DNA from: Polyangiaceae bacterium
GTDB taxonomy: Bacteria; Myxococcota_A; Polyangia; Polyangiales; Polyangiaceae
DNA: 64,000 nucleotides
NCBI GenBank assembly: GCA_033763455.1
Contig: JANRKO010000076.1
Location: forward strand, 18,836-82,835
Direction: 5' to 3'
The number at the start of each line of letters is the position of its first letter. Positions within the stretch are counted from its first letter, which is position 1. Positions 1 to 64,000 of this stretch are shown one piece after another. The notes under the pieces are model-generated. The model searched no databases and was not told the origin of the DNA. It saw only the letters and a program-made list of their open reading frames with translations. Made by a program: the position numbers and the translations under genes.

Positions 1-749
1 AGGTGTGCATCGAGCTTCTGTTTCTCGTAGGCAGGGGCTCTCGCAATCATGCTGTTAATGCTCGCATCCACAAAGTCGAGGACGCTTTTGTTCTGCGCGA
101 GCTTGGCTGAAGCGGCCTGGGCGTCCCCGGGTGGGGAAGGAGCCGCGGCGACCCCCGAGAACAGCGACCGATACGCCTCATACGGGCTATTCTGCGGTTG
201 GATGGGCTGCAGATTGTGATCGAATGAAATGATGTGAATACGGGTGCGTTCGCTTTCGCCGGTCGTATGAGCGGAAAGGGTCACCGAAGGAACAAGCTGC
301 CCGGCTTTAAGAGTTGGTGAATCCTTCGCGAGGATTTGATCGACACTCGGGGAGAAGCTCCCTTCGGTATCCGATGGATCCACATCTCCAGACATGAAAT
401 GGATCTGAGAGGCGACGTGCGGATCGCCACCCGGCCGATCGATCCCGATCCCGTTCAGGATGGTGGTGTAATGTCTAATCGCCTCAAGTGGAGAGGAAGA
501 GAGACCGTATTGGAACGCTTTGGCGTCGCCAGAAGCTTGCTGAACATTCCGCCCCCCCGTCGGCACCCATTCGGGAAGCCACGTACAGTTGGGCATATCG
601 ATAACCAGTAGACGCTGCGGAGCTGCTGCCTGTGCGCGGCTCAAACGGGGATCCAGCAGGCGTGCCAAGGGCCAACCGAGGCCGGCGCCAGCCAAACCGC
701 GAAGCAGGCTCCTTCGGGTGGATTCTAGGCGAGGATTCCTTCGTTGCAT
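1..749 (-). CDS. DUF1552-family protein, partial (runs off the window start)
   Basis: Not in the ORF track; read manually. ATG at 749 gives an open frame to base 1: MQRRNPRLESTRRSLLRGLAGAG (Tat-like RRxLL)...QRLLVIDMPN...SPSVDQILAK...NKSVLDFV...EKQKLDAH. It starts 1 nt after the DUF1592 gene stop. Confidence 0.85.
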   Translation of the reverse strand, partial: MQRRNPRLESTRRSLLRGLAGAGLGWPLARLLDPRLSRAQAAAPQRLLVIDMPNCTWLPEWVPTGGRNVQQASGDAKAFQYGLSSSPLEAIRHYTTILNGIGIDRPGGDPHVASQIHFMSGDVDPSDTEGSFSPSVDQILAKDSPTLKAGQLVPSVTLSAHTTGESERTRIHIISFDHNLQPIQPQNSPYEAYRSLFSGVAAAPSPPGDAQAASAKLAQNKSVLDFVDASINSMIARAPAYEKQKLDAH

Positions 750-750
750 C

Positions 751-2493
751 TCAAGTTCCCTTCGTCCTTTGGAGGAAAAGTTGGCTACTCGTTAGCAAAC
801 GGAGGAGGTCATCCAGCCTTTTTGGGCCTTTCGTCCACGGTTCAACCAACTGTTTCACGGAGCAGGCCTGTTGGTCATCGAGCAGACGACCCAGCGCAAA
901 CGACGCTACCTTCTGCGAGAGGCAACTGGCTACGTCACTGCTTGTCGAAAAGCGACTGCTAAGCTCCAAGACACCGTCGAAGGGTCCGTCAACGTCTGTT
1001 CCTGTGATCACTCCAGTAGCGTTAACTGGTGCGCCATCGCGTTCGGTCAAATACGAGCCGATGAGATCATAGTGCTCGAATGCAAGACCCAGCCCGTCGA
1101 ACTGCGCATGACACGCGCTACACTCTGGCTTGGAGGCTCTCAGATCCGCGATCTCCCGCTCCGTGAGGTTCTGCGCGCGGAGGCTGTCAATTTGCGACTG
1201 CAGGGCAGCGGGTGGGGTGGGAACCTGCCGGCACAGGTAGCGTTCCAACAAGAAGAGGCCGCGGTGGACCGCCCGCGACCCGGGGCGAAGGCTGAGCAAG
1301 GTCCCTGCGCGGGTTAGAATTCCCGAACGCTGATTTGCCGGAAGATCTACGAGCTCGGGAGTTGTGGAAGCGCCCGCGGCGACCCCGTAAAACGCACGCA
1401 ACTGGGCGTTGATCAGGCCGCGAGTGGAGGTAAACAAAGCGGGCAGTGAACCGGATCCCCAAACGTTTTCATTGACCAATTGGTTCACCTCCTCCGCCAT
1501 GCTGCTCCTTAGAGCGGCGTCGAGTTGAGGAAAGAGGGCTGGGTCGCGCTCTGCAGTCAGTGACTTGTCTGCACCCAACACCTGAATCAAAAGGCGATTC
1601 ATTCGAGCTTGCACGTCCGGCATCGCCATCAATCGCGCAATCTGCGCCTTTACCTGGTCCACGTTGGAGAGGGAGCCGAGCGATGCCGCCTGCAAGAGTT
1701 CGGCATCGGGACCGCGGTCAAGAAAGAAGAAGGAGAGAGAAGAAGCTACTTCATGCGGTGTGAGTGCCAACTCAGGTCCAGGCGCTGTCGCCTCGCCAAG
1801 CTCCGTGCGATAAATAAAGTCTGCTGACTGCAAGACGGCTTGCACCACGAGCTCAACACCGCGCGAAAAGGATTCAGCGGCACCCACCTCAAATACAGCT
1901 AGCAAAGCGGCTTCCTCGGCCGACGCTAGGGGCCGACGATAAGCACGCGGAGCGAAGGTCCGGATGAAGTCTGTGGCACAAGAAGTTCGCGTGGCGATAT
2001 CTGAAACGGCCGTAGAGCACGGCACCCATGCGCTCAACTGACGGACAACCTGCGCTGCAGTGTCGACAGCGGCAAGGTAATACTGGTTCGCCAAGGGGCC
2101 TCGAACCACGAACTCGTCTGTATCTTTGAGCGTCGCGCTCTCGGCGCCCGGTGTGACAACCGCCAGGGGTGTTATCCCGGGAAAAAGATCCGACACCAGG
2201 TTTGCGTATTGCGCGTCCGTGACCTTCCGTACGCGCGCGGGGGCGAGCGCAGCCGTTGTGCACAGTCCGGGATTTGCAATTGGGGGCACCCCAGAACCTG
2301 GCCCGCCCGGCATCACGACTTCAGGAGGCAGCGGCTGCGCGGAGCCTGAAGGCCCATCTAACTGACTGGAAGGCGCGCCTCCGGGGCCGGACCTGGGCAC
2401 CTCTGTGCTGCATCCGAGGGACGACAACAGGAGCACCAAGGGCACGCTCCGGGATGGCTTGAGCCGCATTGAATCTTTCCTGGGTACAGGCAT
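751..2493 (-). CDS. DUF1592/DUF1588-type (planctomycete/myxobacterial) lipoprotein with CxxCH motif
   Basis: Lipobox SLGC; FAPRAYRRP, VLQSADFIYRTE, LTPHEVASSLSFF, RSGILT, HRGL, CSACHAQFDGLG, FEHYDLIG. Alternative start at 2469. Confidence 0.85.
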   Translation of the reverse strand: MPVPRKDSMRLKPSRSVPLVLLLSSLGCSTEVPRSGPGGAPSSQLDGPSGSAQPLPPEVVMPGGPGSGVPPIANPGLCTTAALAPARVRKVTDAQYANLVSDLFPGITPLAVVTPGAESATLKDTDEFVVRGPLANQYYLAAVDTAAQVVRQLSAWVPCSTAVSDIATRTSCATDFIRTFAPRAYRRPLASAEEAALLAVFEVGAAESFSRGVELVVQAVLQSADFIYRTELGEATAPGPELALTPHEVASSLSFFFLDRGPDAELLQAASLGSLSNVDQVKAQIARLMAMPDVQARMNRLLIQVLGADKSLTAERDPALFPQLDAALRSSMAEEVNQLVNENVWGSGSLPALFTSTRGLINAQLRAFYGVAAGASTTPELVDLPANQRSGILTRAGTLLSLRPGSRAVHRGLFLLERYLCRQVPTPPAALQSQIDSLRAQNLTEREIADLRASKPECSACHAQFDGLGLAFEHYDLIGSYLTERDGAPVNATGVITGTDVDGPFDGVLELSSRFSTSSDVASCLSQKVASFALGRLLDDQQACSVKQLVEPWTKGPKRLDDLLRLLTSSQLFLQRTKGT

Positions 2494-2519
2494 GGCTGTG
2501 ACTTCCGAACCCAGAGGAT

Positions 2520-2540
2520 ACGTTACCGGTAACGTTACCG
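2520..2540. promoter_or_regulatory. LacI-type operator (two overlapping palindromes)
   Basis: ACGTTACCGGTAACGT (2520-2535) and CGGTAACGTTACCG (2527-2540) are both perfect palindromes with a central CG. They lie between the divergent DUF1592 and LacI genes. Confidence 0.75.
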
Positions 2541-2673
2541 CAAGGCGTTTTCGCTATCCTTAGGGTGCCCGGCCGACTTGGGTTTGGGGCGCACTCGTGG
2601 CAGCCGCTACGGCTGGGGTTTCCGAGGCGGGGAGACAGTTTTCGGCAACTGTGGATCGTGGCATGTGGACTGC

Positions 2674-3630
2674 GTGGGCATCGGAATTCCCGAGATCGCC
2701 AAGCTTTGCGGGGTCTCCATCGCCACGGTGGACCGCGCACTGCACAATCGTCCCGGTATTTCAGAGGCTACTCGCGCCAAGATCCTCGCCTGCGCCAAGA
2801 ACAACTCCTACCAACCCAACCTGAGTGCACGTGCCCTTTCGCGCGGTGCATCGTTCGTTGGGGCCCTCGTGTTCGCAGGTGCTCTGGCGACCCCGAATGA
2901 ACTCCAGGTTATCCTAGGTGCTCGGAAGGAACTTCGAGCCCACGAATATCCATTGTTCATTGTTCCCTACGCGACGGATGCTGAGTTTCGCGCGGCGTTT
3001 TCTGATCTTGAGCAACTAAATTGTGCTGCCCTCATTCTCGTTGGCATCGGTAAGACAAAGATCCCCGAGACTTCGACACCCGTCGTTGCTGCGATTCACC
3101 ACTTGCAGGGAACGAATGCGTTTGGCGTAGCCCCCAATGAAGAACGAACCGGACGAACTGCCGTAGAGTACCTGAGGGGAATGGGGCATCGCCGGATCGC
3201 TTTCCTCGACCATAATGCCACTCTTTGGGCGAATCTGGAACGCAAGCGCGGATTCATGCTCGGCGCACAGGAGCTCGGCGTAAGTGTCGTTTCAGGGGTT
3301 GCAACAGACCTTCCTGAGCTTGTCCAGAGAGAGCAAGTCACCGCTGCCTTCTGTCACAATGACGGATTAGCGATTCAGGCCATCCGTGCGGTCGAGTCTC
3401 ACGGTATGTCCGTACCCGAAGACGTTTCCGTCCTAGGGGTCGACGATAGGACTGATCTCCCGTTCCTGCAGCCCAACCTCACAACACTGCGTTACGACTT
3501 TGAGTATCTTGGGGCGCTCGCTGGTCGCCGCGTCCTTGCTCTACTCAGCGGACAACCCTTCAACGAGCAGATGCCAGATCTGCCAATTATCGAGCGCGGC
3601 ACCGTGAAACGCATTGCGCCGGGGATCTGA
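2674..3630 (+). CDS. LacI-family transcriptional regulator
   Basis: HTH IPEIAKLCGVSIATVDRALHNRPGISEATRAKI, hinge YQPNLSARAL, GHRRIAF, VPEDVSVLGVDD, LTT. GTG start at 2674 inferred. Confidence 0.93.
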   Translation: MGIGIPEIAKLCGVSIATVDRALHNRPGISEATRAKILACAKNNSYQPNLSARALSRGASFVGALVFAGALATPNELQVILGARKELRAHEYPLFIVPYATDAEFRAAFSDLEQLNCAALILVGIGKTKIPETSTPVVAAIHHLQGTNAFGVAPNEERTGRTAVEYLRGMGHRRIAFLDHNATLWANLERKRGFMLGAQELGVSVVSGVATDLPELVQREQVTAAFCHNDGLAIQAIRAVESHGMSVPEDVSVLGVDDRTDLPFLQPNLTTLRYDFEYLGALAGRRVLALLSGQPFNEQMPDLPIIERGTVKRIAPGI

Positions 3631-4071
3631 AAGCTGATCGTCGCGTTTGAGGGGTTCAGTTGCGAGCGAGTCGTGCCCTTCCTCCAAGCGAAGCATTCCC
3701 AGGCTTGAGCCGGAGGAAACTCCGACTCTCACCGAGGTGCAGATCACTCCCCCACCACTCGGCTCTACTTCTCGACGCGCTGAGAAAGCACAATGTCAGC
3801 CGACGGAGAAGCGGGCGACTCGGCCTTTTCCACGCTAACCGTGAGGTCGAACGCCACCTCAGGCACTGACCCGCTTAGCTTTGCCTCACGCGAACCCTCA
3901 TGGTATTTGAAAGCCCCTACTCGAGCCCACACGCTTGCCGAGCTCTTGCGATATCAAGCAACAAAGCTCGTTGCGCCCAGGTCGAGCATGGCGGTGTCGA
4001 GCTCCACTGGATTTTCAAGCCCGCAAAGAATACGCTGCGTTCCAATCGAATAGGCGCTCACGAGGTAGAAG

Positions 4072-4242
4072 ATGGAACAACTCATCGAAGGTCTGGTTGC
4101 AAAAGTTGGATTGAGCAAAGAGCAAGCCGCCCAAGTAGTGGCGTTCCTTAAAGAGCACGCACACGAGGTGCCCGGTTGGCTAGGGCTCGACGTCAACGCA
4201 CTCAAAGACAAACTTCCGGGCGGGCTTGGGAAATTGTTCTAA
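4072..4242 (+). CDS. small 56-aa helical hypothetical protein
   Basis: Below the ORF-track cutoff. GAGG RBS then MEQLIEGLVAKVGLSKEQAAQVVAFLKEHAHEVPGWLGLDVNALKDKLPGGLGKLF*. Confidence 0.75.
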   Translation: MEQLIEGLVAKVGLSKEQAAQVVAFLKEHAHEVPGWLGLDVNALKDKLPGGLGKLF

Positions 4243-4297
4243 GTCCATTGGATGCGAATGCGATGCTGCGGTCCGGTGCGACCGCCATGCGGAGCAG

Positions 4298-5677
4298 TTA
4301 TAGCAACTGGCTGAGCGGACCCTGCGCGGGCACGTTGGGGCCGAGGCCGTCTGGGTGCGTGCCAAAGGCCGCTGGAGGCACGCTGAGTGCAGCGCCGAGT
4401 GTCGAGTAAAGATCAACCAAGGGTCGATTGTCCGCGTCCGGATAACGCACGAAGCGGCCGTCGAGCTTGAGTGACCCCGCAGAGCCCGCAAGCAGCACCG
4501 GCCAACGCCTATGTTGCGAGTTGTAGGCTTCGCCATTGTCGCTCGTGAGCATGGCCAGGGCACTTACGGCGCCAGGCAGCTTGGCAAACTCATCCAGATT
4601 GGAGGCGATCTTGCCGCTCAACCACGCGTAGAGGTTCCGCATCGCCGGCGCTTGGATGCTGGGATCGGCGCGGCCAAGATCGGCGAGGCTCGTCGCTGAG
4701 CCCGTAACTCCACGTAGCCCAGGCGCGTTGTCGTGCGGATTACCACTGCCTATGTCCACACCGATCACGTTCGTTATCCCACACACAAGTGCCAGGCTGG
4801 CCAAAGCATGCAGCGCGTCGAAGACAGCTTCTGGATCGCCGGTTTGAGTTAAGGTGGGCCGCTGCCCTGGACCACAAAAAAAGTCGACAATGGGCTGAAG
4901 CGCCTTTTCGTAGGTCTCCATGCTCGCCAGATACTTGGAAAGCTTGTCACGCTCGGGCGCGGCAAACTGAGATTCCAACTGGTGAATATCCGCTCGCATC
5001 GCATCGAAAATGAATCGAGACGTTGGCTTCGCGGGCAGTTGGCTCCCAAACAGATCTTCAAACAAGAGCGCGGGGCTCTGATAGGCCCCTATTTTTTGAT
5101 CAGATCCGGCGGCGAACAACTCACTCCTCATCGCCAAATCCGTGTGACTCGAAATTCCGATCAACACAGACTTGCGCGGCGCGTTCGCACTCAGGGTTCC
5201 CGCGACGTGCTGGTCGAACGTGAGGTTCCCCGGCATGGTGTGATCGACGTCCGTTCCGGGTACGCAGCTCAACGCCATATGAGAGCACCCGTAGTTTGCC
5301 GGGGCGCCCTTTCTCGGGTGATTCTTTAGCCCATCCACCAGCAACAATTGGCTTCGATACGCTTGCAGAGGTGCAAAGGCTGGGGGCAAAGTGAACGCCG
5401 CAGAATCCACCAGCGCGCCCTGAATAGGGGCCGGCAACTGTGGATCGACCCCCGTGAGATCTTCTGCAAACTCAGGCGGCGTGAAGACCCAATAGGGATT
5501 CAACCCGCCGCATGCGAAGTAAAACATCGCCACCTGCCGCCCCACAGCTTGACCGTTGGCTTCCTTGAGAATGTTCTTGGCGAGCGGGGCAAGCAGCGCA
5601 GCTCCAGCTCCAAACCCCATTTTCTGCACAAATGAGCGCCTGCTGAACGAAACTGACCTTCGGCTATAGTTCGTCAT
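4298..5677 (-). CDS. DUF1552-family protein (Tat-like signal)
   Basis: SRRSFVQKMG signal; LLVDGL, TFDQHVA, ERDKLSKYL, SDNGE, GRFVRY. Directly downstream of a DUF1592 gene; AGGAGG RBS. Confidence 0.85.
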   Translation of the reverse strand: MTNYSRRSVSFSRRSFVQKMGFGAGAALLAPLAKNILKEANGQAVGRQVAMFYFACGGLNPYWVFTPPEFAEDLTGVDPQLPAPIQGALVDSAAFTLPPAFAPLQAYRSQLLLVDGLKNHPRKGAPANYGCSHMALSCVPGTDVDHTMPGNLTFDQHVAGTLSANAPRKSVLIGISSHTDLAMRSELFAAGSDQKIGAYQSPALLFEDLFGSQLPAKPTSRFIFDAMRADIHQLESQFAAPERDKLSKYLASMETYEKALQPIVDFFCGPGQRPTLTQTGDPEAVFDALHALASLALVCGITNVIGVDIGSGNPHDNAPGLRGVTGSATSLADLGRADPSIQAPAMRNLYAWLSGKIASNLDEFAKLPGAVSALAMLTSDNGEAYNSQHRRWPVLLAGSAGSLKLDGRFVRYPDADNRPLVDLYSTLGAALSVPPAAFGTHPDGLGPNVPAQGPLSQLL

Positions 5678-5687
5678 AAGGCCTCCT

Positions 5688-7490
5688 TTAGAAGCTCCGG
5701 TTGAGAAAAGGATCTGAAGCGGCGAGCGCTGCTACGAACTCCACGTAGCTGCCACTTGCAGCATAGGCATTCGCCGCATTCAGGAGAGCACACGAATCCT
5801 GTGCCCCCTCCATCCGGCCAAGGAAGTAGCGAAAAGCGTTGCGCATCACGCACTCTTGCACGCGCCGTGTGTTGGCAAGCTTCATCGAAAGATCAGCGCC
5901 ATCCGTGAACGAAACGCTGGCATCATCCACACCCGTCAATGCGCCGCTGGCATCGATGACTTTGCCTGATTCCATGGTTCGATAGGCGCCGACCGTGTCA
6001 TAGTTTTCAAACGCAAGGCCGGGCGGATCTAAGAGCGCGTGGCAGGGTCGGCACGAACTGTTTGGCGCCGCGTGGGCCGCGAACCTCTCACGCATCGTGA
6101 GAGATGGGTCATCGCCAAGAGGCGGTACTGAAGAAGGATCCATCTCAGGAATATCTGTGCACAAGACGTCCTCCGTGATGAAGAGGCCACGCCTGACCGG
6201 CTTCGTCTCGTCACGGGTGGCCATGGCCCCGAGCCAGGCAGGATTGGTGAGAAAGCCGGCGCGTTGCCCCGGCAGGGCCAGCATTTTGGCAGGTGGGCCA
6301 GTATCTGGCGGAGCTCCCGTTAACCCGTAAAGATTCTGGGAGCCGCAATCCACGAACACATTCTGTGTGGTGAACAGCGTACTTATGAAGTTGCTTTGGT
6401 AGTTGGATTGATAGACATCCTCCACCAACGCCTCAGCCTGAAGAACTAACCGATCTTTGTTGTAACCGCAGGCAGCAGGGGCCCCCGGTTGCGCGTCCTT
6501 GGCCACGCCACGAATGGCTCGCAGCTTGAAGTACTCGGTCACGAAGTTACGCGCTCCTGCGGCCGCGGGTAAGCTCATCAAACGCACTACTTGCGCCTTG
6601 ATTTGATCTGGGGTGTTCAACGCCCCATTGCTGGCCGCATTCCAGAGCTCCACATCTGGCGGAGCCATTGTCAAAGCATAAGCGAGCATGGCAGCCACCT
6701 CATACGGCGTAAGCTTGTAAACGGATTGGATGCCCGCGTTCACGCCGATTTCTGGCTTGAATAGGAATTGCGGCGCCATCAGCATGGCTTGAAAGGCGGC
6801 AGCCAGGGAGGTGTCCGCGTCCGCCTCAAGATGCGTATCGGTAGCGACCTTGAGATAGCGCGCCGCTTCCTCGGGCAACAACGGCCGACGAAAGAGGATG
6901 GCACCCTTCTCTTGAAGCAATGTGGAGACACAACTTTCAAACGCCAGTGCGCTATCGGTGGCCCAGCAACTGCCTGTCTTCAAGTTTTGCACAAGCAACG
7001 AAGCGATATCCGCGGACGTTCGAAACACGCCACGCATTTCGGGGTCCGAAAGCGTGACCGCCCCCGACGTCGTTGTGTACCTTGCATCAGGCTCCGAAAG
7101 CGGATTCTCGAAGGTGCTTGGCATAGGCACCACCGGAGCCGAACCTTGCCTACGACCGTTCAGAAAAGCGCCAACTGTGTTGGCGTATTCTACCGGAGTT
7201 AACCGCCACAGGCGCCTTGGCGCCGGCGCAGATCCATTCTGAGAGTCGAATGAGCAACGAGGCGGCGGTGGTTCCACGATGCCACCCGTGCCTCCAGACG
7301 CAGCTTCCGAACCGGCGCCACCAGTTGCGACATTCCCGCTGCCTCCGAGGCCTCGGCCACCTAAGCTAGACATTCCGCCGAGCGCTTCCCGACCTCCTGA
7401 GCTCGAACTTTCGCCGAAAGCTCCGTCGTACTCCGTTCGGCCGCAGCCCAGCGCAACAGCGACACACGTAGTTAGCAGCAGGAAACGCAT
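5688..7490 (-). CDS. DUF1592/DUF1588-type lipoprotein with CxxCH motif
   Basis: Lipobox ALGC; Gly-rich linker; RRLWRLTPVEYANTV, LFRRP, RAGFLT, PVRRG, CRPCHALLDPPG, FENYDTVG. Confidence 0.85.
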   Translation of the reverse strand: MRFLLLTTCVAVALGCGRTEYDGAFGESSSSGGREALGGMSSLGGRGLGGSGNVATGGAGSEAASGGTGGIVEPPPPRCSFDSQNGSAPAPRRLWRLTPVEYANTVGAFLNGRRQGSAPVVPMPSTFENPLSEPDARYTTTSGAVTLSDPEMRGVFRTSADIASLLVQNLKTGSCWATDSALAFESCVSTLLQEKGAILFRRPLLPEEAARYLKVATDTHLEADADTSLAAAFQAMLMAPQFLFKPEIGVNAGIQSVYKLTPYEVAAMLAYALTMAPPDVELWNAASNGALNTPDQIKAQVVRLMSLPAAAGARNFVTEYFKLRAIRGVAKDAQPGAPAACGYNKDRLVLQAEALVEDVYQSNYQSNFISTLFTTQNVFVDCGSQNLYGLTGAPPDTGPPAKMLALPGQRAGFLTNPAWLGAMATRDETKPVRRGLFITEDVLCTDIPEMDPSSVPPLGDDPSLTMRERFAAHAAPNSSCRPCHALLDPPGLAFENYDTVGAYRTMESGKVIDASGALTGVDDASVSFTDGADLSMKLANTRRVQECVMRNAFRYFLGRMEGAQDSCALLNAANAYAASGSYVEFVAALAASDPFLNRSF

Positions 7491-8073
7491 GCGGTACTCT
7501 CCGTCATCCAAGTGAGGCCAAGCCCCGGACGTTGCTAAGCAAAGCTACGGGGTTTTCTCCCGCTATGTCAAATGAAAAGCAAGAATTCCAATGTTCGTAT
7601 GCCGCACTTATTCGCGCCTAACCGCCACGGCACGAAAAAGGTACCGCAGCCGCGAAATGGTACGCCTCCGTACCGAGGGTAGCGAGTACGCACTCGTAAT
7701 GTTCTCCACAGATTACCTTCTAAACCAACCCAATCCCCCACGCAGGCCAAGTGGTAGTTACCTTGAACTCGCGTCAACGACACGCTCCCGTAGCCGGCGC
7801 TCTCTCTGCGTGAATCCGAGATTGATCAAAGGTGAAGTCGCGAGGTTCTCGTAGCGAAGCGGCTGCCACACGTGTGCGGGCTCTGCGGAAAGGTCGACGT
7901 GGTCCAGCTCAAGGAAGCGCGGGGTGAGGCGCGTGCTAACGAAATTGTTCCGCGGGCGAAGGAGCCGCCCGGCGAATCGTGCGTGCGGCGTGGAGGGTTC
8001 AGGCGCACTACGGCATGGTATGAATGCTGCGTCTCCGTGCTTCGGTTAATTCTAGGCTGTAAGGAGTTGTGAA

Positions 8074-8862
8074 ATGGGTGGCAACCTACGCTTGAACAGG
8101 ACGTTGTGGATCCTAAATGGTGTCCTTGCATTCGCGGCTGCGGCTGGCGGTGTGATTAAGCGCGACATCTATACGGGGCTGTTCCCTGAAGACTTTCTGC
8201 CCGGGGCATTCCCGCAGGACATTCTGACGATGTTGATGAGCGTGCTGCTCGTGCTGCTCGCGCTGAGTACCCGCGCGGGCGACGTCCGCAAGCAAGTTGT
8301 GATCACGGGGCTAATCGGCTCGCTCTTTTACCTCTATGGGATCTTCACCATCGAGAGAGTCTACAACGGGCTTTATCTCCTCTATGCGGCAATTTTTGCC
8401 CTTTCATTCTGGACGCTCATCAGCACGCTTGCCAAAGTTCGTTCCGCTTCTTTTTCCAAGCTGCGTGTTCCCAAGGCAATTCTGAAAACGACAGCTGTCA
8501 CGTCGATCATAATTGCAGGTGTCTTCACGGTGTTGTGGACGGCCGCCCTGATCCCTCTGATGAGAGACCACCATCGAATCGAGTTCATGTATTCGATCTA
8601 CATACTTGATTTGTGCTTCATCATGCCTGCGTTCGTCATCACAGCCGTAATGAGCCTGCGCGGCATGCCGCTCGGCATTCTCATGGGGCCCGCGATCATG
8701 ATTCTCGGCTTCTTCGTGATCTTCCCGCTCGGGCTGAATGAGCTGGCCAAGCCATCCTGGGGCATGCCGATCAACGTCGGGCCCATGGTTGTGTCGTTCG
8801 CCTTCGCCGCGGCGATGTTGACCATCGGGGGGCTTCAGATCGGGAAGATGCACGTCGATTGA
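8074..8862 (+). CDS. multi-pass membrane protein of unknown function
   Basis: 262 aa with about 7 hydrophobic segments; AAGGAG RBS. Confidence 0.75.
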   Translation: MGGNLRLNRTLWILNGVLAFAAAAGGVIKRDIYTGLFPEDFLPGAFPQDILTMLMSVLLVLLALSTRAGDVRKQVVITGLIGSLFYLYGIFTIERVYNGLYLLYAAIFALSFWTLISTLAKVRSASFSKLRVPKAILKTTAVTSIIIAGVFTVLWTAALIPLMRDHHRIEFMYSIYILDLCFIMPAFVITAVMSLRGMPLGILMGPAIMILGFFVIFPLGLNELAKPSWGMPINVGPMVVSFAFAAAMLTIGGLQIGKMHVD

Positions 8863-9007
8863 AGGACGCCCGAAAGAGCGACATCCCTCGGGCCAAGACC
8901 AGCTTCCCCGCGTCCAAACCGCCCCCCCGCCGTGCCCCCGCCGCTTATTCGCCCTACAATTGGGCCCAAACCACAAAATTGGTTACCCTCGGTAAAGGAA
9001 GGCCCGT

Positions 9008-9649
9008 GTGATCCGAGGACTGATTCGATTCTTGCTGTGGACCGCTATCCTTTTGGGAGCGCTCGTGGCTGCGCTGCGTTTCACGGCCATTCGCTGGTGG
9101 CGCGTGCCGGACGCCGATCCTTTTTTGGAGGCCTCCATCGCTCCTACGTTGCGCGCGGGCGATTTGGTGTTGCTGTGGCGTTTTACGCCGCCGAAATTTG
9201 GGGACTTGGTGTTGTGTCCCGAGCCGAATGCGCCGGAACGCGTGGTGATTGGTCGGCTCGTGGGTGAAGCGGGCGACGAACTTTCCGTGAACGGCCAGGA
9301 AGTACGGGTCAACAATCGTGCGATGTCTACCGAACGGCGTTGCGAACCAAGGAGCTTCAGCGTGATCGACCCCGACGTAGGCACCGAAGTAACTCAAGAT
9401 TGCGACGTGGAAGCCCTCGGTGGCCACCTTCACATGCGCGGCTCAACGTCAGGGCACCTCGCGCCTAAGCCCTTCTCTAAGACCATATCCGAAGGGATGG
9501 CGTTTTTGCTGAGCGACAACCGCCTCTACCCGTACGACTCCCGCGATTACGGAAGTGTGGAACGCATCACCTGCAAAGAGACCGTCATCTTCCGAATTGC
9601 CCCCAAAGAGGGCTTCAACAGCCCCCGCCGCCTCACTTTTATCCAGTAG
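9008..9649 (+). CDS. signal peptidase I (S26) homolog, catalytic Lys replaced
   Basis: N-terminal TM helix; SIAPTLRAGD (box B), VIGRLVGEAGD (box D with K->G), SDNRLYPYDSRDYG (box E). Confidence 0.8.
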   Translation: MIRGLIRFLLWTAILLGALVAALRFTAIRWWRVPDADPFLEASIAPTLRAGDLVLLWRFTPPKFGDLVLCPEPNAPERVVIGRLVGEAGDELSVNGQEVRVNNRAMSTERRCEPRSFSVIDPDVGTEVTQDCDVEALGGHLHMRGSTSGHLAPKPFSKTISEGMAFLLSDNRLYPYDSRDYGSVERITCKETVIFRIAPKEGFNSPRRLTFIQ

Positions 9650-9832
9650 CGGGGAGCGGGCCAAAGGCTGTCTGCCCACGGGCCTAACGACAATTCAGCT
9701 CCCCAAGGTCGGCGCTTGTGGCTACCATCCAAGCCCCGGCAAACATCAGCCGTTTGAACCTTGCCCCCGGCCCCTGGCCGGCCTCTGCCTAGCCCCTCGC
9801 CAGCCCCCCCGCAGCCCTTCAAGGAAGCGACC

Positions 9833-10615
9833 ATGGACCAAGCTAAATTCTATGTTTGCGACTCGTGCATGACGCCGGTGCCCACTGGGCACAAGTTCTG
9901 CGGTCGCTGTGGTGCTCCGATCCCCGACGCCGTGTTGCACATGCACTCGAAGTACTTCAGCGACATGCAAGATCCATTGAAGGCACGGCTGATATTGATC
10001 CGTGGCGATGGCATGGATGGGTTGAGCTACCACCTGAAAGCTGAGCAACACGTTGTGGGCCGCAGCGGGCAGCTTGAGTTCCCCGATGATCCGTTCGTTT
10101 CCCCACGCCATGCGAACTTCTTCTATCGCGACGGCCATCTCGTAATTCGCGATGAAGGCTCGCTCAATGGCGTGTACGTCCGGGTGCGCGGCACCGTGGA
10201 GATTGCCGCGGGCGATACCTTTATGGTGGGCGAAGAGCTCTTCCGTTTGGATCGCGAACCGGCAGCGTCGGATGCGGCCGGCCAAGATGGAACCTTCTTC
10301 TACTCGTCGCCCCGCTATCCCAGCATCTTCCGGGTAAACCAAGTGCTGGAGGGTGGAAGCCCAGGCATCACCGTATGTGCGCGCCTATCGACCCTCAAGA
10401 TTGGCCGCGAAAACTGCGACGTGAACTTCCCCGAAGACGTGTTTCTCTCGGCAGAACACTGCAGCATCGAGCTCAATGGTGATCGCTTCTTCCTCACGGA
10501 TCACGATTCGAAGAATGGCACCTACGTGCGTATCAAGAGCGAGCGTCCGCTCACGCATGGGGATTACCTCTTCATCGGGCGCAAGCTTCTGCGCGTTGAG
10601 CTGAACAGCAACTGA
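9833..10615 (+). CDS. zinc-ribbon + tandem FHA domain protein
   Basis: CDSC...FCGRCG; FHA1 GR...VSPRHA...SLNG; FHA2 GR...LSAEHC...SKNGT. Confidence 0.88.
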   Translation: MDQAKFYVCDSCMTPVPTGHKFCGRCGAPIPDAVLHMHSKYFSDMQDPLKARLILIRGDGMDGLSYHLKAEQHVVGRSGQLEFPDDPFVSPRHANFFYRDGHLVIRDEGSLNGVYVRVRGTVEIAAGDTFMVGEELFRLDREPAASDAAGQDGTFFYSSPRYPSIFRVNQVLEGGSPGITVCARLSTLKIGRENCDVNFPEDVFLSAEHCSIELNGDRFFLTDHDSKNGTYVRIKSERPLTHGDYLFIGRKLLRVELNSN

Positions 10616-10660
10616 ACCGACGGCGCGCTTCGACTACGCGGACCCTGTAGCCCTAGCGAT

Positions 10661-10684
10661 AAGCACTTTGTACGCAAAGTACTT
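10661..10684. terminator. hairpin between convergent genes, possible terminator
   Basis: AAGCACTTTG-TACG-CAAAGTACTT inverted repeat with one mismatch. Confidence 0.35.
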
Positions 10685-10792
10685 CGTTTCGGGCCTGAAC
10701 CCCCTCGCGCGCCAACGTTAGGTACTTCGCATACCAAGTACTTCCCAAGCGCCTGTACCCCCTCTCCGCGTTCACCGAACCCGCGCGCGCGT

Positions 10793-12160
10793 TCACGCCG
10801 CTGGAACTGCAGACTTTTTACGGCTGCGGCGACGCGCTGTTCTCTTCTTCGGAGGTGCCTCTTCAGCTTCAGGCTGCGCACGCTGCACATCCATAGCCTC
10901 TTGCCGGATGTCCTGAACCTGCTGAGCGAGCTCGTACAAGCCGCTCCGTGCCACGCGGCCCCCGCGGCCCGCTTCAAGCTTCGGCAACACACCCACAATG
11001 CGGCGCACTGCATCGGCGATACGGCGCGGCATATTCAGGCGATCTACCAGAGGTTCCAGAAAATCTAACGCCGCGTTCACGCGATCACGCGCACCCTGGC
11101 AGGCCTCATTGAGAGGCCCAAGGAGCAACACCGTCCAAAGCACCGCGTCGTCCAATGGGGGGCCCCCGCGGGCCACGCGCTTATCGACGGCGGAGAGCAT
11201 TCGCCAGGCGGTGCCGTCGTCCGCATCCGACAGATAGGCGGATAATTCGGGCAAAAGCACATCCAAGACGCCTGTTTCCCAACACAGCCAGAGGGCTCGA
11301 TGGGCCGCAGCGCTGCGCATAAGCCGCAAGAGCTCTTCAAATAGGCGCGGCTTAGCGGCTTGTGAGAGCGAACCGCGGCAAAACACGATCGCATCGTACA
11401 CCTCAGGAGCAATGCCAAGATCGAGCCGAGCGCTGAACTTGATGGCTCGGAGGATGCGCACCGGATCTTCAAAGAAGCGCACAATCGGATCCCCAATAGT
11501 ACGCACGGTGCGCGCCTCGATATCAGGCATGCCCCCGATCCAATCGAGCACCTGTTTGGCTTCTACGTCGTAAAACAGGCCGTTGATCGTAAAGTCGCGT
11601 CGTTGCGCGTCTTCGTGCGCTTCACCAAAGGCATTGTCGCTGCGAATGAGAAGCGTAGGGCCCCCCTGCTCGCTTTGACGCGGAGCACTACGAAACGTGG
11701 CCGTTTCGATAACTTTTCCGGCCCCAAACAAAATGTGCACTAAGCGAAACCTACGCCCAATAATGCGCGAGTTTCGAAAGAGCTTCCGAATGTCTTCAGG
11801 GCGAGCGCTCGTTGCTACGTCGAAATCTTTTGGCCGCATGCCAACTAAAAGATCGCGCACGCAGCCGCCCACTAAGTAGCCTTCAAAGCCGTGCCGCGTG
11901 AGGCGTTGCACCACTTTGACAGCGTCGGGATCGATGCGAGCTTCATCCAGCTCAACGTTGTGCAGCGTAGGTTCAGGCTGCTCGTCGTCGAACGCATCGT
12001 CGAACGCGTCGTCGCGCTCGCGCAAAGCGCGCCCTTCACGGCTATCGTCTGCATCGTCATCCCACAGCGACCGCTGTGCCGTTTCCGTGACTCGACCCCC
12101 TGCGGATGCAGAGCGACCCGAGTGAAATGAACGAGAGCTTGGAGGAGCGGACCGACCCAT
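10793..12160 (-). CDS. pcnB: poly(A) polymerase I
   Basis: VGGCVRDLL, KDFDVAT, the PAP-specific signature IIGRRFRLVHI, RRDFTING, EDPVRILRA. Start uncertain (ORF open to 12322). Confidence 0.9.
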   Translation of the reverse strand: MGRSAPPSSRSFHSGRSASAGGRVTETAQRSLWDDDADDSREGRALRERDDAFDDAFDDEQPEPTLHNVELDEARIDPDAVKVVQRLTRHGFEGYLVGGCVRDLLVGMRPKDFDVATSARPEDIRKLFRNSRIIGRRFRLVHILFGAGKVIETATFRSAPRQSEQGGPTLLIRSDNAFGEAHEDAQRRDFTINGLFYDVEAKQVLDWIGGMPDIEARTVRTIGDPIVRFFEDPVRILRAIKFSARLDLGIAPEVYDAIVFCRGSLSQAAKPRLFEELLRLMRSAAAHRALWLCWETGVLDVLLPELSAYLSDADDGTAWRMLSAVDKRVARGGPPLDDAVLWTVLLLGPLNEACQGARDRVNAALDFLEPLVDRLNMPRRIADAVRRIVGVLPKLEAGRGGRVARSGLYELAQQVQDIRQEAMDVQRAQPEAEEAPPKKRTARRRSRKKSAVPAA

Positions 12161-12343
12161 GGACCTTTCGATAACCCGGAGTGTGGGCCCGAACCCTAAC
12201 CCGCTTTGCCTGGCACGGTGGAAGAATAGAGGCGCCGGGGCGATCTCTTTGGGCCAATCGGGCGTTTTCTTGGTCAAGAAGTGAGGGAATGGGCGGCGAG
12301 GACGCTTTTTCGCCGCGCCCACGGCCGGTGCAATGCCCCGAGC

Positions 12344-12772
12344 TCAGCCGAGGGGGTGGCGGTGCCGCAGCCCAGGGAAACGGCCGAAATCGCTATCGGC
12401 GGTGATGAACTCGCAGCCGTGCTCTATGGCAAGGGCGGCGTGATAGGCATCAGCAACCAGCTTGCCGCGGGCCCGAGCGGCTAGGCAAAGCTTCACGAAA
12501 ATATCCCAACTCGCTGGGCCGTGTGTGAGGAGCCGTGCATTCGACCTCTGACGAAGCCTCCGAACGAACTCAAGCGCATCTTCAAGCGGCGTAGGGTTTT
12601 CCCAAATCCGCGAGTTGGTAACGATGCGAACAAAACCGGAGGCACTCAACTCCGAAAGCGCGAACGGCTCCGGCCCCTCTGCGAGCCGAACCAACCATTC
12701 AGCGTAGCGCGTGTGCTCCGGCGATTCGCTCCGGTGTGCGTAAACAAAAACGTTTACATCAGGGAGCTGCAC
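12344..12772 (-). CDS. vapC: VapC PIN-domain toxin
   Basis: PDVNVFVYA...DAYHAALAIEHG...TADSDF; overlaps the antitoxin gene. Confidence 0.92.
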   Translation of the reverse strand: MQLPDVNVFVYAHRSESPEHTRYAEWLVRLAEGPEPFALSELSASGFVRIVTNSRIWENPTPLEDALEFVRRLRQRSNARLLTHGPASWDIFVKLCLAARARGKLVADAYHAALAIEHGCEFITADSDFGRFPGLRHRHPLG

Positions 12773-13034
12773 GGCGCCTCAGCCCCAGAACCGCCAGGCT
12801 CGCGACATCTTCCTCTTCTTCCGCCGCGAGGATTTCGGCCTGTGTGGGGAACCTACTCAGGCTATCGCCGCGAACCAAAAGCTCAAAGGGCTCATCCTTC
12901 ACCGCAGACTTTCGACCCCCAAGGTATCCAGCCAGTGCCCGATTCACGACAGACCCCAATGTCTGCCGCTCCTTCAGCGCGAGCTTTTTGGCGCGCTCCA
13001 GCAAGGCGTCGTCAATATCCACCGTTGTGCGCAT
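12759..13034 (-). CDS. vapB: VapB-type ribbon-helix-helix antitoxin
   Basis: MRTTVDIDDALLERAKKLA...TLGSVVNRAL; upstream of and overlapping vapC. Confidence 0.88.
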   Translation of the reverse strand: MRTTVDIDDALLERAKKLALKERQTLGSVVNRALAGYLGGRKSAVKDEPFELLVRGDSLSRFPTQAEILAAEEEEDVASLAVLGLRRRAAP

Positions 13035-13054
13035 ACGAGCAATTTAGCATGTAC

Positions 13055-13078
13055 GCATCAACTCGCAAGCTTTGATGC
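13055..13078. promoter_or_regulatory. probable vapBC autoregulatory operator
   Basis: GCATCAA-N10-TTGATGC inverted repeat about 20 bp upstream of vapB; further (G)CATCA copies at 13085-13109. Confidence 0.6.
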
Positions 13079-13364
13079 CATCGACATCATATACCGCATC
13101 ACCGCATCACTACCCCTGGGAACCATGCAATATCCGCGTTACGTGGTCGTTTTTCGCTGGCGGAGAGGCCGGGTGGAAACCCGATATTGGCCCAGCCGAC
13201 CTGGGCGCCGCCTTGACACGTTCCAGCGGCAGCGCGTTAGGCTGCAGCGATGGGCTCATTCAGTCTGATCCACTGGCTTATGGTACTCGTTCTTGTCGTC
13301 GCGACATGGATCGCCCCAGCGGCCAGCCTGATCAAAAAAAATACTGACGCCACTTGAGCTGGAA

Positions 13365-13859
13365 GTGGTGGCTCACACCGTGCTCATCGTTCTCGGTTGC
13401 CGGCTAGCACCGGGCGCAGGGGTGCAGGGAGCCATACTTCGACGTTTGGAACGCGCTCTTGCCGCCTACACATTTGGCTCTGAAGCTCAGTTCGTCGTGA
13501 GCGGAGGCGCAGTTTGGCATGGCGTAACCGAGGCGCAGGCGATGGGGGATTGGTTGCGCTCAAAAGGGGTGCCAAAAAGCGCCATCTTGATGGAGGCGCA
13601 TTCCAAGAACACTTTTGAAAATGCACAGCGAGTGGCCGAGCTTCTGCGCCAAACCCACGATCAACCCACCGAGCTCGCCCTGGCCACCTGTGCTTGGCAT
13701 ATGCCACGCGCATTGCGCGCGTTTCGTCGCTATGGGTTGCACCCGGTGGCACTGCCCGCAGTGTCCGCAGAGCCTGCGCGATTTTCAAACAATTTCCGGG
13801 TCGTTCGTGAGTTGATAGCCACGGGCGTCGACACTCTACGCGGTTGGGCGGCGCCATGA
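13365..13859 (+). CDS. YdcF/DUF218 family protein
   Basis: IVLG, RLERA, VVSGG, TEAQAM, EAHSKNTFENA, WHMPRA. Confidence 0.9.
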   Translation: MVAHTVLIVLGCRLAPGAGVQGAILRRLERALAAYTFGSEAQFVVSGGAVWHGVTEAQAMGDWLRSKGVPKSAILMEAHSKNTFENAQRVAELLRQTHDQPTELALATCAWHMPRALRAFRRYGLHPVALPAVSAEPARFSNNFRVVRELIATGVDTLRGWAAP

Positions 13860-16018
13860 ACTGGTGTTGGCGTGCGCGAAAAGTGCGAATCCTTAAACTG
13901 CCGGCAGCTCTCGCAATAGTTGTCCTCAGCGCCTGCACCTCCAACGCTCCAACCAGCACGAGCCCTCAGCCCGGCACCCCCAATGCTAACGTGGCGCGAG
14001 CCAAGCGAGATGCGCTAGCGCCGATTCTGAAAAAGTGGGTCACCCTTGAAGCTCAGCAGGGCCACCCCAAGCTTGAGCTATCATCGCTTGCAGCCGCCGA
14101 TAAAGACGAACGGCGCCTCCTTTCCCGCAGCATTTCCCGCCTGGCGAGCCCGGGTGCACGCTCGCTCACCGAGGCCCTCCTTCTCGACGAAGATCCGGAG
14201 GTGGCCGGCTGGGCGGCTTTCGGCCTTGGCCAGAATTGCACGGGCCGAGAAACTGCAGCGGTTGGCAGCCTAACACTCCGAGTTGCACGGGAGTCAAAAG
14301 AGCACGCTCGGGTGAATCCGTTCTTTGCCGATGCAGCCTCCGACGCCATCGCGCGTTGCGGCGGACCAAAAGCCGAAGCTGTACTTAGAAGTTGGCTTGA
14401 AACAGATCTATCGGAGAGCGCCACTCGCGCATTATTTCGCTTAGCCACGGCCAATGGCACATTAGAAGAACCAACGCTCGTAGCCTTGCTGGGTCGCGCT
14501 CCCGAGCACCCCTCCGCAATCCTGCCCTTCGCACGCCTGCACATCCAAAGCTCCAACATCTGCCGTCGCTTGATTGCGCTCACCCGGGATCTGGTTGCCA
14601 GCCGCGACCCATTGAAGGCGTTGCCGGCAGCGCGCGCACTGGGAGCCTGTGGTGGCGCAGCCACCGCTCAATTGCAGTCGCTCTTGCTGGATCAAGCCGC
14701 CGGGGTGCCCGCACGCAGCGAAGCGCTGCGCAGTCTGCTGAAAGTTCAAAAAGCCGCCGCTCCAGCGGTTATTCTGCTGCTTGAGCCGTTAGCTGCGCGC
14801 GGAGCCTTTGCCGACTTGGCGTTCTTGAATTCACCCGAGTTCGGGTTGGCCAAAGCCGCCTTGGCGGGCCTCTCCGAAGTTCCAAAAGGCAAGGAGCAGC
14901 TATTGCAAACGCTTTCGCAGCTTCCCTTGACGCCCGGAGAAGGCAAGTCACCGAGCCCGCTAGATCTTCGAAAGATCTGGCTCCGTTGCCAAGCAGCAGA
15001 GCTTTTGGCGCATGCACGCGGGACGCTTCCCAACAATTGCGCCCAAGGCCACCACACAGATCTCGAAGCGTTAGCCAAGCTGGAGGTGCTTGCTCAACGA
15101 GATCTCGACAAGAAAGCCGAAACACTCTTGGAAGCCTCGCTGCGATCAGAACACCTCACGGTTCGTGAACGAGCGCTGCAGGTATTGAGCCGCCACCGCG
15201 ATCTGAAAGCCACCGAGCGCGCACTCATAGCAGCCCTCACCTCCGAATCTTCAGGCATGATCACCGAGGCCGCCTACGCTCTCACCGCCAGCGCAGGGAC
15301 CGAGCGGACCTTGGATGAGCCGCGCCCGAGTGCCTCGCCCGCGCTAGCAAAAGCGCTCACTTCAGCGTTTTCATCGCTCGATGCTGGAGCCTCGGAGGGG
15401 CGAATCGCCTTGATTGAAGCAGCCGCTGCCTACGGTGTGTTGAGCTTCGTCCCAAGCCTAGAAAAGCTTTGCACGTCGCCCATATTCGCACTGCGCACCA
15501 GCGCCGAACGTCAACTGCGGATCTTGGGTGACAGCACGCGCTCTTGCACCAAGTGGCAGGCGGCTCCGGCTCCAGCCGAGCTCGCATCGCTTCCTCAAGC
15601 GCCCGTCACAGTGAAGCTCGAAACGGACCAGGGTGAGCTCAGGCTCATCCTGGATCCTCGCGTGGCTCCACTCGCCGTGGCGCGTATTATTCGGTTAGTC
15701 GAGCAGGGCGCGTGGAACGGTATCCAAGTGCAACGCGTTGTACCCGGCTTTGTCGTGCAGTTTGGGGACGTGGACGGCGACGGGTATCAGGGGCCGAGCC
15801 TTCCGCCTCTTCACTCCGAGCTCTCACCGGTGCCATTTGGTTCGCTTGAAGTGGGTATGGCACTCGCGGGGCGCGACACCGGCACCAACGAGGTATTCGT
15901 AACGCTGGCCCCCGCACCGCACCTGCTCGGTGATTTTCCGTGGGTGGGGCGCGCAGAGGGGGCGTTTTCCTCGTTGATAGAAGGCGATCGCATTCAGAAG
16001 GCCAGTATTTTGCGCTGA
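13856..16018 (+). CDS. lipoprotein with HEAT-like repeats and C-terminal cyclophilin-type PPIase domain
   Basis: Lipobox LSAC; Ala/Leu-rich helical repeats; RVVPGFVVQFGD...GMALAGRDTG...PHL. ATGA overlap with the upstream gene. Confidence 0.82.
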   Translation: MNWCWRARKVRILKLPAALAIVVLSACTSNAPTSTSPQPGTPNANVARAKRDALAPILKKWVTLEAQQGHPKLELSSLAAADKDERRLLSRSISRLASPGARSLTEALLLDEDPEVAGWAAFGLGQNCTGRETAAVGSLTLRVARESKEHARVNPFFADAASDAIARCGGPKAEAVLRSWLETDLSESATRALFRLATANGTLEEPTLVALLGRAPEHPSAILPFARLHIQSSNICRRLIALTRDLVASRDPLKALPAARALGACGGAATAQLQSLLLDQAAGVPARSEALRSLLKVQKAAAPAVILLLEPLAARGAFADLAFLNSPEFGLAKAALAGLSEVPKGKEQLLQTLSQLPLTPGEGKSPSPLDLRKIWLRCQAAELLAHARGTLPNNCAQGHHTDLEALAKLEVLAQRDLDKKAETLLEASLRSEHLTVRERALQVLSRHRDLKATERALIAALTSESSGMITEAAYALTASAGTERTLDEPRPSASPALAKALTSAFSSLDAGASEGRIALIEAAAAYGVLSFVPSLEKLCTSPIFALRTSAERQLRILGDSTRSCTKWQAAPAPAELASLPQAPVTVKLETDQGELRLILDPRVAPLAVARIIRLVEQGAWNGIQVQRVVPGFVVQFGDVDGDGYQGPSLPPLHSELSPVPFGSLEVGMALAGRDTGTNEVFVTLAPAPHLLGDFPWVGRAEGAFSSLIEGDRIQKASILR

Positions 16019-16076
16019 GGCCACCTCGAGGAAAAACAGTCGCGCCAGCCTCAACCCGAGCCGCTATAAAGCCCAC

Positions 16077-16847
16077 ATGCTGCTCGCGATCGACATCGGA
16101 AACACCAATATCGTGCTCGGCCTGTATGACGGCAAGGAACTCAAGCACACCTTCCGCATCTCCACCCAGCTCGAAAGAACGCTCGATGAACATTATGTCT
16201 TGCTCTCGCAGCTCGTGGCGCTGCGTGGCATCCCGGCTGACAAAGTTAGCGCGGCCATCATTGCGAGCGTAGTGCCCAGCGTCACCGAAGTGGTCGCAGG
16301 TTCGGTGCGGCGAGCCTTCGCTCGAGAGCCTCTGGTGGTAGGTGGCCCAGGGCTGAAGACGGGCATTGCCGTGCGCTACCATAGCCCCCAAGATGTGGGC
16401 GCTGACCGCATTGTGAATGCTGTGGCGGCATTTGAGCGTTTCGGCGCGGGCGCCATCGTTGTAGATTTTGGTACGGCCACCACCTTCGATTGCATCTCGG
16501 AAAAGGCCGAATACCTCGGCGGCGTGATCGTTCCGGGAGTGCACGTAGCCCTAAACGGCCTCCTAGCGCACACCGCCAAGCTCACCCGCGTGGAGATTGC
16601 CGCGCCGCCTGCCGTGCTCGGCAAAAGCACGCCGCATGCACTTCAATCAGGCATCGTGCACGGCCATGCGGCCCTGGTAGATGGCCTGGTCGACCGCCTT
16701 GTGAAAGAGCTGGGCTTCCCCTGCAAAGTGATTGCCACCGGCGGCCTCGCCAAGCTCATTGTGCAGCACACCACCCGCGTCGACGTAACCGACGAAAACC
16801 TAACGCTCGAAGGGCTCCGCGTGCTCCACGAACGCAATAGTTCGTAG
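16077..16847 (+). CDS. coaX: type III pantothenate kinase
   Basis: IDIGNTN, VGADR, VDFGTATTFD, YLGGVIVPG, ATGG, LTLEGL. Confidence 0.96.
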   Translation: MLLAIDIGNTNIVLGLYDGKELKHTFRISTQLERTLDEHYVLLSQLVALRGIPADKVSAAIIASVVPSVTEVVAGSVRRAFAREPLVVGGPGLKTGIAVRYHSPQDVGADRIVNAVAAFERFGAGAIVVDFGTATTFDCISEKAEYLGGVIVPGVHVALNGLLAHTAKLTRVEIAAPPAVLGKSTPHALQSGIVHGHAALVDGLVDRLVKELGFPCKVIATGGLAKLIVQHTTRVDVTDENLTLEGLRVLHERNSS

Positions 16848-16882
16848 AGCACCACGGGAACTGAGCTGCAGAAGCAGCGATT

Positions 16883-17737
16883 TTACTTCTCGTACAGCTG
16901 AGCAGCGGCGAGGCCTTGGCCTGCAGCCACTTGCACCACCAGCTTTACGGATGCCGCAAATGGCAGCGACCAACGGTAGCAATTCGGCTTCTTGCCGAGC
17001 ACTGCCTGGGGCCCGGTGTCCTGATCTTGAGCGAGGGTCGGAGCGGTGCCCGGAATCGGCATCACAGCTACGAGCTGCAGATTGAGCTCAGTGACCGTAG
17101 GAACGGCTGCGCCCACTACGGAATAGCACTTACCGGGCTGCATTTGCGCCTGAACCTCCAGCGTTTGGCCAGCCTGGAAGTTCCCCACAATTGCGGAGCC
17201 CACGGCTTTGGCACCTGGAGGGATCTGACCACTAGCTAACTGCGAAATTACGTTGGTTACGATACCAGCAGCCGCCGGATCGAGCGGCTGCGCACTGCCA
17301 CCCGAAGCACCAGGAGCGGGAGCTGCGCCCGGGGCAGGAAAGCCTGGGATCCCAGGAAAACCGGGCGGGGCAGGCTGTGCGGCGGGAGGGGGCTGACCCG
17401 GAGCCGGTGGCGGAGCTTGAGGCGCTGGCTGCGGTGGTGGGTAACCAGGCTGCTGCGGTGGCGGGTAGCCAGGCTGAGCCTGCTGCGGAGGCGGATAACC
17501 AGGCTGCGGCGCGTAACCTGGAGGAGGCTGCTGACCATAACCCGGTTGGCCCGGAGGGGGCTGACCGTAACCAGGCTGCTGACCATAACCCGGCTGGCCC
17601 GGAGGGGGCTGACCGTAACCAGGCTGGCCCTGCTGGTAACCTGCGGTGTTTACCTCTTCGTCCTGCTTTTTGCAGCCACCTAACGCGAGTGCCGCGGCGA
17701 CCAAAGTGCATGCTGTAAGCTCAGTATAACGCTTCAT
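16883..17737 (-). CDS. Pro/Gln/Gly-rich lipoprotein with C-terminal globular domain
   Basis: Lipobox LGGC; PGYGQ repeats; C-terminal beta-rich domain with 2 Cys (GKCY, PNCY). Confidence 0.8.
   Translation of the reverse strand: MKRYTELTACTLVAAALALGGCKKQDEEVNTAGYQQGQPGYGQPPPGQPGYGQQPGYGQPPPGQPGYGQQPPPGYAPQPGYPPPQQAQPGYPPPQQPGYPPPQPAPQAPPPAPGQPPPAAQPAPPGFPGIPGFPAPGAAPAPGASGGSAQPLDPAAAGIVTNVISQLASGQIPPGAKAVGSAIVGNFQAGQTLEVQAQMQPGKCYSVVGAAVPTVTELNLQLVAVMPIPGTAPTLAQDQDTGPQAVLGKKPNCYRWSLPFAASVKLVVQVAAGQGLAAAQLYEK
17526..17626. repeat. 48-bp tandem repeat x2 (encodes PGYGQPPPGQPGYGQQ)
   Basis: Units start at 17526 and 17574 and differ by one base. Confidence 0.85.
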
Positions 17738-17963
17738 AAAGTCTTCGTTTCATCAGGCCCCAATGGGCGGTCCCAAGTCAAAGTGCACCCAGGCTATACG
17801 TCCCCGGGCCTCGAATCCACCCCCACTAGCTTCACTTCGGCGCGAAAAGCACCGAAACGGTGGCTCTCCAGGCTATTGCGGGTGCGCCTTCCCACCGGAC
17901 ACGCGGTTACAACGCCGAGCTTCCCGAACAAGCCGCTCATTGGCGCCGAAGCGCTCGTGACAA

Positions 17964-18719
17964 ATGTTAGCCTCGCTTGCACACATGCTTCCACGTTCCA
18001 GTCGTGCAAGGATCTTTTGTCTGGCGCTGGCTGCTCGTGTAGTTTCGCTGCCTCTCGCACTCCTACTAGAGGTGCGCTGCGTTCCTCAGGATGGTTGGGG
18101 GGAGTCCGCACCCGAGCCCGAATTGCCAGCGCCGGTCAACGCCGCGTGGGCAGATAACTACGAGCGGAGAACATTGGGCGCGAACTACCTGCCAACCTAT
18201 CCCGCCTATCGCCTAGTGAACGGTGAGCTGTGCGTGGCGGGCTCCAAGAACCACCCACTCTGGCTCAAGCGGCCCTTGCCAGAAAACGTGCGGATTGAAT
18301 TCGATGCTCGTAGCGACACGTCCGAAGGCGACATTAAGGTCGAGCTGTTCGGGGATGGGCGGAGCTTTGCTCGAACAAGTTCCTACACGGACGCCTCAGG
18401 CTACCTCATTATCTTCGGCGGGTGGCGGAACCGCTTTCATGTCTTGGCCCGCCAAAACGAGCATGCCCCTGAGCGCTTGGAGCAGCGCCTCACGCTTGGG
18501 GCAGAAAATCCAGCATTTGTGCCACTCAGAGCGGGCCGCAGTTATCACATCCGGCTGGAGCGCCGTGGCGGAAGAACACTCCGCGTCTGGCTAGATGGCG
18601 CCCTTGTGTTTACCTTGGTGGATCGGAATCCCCTTACTGGAAAAGGCCACCAACATTTTGCTTTTAACAACTGGGAAGCGCCCGTGTGCTTCGATAATCT
18701 GAAGATCGCACCCCTTTGA
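17964..18719 (+). CDS. exported hypothetical protein, possibly concanavalin A-like beta-sandwich
   Basis: Hydrophobic N-terminus; VRIEFDA, GDIKVELFGDG, YLIIFGGW, VCFDNLKI. Start uncertain. Confidence 0.65.
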   Translation: MLASLAHMLPRSSRARIFCLALAARVVSLPLALLLEVRCVPQDGWGESAPEPELPAPVNAAWADNYERRTLGANYLPTYPAYRLVNGELCVAGSKNHPLWLKRPLPENVRIEFDARSDTSEGDIKVELFGDGRSFARTSSYTDASGYLIIFGGWRNRFHVLARQNEHAPERLEQRLTLGAENPAFVPLRAGRSYHIRLERRGGRTLRVWLDGALVFTLVDRNPLTGKGHQHFAFNNWEAPVCFDNLKIAPL

Positions 18720-18728
18720 AGGTCCACC

Positions 18729-20015
18729 TTGCAGGCTGAGGAACTGGAACTTGAAATCGATGAACTCGAGCAACGCCTTGAGCGGCTGCGCGCGTTGTAC
18801 GAGCAGTACTTCATCGGTATCGAAAAGATGGAGCCGGCGATCCCGCGGAAAGATGTGGACAGGCGCATCTGGATGCTCCGGCGCGAGAAGATCCGAAATA
18901 CGGCCAAGCGCTTCAAGCTGCAAACCATCATCCAGCGCTACAACACATATCAGCAGTATTGGCATCGCGTTTTGCGCGAGATCGAGCTTGGCACCTTCCG
19001 GCGGCACGTGCGAAAGGCCGAGCTTATAACCGGTGAAGATTTGCTCACCATCCGGAGCCGCCACCGCCATCGGCACACGCTGAAAGCCCAAGAAGAGGCA
19101 CGCCAGCTAGAGGCCTCCCAGGCCGCTGCTCAGGCTACGGCACAAGAGTCCGCCGAGGCACGCGAATCAACCTTTCCCCGCCCGGCACCCGTGCCTTCGC
19201 CACACCCGAGGGCCAGCCGTCCGCCACCGGACGCCGGCATTTTACCCCGCCCAGGCGTGAGCACAGGTAAACGCCCAAGCCAAGCACCCGAGGCGCTCCC
19301 AGGTCAACGCCCGCAGACGTTGCCCGGCACGACACTGAGTGCGCTATTAGCTCAAGCCGCCGCGCCGAACGCCCCGGCGCCGGCAAATTCCCCACTCCGA
19401 CGCGCACCGCTGCCCACCCAGCCCGGCGCACGCCCAGCTCTCGGCGCCGAACCACCTGCCGCGCCAGTTGCCCCGCCCCCTGTACCGCCAGCACGCAGGG
19501 CGCCTCCCGCGAATCTACCGCCCCCCGCAGCCGCTCGAGCCCAGGCGCAGGCCCAGCAGCGAGAAGCTCCTAAGCCTTCACCGCCGTTTTCTCCTCCCCT
19601 CGCAGCCGCCGCTCCTAAGCCAGCTTCACCACGCGTCGCGGCTCCCGCCCCTAAGCCTACGCCACAGGTTTCTCCACCACTCGCAGCTCCCGCTCCAAAG
19701 CCAGCCTCTCCGCCCGTTGCAGCTTCCGCTCCGAAGCCAGCGGCGCCGGCACCGCGGCAGCCTCAAGCCTCCACTGTGGCCGCAGAAGCCCTCAGCGAAG
19801 CTCGCATTCAGCAGCTGCACGAACGCCTCGTTGCCACGCGCCGCCAAGCTGGGGACACCACCGAAACCACCCTCGCAGGGCTTGCCCGTTCGTTACGCGC
19901 CACAGAGGCCAAGCTTCGGGAACAGCACAAGGGTCGCGCCATTGACTTCGATATCACCGTGAAAGACGGCAAGGCCGTCCTGCGGCCCGTCCTTAAGAAA
20001 TCCACTACCCAATAG
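18729..20015 (+). CDS. myxobacterial conserved protein (MXAN_5187 C-terminal-domain-like) with long Pro/Ala linker
   Basis: Helical N-domain LRALYEQYFIGIEK...RFKLQT...YWHRVLREIE; C-terminal IDFDITVKDGKAVLRP. Family name is from recall. Confidence 0.7.
   Translation: MQAEELELEIDELEQRLERLRALYEQYFIGIEKMEPAIPRKDVDRRIWMLRREKIRNTAKRFKLQTIIQRYNTYQQYWHRVLREIELGTFRRHVRKAELITGEDLLTIRSRHRHRHTLKAQEEARQLEASQAAAQATAQESAEARESTFPRPAPVPSPHPRASRPPPDAGILPRPGVSTGKRPSQAPEALPGQRPQTLPGTTLSALLAQAAAPNAPAPANSPLRRAPLPTQPGARPALGAEPPAAPVAPPPVPPARRAPPANLPPPAAARAQAQAQQREAPKPSPPFSPPLAAAAPKPASPRVAAPAPKPTPQVSPPLAAPAPKPASPPVAASAPKPAAPAPRQPQASTVAAEALSEARIQQLHERLVATRRQAGDTTETTLAGLARSLRATEAKLREQHKGRAIDFDITVKDGKAVLRPVLKKSTTQ
19566..19740 (+). 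repeat. degenerate APKP(A/S)SP coding repeats (about 81-bp unit x2)
   Basis: PKPSPPFSPPLAAAAPKPASPRVAAPA / PKPTPQVSPPLAAPAPKPASPPVAASA. Confidence 0.7.
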
Positions 20016-20159
20016 GCTGACGTATGCGCGGCGAAGCGTCGCGGTGCCTGAGGTGAGTGAGCTTTTATGGAGGAGCGCTCTGATGCTTTTGTCTCTGCCG
20101 CAGAAGTCGAGTTTACTTCGGGAAATTGGCCACCGCCCAAACTCCTCAAAGGGGTGCGA

Positions 20160-20885
20160 TCAGCCCCGTTCGAAAGCGGCGTCTTGCCCTGTGTTCGGCC
20201 AGGCTATTGCGGCGAGAACAAGTGCTGGTGTCACGCAGTACCGGCCGGTGAGCGCCGGTAGCGCGCAGAGGGCGTCCTTCGTTTTCGGTTCGCGTTCTGC
20301 ATCTGAAAGGTTCGAAACCCGAGCCCTAAACTGGGAGCTGGCTAGGTCGAATTCCACTTCTACCTCAGTGAAGCCGAGGAACGCCCGCGTCGTGAGGTAT
20401 TGGCATTTGTAGAAGGCTTCCTTCGCGCAAAAAACAATCTTCGCCATCAGGCCCGCGTCCGTCGCGGGGGTAGCCTGGAGCCAGCGCAGCTCGCTACTTC
20501 CCAGCACCCGGCTCCAGAGCTCGGTTCTGAGCGGCGTAGAGTCTTCAGCATCGATTCCGATGCCGCGCCAATGCTCGGCACGGCCGACGGCAGCACCGCA
20601 CCATCCCTGGTGCCCCTTTCCGGTATGCGCAATGCTTCCTACCACACCTTGTGGCCAACGGGGCGAGCGATCTTCATTGGCTAACAGCGGAGCGGCAGAG
20701 AGCCCAAGCTCCGCAAGCGCCCTTCGTGCGCAGGTGCGACCCGCACTGAACTCATGACGCCGGCTCTCAACTGCGCGCGCCACGGCCGCCGCTTCCTCAG
20801 GAAATAGCGCCTCGGCTTCTTGTGCCAGCGTCATTTCCTGACAGAAAACGCCACGGGGTACTATCTGAGAAAGCAAACGCGACAC
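20160..20885 (-). CDS. 4'-phosphopantetheinyl transferase (EntD/Sfp type)
   Basis: RRHEFSAGRTCARRAL, PRWPQGVVGSIAH, GIDAE, FCAKEAFYK. Confidence 0.93.
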   Translation of the reverse strand: MSRLLSQIVPRGVFCQEMTLAQEAEALFPEEAAAVARAVESRRHEFSAGRTCARRALAELGLSAAPLLANEDRSPRWPQGVVGSIAHTGKGHQGWCGAAVGRAEHWRGIGIDAEDSTPLRTELWSRVLGSSELRWLQATPATDAGLMAKIVFCAKEAFYKCQYLTTRAFLGFTEVEVEFDLASSQFRARVSNLSDAEREPKTKDALCALPALTGRYCVTPALVLAAIAWPNTGQDAAFERG

Positions 20886-20937
20886 ACCGGAGTCGCTCTA
20901 GCAGAAGCGGTGACCGCCCACTATGCTCTTCCGAAAC

Positions 20938-21750
20938 ATGAACAAATTCCAAGCCGCTGTTGCCCAGTTGACGTCTACGGAGGACGTGGAAGCCAACTTG
21001 CGAGCTTCAGGTCAGGCTATCGCCGAGGCCCGGGAGAGGGGCGCACAAGTTGTACTTCTCCCTGAGAACTTCGCTTTCATGGGGTCGGAAGCAACGCGAG
21101 CCCAGATCGCTGAAAGCGTGGGAGGCGGAGGTCGGATCCATGAGTTTCTTCGCGCTTCAGCGAAGCAACACCAGATCGCCATCGTTGCCGGCGGAATGCC
21201 CGAGCAGAGCGACGATGCGCGCCGGCCCTACAATGCGAGTGTTGTTTACGGCAGCGACGGATCCATCCTGGCTCACTACAGGAAAGTGCATCTGTTCGAC
21301 GTCGACTTGCCGGACGGCACCACGCTCTGCGAATCCGCTTCCACCAAGCCGGGCAGCTCCCCGGTGGTCTGCCAACTCGGCGAAGTGCGCTTGGGCGTTT
21401 CTATCTGTTATGACCTGCGCTTCCCTGAGCTCTACCGACTCTTGGTGGGTCAAGGTGCCACGGTCCTTGCGGTAACGGCCGCCTTTACGTTGCACACGGG
21501 GAGAGACCATTGGGAAGTTCTGCTCCGCGCGCGCGCCATTGAGTCGCAGTGTTGGGTATTGGCAGCGGCACAGTGGGGGCGTCATTCACCGACGCGAACG
21601 ACGTACGGGCGCTCCATGATCGTGGATCCTTGGGGTACGGTGGTGGCGCAGGCTTCAGACGGCAACGGGGTGGTTGTGGCGGATGTCGATCTAGAGCACC
21701 AGGCCCGCATTCGCTCAGCGCTCCCGTGCTTGTTGCATCGGCGACTGTAA
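20938..21750 (+). CDS. carbon-nitrogen hydrolase (Nit1/deaminated glutathione amidase-like)
   Basis: E-K-C triad in LPENF, YRKVHLFD, ICYDLRFPE; HWEVLLRARAIE. Confidence 0.92.
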   Translation: MNKFQAAVAQLTSTEDVEANLRASGQAIAEARERGAQVVLLPENFAFMGSEATRAQIAESVGGGGRIHEFLRASAKQHQIAIVAGGMPEQSDDARRPYNASVVYGSDGSILAHYRKVHLFDVDLPDGTTLCESASTKPGSSPVVCQLGEVRLGVSICYDLRFPELYRLLVGQGATVLAVTAAFTLHTGRDHWEVLLRARAIESQCWVLAAAQWGRHSPTRTTYGRSMIVDPWGTVVAQASDGNGVVVADVDLEHQARIRSALPCLLHRRL

Positions 21751-21899
21751 TTCCGCTCAGGTGAGCCTACATCCGACACATCATTGGTCATTTTTGCAAA
21801 CACGCTCAATCCCAAGCCTTCCTTGCCGTTGGCTAGTTGGCAGCATTTCGGAGGGGTGGGGAATTGAAAGATCGTGTGCCAGGCAGTATCCGAGAAAGT

Positions 21900-23174
21900 A
21901 TGGCTACAAGTACGCTTTGCCTAGGTAAACGTCGCAGCCGCCTGGCGCTCCTCGCTGGGCTGAGCTTCGCGGCGTGCGCCCAGATCGAGCGTGATGGCCC
22001 GCGTATCGCTGAGGTTCAGCCTGGAGTGGTTCCGCTGGGCGTTACCAGCGCCCTGGCGATCCACGGCGTAAACTTCTATGCGCGTCCAGAGGTCAGGCTC
22101 TCCAGTCAGGATGCCGTGAAGATCCATTGGGATTTTCAGGTGTTCATTGATCGAGCTCCCCTCGCTCCCGGCATGGTCAAAGTTGAAAGCTCCCGCATTA
22201 TCCGCGTTCAGAGCCCTGCCAACTTGGCGCTCGGGCCTCATGCGGTCACCGTGAAGACGCCTGAGGGGCTCTCGGACACGCTCGAGAACGCGTTCGTGGT
22301 GGCCGTGCCCGACACGGACACTGGCGCGGGAGGAAGCGGGGCGACCGGAGGAGCTCCGTCGACCCAGGCCGGGGGCAATGGCACAGGCTCCGCGCAGAAC
22401 GTAGAACCTGCGCCAACGCTCGCGAGTGGCGGCAGCACCAACCTGAGCTCCGGCGGGAGCCCAGCGAACACGGGCCTTGGTACGGGAGGCGCCTTGGTCG
22501 GTGCAGGTGGTAGCGCGCTCGGGAGTGCTGGTGGCGCTGGTGCTACCGGGGGCAGCGGAACCGGAGGCTCCCCGGGCTTGGTAAACGGCTGCAACGAATT
22601 GGACCCGGTGACTGGCAAATGCATTCACACATGCGCCATCAAGCCAGGAGGCGCGATAGACTATTGCACACGGCACTTTTTCGCCAAGACCGCCGATTGT
22701 GTCTACTCCGTGAACCCCAATCCTGATACCTGCGCGGCGGAGGCGGGGCCCGGAGAGATCGCGGTGGGTCTCGACCGACCAAGTGTCGGCTCGAATGCGC
22801 ACGCATATTACTACTTCGAATTAGACAAGGCTCTCTACCCCGGTGCGATTGTCGATGCGGTCTATCTGGTCGCGCGCTCGACCAAAAACGCTGTTGCCGG
22901 GTCTGACGCCACCGGCACCGTGTGGTTCAGCGAACGTTTTCAGCGCTCAGATCTTTTTTCTAAACTTCCCCTGCAAATCGGAAGCGCTCCCATCGCTCAG
23001 GATTCAGGTTTGATACGGGTCGACGAGGATGTTTACTGGCCGCTGCCTCGTGCAGCGTTCACGTTCCCGAGCCAGGTGTTCATGACCGTCGTGCCCACGA
23101 GTGCCGATGCGGTGCACTACTTTGGTATGCAGGAGCCCAGCGCGCAGGCCTACATTCAGGTGGATTACCACTGA
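21900..23174 (+). CDS. lipoprotein with Ig-like (IPT/TIG-like) domain, Gly-rich linker and Cys-containing C-terminal domain
   Basis: Lipobox FAAC; PRIAEVQP...IHGVNF...GPHAVTVKTPEG...LENAF. Confidence 0.7.
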   Translation: MATSTLCLGKRRSRLALLAGLSFAACAQIERDGPRIAEVQPGVVPLGVTSALAIHGVNFYARPEVRLSSQDAVKIHWDFQVFIDRAPLAPGMVKVESSRIIRVQSPANLALGPHAVTVKTPEGLSDTLENAFVVAVPDTDTGAGGSGATGGAPSTQAGGNGTGSAQNVEPAPTLASGGSTNLSSGGSPANTGLGTGGALVGAGGSALGSAGGAGATGGSGTGGSPGLVNGCNELDPVTGKCIHTCAIKPGGAIDYCTRHFFAKTADCVYSVNPNPDTCAAEAGPGEIAVGLDRPSVGSNAHAYYYFELDKALYPGAIVDAVYLVARSTKNAVAGSDATGTVWFSERFQRSDLFSKLPLQIGSAPIAQDSGLIRVDEDVYWPLPRAAFTFPSQVFMTVVPTSADAVHYFGMQEPSAQAYIQVDYH

Positions 23175-23181
23175 GCGTGAG

Positions 23182-25380
23182 TTACTGAACCTGAGCGCTC
23201 TGCACAGAGTAGATTTGGCCAAGCCCGGTGATGTCGTTCACCCACGTCAATGCCCCGCTCACGGGATCGATCGACCAGGTGCTGAGCCGACCATTCAAAT
23301 CGCCGACGTGGAGATGGCTGCCGCTCGGAGAAAGCGCGAACACCCGTGCTTGAGCATTGAGTACAGCGCGACTACCCCAAACCAAGCTGTGATCGGCGTT
23401 CACACGAAATGTAACGATGTCCTGGTTGTAGCGGTTGATGGCGAAAACGAATTTGCCGTTTTGCGAAACATGCAAATCTGAGCTGTGAGCCCAAGATCCA
23501 CCGCTGACGGCGGCGATGACCTGCCGTGCGGGGGTGATCAGAGTACCCGTCGTCTGATTGATATCGAAGACGTACACCTGACTGCTTGATTGAGTAAGGA
23601 CGTAGAGCGCAGATCCGTCGGGGTGGAAGTCCATGAATCGTGGGCCGCCGCTCACGCTCACTTGGGGAACTACCTGGGGAGTGAGAATGCCGCTGGTGCC
23701 ATCGAACGCGAACTGCTTAACCAGCCCTGCGTCGAGCGCCGTTACAAATGCCCAGCGATTGTTGGGATGAATCACCGTTTGGTGCGTACCCGCGCCAGGT
23801 TGGTAGACGGTAGAGGCGCCGAGCACGCCGTTGATAAACGGGACGCCCGAAAGCTTGCCTGCGGAGTAATGGGTGGTGAATACGTGGCGGCCCGTGGGGC
23901 TAATCGCCACGTGGCTTGCGGGCCCCGCGGTGGCCGCCATGCTGCCCAAGCTCAATGTTCCAGCGAGCGGGTTGAAGTTGTACTCGCGCAACTCATTGCC
24001 CCAATACCCACCGAATAACGTGAGGCCATCAGAGGCTACCGCGGCCCACCCGAGGCCATTCGGTGTGGCCAAAGTGGTCACCCAAGTGAGCTGCCCGGTG
24101 CCTTCGTTGACTGAATAGATTCTAATGTTGCCGTCGTAGCTCCCGACGTAGAGGTACGTAACGCGCGAGGTTGTGCACTCCAAACCGTCCGCCCACTGTC
24201 CCTCGGAGCAGACTTGCTTCAGACTTCCCTCGTTGTTGCTGCCACACGGGGTGGTCCCTCGTTGCGTTGAGCCATTCGTGCACACGTCAGGGTCGGTGCA
24301 AGTGGCTCCGTCTACCCACTCACCTGCGGCACAAACGCGCACCAAGGTACCGTTTTGGTTCAAACCACAGGCGGTCGAACCGCTTTGCGAGCTGCCGTTC
24401 ACGCAAACGTCAGTGTCCACGCACTGCGAGCTGTCCACCCACTGTCCGCTAGAGCAGATTTGTTGAAATCCGCCTGCGAGGTTGATTCCACACTTCGTCG
24501 AACCCACGCGGTTGGTGCCGTTCTCGCAGACGTCTGGATCGGCACAGGATGCCGCAAGCGCCCACTGGCCGGCCACGCAACTATCGAGCTTGGTGCCGTT
24601 GTTGTTGAGCCCGCAGGTGCCGCTGCCGGGGCGGCTGCTGCCGTTCACGCAAGCATCCGGATCGGTGCAAATACCGTTCGAAACCCACTGCCCTGCGGTG
24701 CACGTCTCGCCGAGCGTGCCGTTGTTGTTGAGGCCGCAGGCGGCTCCTGTGCGCGTGGCGCCTTCGACGCAGGTGCTAGCGACTGCGCCCAACTGGAAAT
24801 CATCAAGGTAGTAAGTTCCGGGCGCTGCAGCCGTCCATGTGATCGTGAACTTCAGATCGCTGAAAGGTTTGGCGAGCGCGTTGGACACCGTGGCGGGCAC
24901 CTGAAACGACGCCCGTTGATACACATCACGCGGCCAGCTGCTGAGATCCTTCTGACCGAGGGTGACCGACCAAAGGTTCAAGGTCGGTGAGTTCACCTGA
25001 AGCTTCAGCGTTCCGGCGGGATTCGCCATAGCGGGAGCCTTGAAGAGAAAACTGACTTCACTCGGTGTGCCAATGCGATTGTCCACCTTGACGTGAGTGA
25101 CGCCAGCGGACGCGTAGTTCATGACGACTTTAAGCGCCTTGGTGCCCTGCGCGGCTTCCGAAGACGCTGAGAGCTGGGACCAGTACCAAGTGGCCGCCCA
25201 ATCGGAGGTGGGGTTCTCAAAACCCATGATCCTATCCACTTCGGCTTGCGTGAGGGCCGCAGACAACGTGCTCGTGTCTTCTGTGTCCCCCACCGACCCA
25301 CCGCTACAACCAGCGGCGCCGAGCAACAAAGCCGCCAACCATGCACCCGCCCTGCACATTCCGAAGCCAGACTGTTTCAT
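23182..25380 (-). CDS. lipoprotein: N-terminal beta-sandwich, 5 Cys-rich repeats, lactonase-family beta-propeller
   Basis: Lipobox AAGC; C-terminal motifs THQTVIHP, GPRFMDFHP, SDLHVSQNGKFVFAINR, ARVFALSPSG resemble 6-phosphogluconolactonase (Pgl/YbhE) propellers. Confidence 0.8.
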   Translation of the reverse strand: MKQSGFGMCRAGAWLAALLLGAAGCSGGSVGDTEDTSTLSAALTQAEVDRIMGFENPTSDWAATWYWSQLSASSEAAQGTKALKVVMNYASAGVTHVKVDNRIGTPSEVSFLFKAPAMANPAGTLKLQVNSPTLNLWSVTLGQKDLSSWPRDVYQRASFQVPATVSNALAKPFSDLKFTITWTAAAPGTYYLDDFQLGAVASTCVEGATRTGAACGLNNNGTLGETCTAGQWVSNGICTDPDACVNGSSRPGSGTCGLNNNGTKLDSCVAGQWALAASCADPDVCENGTNRVGSTKCGINLAGGFQQICSSGQWVDSSQCVDTDVCVNGSSQSGSTACGLNQNGTLVRVCAAGEWVDGATCTDPDVCTNGSTQRGTTPCGSNNEGSLKQVCSEGQWADGLECTTSRVTYLYVGSYDGNIRIYSVNEGTGQLTWVTTLATPNGLGWAAVASDGLTLFGGYWGNELREYNFNPLAGTLSLGSMAATAGPASHVAISPTGRHVFTTHYSAGKLSGVPFINGVLGASTVYQPGAGTHQTVIHPNNRWAFVTALDAGLVKQFAFDGTSGILTPQVVPQVSVSGGPRFMDFHPDGSALYVLTQSSSQVYVFDINQTTGTLITPARQVIAAVSGGSWAHSSDLHVSQNGKFVFAINRYNQDIVTFRVNADHSLVWGSRAVLNAQARVFALSPSGSHLHVGDLNGRLSTWSIDPVSGALTWVNDITGLGQIYSVQSAQVQ
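24175..24771 (-). repeat. five tandem ~41-aa four-cysteine coding repeats
   Basis: Consensus CxNGxxxxGxxxCGxNxxGxxxxxCxxGQWxxxxxCxDPDV. Confidence 0.9.
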
Positions 25381-25562
25381 AGATCCTCTACACGTACATT
25401 GGGACCGGCCAGCGACTCAATAGTTAATTGTATGCAGGGCGCATCCAATCTCTCCCGCTCCGGCCGGACGGGCATGGCCGGGCTTGTTCCAATGTGAGAA
25501 TCAGGCTAGCCTTTGGCGATTTTTTACAGATGGGCGTGGGGTTTAGAAAGCGAGAATTCCGA

Positions 25563-26363
25563 ATGAAAAAGGCACTTTCATGGAGGGCAGCTCTGCTTGC
25601 CACGATGGCCGTTACGGGCGCAGGTTTCGGTGCGGCGGCGTGCTCTAGTGACTCAGACTCGGCAGCCGGCGCTTCTGGGGCCGGCCTGGGCGGTGCCTCA
25701 GCAAGCTCCGGCGGAAGTAGCTCGAATGCCTCTTCCGGTGGGACTGCCCAGAATCCCTCTTCCGGCGGGGCTACCCAAAATCCTTCTTCCGGCGGAGCTA
25801 ACCCCGCTGCTGCGGTTGGCGGAGTTAGCTCCTCCGCAGCCGGGGGAACAGCGTCGGCAGCAGGCGGCGCGACCAGCAACGGAACGGCTCCCGCCAAGTT
25901 CGCTCTCTGTGCCGCGTGTCACGGCGCAACCGGGGAGGGTACGGCGCTGGCACCCGAGGCCCTCCACCCCGATGCGGCGTACGCGGAGTGGCTCGTGCGC
26001 AACGGAATGCCAGCGCGCAACGGCTGGATGGCCATGCTTGCGATGGACGAGAGCGTAATTACAGGTCCGGAGCTTCAGGAGATCATCGCGTTTCTCAACG
26101 CCCCGCCCCGCCCAACCGAAGGCAAAGCCATGTATGAGGACTACTGCATTCATTGCCACGGCAGCAAAGCCGAGGCGGGAGGCGGTGGCTTGAGCGACGC
26201 ATACATCAAGGGCTTGGACGCCGGTCTCTTCCTGGAGGGCGTGCGTAAGGGTGACGTGACGGGAACGCCGGCGACTCGAAACGTGTATATGCCCCCGTTC
26301 CCTAGCAACTTGATCTCGGATGCGGATGTAGAAAAGATCCGCGTGTACACACAGGGCCTTTGA
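25563..26363 (+). CDS. di-heme c-type cytochrome lipoprotein
   Basis: Lipobox AAAC; Ser/Gly/Ala linker; CAACH and CIHCH; candidate distal Met ligands (AMLAM, YMPPF). Confidence 0.88.
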   Translation: MKKALSWRAALLATMAVTGAGFGAAACSSDSDSAAGASGAGLGGASASSGGSSSNASSGGTAQNPSSGGATQNPSSGGANPAAAVGGVSSSAAGGTASAAGGATSNGTAPAKFALCAACHGATGEGTALAPEALHPDAAYAEWLVRNGMPARNGWMAMLAMDESVITGPELQEIIAFLNAPPRPTEGKAMYEDYCIHCHGSKAEAGGGGLSDAYIKGLDAGLFLEGVRKGDVTGTPATRNVYMPPFPSNLISDADVEKIRVYTQGL

Positions 26364-27310
26364 GCTGCGTGGGGAGCTTCCACGTTAACGCTAAAGCCGC
26401 GTTGAGGTTGGGTTGGGTGCTGGCCCTACTTCTAGGGCCTGCATGCCGTCCGGACTCGCAGCAGACCTTGCCCGTAGCGCCCGCGTCGGCTTCAGCCGTT
26501 GCTCCTGGTGTGCGCGTGGCGAATACGGCGAATACGGCGAATACGGCACCCGCTCGATCGCCCTCCCCAGCACCTGGGCCAGTGCGGCGCCCAACTCAAA
26601 AACCTCCGAAGCGCGTTCTCTTTGTGGGTAACAGCTTTGTGCACTCCGGACCCCTCCCGGAAGTGCTGGGGCTCCTGGTGAAGAGTGCACAGATTTCAGA
26701 TGTTAGCCTGGAAATGAGTGCTGAAAGCGGTTGGTCCTTGGCTGATCACCGCAAGAGCCAAGCTACTCTCGCCAGCCTCGACAAGCCCGGCTGGGACGTG
26801 GTGGTCTTGCAGGATCAGTCGACGCGCCCCACCGCCAAGATGGGTAAGCCGGAAGAATTTCGCGACGATGCTTTGTGGCTCATCGAGCGCTTGCGCCAGA
26901 AGAGCCCAAAGGCGCGTGTGGTGCTGTTTCAGACCTGGGCTCAGCACCCGAGTGCTTGGGTCTACCAAGAGCACTATAAGGATTTCGCGTCGATGACGGA
27001 GGATCTCCGGCGTGGCTATGTTGGCGTCGTGGAAGCTTACGTTCGCAAGTTTGGCACGGAAGAGCCGCAACTCGTACCGGCGCTAGCCCGCGTGGGCGAC
27101 GCTTGGGAGCGTTATCTGGCGCAACCTGGGGCTTTGCGTCTTCATGGGCAGGACGGCGTCCATCCGAGTGATGCGGGTAAATACCTGAACGCCCTGGTAT
27201 TTTTTCGAGTGCTCTATCAGCGCCCAACGGCCAAGCTAGTAGGCTGGACACTTCCGCAGGCAGACGCTGCTGCATTACAGGCGCTTGCAGATAGCCTGCC
27301 TGACGAGTAG
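26360..27310 (+). CDS. SGNH/GDSL-like hydrolase, probable lipoprotein
   Basis: VLFVGNSF, WDVVVLQDQS, DGVHPS; GPAC lipobox-like. Start uncertain. Confidence 0.8.
   Translation: MSCVGSFHVNAKAALRLGWVLALLLGPACRPDSQQTLPVAPASASAVAPGVRVANTANTANTAPARSPSPAPGPVRRPTQKPPKRVLFVGNSFVHSGPLPEVLGLLVKSAQISDVSLEMSAESGWSLADHRKSQATLASLDKPGWDVVVLQDQSTRPTAKMGKPEEFRDDALWLIERLRQKSPKARVVLFQTWAQHPSAWVYQEHYKDFASMTEDLRRGYVGVVEAYVRKFGTEEPQLVPALARVGDAWERYLAQPGALRLHGQDGVHPSDAGKYLNALVFFRVLYQRPTAKLVGWTLPQADAAALQALADSLPDE
26518..26547 (+). repeat. 9-bp in-frame microsatellite (GGCGAATAC x3)
   Basis: Perfect repeats encoding ANT-ANT-ANT in a linker. Confidence 0.85.
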
Positions 27311-27338
27311 CAACGTATCGCCTGCAGTCGCACACGCC

Positions 27339-28811
27339 CTAGGCGTTCTCTTTACGCGCACGCTTACTGAGTGCTCCGCGCGCCAGGCGTATCAATTCGG
27401 AAGCGTGGTTCCGGGCGACCCAAAAAGCCGTTGCCACGTACGCAGCGGCGCCGGCACCAATTTCCAAACCGAGCCTTAACAAGGCGTTCAGATCAGAAGG
27501 CACGAGGTAACGCACGCCCCACACGGCAGCGGCAAGCGGGACGCACGCCAAGAGCGGACGGAGCATCGGGCCGATCAGGTCCGTGGGCGAGATGTTGTCG
27601 GCGCGTCGGACCAACAGGGAAGCCGCTAGGGCATGCGCGCCAAAAGCCAAACCCACCGCGGCACACGCGGCGAGCTCACCCATGGGTGAAAGCAATGCAA
27701 TGAAACCCACGATGCCCAGCGCCTTGATGGCTTGGAGTGCGAAGATCTGCCCTGTTCGAGCGCCCGCGAGAAGGTACGAAGAAAGCAGCCAACCCAATGG
27801 GCGGACCACGGATAGAACCGAGAGCACCATCAACAGGGGAGCTATTCCCTGCCACTTGGCATCAAACAGAGTCTCTACGAGCGTGGCCGCCACAGCCCCC
27901 AGCCCTACGGCTAGCGGAAACACCAAAAGGGCCAGCAGGCCCCCTGCGCGAACGAGACCACGCTTACGCTCCTCAGGATCGGTCATGCGAGAGAACGATG
28001 GCAACAACACGTCGCCGATGTGCTCCCCGACTTGAGCGGCCGGAACGTCCGCGAGGTTGTAGGCCAAGCTATAACGCCCAGCTGCGTCCGTCCCAAAAAG
28101 GGCTGCGAACATCAGATTGTCCCAGCGCCGTGAGCCGATATCTAGGACCGCTGAGCCACCGAAGGGAAGGCCGAATCGCAACAGCTTCTTCACTTCCTCG
28201 AGCCGAAGCCGGACGGGAGTTAACCAGTCAGCAAAATTGACTGAAAAGGTTACGATCGCAGCAACTAGAATGTCCCGCCCGAGCGCTGCTACCACCAGGC
28301 TCATCGCCCCAAACTGATTGAAGGCCAGCAGTAGGGCTGAGGCAGCATAGGTGAATTCCCCTGCCACTTGGCTCAGGCCAATAACCCTGAACCTCATGTC
28401 TCGAACCAACAGGCGCGTGGGGATCCCCCCGATTCTTTGGCAGGCGATCCCTGCGGCGAACCAGGGGATGTACTCGGTAACGCCAGGCTCTCCGAACCAA
28501 GCGCCCAACGGTGCGGCCAGCGCGCACGCGCACGCGACGGCCAAGGCCGCCGCACTCAAGTAGATAACGCTCGCGTGGAAAGCGACGTCTCGCCCGGCCT
28601 TGGGGAAAGCCACCAGATAGTGGCCGACGCCAAGTGTGGAAACGCTGTTGACGGTCAGCAAGATGACCGACGCCACCGAAACGGCGCCGAACGCCGAGGG
28701 CTCGATGAAGCGGGTAAGGACCAGCGTACTTGCTAGGCCAACTGCCCGGGATCCGATGCTACTCGTGATGGTCCACATAGCACCGAGAGCCGCCTTGTAG
28801 CCGAGTGACAC
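27339..28811 (-). CDS. wzx: Wzx/PST-family polysaccharide flippase (paralog 1)
   Basis: Many TM segments; RDMRFR, FGLP, WDN...FG...GRYSLAYNLA, LVFPLAVGL, KWQG. GTG start at 28811 inferred. Confidence 0.9.
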   Translation of the reverse strand: MSLGYKAALGAMWTITSSIGSRAVGLASTLVLTRFIEPSAFGAVSVASVILLTVNSVSTLGVGHYLVAFPKAGRDVAFHASVIYLSAAALAVACACALAAPLGAWFGEPGVTEYIPWFAAGIACQRIGGIPTRLLVRDMRFRVIGLSQVAGEFTYAASALLLAFNQFGAMSLVVAALGRDILVAAIVTFSVNFADWLTPVRLRLEEVKKLLRFGLPFGGSAVLDIGSRRWDNLMFAALFGTDAAGRYSLAYNLADVPAAQVGEHIGDVLLPSFSRMTDPEERKRGLVRAGGLLALLVFPLAVGLGAVAATLVETLFDAKWQGIAPLLMVLSVLSVVRPLGWLLSSYLLAGARTGQIFALQAIKALGIVGFIALLSPMGELAACAAVGLAFGAHALAASLLVRRADNISPTDLIGPMLRPLLACVPLAAAVWGVRYLVPSDLNALLRLGLEIGAGAAAYVATAFWVARNHASELIRLARGALSKRARKENA

Positions 28812-28934
28812 GAGTTGCAGTCCTAACGCATAGGCGCGCAGAGAGCTATACGCCAGCGCGGGTGGTACCATTCACGACGGTCGCTGAAAAGGCGCGCGGC
28901 GCAGCTCACACCTTAAATAGGACGACAGCTCCTC

Positions 28935-29035
28935 CCCTGATCCGGCGGTAAGGCGCGGCACTGGTGTGTAAGTGATCAAAAGAGCTCCATAGTTATTGAA
29001 AGAGGTCGTCACCTTATTGGTTGGATGCCCACCCC
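28935..29035 (+). repeat. conserved 101-bp non-coding element, copy 1
   Basis: Aligns without gaps to 63850-63950 (85/101 identical by manual count). Confidence 0.9.
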
Positions 29036-29145
29036 GGATTAGGGTCCACACAGACCGATTGCTCTTGAAGGAAGGACCCGCTATTTACCGAAGGCGGCTG
29101 TCCCTCGCGCAGAGTGCGACCAAGCGGCAACAAGGAAGGCATAAC

Positions 29146-30087
29146 GTGCGAATATTGGTAACCGGTGGGGCAGGTTTTATTGGGAGCCACGTTGCTGAGC
29201 AGGCGAAGGAGGCTGGCCACGAGGTTGCAGTGCTCGACAATCTCTCGACAGGGAAACGCGCGAATGTCCCGGCGGGCGTCGAGCTTCTGGAGGTCGATCT
29301 GCGCGATCGAGAGGCAACTCGAAACGCGGTGCTGAAATTCAAACCCCAGGCTGTCAGCCACCAAGCCGCTCAAGCCAGCGTAAGCGTGAGCGTGCGTGAA
29401 CCCAAGCTCGATGCGGATGTCAACATCAGCGGCGGCTTGAACCTGCTTGACGCTTGCGCCGAGGCTGGCGTCGAGCGAGTGGTGTTTGCTAGTACTGGTG
29501 GCGCCATCTACGGGGAGGTGCCGGAAGGGTCCCGGGCCACGGAGCAAACGCAGCCTTCCCCCATCAGCCCCTATGCCATCAGCAAGCTAACGCTCGAGCA
29601 TTACCTCGGGTTCTACGAAGCCTACCGCAAGATCCAGCGGGTGATCCTGCGGTACGCCAACGTTTACGGGCCACGCCAAGATGCGCACGGGGAAGCCGGA
29701 GTGATTGCGATTTTTCTCGAACGTGCCTTGCACGGCGAAGCTCTTCAAGTGAACGCCATGCGAGAAGAGGGCGATGCGGGTTGCGTTCGCGACTATACCT
29801 ACGTGACGGACGTTGCTCGCGCCAACGTATTGGGCTTGTTGGGTAAGCTCGAGGCCAATGTCATGAATATCGGCACCGGTGTGCCCACTACGACGCTTGA
29901 GCTCGCACGCGTAGCGTTTCAGGCTGCAGGTCGCACCTGTAAGGTCGTCCATGCCAGCAAACGCGCTGGCGATATTGAGCGATCTTTGCTCGACCCAACG
30001 TTGTGTCAGCGTGCACTCGGCGAGCTGGTCGGGCTCGGCGTTGGCTTGACTGCCACCGCGGAATGGTACCGAAGCCAGGCCGGGTGA
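29146..30087 (+). CDS. NAD-dependent nucleotide-sugar epimerase (UDP-glucose 4-epimerase-like)
   Basis: TGGAGFIGSH, ASTGGAIYG, YAISK (YxxxK), RYANVYGPRQ, RDYTYV. GTG start after AAGGAAGG. Confidence 0.92.
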   Translation: MRILVTGGAGFIGSHVAEQAKEAGHEVAVLDNLSTGKRANVPAGVELLEVDLRDREATRNAVLKFKPQAVSHQAAQASVSVSVREPKLDADVNISGGLNLLDACAEAGVERVVFASTGGAIYGEVPEGSRATEQTQPSPISPYAISKLTLEHYLGFYEAYRKIQRVILRYANVYGPRQDAHGEAGVIAIFLERALHGEALQVNAMREEGDAGCVRDYTYVTDVARANVLGLLGKLEANVMNIGTGVPTTTLELARVAFQAAGRTCKVVHASKRAGDIERSLLDPTLCQRALGELVGLGVGLTATAEWYRSQAG

Positions 30088-30096
30088 CGCCTGGCT
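30073..30096. terminator. hairpin at convergent gene junction
   Basis: AGCCAGGC-N8-GCCTGGCT perfect 8-bp stem; no U-tract. Confidence 0.35.
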
Positions 30097-30108
30097 AGCC
30101 TCATCGGC

Positions 30109-31140
30109 TTAGGTTCGTGATTCCACCAGCAACCGCTCGATAATCTGGATCACGGGCATCGGATAGAGCTCACGCCCGCGATCGTAGTGGTGGTGCATTC
30201 CGGGTGTTGTGTTCACCTCGTTGATAGCACCCCTCGTTTCAGCCAAGGGCAGCTCAATATCGGTCGTGATCACGTCCACGCCGAGCAGGCGTGAGCCGAC
30301 CACCTGCGCCGCTTGCTCCACCTGCTTTACTAGGCTTGGATGGACATGGTTGACGGTGTAGTCGTAGACAGTTCTTAAGCTGGGGCCCACGCGTTCTGCG
30401 CTTGGGATACCCCTTGCCAGTACGGAACCTGGAGCAGGTACGCTCGAAAGATCGAGCTTTTGCGCACGTAGCGTGAAGTCGCAGTTGGCATCTTTCGGTA
30501 TGCCTGCTTGCTCCAGCAAGGTTTCGACGCGGGTATGTCCGTCGGCCCTTAATCGCAGCCCAGTGCGTCGTCGCGTGTGTACGAGCCGTCCGTCAAATAC
30601 GAGTAAGCGAAAGCACTCACCGGGTATCATCTCTTCAATCATCAACTGCTGGCCGTGGATGGAGGCCAGTACCGCTGCCGGGCGTACCTGGGCGGGTTCG
30701 GTGACGTGCAGTGTGACGCCCTGCCCGCCATAGCCGTCTGCGGGCTTGATGACACAGCCGAGAGCGTGTTTTGCGAGAAAGGAGCGGGCCGCGTCCAACT
30801 GGTTCAGATCGAAGGCCAGGTGCGCCGGCACGGGGAGCCCTTCTGCCTGGAGCAGCCGATGCACGAGGGGCTTTCTTACCGCCAGTTCTAGGACCACCGG
30901 ATGGTCGATCGGCAGTAGCTCTCCTACGAGCCGTAGGCGTTGTTGCCCACGCCTCAACTCCCAAATATCGGGACCGAGCTCCAAAAACTCCGCGTGGACG
31001 GCCGTCGCGACAGCACGCCAAAGCGCACGGTACTCATCCACCCGGTCGTACACGTAACCTGTACCGCGCAAGTCGCGAATCTGTTTTTGAAGGCGGCGCG
31101 CGAGCCTTTCAGCCTGGAGAATGCGGCGCGTTTCGAACAT
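30109..31140 (-). CDS. stand-alone ATP-grasp ligase (CphA/GshF ATP-grasp-like)
   Basis: GLPVP, VIKPADGYGGQGVT, IEEMIPGECFRLLV, GVDVITTDI, INEVNTTPG; no Mur-ligase domain. Confidence 0.85.
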   Translation of the reverse strand: MFETRRILQAERLARRLQKQIRDLRGTGYVYDRVDEYRALWRAVATAVHAEFLELGPDIWELRRGQQRLRLVGELLPIDHPVVLELAVRKPLVHRLLQAEGLPVPAHLAFDLNQLDAARSFLAKHALGCVIKPADGYGGQGVTLHVTEPAQVRPAAVLASIHGQQLMIEEMIPGECFRLLVFDGRLVHTRRRTGLRLRADGHTRVETLLEQAGIPKDANCDFTLRAQKLDLSSVPAPGSVLARGIPSAERVGPSLRTVYDYTVNHVHPSLVKQVEQAAQVVGSRLLGVDVITTDIELPLAETRGAINEVNTTPGMHHHYDRGRELYPMPVIQIIERLLVESRT

Positions 31141-31164
31141 CTCAGAGCTTTAACCCGCAGCGAA

Positions 31165-32343
31165 TCAAGCCGTACCGCGAACTGACTTGAGCATCCACAG
31201 CGCCATCTTCTTGGCGAAGCGTTGACCACACACGAGGCCAGGCAAAGGATCCGCTGGGTTCATCCAGGCCGTTTCTTGAACGGTGCCGTAAGACTTCACC
31301 CACTTGAGGACGTCCAGCGTGCCTTCTTTGTAGTAGTTCAAACTGGAGACCAGATCGAAATCCTCGATTACCCAGCGCCGCCCTTCGATGGCGGGGCTCT
31401 CGGGTACGGCTTGGCCTGTAAGATCGAGGTAAAGGGCCCTCGCTACGTCCATGCCATTTTCGGCAACGAAGATCCTCATCGCCTGGCCGAGCCGTGGATT
31501 GATATCCAAGACTTTGTATTGGCCGTCACGTGGATCTAGCCGATAGCCAATATCGAGGATGCCCTGGTAGCCCACCGCCTGCATGAGCCGGATGGTTTGA
31601 TCGGCAACCGTTTGGTTGGTGCGGCACTCCCCGAGTGATGCGCAGCCTTTGTGCACCGGGAATTGGCGCAGCTTGTGGCCTGTATAGCCAGCCAAACACT
31701 TGCTCTGCGCGTTGAAGTACCCGTTGAAGATGTACACCTGGTCGTCATCCCCAGGGATCATTTCCTGCAGCATTAGGTTGGGGACTTCCGGGTCTTCGTA
31801 CTTCTCATACTCCGAGACCAAATCCTCCCGCGCAGCAACGGGCACCATGCGCTCGCCCGTGCGCTCCTGCATGCGATCCCCGCGGATGCCTTTCAGCATG
31901 ACGGGAAAGCGAAGGTCGTCGAGCGCCGCGATGACATCTTCGACGTTCTGAGGAAAAAGCGTGGTCGGCACGGGAACTTGGTGCTCGAGCGCAAGCTCAT
32001 ACATCCGGCGCTTGTCGGCCAAGCCATGCACCAAATCCCCAGAATTATACGGGAAGATGAAGTGCTCTCGAAGGGCTTCCCGGTTGCGCGCGACGAAGAT
32101 CGAAAGCTCGTCGGACGTCGGAATGAGGATCGCTTTTCGCCCGATGTCGCGAGCGATTCGCAGCAGCAGCGCCAAGTAATCCTCGGGGGCGTTGCGATTG
32201 AACTGCTGGATATAGCTCTGCTTGCAGTAGCGCGAACGCAACGCGGGCGAGTCCGGATCGGCCTCAACAGCGTACAGATCAATACCATACGGCCCCAGGC
32301 TACGCAGGATAGCGTAGCCTCCGAGTTGACAGCAGATGATCAC
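31165..32343 (-). CDS. ATP-grasp carboxylate-amine ligase (D-aspartate ligase-like)
   Basis: RSLG, SRY, LIPTSD, QEMIPG, HKLRQFP, DPRDGQYKVLDINPR. The true start is probably a few codons upstream. Confidence 0.85.
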   Translation of the reverse strand: MIICCQLGGYAILRSLGPYGIDLYAVEADPDSPALRSRYCKQSYIQQFNRNAPEDYLALLLRIARDIGRKAILIPTSDELSIFVARNREALREHFIFPYNSGDLVHGLADKRRMYELALEHQVPVPTTLFPQNVEDVIAALDDLRFPVMLKGIRGDRMQERTGERMVPVAAREDLVSEYEKYEDPEVPNLMLQEMIPGDDDQVYIFNGYFNAQSKCLAGYTGHKLRQFPVHKGCASLGECRTNQTVADQTIRLMQAVGYQGILDIGYRLDPRDGQYKVLDINPRLGQAMRIFVAENGMDVARALYLDLTGQAVPESPAIEGRRWVIEDFDLVSSLNYYKEGTLDVLKWVKSYGTVQETAWMNPADPLPGLVCGQRFAKKMALWMLKSVRGTA

Positions 32344-32405
32344 AACTGGGGTAGTTGTGTCGGCAATGGGCGGTCGCTTGGAAGTCAGAGTGGGCTCTAT
32401 TTGGC

Positions 32406-33143
32406 TTAGGATGCGTTGACGTCGACCATCGCTCCGCCCTTGAATATGGGCACCAGCTTAAGATCGTCGATGTTGCTCAGGACGAATTCAAGGTCGAAAA
32501 CCTGACCTGAACGCCGCAAGTAGTCTGCGCTTTTGCCTTCGCGAATTGGTTGCAGATCGGAGTTGTGCCAACGGTCCACCAAGGCACGCGTTTTGTCGTC
32601 TTCAGCTTCGAATCCGGCAGCCAATAGCTTCTCTGCAATCCAGGCGCAACCAAGTTGATCTTCGCGTCGGAACTCGCCGCGTGTACCGGCACCGATAAGA
32701 GCCACCCGATCGTGGTGCCTTGCCAGGTGCTCGGCCATGGCGCTGTAGTTGCGTAGGCACCCGGCGTAGGTGGCGTCGCTATTCTTGGCGTCCAGCAGCA
32801 AAGGTACCCCAGAGGAAGAGGTCAAGATGATCGGCCGCTCCGGAGCCGTGAAAGCCCCACCGTTGACGGTACTCAAAGCGGTTACCAAGACTGGGCTGTT
32901 GGTAAGATCATACCCGTACGGAACGTTCCCGCCGAGCTCACCGACGAGCAGCGGCTTATCGAGCAACCGAGCCATGGCGGCGGCTTCATCGGTCGATCTC
33001 GCGGGATAGATGCGGCGACCCAGACTGAGGGCAGTTAGAAGAGTGGTCGTGGCGCGGATAACGTCCACGGCGACTACTGCGCAGCCTTTGCCATACTTTT
33101 CGGCACTGGCAGCGAAGCAGTCAATAACGACGGTGCGAGCCAT
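32406..33143 (-). CDS. comB: 2-phosphosulfolactate phosphatase
   Basis: VAVDVIRATTT, GELGG...YDLTNSP, LTSSSG, CLRN, EDQLGC. Confidence 0.9.
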   Translation of the reverse strand: MARTVVIDCFAASAEKYGKGCAVVAVDVIRATTTLLTALSLGRRIYPARSTDEAAAMARLLDKPLLVGELGGNVPYGYDLTNSPVLVTALSTVNGGAFTAPERPIILTSSSGVPLLLDAKNSDATYAGCLRNYSAMAEHLARHHDRVALIGAGTRGEFRREDQLGCAWIAEKLLAAGFEAEDDKTRALVDRWHNSDLQPIREGKSADYLRRSGQVFDLEFVLSNIDDLKLVPIFKGGAMVDVNAS

Positions 33144-33175
33144 ACAGCTAATTCCCTTGTGTTTCGAGTAGCGCG

Positions 33176-33985
33176 TTACTTCTTCGGACCGAGCGGCCGC
33201 AGGTTATCGCGTCGGAATGCATCAGAGTGTAGGCCGCGACGATAGATCTCCACGCGCAGCAGCTCTTCCAGCCGAATGTTGCACAAGCCCACTTCCGGAC
33301 CGAAGTGATCCAGCAACGCGAACTGGCTGCGCTTGTTGGGAGCTTCGAACATGAGCTTGCTCATCCCAAGCGCCTCTACTAGCTCGTCCGCGCCGGCAGC
33401 GTTAAACTTCCCGGTGCTGTCGAAAAGGCCTACATCTTGCGCACTTTCGCGAGCTTCTACGACAAGCTCCACAGCGCCCGCACCCAGCCACTCTTTACCC
33501 TCTTCGATCAGCTCCTTGAGCTGTGCGGGGGTCATGGGCCCGGTGTGCTTCTCGCCGATTTCATACTGCACCTCGAGGCCGATCTTCTCGCCCAGCCGAC
33601 AGATCTCTGCGGGCTTGAGATTGGTGTGCGTGAAGCCTTGGCCGGCCTCAAAGCGCGTGAGGCCAACGTCCTTGCACAACTCGAGGTACTTTTCGACGAC
33701 GCCGAAGGTTGCGGCAACCTCAAAGGGCCCGCCGCCCGCGCAGGTCTTCACGCCCAGTCGATTGGCGGCTGCGATCTTCTTGCGAGTGGCAGCTTCGCCA
33801 GCGATTTGCCAGCACGCCATGGAGATCTTGAGCACCGACATGAGATGCGCGCTTTGCTCCAGATGGCTCTCCGTGGTCGCTGGATCGTACCCGGGGTCGA
33901 ATGGGCTGGTCCGCTTCGGGAGCGACCGAACGCCAATCAATTGCAAGTAGGAGTTGAGACTGCCGGTATTGGTGGGTGATGTCAT
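33176..33985 (-). CDS. comA: phosphosulfolactate synthase (divergent)
   Basis: EIGEK, LGAGA..VVEARES, FEAPNKRSQ, GPEVGLCNI, EIYRRGLHSD; adjacent to comB. Confidence 0.88.
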   Translation of the reverse strand: MTSPTNTGSLNSYLQLIGVRSLPKRTSPFDPGYDPATTESHLEQSAHLMSVLKISMACWQIAGEAATRKKIAAANRLGVKTCAGGGPFEVAATFGVVEKYLELCKDVGLTRFEAGQGFTHTNLKPAEICRLGEKIGLEVQYEIGEKHTGPMTPAQLKELIEEGKEWLGAGAVELVVEARESAQDVGLFDSTGKFNAAGADELVEALGMSKLMFEAPNKRSQFALLDHFGPEVGLCNIRLEELLRVEIYRRGLHSDAFRRDNLRPLGPKK

Positions 33986-34150
33986 GGTGTTACTCGACGA
34001 ATCGGTGTTGCAAGGTCAGTGTCGCAGAGCGAAAGGAAGACCCAAGCTCGCGACGTACCATACGGCGACGCAGGCGGAGGACGCAAGAGCCACAACACGT
34101 GTGTACAAATGCGGCTTGCCAAGGATCGCGCCATGGAGCAGCCTCGTGAT

Positions 34151-34186
34151 GATAGGCTCGGGATAGAAAGAAGATAGGCTCGGGAT
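34151..34186. promoter_or_regulatory. 14-bp perfect direct repeat, 22-bp period
   Basis: GATAGGCTCGGGAT at 34151-34164 and 34173-34186, in the divergent comA / ATP-grasp intergenic region. Confidence 0.6.
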
Positions 34187-34211
34187 GAAACAGGCGCTGG
34201 TCGGCTAACAG

Positions 34212-35333
34212 ATGTCACGAGTTCTCTTGTTAAGTGATGAAGAAGCCAGGGGGCTTCTTTGGTGCGCCAAGTCCGGCGGCCACACCGTCTTCGTCGCGGG
34301 GGATGCGGCCAGGAACCGGGCACTTTCGGTGAGCCCCAAGTGCGACGGCTTCTTCGGGCTCCCGCCCGAGCTGTCGTTTGCCGAAGCCTCCCCGGAGCTG
34401 GCCGAGGAAGTGTTGCGGGTGGTTCTCCGCGAAAACATCGAGGTCGTCGTTCCGTCCAGCTTCGAAAGCTTGAAGTTCCTCGTCCTTCACCGCGCGCGCT
34501 TCGAACAGGTCACACGCCTAGTACCCCTGAGCGACCTAAGTATTATCGAAACCCTGGACGACAAGTTCAAGTTCTATGAGTTCTGCGTCGAGCACGGTCT
34601 ACCGCACCCGCGCTCGCTCCTATTAGCAAGCGCCGAGGATCTCGAGAGCGGGCAGATTGAGAGCCTGGAGTTTCCGTTGCTGTCAAAGCCGTTGCTCGGT
34701 GCGGGGGAAAAAGGAATTGAGAAGTTCGAATCGCTTTCCGCCCTGCGTTCACGCGTCAAGAACGCGGAGCCTGGTTTTTTCCCGGTGCTGATTCAGGAAT
34801 GGTTTGAAGGCGAGGACATCGACTTCAATGGCTACGCCCTGCACGGAAAGGTGGCCGTGTGGTCGGTCATGAAGACGACCTATTTCGGCCCATCGGCAGA
34901 GCCCGTTCGCTTGACGCAATTCGTGCGCAACGAACGCGTGGAAGCCCTGGGTCGGCAGATCGTCGAGCGGGCAGGGTTCACGGGCCCACTCAACGTGGAC
35001 ATGCGCATTCGCAAGAGTGATGGGCAGGTCCTTCTTATCGAAGTCAATCCGCGATTTTGGCACCGGAGCGTCACCTCGCTCATCGACGGGCTCAATTTCG
35101 TGGATGCTGCGATTCGGCTCAGCACCGATCCGGCGTGGCGTGCCAGTTCCAAGTGCGAAGAGGTCGAGTGGGCGTCGAGTATCGGGTTGTTGCTGCGCTC
35201 CGCGATACTGCAGCGGAACAAGGAGGCCTGGCAGCATTTGTCCCGGTTGAGCGGCGTGCAGCTCAGGTATCAGTTGCATGATAAGGCCGTGAACCTGTTG
35301 GCTCGGGCACGCGCGACGCTGCGACCGGCGTAG
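34212..35333 (+). CDS. ATP-grasp domain protein
   Basis: DDKFKF...GLPHP, LSKPLLGAGEKGI, LIQEW, GPLNVDMR, LIEVNPRF. Confidence 0.85.
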   Translation: MSRVLLLSDEEARGLLWCAKSGGHTVFVAGDAARNRALSVSPKCDGFFGLPPELSFAEASPELAEEVLRVVLRENIEVVVPSSFESLKFLVLHRARFEQVTRLVPLSDLSIIETLDDKFKFYEFCVEHGLPHPRSLLLASAEDLESGQIESLEFPLLSKPLLGAGEKGIEKFESLSALRSRVKNAEPGFFPVLIQEWFEGEDIDFNGYALHGKVAVWSVMKTTYFGPSAEPVRLTQFVRNERVEALGRQIVERAGFTGPLNVDMRIRKSDGQVLLIEVNPRFWHRSVTSLIDGLNFVDAAIRLSTDPAWRASSKCEEVEWASSIGLLLRSAILQRNKEAWQHLSRLSGVQLRYQLHDKAVNLLARARATLRPA

Positions 35334-35350
35334 GCATTGGCTATTTGAGG

Positions 35351-36469
35351 ATGCGATCCGCTTTCGTGGGCAGAGCACTGACAGTCTTTCAGCGGTTGAT
35401 GACCGCATTGGAGCGAGTGAGCGCGCCCGGGCTGCTGTTCACCGCCGCAGCCTTTCTACTGCTCACGTTGTTTCCTTGGATGCCCTTGAATCCGTTCGCC
35501 GCTTCGCGCTTCGAGGAGGTGCCGGGCGGCGGTATTAGCTTCGAGAAGCCCAGCCTCTTTCGCTCGGCGTGGGCGCCTGATTTTGCGCGATCCGCCGCTA
35601 TGCGCGAGGGCCGGCTCAGCGTGGAGTTCGATGTTCTGCCAACGTTCTTCGAGCAAGATGAGTCCTCGCGCATCCTTTCGTACTCCGCGGACGAGGCGAA
35701 CCCCATCTTCACGATAGCCCAGCGCCGGGGCGATCTGCTGTTGGGCTACAAGAACGACAGCAATTACGTGCTCGGCCTTTTCGAGTCGAACGTTCGCCAT
35801 CACTACGTCCTAGTCCTCGAAGGTGGCCGCGTTCACGTTTACGTAGATGGGGCGCATTGGCGCACCGAGCCGTTCTACGGGAAAGACATTCCTTGGGGTG
35901 AAGGCTTCATCTCCCTGGCCAATGAGATCACCGGGGATCGGCCATTCGTGGGGAACATCTATGGCCTGCGCCTGTTCGATCGGCCGCTGACGCCCACGGA
36001 GGCCTCGGGCCTTTTCCGCCGGGAGGTACCTCCGGTACCGCACCTGGCGCTACGGCATGATGTGAATGGTCAGAAGCTGACCTTCGTAGGGTCAGGCCTC
36101 GCTGATCTTCCGCTCGAAGTTGAAGCTTGGCCGTTTATCTGGAAGTGGCGCTTGCCCCTGCCAGCGCCTGTCACCAATGCGCAATATTGGCTCGACGTTG
36201 TGCTCAATGTCATTGCAACCATGCCTGTCGGCGCCTGGGGCTTGGCATGGCTACTCCGGCGGGGTCGACCAGCCTGGCAAGGGATCCTGATGGCATCTGG
36301 GTTTCAGTTCGTGCTTTCGCTCCTGGCCGAAGCGTCCCAGTTCTTCTCCATGGGCTTCCGCTTTGGGAGCTGGCTCGACGTTGTAGTCAACGTGAGCGGC
36401 GCAGTGCTAGGAGGCGTGCTCTGGTTAGGCCTGACGCGAGGGCTCGCTCGATCCGAAGGCACCCGTTAG
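35351..36469 (+). CDS. membrane protein with LamG/ConA-like domain and VanZ-like C-terminus
   Basis: TLFPW TM; RILSYS, HHYVLV...VYVDG, FVGNIYGLRLFDRPLT; DVVLNVIATMPVG, EASQFF...SWLDVVVNVSG. Confidence 0.8.
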   Translation: MRSAFVGRALTVFQRLMTALERVSAPGLLFTAAAFLLLTLFPWMPLNPFAASRFEEVPGGGISFEKPSLFRSAWAPDFARSAAMREGRLSVEFDVLPTFFEQDESSRILSYSADEANPIFTIAQRRGDLLLGYKNDSNYVLGLFESNVRHHYVLVLEGGRVHVYVDGAHWRTEPFYGKDIPWGEGFISLANEITGDRPFVGNIYGLRLFDRPLTPTEASGLFRREVPPVPHLALRHDVNGQKLTFVGSGLADLPLEVEAWPFIWKWRLPLPAPVTNAQYWLDVVLNVIATMPVGAWGLAWLLRRGRPAWQGILMASGFQFVLSLLAEASQFFSMGFRFGSWLDVVVNVSGAVLGGVLWLGLTRGLARSEGTR

Positions 36470-36481
36470 CGGAGGTAGAAC

Positions 36482-37399
36482 GTGGGTTGGAAACGAAAGT
36501 GGGCACAAGATACCTTGAAGGCGGCGCTGCCGTTTCAAGACTCATTGAGGCAGCTCAAACGCCGCCTCCTTCCATATCAGACCCATCCGGGCTTTGACGA
36601 GTTCACCTTCGAGCAGGGGCTTGAGCAGGTGCGGCTTTTGGCGGAGGCAGGTGCGCCGCTCGCGGGTAGAACGGTGCTTGAGTTGGGCACTGGCTGGCAA
36701 CCTCTAATCCCTCTGCTGTACCGAGTTGCTGGCGCCGCGCACGTAACGCTCACCGATCAGGAGCGTTTGATGGACCCCCACACTGTGGCCAATGCCGCGG
36801 CCTTCTTGCGGCAGCGCCGTGCTCGAATCATCGAATGTCTTGGCTTGACGGAGGTGGACTTCGAAAAGCGGCTTCAGCTGCCTACCACCACGGATCTGAG
36901 CTCGCTGCTCGATCACCTCGACATGAGCTACCTGGTTCCGTACGAGATCGACCGTACGCCGACCGCTTCGGTGGACGTGGTGACCTCTCGCGCCGTGTTG
37001 GAGCATATTCCACCGAAGGTGATCGAGGGGCTCTTGGTCGGCTTCCGGAGGATTTTGAAGCCGGAGGGTGTCACCTGCCATATCGTCGATAATTCCGACC
37101 ACTGGGAACACAAAGACAAGAGCATATCGCGCGTCAATTTCCTCAAGTTCGACGACTGGATGATCGGCGTCTTGGGCCTGAATGTGCAGAATTACCAGAA
37201 CCGGTTGCGGCACTTCGAGTACTTGGAGTTGGTGCGTCGCGCGGGGTACGATGTGATCAAAGAGGTGGGTGTCGTAGATGAATCCGCGCTTGCCGCCGTC
37301 TCGGGTCTGAAGTTATGTGCGCGCTACGCTGACCGTTCGCCACAAGAGCTTGCGATTCTCACGTCTTACATCGTGGCACGGGTGCGCCCGCAAGCATGA
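36482..37399 (+). CDS. class I SAM-dependent methyltransferase
   Basis: VLELGTGW, VDVVTSRAVLEHI, LKPEG, YQNRLR; GGAGG RBS. Confidence 0.88.
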   Translation: MGWKRKWAQDTLKAALPFQDSLRQLKRRLLPYQTHPGFDEFTFEQGLEQVRLLAEAGAPLAGRTVLELGTGWQPLIPLLYRVAGAAHVTLTDQERLMDPHTVANAAAFLRQRRARIIECLGLTEVDFEKRLQLPTTTDLSSLLDHLDMSYLVPYEIDRTPTASVDVVTSRAVLEHIPPKVIEGLLVGFRRILKPEGVTCHIVDNSDHWEHKDKSISRVNFLKFDDWMIGVLGLNVQNYQNRLRHFEYLELVRRAGYDVIKEVGVVDESALAAVSGLKLCARYADRSPQELAILTSYIVARVRPQA

Positions 37400-37412
37400 G
37401 CCTACGACGGCG

Positions 37413-38444
37413 TTAGCCCATGTTGGGCAAGGTCAGCCGGGCCTGAAATAGTGCGAGCGGCTCACTCTTATCCATAGCGAGCCTTTGGATGCCGAAGCGT
37501 TGCCCTCGCTGCAACCTACGGTTTATCCCGGTGTCGTTGCTGAAGCCGGCGCCGTAGCCGGCGTTGGCTACAGCCTGGCACAAGTCCGGACGCTCATCGA
37601 TCACAAACCCGACAGGGTACGCAAGCGTGCGCACGGGTTTCCCCAATTCGCTCTCCAGCTTCATTCGGCAACCCAAGAGCTCTTCGCTCAGCTCGGTTGG
37701 CGTGAGGGTTTGCAGGACGCGATGGCTGCGGGTGTGGCCCTCCACGTCCATTCCCGCACTTGAGAGCTCACGAATCTCGTCCCAAGTCATGATAAGCTCG
37801 TCGGCGAGAATGCGTTCTCGCTCCCGGTCGAGCGGCACCTTCGCGCGTTCAGCAAGGTGTGTGACGAAGGTGCGCACGTCGATGCCGTAGGTTTCTTTTG
37901 CCAACCGGAGCAGGAGCGCAATGCTGGCCGTCCGGTCGCTCAAGTCGAGCCGCAGCGGATTCGGGTAGCTCAACTCGATAGCCGCCTCAGTGGTGCTCTT
38001 GAAGACGTAATGGATGATGTCCCACCAGAAGAGGCGCCGTTCCTCGACGTAATCGGTGGCAATAAAGAACGTCGCAGGCAGCCCGTGGCGTTGCAGCAGG
38101 GGAAATGCGACTTTGTGGCAGCTTTTGTAGCCGTCATCGAACGTAATGAGCACAGCGTTGGGTGGGAGCCGGCCGCCCCCAAGCGCAGAAAGTACGTCGT
38201 CTATCCGAACCACACTGCAGTGTTTGCGCAGTATCCTAAGCTGTGCGTCGAAGCTTTCGGCGGTCGCGTCCACAACTTCCGGGTCAAAGGGGTAATCGGG
38301 CCTAACCGTCCCCACGCTGTGGTACGTGAGCACCGTCAGGGATTGCGCGCCGCTCAGCCGCCGAAGACGAAAAGCGGCGTCGAGCGCCCCGAGTCGACCC
38401 AAAGTTGTGGCCAAGAGTGCTTTTTTTCCTCTGATCGGGGGCAT
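37413..38444 (-). CDS. polysaccharide deacetylase (CE4/NodB-like)
   Basis: LTYHSV, ITFDDGY, ATFFI, MTWDEIREL, GHTRSH, AYPVG. Confidence 0.92.
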   Translation of the reverse strand: MPPIRGKKALLATTLGRLGALDAAFRLRRLSGAQSLTVLTYHSVGTVRPDYPFDPEVVDATAESFDAQLRILRKHCSVVRIDDVLSALGGGRLPPNAVLITFDDGYKSCHKVAFPLLQRHGLPATFFIATDYVEERRLFWWDIIHYVFKSTTEAAIELSYPNPLRLDLSDRTASIALLLRLAKETYGIDVRTFVTHLAERAKVPLDRERERILADELIMTWDEIRELSSAGMDVEGHTRSHRVLQTLTPTELSEELLGCRMKLESELGKPVRTLAYPVGFVIDERPDLCQAVANAGYGAGFSNDTGINRRLQRGQRFGIQRLAMDKSEPLALFQARLTLPNMG

Positions 38445-38581
38445 GGAATTTCATGGTTATAGCGGTTTTTTCGAGCGCCGTAGCCCCCATGAGGCTCGGC
38501 TTGGATACCCGAATGCAAAGAAATCCACGCGGTGACTTCGTGTGAATCCTCCCTTGCAGCGCAAAAGTCGCCGTACTAACG

Positions 38582-40375
38582 ATGTTAAGGATGGCGCAGG
38601 ATGTTCCGAGCACAAGTCGGCGGCCTCCGCCCGTGCAGGTGCTTGGTGAGCGGCTCGGGGGAGGCAAGAGGCATCGCGCATTTCTTGAAGTTCGCAGCGA
38701 TGCGAACAACGAGCAAAGCGTGGTCGGCTTGGTGCCTGGCCGCCATGTGGTTGGGCGCAACGCGGATCTCCACATTCATCTTCCGCACCATAGCGTGTCT
38801 CGAATCCATGCCGAGTTCGTTTCCGATCCATCCGAACGCTGGTGGATTCATGACCTTGGGAGCACCAACGGCACCTACGTGAATGGAACGCCGATCGGGC
38901 AACGGCTGCTCAGTCCGGGTGACGTTATCGTGGTTGGCGAATACACCCTCCGCTACCGAGTTCCGTCCGAGGAGGGCCAGGACATCAATCGAACCATGCC
39001 GCCACCCGGCCTGGGTCATGACATGACCCCGGCTACCATGCGGTTCAGAGCTGTCAGCGAGACGGATTTGGCTGGCCTGAGACTGCTGACTGCCAGCGAA
39101 TTCGCGAGAGAGGTGATTGAGCTTGAGGACAAACGTGCGCGCCTGAAGCGCCTTTGCGAGTACATGATTGGGGACACGTTGAGTGGCTTGTGTGCTTGTG
39201 TTGCACGGCTCCGCCAGGGGGCCCGGCCGCAGATCCATACTGGCCCCTACAATCGGCCGCTGGTGGTCAGCGAGGGTTCGATGAGAACTCGGAGCCAGCT
39301 GGAAGATATGCTGGCGATTGACCAGGAAGAATTCTTTCGCCAGCCCAACGTTACCCACCCCCTCTCCACCAGAACGGGTGCGGCAGGCAGCATTCTCATC
39401 CTAGGCTGCACCATTGATGCGGTCGATGAGGGCTACGATGTGCTGTTTGTGGAGCTCCAGGGCTTCTGCATCGCCTCGGAATGGAGCCCTCTTCTGAGCT
39501 TGTTCGCCGATAGCTACCGTCAGGCCAATGTGGTCTGGGAAATGCGGCAGCATGCGCGGCTGACCGCCATGGTGGATCGCGAATTGGAAATGGCACGCCA
39601 GATCCAGGAAAGCCTCGTCCCCAAAGCGCCACATATCGAAGGCTTGGATCTTTCGATTGGGTTTGAGCCCTGCCAGTGGGTGGGGGGAGATTACGTGGAC
39701 GCCGTGCGACTGGCAGACGGTCGGGTGCTGCTCATCATGGCGGACGTTTGCGGCAAGGGCCTTCAAGCGTCGCTCATTGCTTCAAGCTTGCACACGTTTG
39801 TCCATGCGCTCTCGGATGCAGATCTACAGCTGCCGGAGCTCGTGGACAGGATGAATAAATATCTTTGCCACTACCTGCCGGAACACTCCTTCGTTACCGC
39901 GGTGTGCATTGCGTTCGATTCCAAGAGCGGTCGGCTTGAGTGCCTGAATGCCGGGCATCCGCCCGCTATCCTCGTCTCATCCACAGGTAGCGTTCGGTTC
40001 TTGCAGTCTGGCGACAACGTCGCCCTGGGCATGATGGAGGACATGCGGCCCGTCGCCGAAAGCTACGATATGGACTTTGGTGACGTCCTCTTACTTTACA
40101 CCGACGGCGTAACCGAAGCTGAGGATTCGAACCGAGCACCGTTGGGTGGGAACCGGATAGCGACTGAATTCGCGCGTATCGTGTCCGATCTTCCGGATGC
40201 CCCTGCCGATACCATGCAGCGTCGCCTTTCCCAGACGGTGACGATGCATCGCGGCTCCTCCATGGCGGCCGATGACACCACCTTGCTCATTGCCAGGCGC
40301 AGCCGCCCAAGCGGGGCGCCCCGCGCGAGCAACCAAGAAGGCCGTACCAGTCGGCCCCCACCCAAGCCGCTGTAG
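38582..40375 (+). CDS. FHA domain + SpoIIE/PP2C-type Ser/Thr phosphatase
   Basis: GR...SVSRIHA...DLGSTNGT; ARQIQ, VGGDYVD, ADVCGKG, NAGHPP, YTDGVTE, DDTT. Confidence 0.92.
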   Translation: MLRMAQDVPSTSRRPPPVQVLGERLGGGKRHRAFLEVRSDANNEQSVVGLVPGRHVVGRNADLHIHLPHHSVSRIHAEFVSDPSERWWIHDLGSTNGTYVNGTPIGQRLLSPGDVIVVGEYTLRYRVPSEEGQDINRTMPPPGLGHDMTPATMRFRAVSETDLAGLRLLTASEFAREVIELEDKRARLKRLCEYMIGDTLSGLCACVARLRQGARPQIHTGPYNRPLVVSEGSMRTRSQLEDMLAIDQEEFFRQPNVTHPLSTRTGAAGSILILGCTIDAVDEGYDVLFVELQGFCIASEWSPLLSLFADSYRQANVVWEMRQHARLTAMVDRELEMARQIQESLVPKAPHIEGLDLSIGFEPCQWVGGDYVDAVRLADGRVLLIMADVCGKGLQASLIASSLHTFVHALSDADLQLPELVDRMNKYLCHYLPEHSFVTAVCIAFDSKSGRLECLNAGHPPAILVSSTGSVRFLQSGDNVALGMMEDMRPVAESYDMDFGDVLLLYTDGVTEAEDSNRAPLGGNRIATEFARIVSDLPDAPADTMQRRLSQTVTMHRGSSMAADDTTLLIARRSRPSGAPRASNQEGRTSRPPPKPL

Positions 40376-40423
40376 CGAAATCGCGCGTGCGCACTGGAGC
40401 AGACACACCTAGGCTCCGTTTCC

Positions 40424-42133
40424 ATGTCGCCGCCGCCCTCTGAAGCCCCCTCCACCCACCCACCGCTGATCTCCGTGGTGACCTTGACCTGGAATAGCGC
40501 ACGCTACATCCCGGCAATGCTCGACACCTTGATTCGGGACGCCGAAAGGAGCGAGCTTTGCATCGAGGTGCTCTTCGTGGACAACGGCTCCACAGACGAA
40601 TCCCTCGTGCTGCTGGATCGTTACCAGCAACGCCACGATTTCATTCACGTCGTCCCGCTGAGCGAGAATCGCGGCACCACCGTCCCACGGAATATTGCGC
40701 TGCGCATGGCGCGGGGCAAATACGTTTTCATTCTGGACAGCGATACGGAAATTCCGGCGGGAGCGTTGCTCGGGCTGGTTCGCGCTGCAGAATCGTTAAC
40801 AGAAGTGGGCATTATCTGCCCCAGGCTCATTTATCCGTCCGGAGATTTTCAAGAATCCGCTCGGCGCTTCCCCACTCTCAAGACCAAGGCCTACCGCTTG
40901 TTGGGTATGGAGAAGCTCCGAAAGGAAGATGAAAGCGTCGGAGACGTGCTGGAAAGCAAGACGGTTCCAGTTGATTTTGCGATGTCAGCGGCGTGGTTCT
41001 TGCCGCGTAGCGTGCTGGAGCGCGTGGGCTTGCTCGACGAACGTATTTTTTATGCGCCCGAAGACGTTGAATATTGCGCACGTGTTTGGAAGAGCGGCCT
41101 CAAGGTTTGGTACTACCCAGACGTGAGCATCGTGCACAATTGGCAGCGCATCACCAACAAGAAGCCGCTATCACGCCTGGGCCTGAGCCACACCAAAGGC
41201 CTGATGCGCTACTTCTGGGAGTACGACTCATTTCTCCGGCGCCCCGCCGTCAACTCGAGCTCCCAGGCCGCGGCTGCACCTACTAGCGCCCAAGCCTCCG
41301 TTTCCGGAGGACCCAAGCCTGCATACCCCAAGGCCTCGTTTCGTGCCGCTCGAGAGCCACAGGGCAACGGCCTTCCTCCGCTTCGAATCCTATTCGTCAC
41401 CGAAGACGATCCGCTCTACGTGCTCAAGTTCTTTGAGGTCTTCTTCGCACAATACCCCAAGGATGAGTTTTCGATCGTCGGGGTAACGGTGGACGCCGCC
41501 TTCCACGAACCTCTCACGAAGACGGCCGAACGAATGTTGAAATTCTACGGGCCTGTCGACTTCGCTCGCATGGGATTGCGCTTTGCCGAAGCCAAAGCTG
41601 AAGGACGGTCCATCGCGGCGCTTGCGCGGGAAGCCTCCGTTCCCCTCGTACCCACTCGTTCCGTGAATAGTGACGAATACGTGGCACGCGTTCGAGCGCT
41701 CGCTCCGGACGTGCTCGTTTCAGTAGCTGCGCCGGAGATATTCAAAGAACCGATCCTGAGCGTCCCCCGGCTCGGTTGTATCAACATTCACTCTGGCCGC
41801 CTCCCCGTTTACCGTGGCATGATGCCTAATTTTTGGCAGATGCGTCATGGTGAAACCTCCGCAACCATTACCGTACACGAGATGGTTCCAAAGATAGATG
41901 CCGGGAGGATCTTGGCCACTTTGGATTTTCCCCTCCGCGAGCGTGACACCTTGGATCGCGTCATCACGGAGACGAAGCGCGAGGGTGCACTTCTCATGAT
42001 GGATGTGCTGCGAAAGCTCCGTGCCGGTAGCCTCACCCCGACACCGATAGACATGTCGACGAAGAAGTACTTCTCTTTTCCTAAGCCCGAAGACGTTTCC
42101 GCGTTCCGGGCGCGGGGGCACAGGCTCCTATGA
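40424..42133 (+). CDS. GT2 glycosyltransferase - formyltransferase fusion
   Basis: N-domain VDNGSTD, LDSD, EDVEY; Ala/Ser/Pro linker; C-domain [18 protein letters not shown]...IDAG. Confidence 0.88.
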
Positions 42134-42978
42134 CCGCTTTTTCCCCCACCGCCGCCCGCCTCGCCCTTTCGATCGACGTCGAGGATTGGTTTCAGGTCGA
42201 AAATCTACGTGCGGCAGTGCCAGCTTCCAGCTGGTCCCAACGGGAATTGCGTGTTGAACAAAACACAGCTCGGATGTTGCAAGCGCTCTCCGAACAGAAT
42301 GTGCGCGGTACCTTTTTCGTGTTGGGCTGGGTTGCGGAGCGTTGCCCCGAGCTCGTACGTCGCATCGTAGCGTCCGGCCACGAGTTGGGCTGTCATGGCT
42401 ACGGGCACGACCTGTTGAACAAACTCACGCCGGACGCATTTCGGGAAGACCTAAAGCGTGCCAAGGGCCTGCTGGAGGAGCACACAGGCTCGCGCGTGCT
42501 CGGCTATCGCGCGCCCAGCTTTTCCATCACCGATTGGGCCATTGATGTGTTGAAGGAGGAGGGGTTTGCTTATGATTCCTCTGCCTTCGCGACAGTGGCT
42601 CATGATCGTTACGGAAAGCTGCAAGGCTTGGAGCGAGGGGAACCGATTACCGAGCTTCGGGACGATTTCTACGAGGTCTCTATCTCCAGCTTGAACGTAT
42701 TCGGACACAGCTTGCCCTGGGGAGGTGGAGGTTACTTTCGACTCCTTCCGTACGCAGTGTTCAAGACTGGCATTCGCGAGATCCTGCGGCGAGGCGACCC
42801 TTACATTTTCTATATCCATCCGTGGGAGATTGATCCGGCTCAACCGCGCGTCCAGGTGAGAGCAAGCTACGCGTTTCGCCACTACCTCAATTTGGATCGC
42901 TGCTTCGCTCGCTTCCAGGCGCTGCTCTCTGACTTTCGCTGGGGTACCATCCGAGAGCTCCTGCCGGCCGAGCGTTAG
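42130..42978 (+). CDS. polysaccharide deacetylase, exosortase-A/PEP-CTERM-locus type (DUF3473)
   Basis: [53 protein letters not shown] overlap. Confidence 0.92.
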
Positions 42979-43047
42979 CCCCCCATTAGCCCCCCGAGCT
43001 TGCTTGACACCCCCCCCACTTTCCGTTCACATCACGCCAATTCTCGC

Positions 43048-43794
43048 ATGCCTGCCGACTCGGTCAAACGCCTGCTCCGCCCCATCTTAAGGCGGCTGCC
43101 GTATGCAACCGTGGAGCCGGGCCCCTTGCTGCGCCCCTTGTACGCCAGCCTTTTTCGCGCGCAGTGGGTATCGCGTGAGCTTTTGGAATGGGCCGAGCGC
43201 GCCCTAATTGCAACTCCAGCTTTCCTGGCTCGCTGTGCGTCACACGGTACGGACATCACCTGTGACAGGCTTCCGTACTTGATTGGTAACGTGTCCATCT
43301 ATCTGGGTAGCCAGATACGGATCTCCGGCAAACTCGATATTATCAGTCCCCATTCGGGTGCACCGGTATTGAGGATCGGCAACGGAGTATTCATTGGGCA
43401 TGGAACGGCACTCAGTGTCGCGCGTTCCGTCGAAATCGGGGACTACGTGTCGATTGGCGCCGGCTCCTCGATCGCGGATACCGAAGGCCACAACACCTAC
43501 AATCCCATGCGCCCCATTTGGGAGGTGCCAGCGGGCCCCGACGATGTGGAGTCTGTTGTCATTGAAGATAATGTGCAAATCGGCAAGAAGGTAACGATTC
43601 TCAAGGGTGTGCGCATCGGTGCTCGTTCAGTGATTGGTGCAGGCGCCGTAGTTCGCAGCAATATTCCCGCCGATTCGGTGGTTATGGGGAATCCGGGGCG
43701 CGTCGTTCGCAGCCTGAAGCCCGCCGCTAGCCAATCTTCCCCAAATCTTGCGGCAACATCGGGGGAAGCCGCCGCTAAGGAGGCACTGTCATGA
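43048..43794 (+). CDS. left-handed beta-helix (hexapeptide) acyltransferase
   Basis: IGNGVFIG, VEIGDYVSIG, VIEDNVQIG, ILKGVRIG, GAGAVV, GNPGR. Confidence 0.9.
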   Translation: MPADSVKRLLRPILRRLPYATVEPGPLLRPLYASLFRAQWVSRELLEWAERALIATPAFLARCASHGTDITCDRLPYLIGNVSIYLGSQIRISGKLDIISPHSGAPVLRIGNGVFIGHGTALSVARSVEIGDYVSIGAGSSIADTEGHNTYNPMRPIWEVPAGPDDVESVVIEDNVQIGKKVTILKGVRIGARSVIGAGAVVRSNIPADSVVMGNPGRVVRSLKPAASQSSPNLAATSGEAAAKEALS

Positions 43795-45038
43795 TGAATT
43801 GGGGCGCGCACGATCTCACCAACATCGCCGAAAAATACGGTACTCCGTATTACCTCTACGACCTTGATGCCGCTCGGGTGCACCTGGCTGCCCTGCGCGA
43901 GCATCTACCCGGAAACGTGGAGGTGCTTTACTGCGTGAAGGCCAACCCCAACCCCCGCATCATCACGGCTTTTCAAGAGCTGGTGCCAGGCCTGGATATC
44001 TCATCCGGTGGCGAAGTGGAGCTGGCTTGCGCGGCTGGCTGGTCGCCCAGCAAGATGAGTTTTGCGGGTCCCGGAAAAACCGAGAGCGAGCTGCGGTTAT
44101 CTATTAGCCGTGGGCTTGGCTCTATCAGCATTGAGTCGGTTACCGAGCTCAATCGAATCTCCGCGCTCGCGCTGGAGCAGAAGCGCACTGTGCGTTGCCT
44201 GTTGCGCATTAATCCAGCAAGCGCGCCCAAGGGCTTTGCGATGAAAATGGGGGGCCTGGCTTCTCAATTCGGTGTTCAGGAGGAAGATAGCGCAGCCGTC
44301 TTCAAGCAGGCTCTCAATGCTCCTGGGATCAAGCTTGCAGGCATTCACATCTTTTCTGGCACGCAATGTCTAGAGCTTCCAGCTCTGGTGGAGAATGTCG
44401 AGCAAACGCTGGGAATAGCCGCAAGCTTAGCTACGGCCAATAACGTGACGCTTGAGGAGATCAATCTCGGGGGTGGCATTGGCGTCGCGTATTTCCCCGG
44501 CCAAGAAGATCTCTCCCCCACACAGGTATCGCGCGCCCTTGCAGACTCCATTCTTGCTTTTAGAACTAGGCACCCGCGCTTTGTGCAAACCAAGATTGTG
44601 GTGGAGCTTGGGCGCTACCTAATCGCACGTTTTGGCGTCTACGTGACGCGAGTGGTGGATGCCAAGCTCACGCGCGACCGTCGGTTTGTGATCATGGACG
44701 GCGGCATGAATCACTGTTTCCCAGCGACGGGCAACTTTGGCCAGCTGGTTAAGAAGAACTACCCTGTCGAGAACCTTTCTCGCTCCGTAGCAGAGAACGA
44801 ATGGGTGCCCCAGGAGCTCGTGGGCCCACTGTGTACGCCCCTGGATTCAATGGCACGCAACGTCGCTTTGCCGCTCTGCGAGACGGGTGACCTCATCGCC
44901 GTCAAGAATTGCGGAGCGTACTCCTTCAGTGCGAGCCCGTTGATGTTTCTGAGCCACGCCACGCCGCTTGAGTTGCTCTCCTTCAAAGGTGAGCTGAGCG
45001 TGGCCAGACGCCGTATCCTCGCCAGCGAGTTTGTTTGA
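43791..45038 (+). CDS. fold-type III PLP-dependent decarboxylase (exosortase-A-associated type)
   Basis: YCVKANP, FAGPGK, HIFSGTQ, ELGRY, DGGMNH, GPLCTPLD, GAYSFSASP. Confidence 0.88.
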   Translation: MMNWGAHDLTNIAEKYGTPYYLYDLDAARVHLAALREHLPGNVEVLYCVKANPNPRIITAFQELVPGLDISSGGEVELACAAGWSPSKMSFAGPGKTESELRLSISRGLGSISIESVTELNRISALALEQKRTVRCLLRINPASAPKGFAMKMGGLASQFGVQEEDSAAVFKQALNAPGIKLAGIHIFSGTQCLELPALVENVEQTLGIAASLATANNVTLEEINLGGGIGVAYFPGQEDLSPTQVSRALADSILAFRTRHPRFVQTKIVVELGRYLIARFGVYVTRVVDAKLTRDRRFVIMDGGMNHCFPATGNFGQLVKKNYPVENLSRSVAENEWVPQELVGPLCTPLDSMARNVALPLCETGDLIAVKNCGAYSFSASPLMFLSHATPLELLSFKGELSVARRRILASEFV

Positions 45039-45100
45039 GCTTTCGTTTAGATTTGCCTCAAATCCCCACTTACCACATTGTTGTTCAGGACCCCCGCACC

Positions 45101-45361
45101 ATGAATGAATCTGAAGTCCGCCGTAGAGTTCGGCAGTTCATCGAGAGCACCTTCCTCGGAGAGATGGACCCCTCTGAGCTCCAGGATGATTCTTCCCTGG
45201 AGCAGCTGCACCTGGTAGATTCCATGCGCTCCATGGATTTGATCCTCTTCGTTGAGGAAACGTTCGGCGTCACGGTCGAAAACGACGAGGCGCTGCCCGA
45301 GAATTTTGACAGCGTTAGCAACGTTGTTGGGTTTGTAACAAGGAAGCGCGCCGGAGGCTGA
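45101..45361 (+). CDS. stand-alone acyl/aminoacyl carrier protein (DltC-like)
   Basis: VDSM (Ppant Ser), FVEETFGV, PENFDS. Confidence 0.9.
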   Translation: MNESEVRRRVRQFIESTFLGEMDPSELQDDSSLEQLHLVDSMRSMDLILFVEETFGVTVENDEALPENFDSVSNVVGFVTRKRAGG

Positions 45362-45363
45362 AC

Positions 45364-46950
45364 ATGCTCGTAAGTCAAGTCACGCTGCTGCAGGAATACC
45401 TGGAACGGAACGCCGCCAAGTACGCGGCGAAGACGGCGCTTGTCTTCAAGCAAGAGCGGTTGACTTGGGGTGAGGTGAACGAAGCTGCCGATAGGCTTGC
45501 CAATTGCTTGCGGGCAGCGGGGGTCGAGCGTGGTGATCGCGTCGTTATATACCTCGACAACGGCGTCCAATCGGCTGTTTCCATCTTCGGTGTGCTCAAG
45601 GCAGGTGCCGTTTTCAGCGTCGTGAACTCGCAAACTAAGAGCGACAAGCTGCTCTACATGCTGAATGATTGCCGAGCCAAGGCACTCATTACTAGCAAGT
45701 ACCTTTCACGCACCTACGCGGAAGTGCTGCCTGACGCGCCGCACTTGAAAGTTGCCTTCATCGCTGAGTCTGAGACGGACATCGCGCACGTGCGGGTCAT
45801 GGAGTACCAAGCTGCACTTGCGGCCGCTTCGAGCCTCCCTTTGCCGGTGCGCTCGATTACTGTGGATCTAGCCGCCATCATCTATACGTCGGGCTCCACG
45901 GGCGATCCGAAGGGCGTGATGCTCACGCACCAAAACATGGTGGCCGCCGCGGAGTCCATCACGACGTACGTTCGAAATGTCCATGACGACGTGGTAGTGA
46001 ACGTGTTGCCGATGTCGTTCGACTATGGCTTGTACCAGTGGCTGATGGTGAACCAATTTGGCGGCACGTTGGTGTTGGATAGCTCGTTCAACTACCCAGC
46101 CGCGGTGCTGAAGGTAATAGCGGAGGAGCAGGTCACCGGGCTTCCCGTGGTGCCCACGATCGCTTCGCTGTTGGCGCAGTTCGCCCAAACTGGCACCACG
46201 CTTCCTGGGGTGCGCTACGTCACGAACACCGCCGCAGCCCTCAGCCCAACGCACATCGAAGTGCTGAAGAAGGTGTGCCCCAATGCTCGCATCTACAGCA
46301 TGTACGGCCTCACCGAGTGCAAGCGGGTGTGTTACTTGCCACCCGAAGATCTTGATCGGAAGCCGGATTCGGTGGGGCGCGCGATGCCCAACATGGAAAC
46401 ATTCGTACTCGACCCTGAAACACAGCAGGAAATGCCACGTGGTGAGGTGGGTGAGTTGGTGGTGCGGGGTCCGCAGGTCATGAAAGGCTACTGGGAAAAG
46501 CCTGAGGTAACCGCGAATTGGCTCAAGCCCGGAAAGATCCCAGGCGAGAGTTGGCTGTGGACGGGTGATTTCTTCAAGATGGACGAAGAGGGGTACCTCT
46601 ATTTCGTCTCTCGCAAGGACGACATCATCAAGAGCCGCGGCGAGAAGGTCAGCCCCAAAGAAGTGGAGAACGCGCTCTATGCACTTGCAGGAGTGCAAGA
46701 TGCGGCGGTTATCGGAACACCAGACCCCGTTTTCGGCGAAGCTATCCGGGCATTCTTGGTGCTTTCACCGGGCGTCTCGTATACCAAGCAGCAAGTTATC
46801 TCTCATTGCGGCGCTCGGCTCGAAGGCTTCATGGTGCCGAAGTACGTTACCTTCCTCACCGAAATGCAGAAGACCACGAGCGGCAAAATCACCAAGAAGG
46901 ATCTTGTGGGCTACGCGCGCGAACACTTTTCGGCTGGCGACGAAGTTTAG
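45364..46950 (+). CDS. AMP-forming acyl/aminoacyl ligase
   Basis: YTSGSTGDPKG, SFDYGLYQ, MYGLTE, TGD, SRKDDIIK, TTSGK. Confidence 0.92.
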   Translation: MLVSQVTLLQEYLERNAAKYAAKTALVFKQERLTWGEVNEAADRLANCLRAAGVERGDRVVIYLDNGVQSAVSIFGVLKAGAVFSVVNSQTKSDKLLYMLNDCRAKALITSKYLSRTYAEVLPDAPHLKVAFIAESETDIAHVRVMEYQAALAAASSLPLPVRSITVDLAAIIYTSGSTGDPKGVMLTHQNMVAAAESITTYVRNVHDDVVVNVLPMSFDYGLYQWLMVNQFGGTLVLDSSFNYPAAVLKVIAEEQVTGLPVVPTIASLLAQFAQTGTTLPGVRYVTNTAAALSPTHIEVLKKVCPNARIYSMYGLTECKRVCYLPPEDLDRKPDSVGRAMPNMETFVLDPETQQEMPRGEVGELVVRGPQVMKGYWEKPEVTANWLKPGKIPGESWLWTGDFFKMDEEGYLYFVSRKDDIIKSRGEKVSPKEVENALYALAGVQDAAVIGTPDPVFGEAIRAFLVLSPGVSYTKQQVISHCGARLEGFMVPKYVTFLTEMQKTTSGKITKKDLVGYAREHFSAGDEV

Positions 46951-47051
46951 TTCACTCTCGCACGGCAGTGGCCTGGACGGGCTCGTGGTACGAATCGCCG
47001 AGACGTTCGGTCGGGGAGCACGAAGGCCTGAAGGCGCCTTAACCGAGGGCC

Positions 47052-50000
47052 TCAGAAAACTACTTCGCTCATGCCTGCCTGGCGCGCGGTGGGGGTTCGC
47101 TCTTGAGAGCGTGCCTCCACACGTTTAGCGAGTTCAGCGATTGTGGGTGATTCGAAAACATCGCGGAGTGAGAGCCGGCTGCGACCCGCGGCCGACACCT
47201 TGCTGAGCATGCGCATCGCCAACAGCGAATGGCCGCCCAAATCGAAGAAATCATCGTGAATGCCCACGGCTGGCTTCTGCAGCACGTCCCGCCAAATCTC
47301 CGCGAGCCAGCGCTCAGTCTCCGTTGTGGGGGCTACCATCTCGACGTCGAGCTGGCGTTCCCGTGGGCTCGGAGCCGGTAGCTGCGCGATGTCTATCTTG
47401 CCGCTCGGCAAGCGCACAAGCTCGGCGAGTAGCACGAAATGTTGAGGAACCATGGCCGTTGGAAGCCTTTCCCGCAGCTTCACCCGCAGTGACTGAGCGC
47501 TCACCACTTCTCCGGGTTTCGGCACAACGTAAGCGATCAGCTCGGGGCCCAAACCTTCGAGCTCTCGCACGAGCACCGCACACTCGCCGACCAGCTCTGA
47601 GGCAAGCAGCGTCGACTCAATCTCGCCGAGCTCCACACGCAGCCCTCGCAGCTTCACCTGGCTATCGGTGCGACCCACAAATTCCAGCGCTCCCGAAGCC
47701 CGGCGCCTGACGCGGTCACCGGTCTTGTAAAGACGGGCCCCGGGAACCTGCGAAAAAGGGTCAGGGAGCAAGCGTTCACGCGTCCACTCGGGGTGGTTGA
47801 CGTACCCCCGAAATAGCTGGGGGCCACCGAGGTACAGCTCTCCGACCACCCCGATCGGCACCGGCTCCAGCTTTGGCCCAAGTACGTACGCCGTGCAGTT
47901 CGCAAGCGGCGAGCCGATGAGCACGCGTTCGGGCTCGGTATTGGGCTCCCAGGTCCAGGCTACTGCATTTACGGTGGCCTCTGTCGGCCCGTACAGGTTG
48001 ACGAGCGGAATGCCGAGCGTGTCGACGCACTTCTTTCCGACTGCGTAGGGAAGCTGTTCGCCGCCGCACTGGAAGCGGCGCAGGCTCCGGCACTCGCTCA
48101 GCCGGGGATGTTCGGAAAACCCCTTGAGTACGGCGGGCACCGTATCGAGCACGGTGATCTGGTTGCGAATGACCGCTTCGAACAGCGCTTCGGCATCGCC
48201 GTCAAGTGGCCGTTCGGGAACGACGAGCTCCGCGCCCGAACACAAGGTGCCGAAAATTTCCCACACCGAGGGATCGAAATTGAGGCTGTACTGTTGCAGC
48301 ACGCGATCCCCTGGTTGGAGGGGACAGACGAGGCTCATGGCGTGGAGCAAGTGCGCCACCGCCGCGTGAGTGATCTCGACTCCCTTCGGGCGACCCGTGG
48401 AGCCCGAGGTGAAAAGCACGTAAGCCACCGCTTCGAGTGAAGGCCCACTCGAGATGGGATCGGTGGAAGTGCGGTCGAGCGCTGCTTGATGCTCGGCCAA
48501 CGTCACCACGCGCGCTCCTGCGAAGTTGGGGGTCGGTTGCGCCACTGAGTCCGCGGTTGCCTGCAGTTGCAGCACCACGCTCACACCGCTTTCCTTCGCC
48601 ATCCACTCGAGGCGTTCCTCGGGATAGTCGGGATCGAGTGGAAGATAGGCGGCTCCAGCCTTGAGGATGCCGAGCAATACCGAATACAGGGCGGGCTCGC
48701 GCGGCATGTAGACGCCAACGGTGCTTCCAGCGCTTACGCCAAAGTTGCCCAGCCAACGCGCGATTTGATTAGCCCTGGCGTTGAGGGCGGCATAAGAAAC
48801 CTGGCCGTCGTGGGTCATCAACGCGGGTGCATCGGGAGTGCGCTCCGCTTGTTGCTCGAACAGGTGACTCACCGGGCCGAGCTCGGGAACAACGACGCCA
48901 GTCGCGTTCCATTCGCTCTCCGAAGTTTGCTCAGCAACGCTGCCGAGCGGGATCTGTTGGATCGGGAGGTGCGTGTTCTGAACCAGATCCGAGATGAGCG
49001 CCTCATAATGCGCCATCCAGCGCCGTGCGGTTTCAGGATCGATCAGATCTAGGTTGTGGTCGCATTCCAGGAGGAGCGCGCCATCCGTTTCGATGACGTT
49101 CAATGAGAGGTCAAGCATCGCGTAGTCACGCGGCGTCGAGACGTATTCAGCCTTGAGGCCCCGGAATTCGAGCCCTGGCAGCGCTGGATCCACGTTGAAA
49201 TCTACCGAGATGAGAGTGGGGCGAGCTGGATCCCGATCTACGCTCACGTGTTTGAGGAGCGTGCCGAGGGTGAAATCCTGATGCTCGTTTGAATCCAGGA
49301 GTTGCTGTTTGATTCTTAGCAGAAGATTCGCTAAATTTTCTGCTGGATCGAGTTGGATACGCAGGGGTAGGTAGTTCACGCAGTGTGCGATGAGGTCATT
49401 GGCGCCCAGTTGTGCTTGGCCCGCTGCCGGGATCCCGATCGCGAGATCGCTCTGCCCGGTGAGGCGATGCATCAGCACCGAAAAAGCGCTGAGTAGCACG
49501 GAAAATAGCGTGCATTTCTCTGCCTTGGCGTATTCCTTGAGTCGATTGCCCACCGAGCGGTCGATAGTTTTGGCGTGCCGCATCGAGCGGAACGTCTTCC
49601 GTGCTGGCCGGGGCCTATCGAAGGGCAGCTCGATGGGAGCTGGCACCGTAGAATACTGGTGGATCCAGAAGGCTTGGCTCTCCTTCGCTTCAGCCGATTG
49701 AGCGTGCTCACGTTCCCACTCGGTGTAGTCCGCCAACTGGCGAGGTGGGCTCAATTGAGAGGAGCGACCCGTCAGGTTCGACGTGTACAGCTGGCTGAGG
49801 TCATGAATCAGGATCGAAATCGACCAACCGTCGCAGACAATGTGGTGCACGGTGACCAACAGCTCATGATCGTCCGGGGCAAGCTTGATAAGCGTCGCCC
49901 GCACCAAAGGGCCGCGCGTGAGGTCGAACGGCGTGCGGCTATCTTCCCGGTAGAAATCCGAACGCGCCTGTTCGCGCTCGCTTTCCGACAATGCCGATAG

Positions 50001-53000
50001 ATCCAGCTCGCGGATCTCGGGGTCGATAAATGAAGCTACCCTGAACCCGACACCGTCGTAGGTAACAGAAGCCCGGAGCGCATCGTGGCGCTGCACGACT
50101 TGTCGAAAGGCACGGCGAAGCACGGGCAAGCAAACGCTTCCGGTCAAGCGGAAGGAGCACGGCTCATTCAAAGCCAAGGCCGCCTCTTCGCTGACCTGGG
50201 TAGCGAGCCAGAGCTCGGTTTGGGCTTCTGTGAGGGGAACTTCCTTGTAGCTGAGGTGCCGTGGTCGGGCTTCTAGGAAGCCTCCTTCCACGAGGCGCTC
50301 GGCGGCCTGCTTGAAGCGCGCGATCAACGCGTCGAAGTCAGCATCCGTGTGCTCCGTCGTCATGAACCCGGGGCGGCCTTCCCAGATGTGGACGCCTAGG
50401 TAGCGGAGCTCTTGATAGAATAGTCCTTCAAACTCCGGGTCACCACCGTACTTGGGCAATACCACTGAGGCAAAATGCTCGACGTGGATCGGGATACCAC
50501 GCTGTTCGAAATGATCGTTGAGCTCAGCCGCGAACCGTGCGCAGCGAACGTTCACGCGCTCTTGAAGTGCTGGGCCTTCGGCCTCCATCCGGTCCAGCAC
50601 GGCTTCGATGGCAGCAAGTGTCAGTGGGTGACGCACGAAAGTGCCTGCGAAATAGGTGACCCCCGCTTCCGGGAAAGATTCATCGCCGTAGCGCCAGGTG
50701 CCGCCGTCGAGGGCGTCCATGTATTGGCGTTTGCCGGCGACCACGCCGATGGGCATCCCACCGCCGATGACCTTACCGTAGGCTGCCAGATCCGCCTCGA
50801 CCCCAAAGAAGCCTTGCGCCCCGCGCGGGCCGGCGCGAAACCCGGTGATGATCTCGTCAAAGATGAGCGGAATTTGCAGGCGCTCGGTCAACCGACGCAG
50901 TGCGCGCAAGAATTCTCTGGGCTGAAGATGAGGTGCACGGCTTTGCACCGGCTCCACCAACACAGCGGCGAGCTCGTCCGCCCGCTCTTCGATGATCTTG
51001 AGGGACTCCGGGTTGTCGTAGTCCAGCACAACGATGTTCGACGACGCATCCTGCGGGATACCTGGAGCTACGGGAACGCTGCGTTTTTTCCCGCCCACCG
51101 TCTTCGAGCGCACCAGCACTTCGTCGAAGATGCCGTGATAATCCCCGGTAAACGTGGCGATCTTGTCTTTGCCGGTGACGGTGCGGGCCAAGCGCATCGT
51201 AGCGAGCACCGCTTCGGAGCCCGTGTTGCAGAAGGTGGCGCGGTCCATTCCCGTGAGCGCGCAGATGCGCTTGGCGAGCTGACCTGCAATGGGCGAGGTC
51301 GGGCCATAATCGAGATTGCGGTGCAGCTGCTTCTCGAGTGCCTTGACCACCATATCCGGCGCGTGGCCGAACAGCACCGCACCAAAGCCTCCCACACAAT
51401 CAATGTATTGATTGCCATCAATGTCCCACATGTACGCGCCTTTGGAGCGGTCCACAGCGACGGGATAGACGATCTCTTTCCAAAGCTGTTTGAACCCGCC
51501 CACGGCGCGTGGATCGGCGAAGTGATCACGGTGTTCTGCCGTGAGTGCTTTGGATGAGGGCGTCTTGGAGAGAACCCGCTCGGTGAGATCCGCCAGGTGC
51601 CGTCGCTGCCGATCATTGAGGCCGCCGTCGCGCCCGCGCTCGATGGGCTTGTACGGGCCGAAGCGCTTGGGGCCATCGGGTTCCATTACGGCCGAGGTGC
51701 CGGAAGCGGTGGGCTTGGCAGAGGCGGCACCGACTGCGCTCGATGGGCCTGCGGCCGCCGCTGGTGCGGGTGCTGCCAGAGCCTGCGGTGCCAATGGAGC
51801 AGCGGGCATGTTTTGGCCTTGAGGGGTGCCACGGAGAGCCGCCAACAGGGACGAAGTGGTTTGAAGTTGTTGAGCGAGCACCAGCTCCAACAGGTTGGCT
51901 GGGCCTCCTCCGGCAGGGAACGTAATCGGGGCGCCGCTTGCCACTGGAAGCTGGGCGTTGCCAGCTGGAGCTTGCACAGCCACGGGCGCTGCCGCAGCCT
52001 GCGCCACCGGTGCTGCGGGCAGCGCGTCCGGGGGCAACTCTCCGTCGATGTAGCGTGCCAAGGCACTCAAGCAGGGTGCATCTTGGAATAGCTGGCGAAA
52101 GGTTACCTTGACGCCGAGCGCGCGTTTGAAGCCCAAGCTAGCTTGCGTAAGAAATAAGGAGTCGAAGCCCATTTCGACGAACGGGGTATCTACTTCTTGT
52201 TGATCGGGTTCCAGCCCACTGAGTTCGAAGACCACCTCCTTCAGGCGGAGGAGGATGCGGTCGTAGCGAGGTTCGGAGGAAGGCATGTTGATCACCACGG
52301 GTTCGGCTACAGGAATTGGGGAAGTCGGTGCTGGCAACGCACGCTCTTTTTGCGGAGGGTCGAAGTAGAAACGTTTGCGTTCGAAAGGATACGTGGGGAG
52401 CGCTACGCGCTGCCGGTGCTCGTTGGGCCAAGGCTTTCCCCAATCAAGATCCACACCGGCGAGCCAAAGGCGAGCGAAGGACTCCAGGAATGCCTGCTCA
52501 TCTTCCAGCTCTTCCTTCGGGTGCCTCAGCGAAGCCACGATATTGGCGGTGGGAAACTGCGCGCGCCCCAGTGAGCCGAGCGTCTTTCCTGGGCCGACCT
52601 CCAACAACACGCGCCCCGCGTTCTCGCTCAACAAGGTCTGCACGCCTTGTCCGAAGTGAACCGTGCCCCTCAAATGCTGCACCCAGTACTGAGGATCTTG
52701 AGCTTCCTCGGGGCGGATCCAGGTGCCGCTGCGATTAGAGATGAAAGGGATGCGAGGCGGTTCTAGATCCAAGCTCTCCAGATACTGCTGGAAAGGAGCG
52801 AGTATGGGTTCTACGAGCCGCGAATGCGCGGCGATCGAGATTTGGATGCGGCGTGCGTCTACGTCGCGCGCACGCAGCACTTGCTCCAAGCGATCCAAAA
52901 GCTCGTTGGGCCCAGAGGCAACGCACATGTCTGGGGCGTTGACGACTGCCAGATCTAGGTCACCCAGTAGTGGTTGCAGCTCCTCAGCAGCGAGTGGGAC

Positions 53001-56000
53001 ATGCAGCATGCCGCTCTCGGGAATACGTTCGAACAGTTGGCCACGCAGTGTGACTAGGCCGAGCCCAGCCTCGAAGCTCATGACGCCAGCCAGGTGCGCT
53101 GCGGTATTTTCGCCCATGCTGTGGCCGATGAATGCCTCCGGTTCCACGCCCCAGGCGCGCCAGAGGTGGGTGAGCGCTACCTCTAACAAGAAAAGCGCGG
53201 GCAGCTGCACGGAAGGGCGCTGGAATTCCCGCTCGAAGGCTGCGGTGTCTTGGCCAAACCAAAGGCTCTTCAGGTCAACGTCTAGCTTGCCGTGAAGCCA
53301 CACGAACCCGCGATCGAGCCACTCCCGAAAGACGGGTTCGGCCTCGTACAGGCCCGCTCCCATGCGTGCGTATTGTGCGCCCCCGCCGGGGAACATGAAG
53401 ACTACCTTGGCCGCTTTGGTACGAGTGGCCTGCGTGAACAACCTCGCTGGATCGCGTGCCTCCAAGGCCGCTAGTACGCCAGCGGCGTTTTCGGCCACCA
53501 CTGCGCGCCGGTGGTTCAGAGCGGCTCGGCCTTGAGCGAGCGTGAAAGCCACATCGGCCAGGTTCGCGTCAGGTCGCTCCGCGAGGAAGCTTACCAACTG
53601 AGCGGTTCTCGCTTCTAGGGCTTCTTTGCTGCGCGCCGACAAAACGATGGGATGAAATCTGCGAGCGCTCGCCTGGCTTTGCACTCTCGGAGGCTCTTCC
53701 AGCGCCACATGAGCATTCGTGCCCCCGAGACCAAATGCGCTCACCCCAGCGCGTCGAGGCGTCGCGCCTTGTGGCCAGGGTGAAGCCTCTTGGTTTACGA
53801 AAAATGGCGTGTTCGGGAAATCAATCTGCGGGTTCGGCTGCTCAAAGTGTGCGGTGGGGACCAAGCGCCGGTGGTAAAGGCAGAGAGCCGTCTTGATCAG
53901 GCCTGCAACTCCGGCAGCCGCAATCAAGTGCCCCACATTGCTCTTGACGCTGCCAAGCGCGCATGAATGCGGAGGCAGCTCTTCGCCCGAGAATGCGCTG
54001 AGCAGGCCCTGTACTTCAATCGGATCGCCGATGGGTGTCGCGGTTCCATGGGCTTCGATGTAGCCGATGGTGCTGGGCGCGAAGCGCGCGAGCTGATGAG
54101 CGCGGCGCACTACCTCGCTCTGTCCGTCGGCGCTCGGCGCGCTGAAGCTCATCTTCTCGGAGCCATCGTTGTTGACCGCCGCACCCTTAATCACGGCATA
54201 GATGGTGTTGCCATCTTCCAGCGCGGCTGAGAGCCGCTTGAGCACTACGGTTCCCACGCCGTCGCTGAATACCGTGCCATCCGCACGCGCGTCGAAGGGC
54301 CTGCACCTGCCGTCTGAAGAGCCGATGTCTCCCGGTTGGAAGAGGTAGCCTTGCTTCTCGGGGAAAAGCACGCAAGCTCCACCGGCTAACGCCATGTCGC
54401 AATCCCCGGCCAGCAGGCTCTGGCACGCCTGAACGACCGCGACCAGTGAGGTCGAGCACGCCGTCTGCACAGACACGGCAGGGCCGCGCAAACCGAGCTT
54501 GTAGGCCACGCGCGTCGCGATGTAATCGTTCTGGTTGCCGATCATCGCGGTAACGCGCTCTTCAGGGCCGAGCGCCGACGGGTCACTGTAGAGATTGTGC
54601 AGGAGGTACGTGTTGCTCCGCATGCCGGTGCTCACGCCACCCCAGACCCCGATGCGCCAAGTAGCGTCAGCCACGGCGCCCTGCCCCGCGTGTTCGAGCG
54701 CCGTCCAGCATGTTTCCAAGAACAGGCGTTGTTGCGGATCGGTGAGCGTAGCCTCTCGTGGACTGATGCCGAAAAAGGCGGCGTCCAACGAGGTGGCTTC
54801 GGCGCACAACCCCCGGGCTTTGACGAAGTTGGGGTCAGCAAGCAGCTCTTCGGCGACGCCTTCGGCGCGCAACTCTTCGTCACTAAAGTGCGCGATCGAA
54901 TCCACGCCCGCCTGCAGGTTAGACCAAAATGTTTCGAGGTTGGGAGCGCCGGGCAAGCGGCAGGCCATACCCACTATGGCAATAGAATCGGAATCCCAGC
55001 TACTCGCCGCATGGGCGAGCGCTTCGGATTGTGTAGAGCCCGGCTCTGCTTTGGGAGCGTCCAGATGGCGCGCCAGGCTCCGTACTGTCGGCCTCTGAAA
55101 GAGCACGGTGGTAGGCACGCGCACTTTCAAGCGTTCGAAGATGCGCGTGGCGAGTTGCATCGTCATGAGCGAGGTGCCCCCCAGCTCGAAAAAGCTATCA
55201 TCGACGCCCACGCGATCGATGCGCAAAAGGTCGCGCCAAAGATCCGCCAGCACCCGCTCCGTGCTTGTTCCGGGTTCGACGTAGGCTTCCGAGAGTTCAG
55301 GGCGTTGCCTGTTCGACGCCGAAAGAGCCCGGCGATCCACCTTGCCGCTAGGGGTTAATGGTAATGACGCAAGGAACGCGAACGCCGAGGGCACCATGTA
55401 GTCGGGCAATTGCTTCGTCAGCTGCTCGCGTAGTGAGGCTTCCGTTCTCTCTCCAGCTTGCCCCTCCAGCACCACAAACGCTCGGAGCCTCTTGTCCCCG
55501 CTTTCTCCCTCGGCCACCACCACGGCTTCGCGCACTCCGGGACAGGCGGACAAGCCTGCTTCCACCTCACCCAGCTCCACGCGGAAGCCTCGAACTTTGA
55601 CCTGTTGATCGGCCCTGCCAAGAAAATCAAGCTCACCATTGACAGCCTGGGACACGAGATCGCCCGTGCGATACAGCCTGCCCTGCCCCGATGGATGAGG
55701 AACGAAACGTTCTCGGGTCAGATCCTCTCGGCGCCAATATTCGCGTGCTAGAGCCACACCACCGAGGAACAATTCGCCAGGCTGCCCGGGGGAAACGGGG
55801 TGACCATCGGGGTCCAGCAGGTGGAGCTCCACGTTGGGCAGAGCACCGCCGATAGATGGCAGCGTGACCCACTCTTTAGGATTTCGGCTGAGCGTGTGGG
55901 CGGTGACAACGTGGGTTTCGCTTGGGCCGTAGTGGTTGTGCAGTGTTGCGTTGGGCGCACGCTCGAAGAAACGACGGATCTTATCGTTGATCTGAAGTTG

Positions 56001-56813
56001 CTCCCCGGCAGTTGTTACCTCGCGTAGGCTTTCTGGAATAAGGCCCGTGGCGACGGCAGCATCGGCGAGCTGCAAGAGCACCACGTACGGAACGAAGATG
56101 CGCTCGATGTGGTGATCGTGGATATATTGGAGGAGGCCGAGCGCGTCGCGCCGCGTGCTCTCATCAATGAGCACCAGGGTACCCCCCGTGATCCAGGTAC
56201 TAAAAATCTCTTGGAATGAGACGTCAAAGCTCAAGGGTGAGAACTGGAGCGTTCGCGCAGGTGTCCGGTACGAAGGGTGAGCCGCGTGCCAACGCATCAA
56301 GTTCGCCAGGGCAGCGTGAGGAAGCGCGACGCCCTTGGGCTTGCCGGTCGAGCCAGACGTATAGATGACGTACGCGAGCTCACTCGCCGTCACCGGAGCA
56401 GGTATAAGCGTGGATGGGACGGAGAACTCGAGATCCTCCATGATGAGAACGCGCCCTGCGAAATTAGCAAATTGCGCTTGGTAGGCGCGCTCGGTGATCA
56501 GCACCGAAGCCTGGCTGTCCTCGAGCATCCAACGCAGGCGTTCGGTCGGGTAGCTGGGGTCGAGCGGCACGTAGGCTCCGCCGGCGATCAGCGTCCCGAG
56601 AATTCCAACCGGAGCGTGGAGACTGCGACCGAGGCAGAGGCCAACGAGCGAACCCGGCGTGACCCCCAGTGTCAGCAAGCACGCCGCCAAGCTCTTGGCT
56701 CGGTCGCGCAGCTCGCGATAGGTGAGCGTTTGATTTAGGTGGACCACGGCAGGCGCATCACCTGTCTGGGCTGCCTGAAGGAGCACGGCTTCGTGTGCGC
56801 AGGACCAATTCAC
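47052..56813 (-). CDS. hybrid NRPS/PKS: A-T-KS-AT-ACP-aminotransferase-C-A-T, no TE
   Basis: A1 YTSGSTGKPKG; T LGGTSL; KS QTACSTS/EAHGT/NVGH; AT GHSMG; ACP GFDSL; class III AMT DEIITGFR/YGKVIGGG; C HHIVCDG; A2 FTSGSTGRPKG; T LGGHSL. Confidence 0.95.
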   Translation of the reverse strand: MNWSCAHEAVLLQAAQTGDAPAVVHLNQTLTYRELRDRAKSLAACLLTLGVTPGSLVGLCLGRSLHAPVGILGTLIAGGAYVPLDPSYPTERLRWMLEDSQASVLITERAYQAQFANFAGRVLIMEDLEFSVPSTLIPAPVTASELAYVIYTSGSTGKPKGVALPHAALANLMRWHAAHPSYRTPARTLQFSPLSFDVSFQEIFSTWITGGTLVLIDESTRRDALGLLQYIHDHHIERIFVPYVVLLQLADAAVATGLIPESLREVTTAGEQLQINDKIRRFFERAPNATLHNHYGPSETHVVTAHTLSRNPKEWVTLPSIGGALPNVELHLLDPDGHPVSPGQPGELFLGGVALAREYWRREDLTRERFVPHPSGQGRLYRTGDLVSQAVNGELDFLGRADQQVKVRGFRVELGEVEAGLSACPGVREAVVVAEGESGDKRLRAFVVLEGQAGERTEASLREQLTKQLPDYMVPSAFAFLASLPLTPSGKVDRRALSASNRQRPELSEAYVEPGTSTERVLADLWRDLLRIDRVGVDDSFFELGGTSLMTMQLATRIFERLKVRVPTTVLFQRPTVRSLARHLDAPKAEPGSTQSEALAHAASSWDSDSIAIVGMACRLPGAPNLETFWSNLQAGVDSIAHFSDEELRAEGVAEELLADPNFVKARGLCAEATSLDAAFFGISPREATLTDPQQRLFLETCWTALEHAGQGAVADATWRIGVWGGVSTGMRSNTYLLHNLYSDPSALGPEERVTAMIGNQNDYIATRVAYKLGLRGPAVSVQTACSTSLVAVVQACQSLLAGDCDMALAGGACVLFPEKQGYLFQPGDIGSSDGRCRPFDARADGTVFSDGVGTVVLKRLSAALEDGNTIYAVIKGAAVNNDGSEKMSFSAPSADGQSEVVRRAHQLARFAPSTIGYIEAHGTATPIGDPIEVQGLLSAFSGEELPPHSCALGSVKSNVGHLIAAAGVAGLIKTALCLYHRRLVPTAHFEQPNPQIDFPNTPFFVNQEASPWPQGATPRRAGVSAFGLGGTNAHVALEEPPRVQSQASARRFHPIVLSARSKEALEARTAQLVSFLAERPDANLADVAFTLAQGRAALNHRRAVVAENAAGVLAALEARDPARLFTQATRTKAAKVVFMFPGGGAQYARMGAGLYEAEPVFREWLDRGFVWLHGKLDVDLKSLWFGQDTAAFEREFQRPSVQLPALFLLEVALTHLWRAWGVEPEAFIGHSMGENTAAHLAGVMSFEAGLGLVTLRGQLFERIPESGMLHVPLAAEELQPLLGDLDLAVVNAPDMCVASGPNELLDRLEQVLRARDVDARRIQISIAAHSRLVEPILAPFQQYLESLDLEPPRIPFISNRSGTWIRPEEAQDPQYWVQHLRGTVHFGQGVQTLLSENAGRVLLEVGPGKTLGSLGRAQFPTANIVASLRHPKEELEDEQAFLESFARLWLAGVDLDWGKPWPNEHRQRVALPTYPFERKRFYFDPPQKERALPAPTSPIPVAEPVVINMPSSEPRYDRILLRLKEVVFELSGLEPDQQEVDTPFVEMGFDSLFLTQASLGFKRALGVKVTFRQLFQDAPCLSALARYIDGELPPDALPAAPVAQAAAAPVAVQAPAGNAQLPVASGAPITFPAGGGPANLLELVLAQQLQTTSSLLAALRGTPQGQNMPAAPLAPQALAAPAPAAAAGPSSAVGAASAKPTASGTSAVMEPDGPKRFGPYKPIERGRDGGLNDRQRRHLADLTERVLSKTPSSKALTAEHRDHFADPRAVGGFKQLWKEIVYPVAVDRSKGAYMWDIDGNQYIDCVGGFGAVLFGHAPDMVVKALEKQLHRNLDYGPTSPIAGQLAKRICALTGMDRATFCNTGSEAVLATMRLARTVTGKDKIATFTGDYHGIFDEVLVRSKTVGGKKRSVPVAPGIPQDASSNIVVLDYDNPESLKIIEERADELAAVLVEPVQSRAPHLQPREFLRALRRLTERLQIPLIFDEIITGFRAGPRGAQGFFGVEADLAAYGKVIGGGMPIGVVAGKRQYMDALDGGTWRYGDESFPEAGVTYFAGTFVRHPLTLAAIEAVLDRMEAEGPALQERVNVRCARFAAELNDHFEQRGIPIHVEHFASVVLPKYGGDPEFEGLFYQELRYLGVHIWEGRPGFMTTEHTDADFDALIARFKQAAERLVEGGFLEARPRHLSYKEVPLTEAQTELWLATQVSEEAALALNEPCSFRLTGSVCLPVLRRAFRQVVQRHDALRASVTYDGVGFRVASFIDPEIRELDLSALSESEREQARSDFYREDSRTPFDLTRGPLVRATLIKLAPDDHELLVTVHHIVCDGWSISILIHDLSQLYTSNLTGRSSQLSPPRQLADYTEWEREHAQSAEAKESQAFWIHQYSTVPAPIELPFDRPRPARKTFRSMRHAKTIDRSVGNRLKEYAKAEKCTLFSVLLSAFSVLMHRLTGQSDLAIGIPAAGQAQLGANDLIAHCVNYLPLRIQLDPAENLANLLLRIKQQLLDSNEHQDFTLGTLLKHVSVDRDPARPTLISVDFNVDPALPGLEFRGLKAEYVSTPRDYAMLDLSLNVIETDGALLLECDHNLDLIDPETARRWMAHYEALISDLVQNTHLPIQQIPLGSVAEQTSESEWNATGVVVPELGPVSHLFEQQAERTPDAPALMTHDGQVSYAALNARANQIARWLGNFGVSAGSTVGVYMPREPALYSVLLGILKAGAAYLPLDPDYPEERLEWMAKESGVSVVLQLQATADSVAQPTPNFAGARVVTLAEHQAALDRTSTDPISSGPSLEAVAYVLFTSGSTGRPKGVEITHAAVAHLLHAMSLVCPLQPGDRVLQQYSLNFDPSVWEIFGTLCSGAELVVPERPLDGDAEALFEAVIRNQITVLDTVPAVLKGFSEHPRLSECRSLRRFQCGGEQLPYAVGKKCVDTLGIPLVNLYGPTEATVNAVAWTWEPNTEPERVLIGSPLANCTAYVLGPKLEPVPIGVVGELYLGGPQLFRGYVNHPEWTRERLLPDPFSQVPGARLYKTGDRVRRRASGALEFVGRTDSQVKLRGLRVELGEIESTLLASELVGECAVLVRELEGLGPELIAYVVPKPGEVVSAQSLRVKLRERLPTAMVPQHFVLLAELVRLPSGKIDIAQLPAPSPRERQLDVEMVAPTTETERWLAEIWRDVLQKPAVGIHDDFFDLGGHSLLAMRMLSKVSAAGRSRLSLRDVFESPTIAELAKRVEARSQERTPTARQAGMSEVVF

Positions 56814-56983
56814 GCTAACGCTTCCTTGTGCCAGCTACTGAGAAAACCTGCGCCGTGAGCTGCGAGCATACCTCAACCACCATCCGCCCCGCGTGGGGGC
56901 CGCCCAACACCATAGGTGAAGGGGCTCGCCGTGGCCACCCATTAGCCCATATCTGGAATCGAGGCACCGCCCTTATCCGTTCC

Positions 56984-57952
56984 TCAGAACACGATGCGTT
57001 CTTTGCTTGAACTTGCGGGAGGCGCCGAACTTCGATGGGAACGCCGCCGTGTGCTCGGTGGGGTTTGCGAGACCTCTAGCTCAGAAAACCGGCGGCCTAG
57101 CCACGCCTCGATATGGCAGACCAAAGATTCACGGTCAGCGAGAACTGTATAAGTGTGGTCGGCCGGGCCCAGGAAATGAACGTCGGCACATTGGGCAAGC
57201 TCAGGGGCAGGGAACATCTCCGCGAATTGGCGCTCATGGTTGAAGTAGCCCGAACCGCCGCTGTAGATGAAAAGCAACTTCGCCCCACGCTTCGCTAGGC
57301 GCGACAAGTGGCCGGCAACCACCGACGCTGGCGGGAACTGCCGGTCAAAGATGTCGAGCGCTGCCCCGGCTGGTGACCCCGCACTTGCGGCGCCCTTTCC
57401 GGGATGTTGGAGTGCCTTCAACGCCGCGAGTGAGGTCGCATTTTTCACCTGGCGGCTGAGGAACGCTAGCACCTTCTTGGGCTGCAGGGCGCGGGCCAGG
57501 TAGTGTCGTCGATAGAAGCCTGCCGTGCGAAAACCAAACCCGTCGAGCAATACCGCGCCCACAACGCGCGCATCCGCTACAGCCGAGGAGAGAGCGTCGT
57601 CCGCACCTGAGCAGAGCCCGAGCAGCACGAAGCGATCGAAACTATATTGTTGCTGCAAGTAGTCCATGGCGGCTTGCACGTCCACGACGGCACGTTCCAA
57701 TTCATTGAGATCATCTACAGGAAGCTCGCTGTCGCCGAGACCGGATAGGTCAAATCGCAAGGTTGCGAAACCAACGCTCGCGAGCCGCCTAGCCAGCTCC
57801 ACATACAAGCGGTAGGGGCCAACACGATGCAGCACGCCCGCGTTCACGAAGATCAGCGCAACTTCTCGACGCTTGTCACCTATGGGAAGGGTGAGCACGC
57901 CCATGAGGTTCTTTCGTGTCTCGCGACCAAAACTGCAAGCGCGTTCAAGCAT
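56984..57952 (-). CDS. alpha/beta hydrolase (exosortase-A 'hydrolase 1'-like)
   Basis: HRVGPYRLYVELARRLA, RFDLSGLGDS, GLCSGA, ADHTY. ATG at 57952 overlaps the upstream stop. Confidence 0.85.
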   Translation of the reverse strand: MLERACSFGRETRKNLMGVLTLPIGDKRREVALIFVNAGVLHRVGPYRLYVELARRLASVGFATLRFDLSGLGDSELPVDDLNELERAVVDVQAAMDYLQQQYSFDRFVLLGLCSGADDALSSAVADARVVGAVLLDGFGFRTAGFYRRHYLARALQPKKVLAFLSRQVKNATSLAALKALQHPGKGAASAGSPAGAALDIFDRQFPPASVVAGHLSRLAKRGAKLLFIYSGGSGYFNHERQFAEMFPAPELAQCADVHFLGPADHTYTVLADRESLVCHIEAWLGRRFSELEVSQTPPSTRRRSHRSSAPPASSSKERIVF

Positions 57953-58733
57953 GATGCCTCGCCGTAAGGAGTGAAGTGATCGTGCGCACACTTGCCGGAA
58001 CGAGTAGGGCCTCCTCGATCTGGCTCGCATCGCCCCAGGCGCCCCGTTCGGGGAGGTCGACCCAGGCCACCTTGCCGCCTGCGGCACGGTAGGTGTTTGA
58101 GAGGACCGTGGCTTCGGCGTCGTTTGGCTCAGCCAACAACACCGCCTCGCCGCAGGTCGGCACGGGGGTACTTGCCAAGTTGAGCGCCGCAAGGTCTTGG
58201 CGCAGCAAACGGGGGTACGCGAAGCCTACCAATTCATCCGGACCTGTTTCGCGTCCCTCGGGAAAACGCAGCGGATCCCGAAGTACCCCACGCTGGAGCT
58301 CCCCCAGCTCCTCAAGATACTTTCGACCCGAACACACTGGGTCCCAAAGCACAAGGGTGTCGACCCGGAGCGACGGAGTCGCCGCCAGAGCAGCAAGCGT
58401 CGCTCCGAAGCGCCATCCAACCACCGACAGGGTCCGGAGTTCTCCCAACGTTCGGAGTTCGGCCGCGGCGCACTCGGTATCTTCAATCCAGCGGGTGAGA
58501 CTGCCCTCCCCGCTCGCGCCCGCAGAATCGCCCGTGCCGAAGTAATCGAAGCGCAGTACGTGGAAGTTGGCCTGCGTGAGTTGTTTGCCCAGCAACTTTA
58601 GCGCGCGGTGGGTGCGGATGTGCTCCTGGCCGAGTGGGGGGCAAATGAGCACTCCACAGGTGGAGGCGAGCTTGGGAGCTTCATAAATCGCAAACAGGGG
58701 TGAGTGGGAGGGACCGAAGAAGAATGGGTGCAT
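57945..58733 (-). CDS. alpha/beta hydrolase-fold protein (exosortase-A 'hydrolase 2'-like), no Ser nucleophile
   Basis: CPPLGQE, RFDYFGTGDS, GWRFG at the nucleophile elbow, LWDPVCSG. Confidence 0.85.
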   Translation of the reverse strand: MHPFFFGPSHSPLFAIYEAPKLASTCGVLICPPLGQEHIRTHRALKLLGKQLTQANFHVLRFDYFGTGDSAGASGEGSLTRWIEDTECAAAELRTLGELRTLSVVGWRFGATLAALAATPSLRVDTLVLWDPVCSGRKYLEELGELQRGVLRDPLRFPEGRETGPDELVGFAYPRLLRQDLAALNLASTPVPTCGEAVLLAEPNDAEATVLSNTYRAAGGKVAWVDLPERGAWGDASQIEEALLVPASVRTITSLLTARHHA

Positions 58734-58740
58734 CGCGCGC

Positions 58741-61700
58741 TCAGGTTCCGTTTTGGCCTGCAGGTAGCTGGCTGGCGATGTGACCGAGGGAGTTGAGTAG
58801 GAAGAGAGCAGGGCTCAGCTCCACACCCTTGTCGTGACGGATTCGAGCAATAACCTGAATGGAGAGCAGCGAATGCCCCCCGCGATCGAAGAAATTGTCC
58901 CCGATGCTAACATCCTCAATTCCCAGTATTTCGCGCCAAATGGCAGCCAAATAGCGTTCTTGGATTGTGCGCGGTGCAATGCTGCCGGCATCGTTGGGTG
59001 CAGCCACGGCGGTAGGTGGGGGTAACGCCATACGGTCCAGCTTTCCGGAAGGTGTCAACGGTAGCTGATCCAGAACGACAACATGCTGCACCACCATGTA
59101 GTCTGGCAACTGACGGCGCAGGTGCGCTCTTAGGTCCGTCACCGTGGGCGGGCGCTCGTGGCACGTGATGTAGGCGACCAAGCGGGCGTCTCCGGCTTGA
59201 GGCTGCCAAACGTTCACGAGACAATTCTTGATGGCCGGGTGCTCCGAAAGCACGCTCTCGATCTCAGCGAGCTCGATGCGAAAGCCACGGATCTTGACTT
59301 GCTGATCGAATCTTCCACCGAAGCGGAGTGCGCCATCGCGTTCTTGCCAGACACGATCCCCCGTTCGGTACATTCTGGCGCCCGGCTCGGACGAAAAAGG
59401 ATCTGCAACAAAGCGTTGCCGCGACAGCTCTTCTCGATGGAGGTAGCCCGCCGCTACTCCTGCGCCCGCAATGAACAGTTCGCCGGGTACTCCGTAGGGC
59501 ACGGGTTGGAACTCGGGGTCGAGTACGTAAAGCGTCGTGTTGTCGATGGGCTCCCCCAAGGTGATGGGGGAAGTAGCGCTAAGGCGAGCACAGGTGGACC
59601 AAACGGTGGTCTCGGTGGGGCCATACATGTTCCACACTTCCGAACAACGCTTGAGGAGTGGCTCGAGCAGGTCCAGCGGGAAAGGCTCACCGCCCGAAAG
59701 CGCGCGAAAATTAGGCGGAGGTTGCCACTCCGCAGCGAGCAATAGACGCCAGGTTGCTGGCGTTGCCTGCAGCAGTGTGGCACCACTTAGACCAAGCTGA
59801 CGGCCGAGCGCTGCCCCATCTCGCCCGACTTCTTCACTCACCAACTCGACGCGAGCGCCTACAGTGAGCGGCAGAAAAAGCTCTAGCACGGCGATGTCAA
59901 AGGAGAGCGTCGTCACCGCAGCAAGAACATCATCTGCTTTCAGGCCCGGCCGGCGCGCCATGCTCCCCAGGAAATTGACTACGTTTCGATGCTGAACCCG
60001 CACGCCTTTGGGCTTGCCGGTGGAGCCTGAAGTGTAAATCACATACGCCGTATCATCGAGTGAGCGGGTAAGATCCGGTACCGAGTTGGAGTCGCTCTGA
60101 AGGGCAGTGTAACCCTCATCCAAACACACCAACCACCCTGGAAGTGCGGGCAGCCGCTGCTGGACGCTTTGGGTCGTGACCACTCCAACGGGAGCTGCAT
60201 CTTGGACGATGTAGCTGAGCCGTTCCGAAGGATCCTGAGGGCTCAGCGGCAGGTAACCAGCACCCGTTTTCAGGATTGCCAAAAGCGTAACGAGGAGATC
60301 CAAGCTGCGCGGTACCGCGACGCCCACTAAACATCCACGCCCGGCTCCGCGCTGAATCAGGTGCTGGGCTAGATCATTCGCACGCTGCTCCAAGCCTCCG
60401 TAGCTCAGATAGGCACCCTCGAAGCTCACCGCAATTCGCGCCGGTGCGCGTTGTGCTTGAGACTCAAAAAGCTCATGAAAGCCGCCGATCTGCGGCAGGG
60501 CTACGACGGGCCCATGGTGGCGCCGCAAGAGTTGTTCTCGATCGGCGGGAGCGAGCCATGCGGTAGCCGCAACGCGATGATCGGGGTTTTGGATGAGGGC
60601 CGAGAGCAATCTAACGTAGCGCTGTCCCAGCTCGACGATCGTCCCTCGCTCGAACAAATCCGTAGCATATTCGAAAGCGACACTTAGGCCGCGCGAATTG
60701 CGGCTCAGCCAAACGCTGGCGTCCGTTCTCGACACTCCTGCGGAGATCGAACGACGCTCGCTCACTGAGAGTGGTGCTTCGGGGCGGTACGCTTGCTCGC
60801 CCGCATCTTCGAACGAGAACATCGTCTGGAAGATGGGTGTTCGCCGGAGGTCCCGAGCTGGCGCTACTGCTTCTACTAACTTCTCAAAAGGAACTTCCTG
60901 GTGTTCGAACGCCTCCAAACACACATCTCGCACATGCCGAAGCAGCGCCTTGAAGGCCCATTCGGGATCCAAGCGTAACCGTAGCGGGAGGGTATTTACG
61001 AACATGCCGATCAACGGCTCGGTTTCCTCGGGTGAGCGGTTGGCTACAGGAATTCCAACCACTATCTCTGAATCTCCAGTGGAACGCGCGAGGAGCGCTA
61101 CATACCCAGCAAGAAGTGTCATGAATAACGAAGCACGTTCCGCTCGCGCTAAGGCCTCAAACTGCTGCAACAGCGCGTTGGGCAACTCAAGGGTTACCAC
61201 ATCTCCCGCGCTGGAAAGGACTGCCGGCCGCGGAAAGTCGGAACGCAGCTCCAGGCTGGGCAAAGGCGGCGCTAACACACCCTTCCAATACGCAAGATCT
61301 GATTCAAGGTCAGTGCCCGACGGGTACAGGCGCTGCCAAGCTGCGTAGTCGGAGAATTGAAACGCTAGCTCGGGCAAGTCAGCGGGCTTGCCGGTAACTT
61401 CGGCGGCGTACAGCGCCAAAAGCTCGCGTTCGAACACGTTCTGGGACCAACCGTCCCAAATAATGTGGTGGACAACGAGCACCAAGAGGGATCGCTGCGG
61501 TTCGAGAAGGAATACGCGACAGCGCAGCAAGGGGTCCGTTTGTACGTCAAAAGGCAAAGCCACTTCGGCGCGCTCCGCGGCCTCGCATTGGTGCACAGCG
61601 TCCGGTACCCCGCGGAGATCGGTAACCTGAAGCTGCACGAGAGGTGTGTTCGAGATAAGCAGCTCCGGGCCTTCGGCTCCGAGCGGAAACCTCGCGCGCA

Positions 61701-62091
61701 GGACCTCGTGACGGTTCGCCAACGCTTTCAACGCCACTCCGAGCGCTCGTACGTCGAGAGCGCCCTGCAGTTCGAACTCGACCCCAATGGTGTGAAGGGG
61801 CGTCCCTGGTTCGAGCTTTTCGAGGTACCAGATCCGCTGCTGCGAGGAGGACAGGAGCGCTTTGGTACCCGCTGGTCGAGGGCAAATCGGAGGACGCCCG
61901 TCCCGTGAGTTCAGGAGCGCGATCAGTTCGGCTTTGTGGGTTCGGATCCGTTGACCCAGCTCGGGCGAGAGAACCCCCGGTCGCGCCTCACAGGCTAGGT
62001 TCTCACCTTGCACGCGGACCCGAACCTGCAGGGCTTGAAGGTCCGACAGGAGCGGCTCTAGCGAAGTTGTAACTACGTCCGAACCTCCCAT
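58741..62091 (-). CDS. NRPS: TubC-type N-terminal docking domain-C-A(Gly-like)-T, no TE
   Basis: LSDLQALQVRVRVQGENLACEARPGVL...HKAELIALL; HHIIWDG; FDIAVLEL/QATP/YGPTETTVW; GGHSL. Confidence 0.93.
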   Translation of the reverse strand: MGGSDVVTTSLEPLLSDLQALQVRVRVQGENLACEARPGVLSPELGQRIRTHKAELIALLNSRDGRPPICPRPAGTKALLSSSQQRIWYLEKLEPGTPLHTIGVEFELQGALDVRALGVALKALANRHEVLRARFPLGAEGPELLISNTPLVQLQVTDLRGVPDAVHQCEAAERAEVALPFDVQTDPLLRCRVFLLEPQRSLLVLVVHHIIWDGWSQNVFERELLALYAAEVTGKPADLPELAFQFSDYAAWQRLYPSGTDLESDLAYWKGVLAPPLPSLELRSDFPRPAVLSSAGDVVTLELPNALLQQFEALARAERASLFMTLLAGYVALLARSTGDSEIVVGIPVANRSPEETEPLIGMFVNTLPLRLRLDPEWAFKALLRHVRDVCLEAFEHQEVPFEKLVEAVAPARDLRRTPIFQTMFSFEDAGEQAYRPEAPLSVSERRSISAGVSRTDASVWLSRNSRGLSVAFEYATDLFERGTIVELGQRYVRLLSALIQNPDHRVAATAWLAPADREQLLRRHHGPVVALPQIGGFHELFESQAQRAPARIAVSFEGAYLSYGGLEQRANDLAQHLIQRGAGRGCLVGVAVPRSLDLLVTLLAILKTGAGYLPLSPQDPSERLSYIVQDAAPVGVVTTQSVQQRLPALPGWLVCLDEGYTALQSDSNSVPDLTRSLDDTAYVIYTSGSTGKPKGVRVQHRNVVNFLGSMARRPGLKADDVLAAVTTLSFDIAVLELFLPLTVGARVELVSEEVGRDGAALGRQLGLSGATLLQATPATWRLLLAAEWQPPPNFRALSGGEPFPLDLLEPLLKRCSEVWNMYGPTETTVWSTCARLSATSPITLGEPIDNTTLYVLDPEFQPVPYGVPGELFIAGAGVAAGYLHREELSRQRFVADPFSSEPGARMYRTGDRVWQERDGALRFGGRFDQQVKIRGFRIELAEIESVLSEHPAIKNCLVNVWQPQAGDARLVAYITCHERPPTVTDLRAHLRRQLPDYMVVQHVVVLDQLPLTPSGKLDRMALPPPTAVAAPNDAGSIAPRTIQERYLAAIWREILGIEDVSIGDNFFDRGGHSLLSIQVIARIRHDKGVELSPALFLLNSLGHIASQLPAGQNGT

Positions 62092-62214
62092 TGTCTGCTC
62101 TTTGCGAGCTAGCACGGATCCACGCGCCTGCGCACCCCTTTGGTATGTCCGTACGCGACCCGGGGCACGCGCTTATTTGGAGCTAGCAACGTGCGCCCGC
62201 CTCATCTACGAAAG

Positions 62215-63699
62215 ATGGGGCTCATCTTGCTAGCGCGGAAGATCTTCGGTGGGGCCCTATGGGTGGTCGGCTCGGGCCTGGTGGCCCGAGTGGTAGGGCT
62301 TTTCGGAACGCTGGCCATCACGCGTTTTCTTTCACCCGAGCAAATGGGGGAGGTGGGTGTCGCTGTCATCTTGACTACGACGGCCACCGAGCTCTCCAAC
62401 TTGGGTTTCGGGCAGTACGTCATTGCGAACGTGAAACGGGAGGCGCGTGCGTTTCATGTGACAATGTTCAACTTGGTGACCGCCGCAGTGGCACTGGTCA
62501 TTACCTGGGCGTTAGCGGGGACACTCGGGGTGGCTTTCGATGCCCCCGCCATGGTGCGGTTCATTCCCGGCATGGCGGTGGCGATGTTTTTCCACCGCCT
62601 CTCGTTGGTCCCAGAGTCAATCGTACTTCGTGATCTACGCTTCCGGGTCTTCTCCGTAGGCGCGGGGACGACGGACTTGATGTTCACGGTGACCTCACTC
62701 GGGTTGGCTACTCTCGGCTTCGGGGGCGGGGCCATCGTTATCGGGAATCTGGTACAGCACGGCGCCAGGCTGTTGTACTTTGCTGTCGCCGCCGGCTGGC
62801 GTGCTTGGCTTCAACCCGAGAAGCTGAGAGTGAGCGAAGCCCGAGAGATCTTGCGCTTCGGCTTGCCACTCGCAGTCAGCAATATTTCCGGCTTTGCGGC
62901 AGTGAAGTGGGATAACATGATCATGAGCCGGGCGTTTGGTCCGGGTGTGATGGGTACCTATGGCTTGGCCTACAATTTGGCCACCATCCCGGCGGATCAT
63001 GTCGGCACTGCCACGAGCGACGTGCTCATGCCGAGTTTCGCCAGTATGCCGGATGGGCAGGTGCAGCGTGCGTTCGTGCGCTCCATCAAGCTCCTGGCTC
63101 TTGTGGTCTTTCCACTCGCCACAGGGCTCGGAGCCATTTCCGGGACGCTCGTGGTGGCGCTCTTCAGAGCTGAGTGGCAAGGAGTCGCTCCGTTTCTGCT
63201 CATCTTGGGCATGCTCTCTTTGGCGAGCCCCATCGGGGATGCGATTCACGTCTATCTGTGTGCGCGGCGTCGGACGCGTGCAGCGATGGTCCTCTCGCTG
63301 TTCGGAACCGCCCTTCTGCTTTCGCTCGTAGCACTGGGTGCGCAGGTGAGCCCTGAGTGGGCAGCCGTTGGGGCAGGCCTGGGCGGGTGGTGCCATGCGG
63401 CTGCTGGTTTGGCGCTGGCCCAACGTTTGGATGCGGTCCCGGCGCGCGAAGCACTGCGCCAGCTCGTGCCGCCAGCGTTAGCTAGTGCTGTTATGGTCGG
63501 GGTGGTGTTCGGGGTGCGTGCCACGCTCACGGCGTTGGGGGGTCTGCCGAGCGTCGCACTTCTGGGCGTCGAGGTCCTCGCAGGGGCCTTGGCATACGTG
63601 ATAGCGGTGTTCGCGCTGGCCCCCGGCGCCAGCCGCGAGCTGTTGGGTCACCTCCGGAGCGCCCTTCGGCGCCGTGCGAAAGGGGCGGAGCAGGGGTAG
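62215..63699 (+). CDS. wzx: Wzx/PST-family polysaccharide flippase (paralog 2)
   Basis: RDLRFR, FGLP, WDN...FG...YGLAYNLA, VVFPLATGL, EWQG; clearly similar to 27339-28811. Confidence 0.9.
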   Translation: MGLILLARKIFGGALWVVGSGLVARVVGLFGTLAITRFLSPEQMGEVGVAVILTTTATELSNLGFGQYVIANVKREARAFHVTMFNLVTAAVALVITWALAGTLGVAFDAPAMVRFIPGMAVAMFFHRLSLVPESIVLRDLRFRVFSVGAGTTDLMFTVTSLGLATLGFGGGAIVIGNLVQHGARLLYFAVAAGWRAWLQPEKLRVSEAREILRFGLPLAVSNISGFAAVKWDNMIMSRAFGPGVMGTYGLAYNLATIPADHVGTATSDVLMPSFASMPDGQVQRAFVRSIKLLALVVFPLATGLGAISGTLVVALFRAEWQGVAPFLLILGMLSLASPIGDAIHVYLCARRRTRAAMVLSLFGTALLLSLVALGAQVSPEWAAVGAGLGGWCHAAAGLALAQRLDAVPAREALRQLVPPALASAVMVGVVFGVRATLTALGGLPSVALLGVEVLAGALAYVIAVFALAPGASRELLGHLRSALRRRAKGAEQG

Positions 63700-63849
63700 G
63701 GGCAGGCTATTCAGCTGCCGGGCTTTCGGCCGTCACGGGCTGGCTTTCGCTGCTTCAGTCGCTGATACCTTTCAATCTCTTAGTCATTAGCCCCCTGCGC
63801 AACGTCAGGTGTGAAAGGCTTGAAGGCATTCGATATGGACCAACCCGTG

Positions 63850-63950
63850 CCCTGATCCAGCGATAAGGCGCGGCCTTCATGTGTAAGTGATCGAAATTGC
63901 TCCATAGTTGTTGGTAGAGGGCGTCACCGAATTGGTTGGATGCCCTCCCC
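63850..63950 (+). repeat. conserved 101-bp non-coding element, copy 2
   Basis: Aligns without gaps to 28935-29035. Confidence 0.9.
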
Positions 63951-64000
63951 AGCTGCCGCTTGTTGCGGCAGCTTGCCCCTCGCCAAGCGCCTCCCTGTTC

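Follow-up and report, generated by a model that had tools for sequence, protein, structure and literature searches.

Organization of the locus

Examination of a window of 64,000 nucleotides from a Polyangiaceae bacterium revealed a run of four genes on the minus strand, coding for a ComA-like protein, a ComB-like protein and two ATP-grasp ligases (G1 and G2), with a third ATP-grasp gene (G3) in divergent orientation. This arrangement agrees with the preliminary description of the locus, and all five open reading frames were recovered at the same coordinates. The intergenic gaps within the run are of 32, 62 and 24 bp, and 226 bp separate the run from G3. The genes considered here are the following (positions are those of the window):

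27339..28871, minus strand: Wzx-type flippase (PF13440, 154 bits)
28996..30087, plus strand: NDP-sugar epimerase/dehydratase, convergent with G2, start probably near 29146 (PF01370, 196 bits)
30109..31140, minus strand: ATP-grasp ligase G2, 343 aa, accessory; resembles the ATP-grasp (G) domain of cyanophycin synthetase (TIGR02068, 110 bits)
31165..32343, minus strand: ATP-grasp ligase G1, 392 aa, core gene; PRK12767-like "carboxylate-amine ligase" (NCBIfam PRK12767 models, below cut-off)
32406..33143, minus strand: ComB-like 2-hydroxy-acid phosphate phosphatase, 245 aa, core gene (PF04029, 124 bits)
33176..33985, minus strand: ComA-like protein, 269 aa, core gene; divergent subfamily of phosphosulfolactate synthase (PF02679, 148 bits)
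34212..35333, plus strand: ATP-grasp ligase G3, 373 aa, rare family, loosely linked (PF02655)
35345..36469, plus strand: LamG and VanZ membrane protein, 11 bp past G3 (PF13385, PF04892)
36482..37399, plus strand: SAM methyltransferase, likely co-transcribed with G3 (PF13489)
37413..38444, minus strand: polysaccharide deacetylase of NodB type, which may provide a free amine (PF01522, 80 bits)
40424..42133, plus strand: GT2 glycosyltransferase-formyltransferase fusion (PF00535 and PF00551)
42130..42978, plus strand: XrtA-system polysaccharide deacetylase, second candidate amine source (TIGR03006, 336 bits, above the cut-off of 276)
62140..63699, plus strand: second Wzx-type flippase, at the contig end (PF13440, 152 bits)

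The polysaccharide setting proposed earlier was corroborated by a Pfam scan, as two Wzx-type flippases, the NDP-sugar epimerase, two deacetylases, the GT2-formyltransferase fusion and an acetyltransferase flank the cassette. The window contains one glycosyltransferase and ends with the contig at position 64000; no initiating transferase, Wzy or Wzc was found in it, and homologs of the initiating transferase and of Wzc are located on other contigs of the genome (C47 and C7). The N-terminus of the NodB-type deacetylase is without strong hydrophobicity. The methyltransferase had no match in related loci at an E-value of 1e-10 and is not orthologous to either methyltransferase type (there are two) that accompanies the cassette in other genomes. 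NRPS and PKS genes also lie within the window.

As had been described, no comC, comDE or sulfur-assimilation family was detected among the 43 window proteins scanned. Synthesis of coenzyme M was considered and rejected, since neither ComC/ComDE nor XcbA, XcbC, XcbD or XcbE occurs among these 43 proteins and the genome, which is 94% complete, has no match to ComD (TIGR03845). CysD- and CysH-like genes elsewhere in the genome provide for sulfite supply.

Enzymes encoded by the cassette

The ComA-like protein scores well above the cut-off of its Pfam family (148 against 25.2 bits) and misses that of the equivalog model TIGR03849 (146 against 280 bits). Its predicted structure is a TIM barrel of the ComA type, with Methanocaldococcus jannaschii ComA as the best Foldseek match (1QWG, TM 0.80, E 6e-20) and 9CM1 and 1U83 as further top matches. 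The protein belongs to a separate subfamily clade (SH-aLRT 99) joined to canonical ComA by a very long branch, with about 30% identity to the M. jannaschii enzyme and 25-32% to the canonical rows. Residues K53, E113, E142, E177, E214 and R249 are invariant, and K146, R179 and E180 nearly so, in 11 aligned rows of subfamily and canonical proteins including that of Xanthobacter Py2. By alignment they correspond to K43, E103, E133, E168, E205 and R240, and to K137, R170 and E171, of the M. jannaschii enzyme, which we take to have catalytic roles there, among them Glu103, Glu133 and Lys137 (here E113, E142 and K146).

The canonical loops KFG-W/F-GTS, GGT and EISDG are replaced by KxSMACW, GGGxFE and an EAGEG-type sequence. 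Both K-x-S-M-A-C/T-W and FDPG are found in 82 of 82 subfamily rows and GGGxFE in 75, whereas the canonical E-I/V-S-D/N/S-G is present in none of them; the pattern is reversed in five canonical rows. With fixed changes in three active-site loops, the nucleophile site of the subfamily could be altered, and it is from family and fold that we infer sulfite to be the substrate.

A fairly unlikely alternative is that the subfamily adds another nucleophile to PEP, be it glutamate or some other amine, a thiol or water, and that G1 attaches the resulting 3-substituted lactate, placing an isoserine-type, thioether or L-glycerate acyl group on the glycan. The loop changes and the long branch speak for it, as does the lack of any recurrent gene for sulfite supply or sulfonates among the annotated neighbours of the cassette. 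The family also includes the plant homolog HSA32, whose function is unclear (bioRxiv 2024.10.15.618377). On the other side, the presumed catalytic residues are retained, and the ComA homologs reported as assayed, in the part of the source available, all use sulfite (PMC9457059). Plain glycerate would, by our own reasoning, hardly need the inverting enzymes found in related loci, D-glycerate being at hand from central metabolism.

A Streptomyces member of the subfamily (49% identity) bears on this alternative in both directions. Its gene lies in an NRPS cluster directly 3' of an SbnB-family gene (TIGR03944, 327.5 bits, cut-off 326.9), and SbnB-type enzymes cleave glutamate adducts; the same cluster nevertheless codes for a cysteate synthase above threshold (TIGR03844, 430 bits, cut-off 325), together with a histidine phosphatase. 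A rough reading of the NRPS adenylation pockets suggested two aspartate-like modules and is too weak for use. Were the nucleophile not sulfite, a large ComA subfamily labelled phosphosulfolactate synthase would be misannotated and would carry out new PEP chemistry.

The ComB-like protein likewise passes its Pfam cut-off (124 against 26 bits) and misses the equivalog TIGR00298 (87 against 175 bits). Its profile matches the solved structures 2YYV (E 5e-39) and 1VR0 (E 2e-36), and the family motifs D-x-x-R-A-T, GE, NSP and ED are kept, with D27, R30, G68, E69, N82-S83-P84, E161 and D162 invariant in 47 rows. The 1VR0 structure contains bound (2R)-3-sulfolactate, according to the part of the source available (PMC2954221).

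The model of G1 (pLDDT 93) has a three-domain ATP-grasp fold in which K111 and K151 (ATP-binding lysines) and the metal motif D280-x-N282 are invariant. Its best structural match, 2PN1 (Z 27), has 19% identity; no solved structure is closer, so no substrate can be transferred to G1. A conserved N-terminal motif begins 2-3 codons 5' of the called GTG, and the true start may therefore be a rarer codon. In an Atlas cluster of 50 members (TM 0.97), ligases resembling G1 carry a fused polysaccharide deacetylase domain, which fits an order of deacetylation followed by re-acylation. In another cluster, of 54 members, they are fused with a methyltransferase; two of the related loci described below (L062 and L018) also encode methyltransferase-G1 fusions. 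Distant relatives act without comA, as in a Priestia deacetylase-GT4-ligase operon, so family membership alone does not imply sulfolactate.

G2 resembles cyanophycin synthetase (PDB 7LGM, E 9e-21). Its 343 residues comprise only the G domain, with K90, K132 and E308-x-N310 invariant, and its TIGR02068 score falls far below the cut-off (110 against 850 bits), so it is not a full N-G-M cyanophycin synthetase. G3 has 18 close relatives in a protein search, at 37-54% identity.

Conservation of the core and its glycan setting

A neighbourhood survey of 80 related genome loci showed that uncultured microbes of more than ten phyla share the linkage of comA-comB to a ligase as well as the association of this unit with glycan loci. 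The gene comB adjoins comA in 79 loci and G1, counted as present at 200 bits at least, occurs in 70; the three are contiguous and in this order in 49, which indicates that the arrangement is not due to chance. The conserved unit is comA-comB-G1. A further 80 metagenome loci, mostly short and including two duplicates of genome loci, gave 66 with comB and 46 with G1. The cassette is found in Nitrospirota, Acidobacteriota, Chloroflexota, Pseudomonadota, Zixiibacteriota, Gemmatimonadota, Actinomycetota, Planctomycetota, Bacteroidota, Thermodesulfobacteriota, Myxococcota and Binatota, and in a Bathyarchaeon; no subfamily member was found in viral contigs.

The three ligases had been taken together as members of one cassette, a view that the survey does not bear out: G1 is core (70 of 80), G2 is accessory (28 of 80) and an ortholog of G3 is present in a single genome locus (L053, where it adjoins G1, G2, CapA and Wzx genes) and in none of the 80 metagenome loci. 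G3 probably handles a different acyl group on the glycan that the cassette is proposed to modify. A 1072-aa G1-ComA fusion (L058) proved to be an artefact, its middle being off-frame sequence, and the long G2 frames of two other loci (L072 and L007) are artefactual upstream extensions.

It seems highly improbable that comA and comB serve to provide sulfolactate as a free solute of the kind known from Bacillus spores, or that ComA is non-catalytic, the ligases being unrelated glycan tailoring enzymes. A Brevibacillus comA-comB pair without a ligase and the unclear function of HSA32 would fit such a scheme, but G1 orthologs of 39-60% identity follow comA-comB in more than ten phyla.

By raw count, 68 of the 80 genome loci have glycan genes, as do 53 of the 57 that reach 15 kb, and initiation or export genes occur in 43 of the 80. 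The flanking of the cassette by glycan genes in unrelated phyla argues against the unlikely case in which sulfolactate is made but ligated elsewhere, whether to a G2-made peptide or polyamide or to a lipid, protein or small metabolite, the glycan locus being a mere lodging. In a variant of that scheme, CapA would epimerise the end of a G2 polymer, as proposed for poly-gamma-glutamate. The likeness of G2 to cyanophycin synthetase favours it, as do the NRPS and PKS genes of the window and the peptide served by the Streptomyces member. G2 is moreover present in all seven CapA loci (a number resting on domain-only counting) and in both complete metagenome CapA loci, and MslH-type CapA proteins epimerise peptide C-termini (PMC8179263). 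Twelve of the 80 loci have no clustered glycan gene, though eight of these are under 12 kb. Against it stand the G1-deacetylase fusions and the occurrence of G1 without G2 in most loci.

The proposal that deacetylases free the acceptor amines found support in these fusions, but no more than 33 of the 80 loci have a deacetylase close to the cassette; with aminotransferases counted as well the number is 41. DegT-type aminotransferases are present in 15 loci.

Proposed pathway and swappable partners

Taken together, these observations suggest, with a probability of roughly 0.5, that the cassette makes sulfolactate from PEP and sulfite and then attaches it, through an amide bond, to an amino sugar within a glycan of the cell surface; the sulfolactate product, the amide bond and the glycan acceptor are each read from gene content. 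The ComA-like enzyme, for which family and fold are established, would convert PEP and sulfite to phosphosulfolactate, and the ComB-like enzyme, judged by its family, would remove the phosphate. From its fold, linkage and fusions, G1 would form the acyl phosphate of the carboxylate and join it in the cytoplasm to a free amine, provided by a deacetylase or a sugar aminotransferase, on a nucleotide sugar or lipid-linked repeat unit, which Wzx would then flip outward. Optionally, G2 as a peptide-forming ligase may add an amino-acid linker or a second residue, and a methyltransferase may methylate the acyl group. In about one third of the loci elsewhere, a LarA-like protein, a CapA-like protein or an oxidase/dehydrogenase may invert the carbon adjoining the carboxylate.

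The PEP-dependent ComA/ComB of coenzyme M synthesis (M. jannaschii, 1QWG), the B. subtilis PSL synthase (1U83) and Xanthobacter XcbB share the fold, the presumed catalytic residues and the ComB partner with the cassette. The cassette ComA nevertheless forms a clade of its own with fixed loop changes, and ATP-grasp ligases and glycan genes stand in place of ComD or Xcb partners. A precedent for the proposed ligation is the Neisseria PglB2 ATP-grasp/phosphoglycosyl transferase, whose ATP-grasp domain puts a C3 2-hydroxy acid on an amino sugar as an amide, giving an N-glyceroyl sugar (glyceramido-acetamido-trideoxyhexose); in the part of the source available it is glycerate that is attached, without a synthase devoted to it, and the sugar goes on pilin (PMC11130364). 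In Streptomyces, the sulfoacetyl amide of misaugamycin B has been suggested to derive from the misNOPQ cassette, through its ComA homolog, and feeding of sulfite favours the sulfonated product; here the sulfoacetyl group is on a peptide and is transferred via an ACP and an acyl-CoA ligase, no ComB or ATP-grasp protein being named in the part of the source available (PMC9136965). Each half of the pathway has a precedent; none turned up for the whole combination in the literature searched. No sulfolactyl glycan was found in that literature, which leaves out most subscription carbohydrate journals, and the words sulfolactyl, sulfolactoyl and sulfolactamide were absent from five papers checked for them.

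Negative charge in microbial glycans is known to come from uronic acids, phosphate, pyruvate and O-sulfate. If the proposed pathway is correct, a C-sulfonate acyl group would resist hydrolysis, be fully ionised at any pH and be untouched by sulfatases, and would affect metal binding, phage recognition and biofilm properties. Given its spread over phyla, the cassette could contribute bound sulfonate to soils and sediments in real measure.

Partners predicted to act on 2-hydroxy acids occur in the 80 loci without overlap: LarA-like proteins in 16, an FMN L-oxidase with a D-dehydrogenase in 5 and CapA/MslH-like proteins in 7 (domain-only count). They point to a 2-hydroxy-acid product. None of the cassette-type LarA, CapA or other inverting partners, and no PGA_cap match, was found in the present genome; its own Lar_N gene (contig C27) was rejected as a cassette LarA, being only distantly related (25% identity) and set among different genes. 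The best model for the cassette LarA-like proteins is the malate racemase LarAH6, and malate resembles sulfolactate in shape. They share with the nickel-pincer racemases the first catalytic histidine and the cofactor-binding Lys/His/Arg motifs, the second catalytic histidine being replaced by Gln or Asn in 16 of 16. Such single-His members are uncharacterised, and one showed no activity as a lactate racemase (PMC12611868). LarC was found in three of five incomplete genomes checked, and in two of the four of those with a LarA-like gene. The cassette CapA proteins, aligned to MslH, keep its GD, NLE, NNH and GHGPH motifs.

It seems quite improbable that sulfolactate is only an intermediate, converted via sulfopyruvate to cysteate or shortened to sulfoacetate, and that one of these acids is ligated. 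Cysteate mimics aspartate, and a cluster labelled "putative D-aspartate ligase" occurs among the G1 look-alikes. The FMN oxidase, dehydrogenase and DegT-type aminotransferase genes would suit such conversions, a single-His LarA might catalyse oxidation instead of racemisation, and the sulfoacetyl group of misaugamycin B is proposed to come from a ComA-containing cassette (PMC9136965). The core consists of three genes, however, with no constant dehydrogenase or decarboxylase partner, and this genome has no ComD match.

Returning to direct ligation of sulfolactate, a broader reading, which we put forward tentatively, is that of a widespread mobile pathway for N-sulfolactyl C-sulfonates on surface polysaccharides, with handedness and methylation tuned by three swappable and unrelated inverters. 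Under this reading, single-His LarA proteins and a CapA-type epimerase acting outside peptides would gain their first substrates, and soils and sediments would have a new biological source of organosulfonate. Two Nitrospira loci (L035 and L036) with an identical ComA row differ in one block, where one locus has CapA and its counterpart LarA; DNA identity is 84-92% on either side of this block. The exclusion of CapA and LarA is not significant alone (0 of 7 overlapping, p 0.33), and tree-aware tests on independent pairs (CapA-G2, G2-inverter, CapA-LarA and the two methyltransferases) rest on 4-7 pairs each, too few for significance. An apparent exclusion between G2 and the methyltransferase MT11 (0 of 23) was set aside as reflecting kinship, MT11 being almost wholly in one 44-row clade. 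CapA or LarA accompanies G2 in 16 of its 28 loci. Methyltransferases recur in 45 of the 80 loci, which suggests methylation of the product, and in two loci (L038 and L042) a methyltransferase is fused to CapA.

Organization of the cassette in the window

An ORF check of the window upheld the five genes of the preliminary description in both position and orientation: comA-like, comB-like and two ATP-grasp ligase genes (G1 and G2) share one strand, and a third ATP-grasp gene (G3) is divergent.

30109-31140, minus strand, ATP-grasp ligase gene G2
31165-32343, minus strand, ATP-grasp ligase gene G1
32406-33143, minus strand, comB-like gene (Pfam ComB above cut-off, NCBIfam equivalog cut-off missed)
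33176-33985, minus strand, comA-like gene (Pfam ComA above cut-off, NCBIfam equivalog cut-off missed)
34212-35333, plus strand, ATP-grasp gene G3

The minus-strand run is compact, with gaps of 32, 62 and 24 bp from comA to G2, and G3 starts 226 bp from it, with a LamG-VanZ membrane gene and then a methyltransferase gene close behind. The conserved first strand of G1 begins upstream of the called GTG (window 32343-32405), where a common in-frame start codon is absent, and a rare start codon is a possible true start. Family profiles revealed glycan-type neighbours in the window, namely two Wzx flippases, an NDP-sugar epimerase, two deacetylases, a GT2-formyltransferase fusion and an acetyltransferase, together with an exosortase-type decarboxylase/ACP/ligase trio and NRPS/PKS genes. 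The contig stops at the window end; homologs of the initiating transferase and of Wzc are located on other contigs of the genome. A MXAN_5187 domain hints at a myxobacterial source.

The GT2 glycosyltransferase fused to a formyltransferase (window 40424-42133) had no match at E 1e-30 among 40 relatives. Between both flippases (window 43791-62115) lie genes coding for an exosortase-associated PLP decarboxylase, an ACP and an acyl-CoA ligase (each below cut-off), an NRPS-PKS of 3253 aa that includes an aminotransferase domain, two hydrolases of the exosortase type and a single-module NRPS. As an assembly line they may provide the glycan on which the cassette is predicted to act with a further acyl group. 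Two DUF1592/DUF1588 proteins, one DUF1552 protein and a LacI regulator are encoded at window 751-7511.

Conservation and spread

A search with the ComA protein returned 5068 proteins at E <= 0.001, the best 120 besides the query sharing 61-72% identity with it. In the genome collection a relative was encoded in 298 of 499 pattern matches, and the best 80 of these loci were analysed. The linkage of comA, comB and ATP-grasp genes noted in the window recurs there, with comB in 79/80 loci, a G1 ortholog in 70/80 and comA-comB-G1 contiguous in 49/80. The cassette of three ligases put forward in the preliminary description is upheld as core for G1 alone: G2 is present in 28/80 loci (23/80 at a stricter score) and G3 has a single ortholog (1/80), in a locus where it shares the strand of G1, G2, CapA and a flippase (L053), so that the core is comA-comB-G1, with G2 optional and G3 peripheral. 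The G3 family is rare, with 18 close relatives in a protein search. Among 80 mostly short metagenome loci, two of which duplicate genome loci, comB was found in 66, G1 in 46 and G2 in 8. Alongside this recurrence, the reading that the cassette genes have no functional link between comA-comB and the ligases is highly improbable. Glycan genes accompany the cassette in 68/80 genome loci and in 53/57 of those of at least 15 kb, as raw counts. In the literature searched, with most subscription journals outside its scope, neither a sulfolactyl glycan nor a description of a comA-comB-ATP-grasp cassette was found, and comA-comB-G1 is a real, widespread and apparently undescribed tailoring cassette.

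In six Terriglobia loci (L059, L063, L064, L069, L070 and L075) the cassette is embedded in a Wza-Wzc-Wzy operon, and an unknown gene plus a phosphotransferase come next; in four of the six an FkbM methyltransferase trails it as well.

No ComA was found in 60 relatives, and 400 genomes of the phylum yielded no subfamily member, the two matches there being 30-33% identical; hence the cassette has a patchy distribution and was probably acquired. Its GC and GC3 match those of the genome. A 33%-identical ComA match (L178, G296:C14:415374-416093) is part of a 526-aa ORF that could be a fusion.

ComA, ComB and sulfite

The model of the window ComA (pLDDT 82) has M. jannaschii (Mj) ComA, PDB 1QWG, a structure containing two sulfate ions, as its best fold match (TM 0.80). 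In an alignment with canonical proteins taken from plasmid records, including that of Xanthobacter Py2, it retains the equivalents of Mj Lys43, Glu103, Glu133, Lys137, Glu168, Arg170, Glu205 and Arg240, residues which we take to be catalytic. It differs at Mj Lys21 and Arg244, and since both changes are shared with the Xanthobacter copy, the enzyme probably tolerates them. Fixed differences set three loops (positions 55-59, 86-87 and 114-116) of the divergent subfamily apart from those of the canonical phosphosulfolactate synthases. KxSMA(C/T)W and FDPG occur in 82/82 subfamily rows and GGGxFE in 75/82, whereas an EISDG-type motif is present in 5/5 canonical rows and 0/82 of the subfamily. A quick tree groups all 82 rows in a single clade (SH-aLRT 99) whose branch is very long, and by these sequence criteria the window ComA is a member of a distinct subfamily. 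We infer that sulfite would be the nucleophile of this subfamily; CysD- and CysH-like genes for sulfite supply are present in the genome. ComB is a typical member of its family, with a match to 1VR0, a structure tabulated with (2R)-3-sulfolactate bound (PMC2954221).

A subfamily ComA, 51% identical, is carried by six Streptomyces plasmids. On NZ_CP108119, from the cultured strain Streptomyces sp. NBC_00211, it is OG820_RS01440 and belongs to an NRPS cluster, directly behind an SbnB-family gene, and no ComB match was obtained on this record. The adjoining SbnB-family gene leaves an amine in play as nucleophile, but the cluster also encodes a cysteate synthase (above cut-off), which ties it to sulfite chemistry, and a histidine phosphatase; addition of a nucleophile other than sulfite by the subfamily is unlikely. 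The cluster (L082 14965-15762, L094 16941-18946) further holds Hpg and Dpg genes and a kinase/cysteine-synthase/ATP-grasp/lyase set, and its product may be a sulfonated lipopeptide. Immediately upstream is a class V lanthipeptide cluster.

With sulfite as the nucleophile, the cassette resembles the two initial reactions of coenzyme M synthesis (PMC9457059) combined with a PglB2-like acylation (PMC11130364). The coenzyme M pathway itself was rejected, the genome having no ComD match; the ComA falls below the equivalog cut-off. HSA32 is another ComA homolog, of unclear function (bioRxiv 2024.10.15.618377).

Ligases, accessory partners and the predicted product

The G1 model has a biotin-carboxylase/PurK-like ATP-grasp fold in which ATP and metal ligands are kept; structure comparison found no close solved structure. 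Its Atlas look-alikes are 'carboxylate-amine ligases', and in one cluster of 50 members the ligase is joined to a polysaccharide deacetylase domain (TM 0.97), in one of 54 to a methyltransferase. A 28%-identical relative in Priestia belongs to a deacetylase-GT4-ligase operon, comA not being annotated within the 19 kb viewed. Both the deacetylase fusion and this operon fit a scheme in which an amine is freed and then re-acylated. A deacetylase lies near the cassette in 33/80 genome loci, or 41/80 counting sugar aminotransferases too, so the origin of the amine differs among loci. G2 is similar to the peptide-forming domain of cyanophycin synthetase and would be suited to adding an amino-acid linker. 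A crude scan of ligases and deacetylases saw neither a clear membrane segment nor an N-terminal stretch of strong hydrophobicity, which fits predicted action in the cytoplasm ahead of flipping.

The Priestia operon (L181 6998-11196, NZ_CP127877) comprises a PIG-L deacetylase, a GT4, the G1-like ligase and a phosphotransferase amid spore-coat genes, and similar ligases occur in 37 Priestia plasmid records.

From the genes, their families, folds, linkage and partner patterns we infer the enzymatic steps: ComA would add sulfite to PEP, ComB would dephosphorylate the resulting phosphosulfolactate to sulfolactate, and G1 would join this acid as an amide to an amino sugar in the repeat unit, with linker addition, methylation and inversion as optional tailoring. 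We give this route, close to the sulfonated glycan first proposed, a probability of about one half. For misaugamycin B, a ComA cassette was proposed to supply a sulfonated amide on a peptide (PMC9136965), in contrast to the glycan acceptor predicted here; beside the glycan-rich neighbourhoods, a non-glycan acceptor is distinctly unlikely.

Counted by domain alone across the 80 genome loci, three accessory partners stand out: LarA-like proteins (16), an FMN L-2-hydroxy-acid oxidase with a D-2-hydroxy-acid dehydrogenase (5) and CapA/PGA_cap (7). One partner occurs in 28/80 loci and two types in none; the metagenome loci (13, 2 and 2, respectively) likewise show zero overlap. Taken by itself, the exclusion of CapA and LarA gives p 0.33, and tests that allow for the tree were low in power. 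In two Nitrospira loci, L035 and L036, the ComA rows are identical and the DNA is 84-92% identical either side of a 3.5-kb block, which reads G2-acyltransferase-CapA in L035 (12978-16453) and acyltransferase-LarA-G2 in L036 (12775-16366), a direct in-place swap of the CapA block for the LarA block. G2 is present in 7/7 CapA genome loci. Searches of the source genome found no copy of any of these three partners.

Each family can invert or redox-cycle the carbon adjoining a carboxylate. LarA homologs are reported to racemise 2-hydroxy acids (PMC11770544), and the CapA homolog MslH to epimerise the carbon adjoining a free carboxylate (PMC8179263); MslH motifs are kept in the cassette CapA. The second catalytic His is Gln or Asn in 16/16 cassette LarA proteins, a type described as having no known activity (PMC12611868). 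Methyltransferases of two kinds, never together in one locus, are present in 17 and 28 genome loci, their fusions to G1 are found in L018 and L062, and the window methyltransferase beside G3 is of a third kind. Together, partners and methyltransferases suggest that the product is a 2-hydroxy acid, inverted in some cases and methylated in many; ligation of a downstream product instead, such as cysteate or sulfoacetate, is improbable.

The cassette LarA homologs (L021 13957-15315 and 15 other loci) are nearest to the malate racemase LarAH6, and in L038 (15412-17364) and L042 (12272-14224) a CapA/PGA_cap domain is fused to a methyltransferase.

What the first reader, a model, noticed from the sequence alone, without database searches (positions are those of the whole stretch)
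40424..63699. Candidate NRPS/PKS-driven polysaccharide decoration system
Seen: two TE-less megasynthetases are co-oriented with a hydrolase-2/hydrolase-1 pair wedged between them. They abut a wzx gene on one side and converge on a GT2-formyltransferase/deacetylase/acyltransferase/decarboxylase/ACP/ligase operon on the other. No ABC or MFS exporter or resistance gene is visible in the window. Known: the deacetylase, PLP decarboxylase, AMP-ligase and hydrolase 1/2 resemble families described as exosortase-A/EPS-locus associated, whose chemistry is largely uncharacterised. Dlt systems show that carrier-bound acyl groups can be moved onto envelope polymers. Inference: the assembly line makes a short peptide-polyketide acyl group that the hydrolase pair transfers onto a lipid-linked repeat unit before Wzx flipping, rather than a free secreted metabolite.
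Basis: partly seen in the sequence, partly recalled or inferred. Interest (0 to 1): 0.9.

Follow-up and report, generated by a model that had tools for sequence, protein, structure and literature searches.

The report
Release-domain-less peptide line beside sugar-polymer genes
A small peptide-polyketide assembly line that lacks the usual release enzyme and instead carries a conserved pair of hydrolase-like proteins sits between cell-surface sugar-polymer genes, so its product may be grafted onto a surface polymer, but related clusters in other bacteria mostly lack such sugar genes.

Summary
On the minus strand lie C-A-T (Gly), hydrolase 2, hydrolase 1 and a hybrid A-T-KS-AT-T-aminotransferase-C-A-T. 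There is no thioesterase. This operon is flanked by a Wzx gene and converges on an operon of GT2-formyltransferase, TIGR03006 deacetylase, hexapeptide acyltransferase, BtrK-like decarboxylase, ACP and VinN-like ligase.

Hydrolase 1 has an invariant Cys/His (74 of 74). Hydrolase 2 has Arg at the nucleophile position (79 of 79). The pair directly follows a terminal carrier domain in 38 of 80 related loci from many phyla. I read it as a trans-acting replacement for the release domain.

The ligase/ACP/decarboxylase triad matches the known beta-alanyl/GABA-ACP logic of butirosin and vicenistatin.

The link to polysaccharide is only partly supported:
- Among 71 NRPS/PKS-linked pair loci, 9 show glycan genes by tblastn, against 3.2% of random windows in this genome.
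- By Pfam, 5 clear and 2 weak cases among 28 loci.
- 3 of 7 close relatives.
- 1 of 5 extended contexts.

No exosortase above cut-off was found in this genome. The contig ends just after wzx. This scan has reported the same kind of system before on other DNA. The acceptor of the peptide remains unknown.

The parts
40424..42133 (+). GT2 glycosyltransferase fused to an ArnA/Fmt-type formyltransferase domain. No membrane segment.
   Evidence: PF00535 85.8 bits and PF00551 58.9 bits. PDB hits of residues about 391-557 to ArnA formyltransferase (8gjh, 3.3e-18) and Fmt. DxD and the Asn/His/Asp formyltransferase motifs were seen in the sequence, and there is no hydrophobic segment.
42130..42978 (+). 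NodB-type polysaccharide deacetylase with DUF3473. Start overlaps the upstream stop by 4 nt.
   Evidence: TIGR03006 336.5 bits, above cut-off 276.2. PF01522 and PF11959.
43000..43794 (+). Left-handed beta-helix (hexapeptide) acyltransferase of the sugar O/N-acetyltransferase type.
   Evidence: PF00132 52.9 bits. WbbJ/NeuD/WcaF-type NCBIfam hits, all below cut-off. A 58% identical copy stands in the same gene order in G020.
43791..45038 (+). PLP-dependent decarboxylase of the BtrK type, which acts on carrier-bound Glu or Asp.
   Evidence: Best PDB hits are BtrK 7ru7 and 2j66, E 3e-81, full length. The next hit is a DAP decarboxylase at 5e-51. TIGR03099 411.3, below cut-off 478.45.
45035..45361 (+). 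Stand-alone acyl carrier protein with a DSM serine motif. The true start is probably the internal Met near residue 23.
   Evidence: NCBIfam ACP families, best 3e-14, match residues 23-106. Sequence read.
45364..46950 (+). Stand-alone adenylating ligase, related to the VinN and LgrA adenylation domains.
   Evidence: PF00501 322 bits. TIGR03098 453.8, below cut-off 592.35. PDB: LgrA A domain 6.5e-82, VinN 3wvn 2.9e-68.
47052..56813 (-). Hybrid NRPS-PKS of 3253 aa: A(Pro-like)-T-KS-AT-T-aminotransferase-C-A(unassigned)-T. No TE.
   Evidence: Pfam domains. KS Cys/His/His, AT GHSMG, aminotransferase Lys, C-domain HHxxxDG and carrier serines are all present. Specificity codes DVQITAHVVK and DPWDQGLVNK were read by motif rule.
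56984..57952 (-). Hydrolase 1: alpha/beta hydrolase with a Cys nucleophile (GLCSG) and a conserved His. Start overlaps the hydrolase 2 stop by 8 nt.
   Evidence: The Cys aligns with the Ser nucleophile of solved hydrolases. C114 is 74 of 74 and H266 is 74 of 74. AlphaFold model pLDDT 87; Foldseek returns only generic alpha/beta hydrolases.
57945..58733 (-). Hydrolase 2: alpha/beta-fold paralogue with Arg in the nucleophile position (GWRFG). Presumed catalytically inactive partner.
   Evidence: The Arg aligns with the Ser nucleophile. R108 is 79 of 79. It stands next to hydrolase 1 in 78 of 80 loci.
58741..62115 (-). NRPS module: TubC-type N-terminal docking domain, then C-A(Gly)-T. It ends 7 nt before hydrolase 2. 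No TE.
   Evidence: Pfam PF18563, PF00668, PF00501, PF00550. Code DILQLGMVWK. The terminal T carries an LLNSLGHIA variant of the motif seen in 27 of 38 carrier domains that precede the pair.
62140..63699 (+). MOP/Wzx-type flippase, divergent from the NRPS operon.
   Evidence: PF13440 151.9 bits. NF007773 135.2, below cut-off 273. At least 8 hydrophobic segments.
20160..20885 (-). Sfp-type phosphopantetheinyl transferase, a possible activator of the five carrier domains. Membership in the system is uncertain.
   Evidence: NF042923 and NF050105 about 133 bits, below cut-off. PPTases lie beside the pair in L052, L065, L082, L106 and L125.
27339..28871 (-). Second Wzx-type flippase at the left edge of the glycan-tailoring region. 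Membership in the system is uncertain.
   Evidence: NF007773 151.1, below cut-off 273.

Best explanation
The region joins two carrier-protein systems inside a glycan-tailoring locus.

(1) The assembly line. A thioesterase-less NRPS-PKS line loads a Pro-like amino acid. It extends this with malonate, turns the beta-keto group into a beta-amine, and adds one unassigned amino acid and then Gly. The domains are shown; the chemistry is inferred from them. The chain on the last carrier domain is taken by hydrolase 1 onto its Cys. Hydrolase 2, with its fixed Arg, acts as a non-catalytic partner. The chain is then passed to a nucleophile (inferred).

(2) The convergent operon. It makes beta-alanyl- or GABA-type aminoacyl-ACP with a VinN-like ligase, an ACP and a BtrK-like decarboxylase, which is a known logic. 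The neighbouring hexapeptide acyltransferase, NodB deacetylase and GT2-formyltransferase most likely use this donor on an amino sugar: free the amine, then acylate it. This resembles LpxC/LpxD or ArnA/C/D (inferred).

My leaning is that both products end up on a lipid-linked or nucleotide-linked sugar on the cytoplasmic side before Wzx flipping. For the NRPS product this last step is the least supported.
For: - Domain content and intact catalytic motifs.
- No TE.
- The pair is translationally coupled and sits 7 nt after the terminal T domain.
- Cys/His are invariant in hydrolase 1 and Arg in hydrolase 2.
- 38 of 80 related loci have a T-ending megasynthase directly upstream of hydrolase 2. 27 of those 38 carry a special terminal-T motif.
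- 7 relatives have the same hybrid-plus-pair unit.
- The decarboxylase matches BtrK at 3e-81. The ligase matches VinN at 2.9e-68.
- The review PMC11350588 (passages read) describes side-chain loading of Glu or Asp on an ACP and decarboxylation by BtrK/CtaF/FlvO.
- Hexapep-decarboxylase-ACP-ligase is conserved in the same order in G020 at 51-60% identity. Hexapep-ligase-decarboxylase also occurs in G030.
- The NRPS operon is nested between wzx and the GT2 operon.
- Glycan genes lie beside the pair in G001, G010, G022, L058, L075, L076, L125, L126 and Desulfoluna.
- Pair loci without NRPS lie in glycan loci in 5 of 9 cases.
- Fused pairs sit in Bac_transf/Wza/Wzx loci.
Against: - Most NRPS/PKS-linked pair loci show no glycan genes nearby: 62 of 71 by tblastn, 21 of 28 by Pfam, 4 of 7 relatives, 4 of 5 extended contexts.
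- No relative of the hybrid-plus-pair unit carries the plus-strand operon. A BtrK-like decarboxylase was found in 0 of 80 loci.
- The window has only one GT and no initiating transferase, Wzy or Wza.
- No exosortase was found above cut-off.
- The hydrolase 1 and 2 scores are far below the curated cut-offs.
- Some loci point to lipids instead: Mla, PLD, LPG_synthase_TM.
- No heterodimer prediction could be run.
Confidence: 0.45

Rival explanations
1. This is an ordinary secondary-metabolite cluster. The hydrolase pair simply hydrolyses or cyclises the short peptide to a free small molecule. The Wzx-like MOP protein may export it. The glycan-tailoring operon next door is unrelated.
For: - 62 of 71 NRPS/PKS-linked pair loci lack glycan-panel hits.
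- The minimal loci in Pirellulaceae and a gammaproteobacterium are just aminotransferase, A-T, the pair and a PPTase among housekeeping genes.
- 11 of the 11 Corallococcus hydrolase-1 rows in the tree lack glycan-panel hits; one of them, C. exercitus, was also checked out to 30 kb and showed none.
- The hybrid-plus-pair unit occurs in relatives without the plus-strand operon.
Against: - A Cys nucleophile with a fixed-Arg partner is not what a plain hydrolytic thioesterase needs.
- The same pair occurs without any NRPS inside glycan loci.
- Glycan genes are about 4-fold enriched.
- Here the operon lies between glycan genes on both sides.
Confidence: 0.33
2. The two systems are coupled through the carrier proteins. 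Hydrolase 1 passes the peptidyl chain to the free amine of the beta-alanyl/GABA-ACP. The hexapeptide acyltransferase then moves the whole acyl group onto a de-N-acetylated or deformylated sugar.
For: All five genes of the catalogued ligase/ACP/decarboxylase/hydrolase 2/hydrolase 1 set lie within 14 kb here. The genome has only this one pair. Aminoacyl caps on carrier-bound amines are known from the butirosin and vicenistatin logic (the rest is recalled).
Against: A BtrK-like decarboxylase was found in 0 of 80 pair loci. The decarboxylase cassettes of G030, G002 and G006 have no pair nearby. The ACP lacks the terminal-T motif.
Confidence: 0.1
3. The acceptor is a membrane lipid or another envelope molecule, not a polysaccharide. 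The product would be an amino-lipid or lipopeptide-like envelope component.
For: Mla transport genes lie directly after the pair in Desulfoluna, Novipirellula and G034. There is a PLD in Novipirellula and LPG_synthase_TM in L106 and G022.
Against: None of these genes is in this window. The starter here is an amino-acid-type A domain, not a fatty acyl ligase.
Confidence: 0.1

Closest known systems
NCBIfam TIGR03101 / TIGR03100 ('hydrolase 2 / hydrolase 1, exosortase A system-associated') with TIGR03098 ligase, TIGR03099 decarboxylase and TIGR03006 deacetylase
   Same: The same families are the best hits for five genes. The same hydrolase 2 then hydrolase 1 order is seen. A TIGR03100 protein is listed in the Burkholderia cenocepacia Bcam1330-1341 exopolysaccharide cluster (PMC3584217, passages read).
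   Different: Only TIGR03006 passes its cut-off. No exosortase above cut-off was found in this genome. The pair is wired to an NRPS carrier domain. The nearest 80 relatives never have the decarboxylase beside them. The chemistry of these families appears untested: searches found no paper on it.
Butirosin AHBA side-chain pathway (BtrI/BtrJ/BtrK/BtrH) and the vicenistatin/fluvirucin starter pathway (VinN/L/O, FlvN/L/O)
   Same: A stand-alone ACP, an adenylating loader and a BtrK-type PLP decarboxylase. In butirosin the ACP-bound aminoacyl group is finally moved onto an amino sugar (recalled).
   Different: The loader is an AMP-ligase, as in VinN, and not the ATP-grasp BtrJ. No BtrH or VinK homologue was looked for or seen. 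The candidate transferase here is a hexapeptide acyltransferase. The substrate is untested.
Iturin/mycosubtilin-type and microcystin-type beta-amino modules (loader-T-KS-AT-T-aminotransferase-C-A-T)
   Same: The same domain order, with an in-line class-III aminotransferase after a KS-AT-T module. The comparison itself is recalled.
   Different: The loader has an amino-acid (Pro-like) specificity code and not a fatty acyl-AMP ligase. There is no TE. The closest database proteins are unnamed, at 50-54% identity.
Dlt D-alanylation of teichoic acids
   Same: A carrier-bound aminoacyl group is moved to an envelope polymer.
   Different: No MBOAT (DltB) or DltD family was hit in the window. The transfer catalyst here would be a cytoplasmic Cys alpha/beta hydrolase.
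Lipid A Arn pathway (ArnA formyltransferase, ArnC GT2, ArnD NodB-type deformylase) and LpxC/LpxD
   Same: A formyltransferase domain related to ArnA, a GT2 and a NodB-family deacetylase lie in one operon. A hexapeptide acyltransferase sits next to an ACP, as with LpxD (recalled).
   Different: The GT2 has no membrane segments. No ArnT or ArnE/F is present. This is a resemblance of logic only.

Membership tests
TIGR03100 hydr1_PEP (hydrolase 1, exosortase A system-associated) | Score at or above the curated cut-off of 168.45 bits | tested here: not met
   91.5 bits, covering profile positions 11-184 of 274 only.
TIGR03101 hydr2_PEP (hydrolase 2, exosortase A system-associated) | Score at or above the curated cut-off of 202.75 bits | tested here: not met
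   92.6 bits, covering profile positions 1-146 of 266.
Exosortase A (XrtA) / PEP-CTERM system | An exosortase gene in the genome | tested here: not met
   PF09721 gave one partial hit of 24.6 bits, below the cut-off of 25.7, on another contig. The genome is 93.7% complete. PEP-CTERM proteins were not searched for.
TIGR03006 XrtA system polysaccharide deacetylase | Score at or above the curated cut-off of 276.2 bits | tested here: met
   336.5 bits, nearly full length.
TIGR03099 / TIGR03098 (exosortase A-associated decarboxylase / ligase) | Scores at or above the cut-offs of 478.45 and 592.35 bits | tested here: not met
   411.3 and 453.8 bits.
BtrK-type carrier-protein-dependent decarboxylase | Full-length similarity to BtrK that is clearly better than to DAP decarboxylases, with an adjacent ACP and adenylating loader | tested here: met
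   BtrK at 3e-81 against the best DAP decarboxylase at 5e-51. The ACP and ligase are the next two genes. Activity on an ACP-bound substrate was not tested.
Non-ribosomal peptide synthetase | C (HHxxxDG), A (core motifs, A10 Lys) and T (Ser) domains, plus a release domain | tested here: inconclusive
   C, A and T are present with their motifs. The usual TE or R release domain is absent.
Type I PKS module | KS Cys-His-His, AT GHSxG, ACP Ser | tested here: met
   TACSTS, HGTAT, GHLIAAAG, GHSMG; GFDSL.
Wzx / MOP flippase | Polysacc_synt family match and a multi-pass membrane topology | tested here: met
   PF13440 151.9 bits. At least 8 hydrophobic segments. The NCBIfam equivalog NF007773 is below its cut-off (135.2 against 273).
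Complete Wzx/Wzy-dependent polysaccharide locus | Initiating phosphoglycosyl transferase, several GTs, Wzy, Wza/Wzc | tested here: not met
   The window ORFs scanned hold one GT2 and two Wzx, with no Bac_transf, Wzy_C or Poly_export. The contig ends at 64000, so absence from the genome is not shown.
Dlt-type carrier-to-polymer transfer | DltB MBOAT and DltD | tested here: not met
   Neither family appears among the Pfam and NCBIfam hits of the window ORFs scanned.

The most novel reading that the evidence does not exclude
The Cys/Arg hydrolase pair is a transacylase. It grafts an assembly-line-made peptide (Pro-derived beta-amino acid, X, Gly) through its C-terminal glycyl thioester onto an amino or hydroxyl group of a lipid-linked sugar on the cytoplasmic face. 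A surface polysaccharide would then carry a non-ribosomal peptide-polyketide decoration. This would be a new way of joining NRPS/PKS chemistry to glycan assembly, found in a subset of the more than 500 pair loci.
Probability: 0.3. Interest if true: 0.9.

Novelty: new variant of a known kind. Interest (0 to 1): 0.6.

Why it matters
If the pair is a general replacement for the release domain, it explains how many 'orphan' TE-less NRPS/PKS lines in Myxococcota, Gemmatimonadota, Planctomycetota, Acidobacteriota, Actinomycetota and others finish their products. It would also give genome-mining tools a new marker. If the acceptor is a sugar polymer, bacterial surface polysaccharides could carry assembly-line peptides, which standard glycan analysis and standard metabolite extraction would both miss. 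The plus-strand operon gives a directly testable chemistry (aminoacyl-ACP, decarboxylation, N-acylation of a freed sugar amine) for a gene set that has been catalogued only by association.

Tried and rejected
- Complex prediction for hydrolase 1 with hydrolase 2 was never run. The heterodimer is therefore inferred only from gene coupling and co-conservation.
- The Foldseek search of the hydrolase 1 model returned only generic esterases and lipases among the listed hits. No thioesterase or PHA-synthase-like match was listed, so the fold gives no functional hint.
- The promoter and terminator scan of 44500-64000 found 0 promoter-like sites, and terminator-like sites at the level of shuffled sequence. 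It was uninformative.
- PDB chain sequences could not be fetched. I therefore read the specificity codes by local motif rules recalled from the GrsA-PheA numbering, not by alignment. The Pro and Gly assignments compare with codes that I recall.
- I considered the corramycin cluster of Corallococcus as a known match. It has a TE and does not mention the pair (PMC10099666, passages read).
- The search for a named close homologue of the hybrid listed 120 proteins. None had a product-specific name, and the best full-length identity was 54%. antiSMASH and MIBiG could not be run.
- The tree of 77 hydrolase 1 rows was a quick tree; the careful search did not finish. The window's row is unresolved and context labels change at least 17 times. 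Rows left out were hydrolase 1 translations outside 250-340 aa.
- The paper of Haft et al. 2006 (PMC1569441) does not mention these hydrolases, the ligase or the decarboxylase (term search).
- Supplements were not consulted.

Full report
**Where the window lies**

The window is G000:C76:18836-82835. The contig ends at window base 64000, so anything beyond wzx is unseen. The genome has 6.56 Mb and 59% G+C. It looks like Myxococcota, judged from MXAN_5187, GltG and EspA-type hits. One related locus is titled Polyangiaceae (L072, which is G016).

**Observation**

ORF listing and family scans confirm the layout.

The plus strand carries a tightly coupled operon; three of its five gene junctions overlap by 4 nt:
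- GT2-formyltransferase (40424-42133)
- TIGR03006 deacetylase (42130-42978; 336.5 bits, above cut-off 276.2)
- hexapeptide acyltransferase (43000-43794)
- PLP decarboxylase (43791-45038)
- ACP (45035-45361)
- AMP-forming ligase (45364-46950)

The minus strand converges on it with 101 nt between the stop codons:
- a TubC_N docking domain and C-A-T protein (62115-58741)
- 7 nt later, hydrolase 2 (58733-57945)
- hydrolase 1, whose ATG overlaps the hydrolase 2 stop by 8 nt (57952-56984)
- 170 nt later, a 3253-aa hybrid, A-T-KS-AT-T-aminotransferase-C-A-T (56813-47052)

Neither megasynthetase has a thioesterase. A Wzx-type gene (62140-63699) is divergent from the C-A-T gene. No ABC or MFS family was hit in the window ORFs scanned.

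**The assembly line**

Catalytic motifs are intact:
- two HHxxxDG condensation motifs
- four carrier serines
- KS Cys/His/His
- AT GHSMG
- the aminotransferase Lys

I read the specificity codes by local motif rules; the rule is recalled from GrsA-PheA numbering.

| A domain | Code | Reading |
|---|---|---|
| Loader | DVQITAHVVK | Pro-like |
| Second | DPWDQGLVNK | unassigned |
| C-A-T protein | DILQLGMVWK | Gly, as I recall the code |

The docking domain on the C-A-T protein and the C-less start of the hybrid imply the order hybrid first, then C-A-T. The inferred chain is a Pro-derived 3-amino acid, then X, then Gly, held on the last carrier.

In relatives the loader reads Pro-like (G002, G007, G022) or Val-like (G001, G016, G034). 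Gly modules recur, with three in G022.

The closest database proteins with the same domain set are unnamed, at 50-54% identity. None of the 120 listed has a product-specific name.

**The hydrolase pair**

- In hydrolase 1 a Cys aligns with the Ser nucleophile of solved alpha/beta hydrolases. In hydrolase 2 an Arg sits at that position.
- Across sequences from many phyla, C114 and H266 of hydrolase 1 are 74 of 74. R108 of hydrolase 2 is 79 of 79.
- The AlphaFold model of hydrolase 1 is confident (pLDDT 87). It matches only generic esterases and lipases.
- Neither protein has a hydrophobic segment.
563 of them encode relatives, and the best 80 loci were kept.
- In these 80 loci hydrolase 2 lies beside hydrolase 1 in 78. 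NRPS/PKS parts are present in 71. A BtrK-like decarboxylase is present in 0.
- In 38 of the 80 a megasynthase ORF ending in a carrier domain stops within -3 to 252 nt of hydrolase 2 (at most 55 nt in 37 of them).
- 27 of those 38 carriers have an x-L-N/Q-T-L-x-Q-I/V-A motif in place of the usual F-x-x-P-T motif. The window's last T has a close variant, while its other carriers and the ACP do not.
- I conclude that the pair serves the terminal carrier domain as a trans-acting release or transfer device. This is inferred; a complex prediction could not be run.

**The plus-strand operon**

- The decarboxylase matches BtrK, the L-glutamyl-[BtrI ACP] decarboxylase, over its full length at 3e-81. 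That is far better than its match to DAP decarboxylases.
- The ligase matches the LgrA and VinN adenylation domains.
- The review PMC11350588 (passages read) states that Glu or Asp is loaded through its side chain on an ACP. It is then decarboxylated by BtrK/CtaF/FlvO to GABA or beta-alanine.
- The order hexapep-decarboxylase-ACP-ligase is kept at 51-60% identity in G020. A hexapep-ligase-decarboxylase trio occurs in G030. The hexapeptide acyltransferase is therefore the natural candidate to use the ACP-bound unit.
- The formyltransferase domain has the Asn/His/Asp motif and resembles ArnA and Fmt. Together with a GT2 and a NodB-type deacetylase this recalls the Arn and LpxC/LpxD logic of freeing a sugar amine and acylating it. 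This is inference from recalled pathways.

**Is the assembly line tied to polysaccharide?**

For:
- The NRPS operon is nested between wzx and the GT2 operon.
- Upstream (27339-38444) lie a second wzx, a GalE-like gene, three ATP-grasp genes, ComA/ComB-like genes, a deacetylase and a LamG-VanZ protein.
- Pair loci without NRPS carry wzx/GT/Wzy-type hits in 5 of 9.
- Fused pairs in G015 and G021 sit in Bac_transf/Wza/Wzx/AsnB loci.
- In relatives, Wzy_C lies next to the unit in G001 and G010. G010 also has Wzx, Wza, two GT4 and two deacetylases on the other side. G022 has two GT2 and GlmS.

Against:
- 4 of 7 relatives (G002, G007, G016, G034) show no glycan genes in flanks of 10 to 30 kb.
- Only 9 of 71 NRPS/PKS-linked loci have a glycan-panel hit within about 10 kb.
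- Pfam scans of 231 flanking ORFs from 28 diverse loci give 5 clear cases (L058, L075, L076, L125, L126), 2 weak cases (L093, L123) and 21 without.
- A rough control, random 20.8-kb windows of G000, gives 160 of 5000 (3.2%). Glycan genes are thus enriched about 4-fold but remain a minority.
- Extending five 'negative' loci to 30 kb turned one positive: Desulfoluna, with GT2/GT4/GT2/AsnB beyond the NRPS. Four stayed negative.
- Other recurrent neighbours are PPTases, acyl-CoA dehydrogenases, Mla lipid-transport genes, LPG_synthase_TM and VanZ.
- A quick tree shows glycan and NRPS contexts interleaved, and the window's branch is unresolved.
- The genome has no exosortase above cut-off and only this one pair.

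**Verdict**

The pair as a replacement for the release domain is well supported by comparative data. The ligase/ACP/decarboxylase chemistry is a member of a known logic. Grafting of the NRPS-PKS product onto a lipid-linked sugar is possible, at roughly 0.3 to 0.4, but not shown.

**Literature and earlier findings**

Literature searches found no paper describing the pair's function. One paper lists a TIGR03100 protein in a Burkholderia EPS cluster (PMC3584217).

This scan has reported the same kind of system on other DNA. Those notes were leads that I tested here. My counts are less favourable than the 'usually inside sugar-polymer clusters' wording of one of them.

Noticed in passing
window 27339-38444: A second set of glycan-tailoring genes: wzx, a GalE-like epimerase, three ATP-grasp ligases, ComB/ComA-like phosphosulfolactate phosphatase and synthase, a LamG-VanZ membrane protein, a methyltransferase and a PgaB-like deacetylase. 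This suggests further unusual (sulfolactate or amino-acid?) substituents. The whole window holds only one glycosyltransferase.
   Followed up: partly
L033:9214-11073 (G015), L032:9805-11586 (G021), L022:3156-5030 (G022): Hydrolase 2 and hydrolase 1 are fused into one protein of 593-624 aa. In G015 and G021 the fusion sits with DUF1839, an acyl-CoA-dehydrogenase-like gene, and (in G015 only) a small PPTase, inside Bac_transf/Wza/Wzx or AsnB/GT loci.
   Followed up: partly
terminal T domains upstream of hydrolase 2 in L050-L126; window 58741-58960: The carrier domains that precede the pair carry an x-L-N/Q-T-L-x-Q-I/V-A motif instead of the usual F-x-x-P-T-I/V-x-x-L-A (27 of 38). Many also have a basic C-terminal tail. 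This may be a recognition element for the pair.
   Followed up: partly
L054+L142 (Desulfoluna), L086 (Novipirellula), L044 (G034): Mla-type lipid transport genes (MlaE, MlaD, ABC ATPase, auxiliary lipoprotein) lie directly beside the pair. This hints that some of these systems make an envelope lipid.
   Followed up: no
L097:17784-18800: A hexapeptide acyltransferase is fused to a phosphopantetheine carrier domain, next to a radical SAM gene and near a PKS plus pair locus in a Gemmatimonadota genome.
   Followed up: no
L087, L092, L109, L121: An acyl-CoA dehydrogenase lies beside the pair in Acidimicrobiia and Acidobacteriaceae loci, with an ornithine cyclodeaminase as well in L121. This fits a prolyl-carrier to pyrrolyl-carrier step and echoes the Pro-like loader of the window.
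   Followed up: no
L106 and L108: The hydrolase 1 sequences are identical in two MAGs labelled Gammaproteobacteria and Acidobacteria. This is probably a binning or shared-sample effect.
   Followed up: no
window 3-7511: Two DUF1552 / DUF1592-DUF1588-DUF1595-DUF1585 gene pairs. The same pairs recur beside the NRPS unit in G001, G002 and G007, probably as lineage-typical neighbours.
   Followed up: no
window 20160-20885: An Sfp-type phosphopantetheinyl transferase lies 26 kb from the assembly line. PPTases sit directly beside the pair in five other loci.
   Followed up: partly
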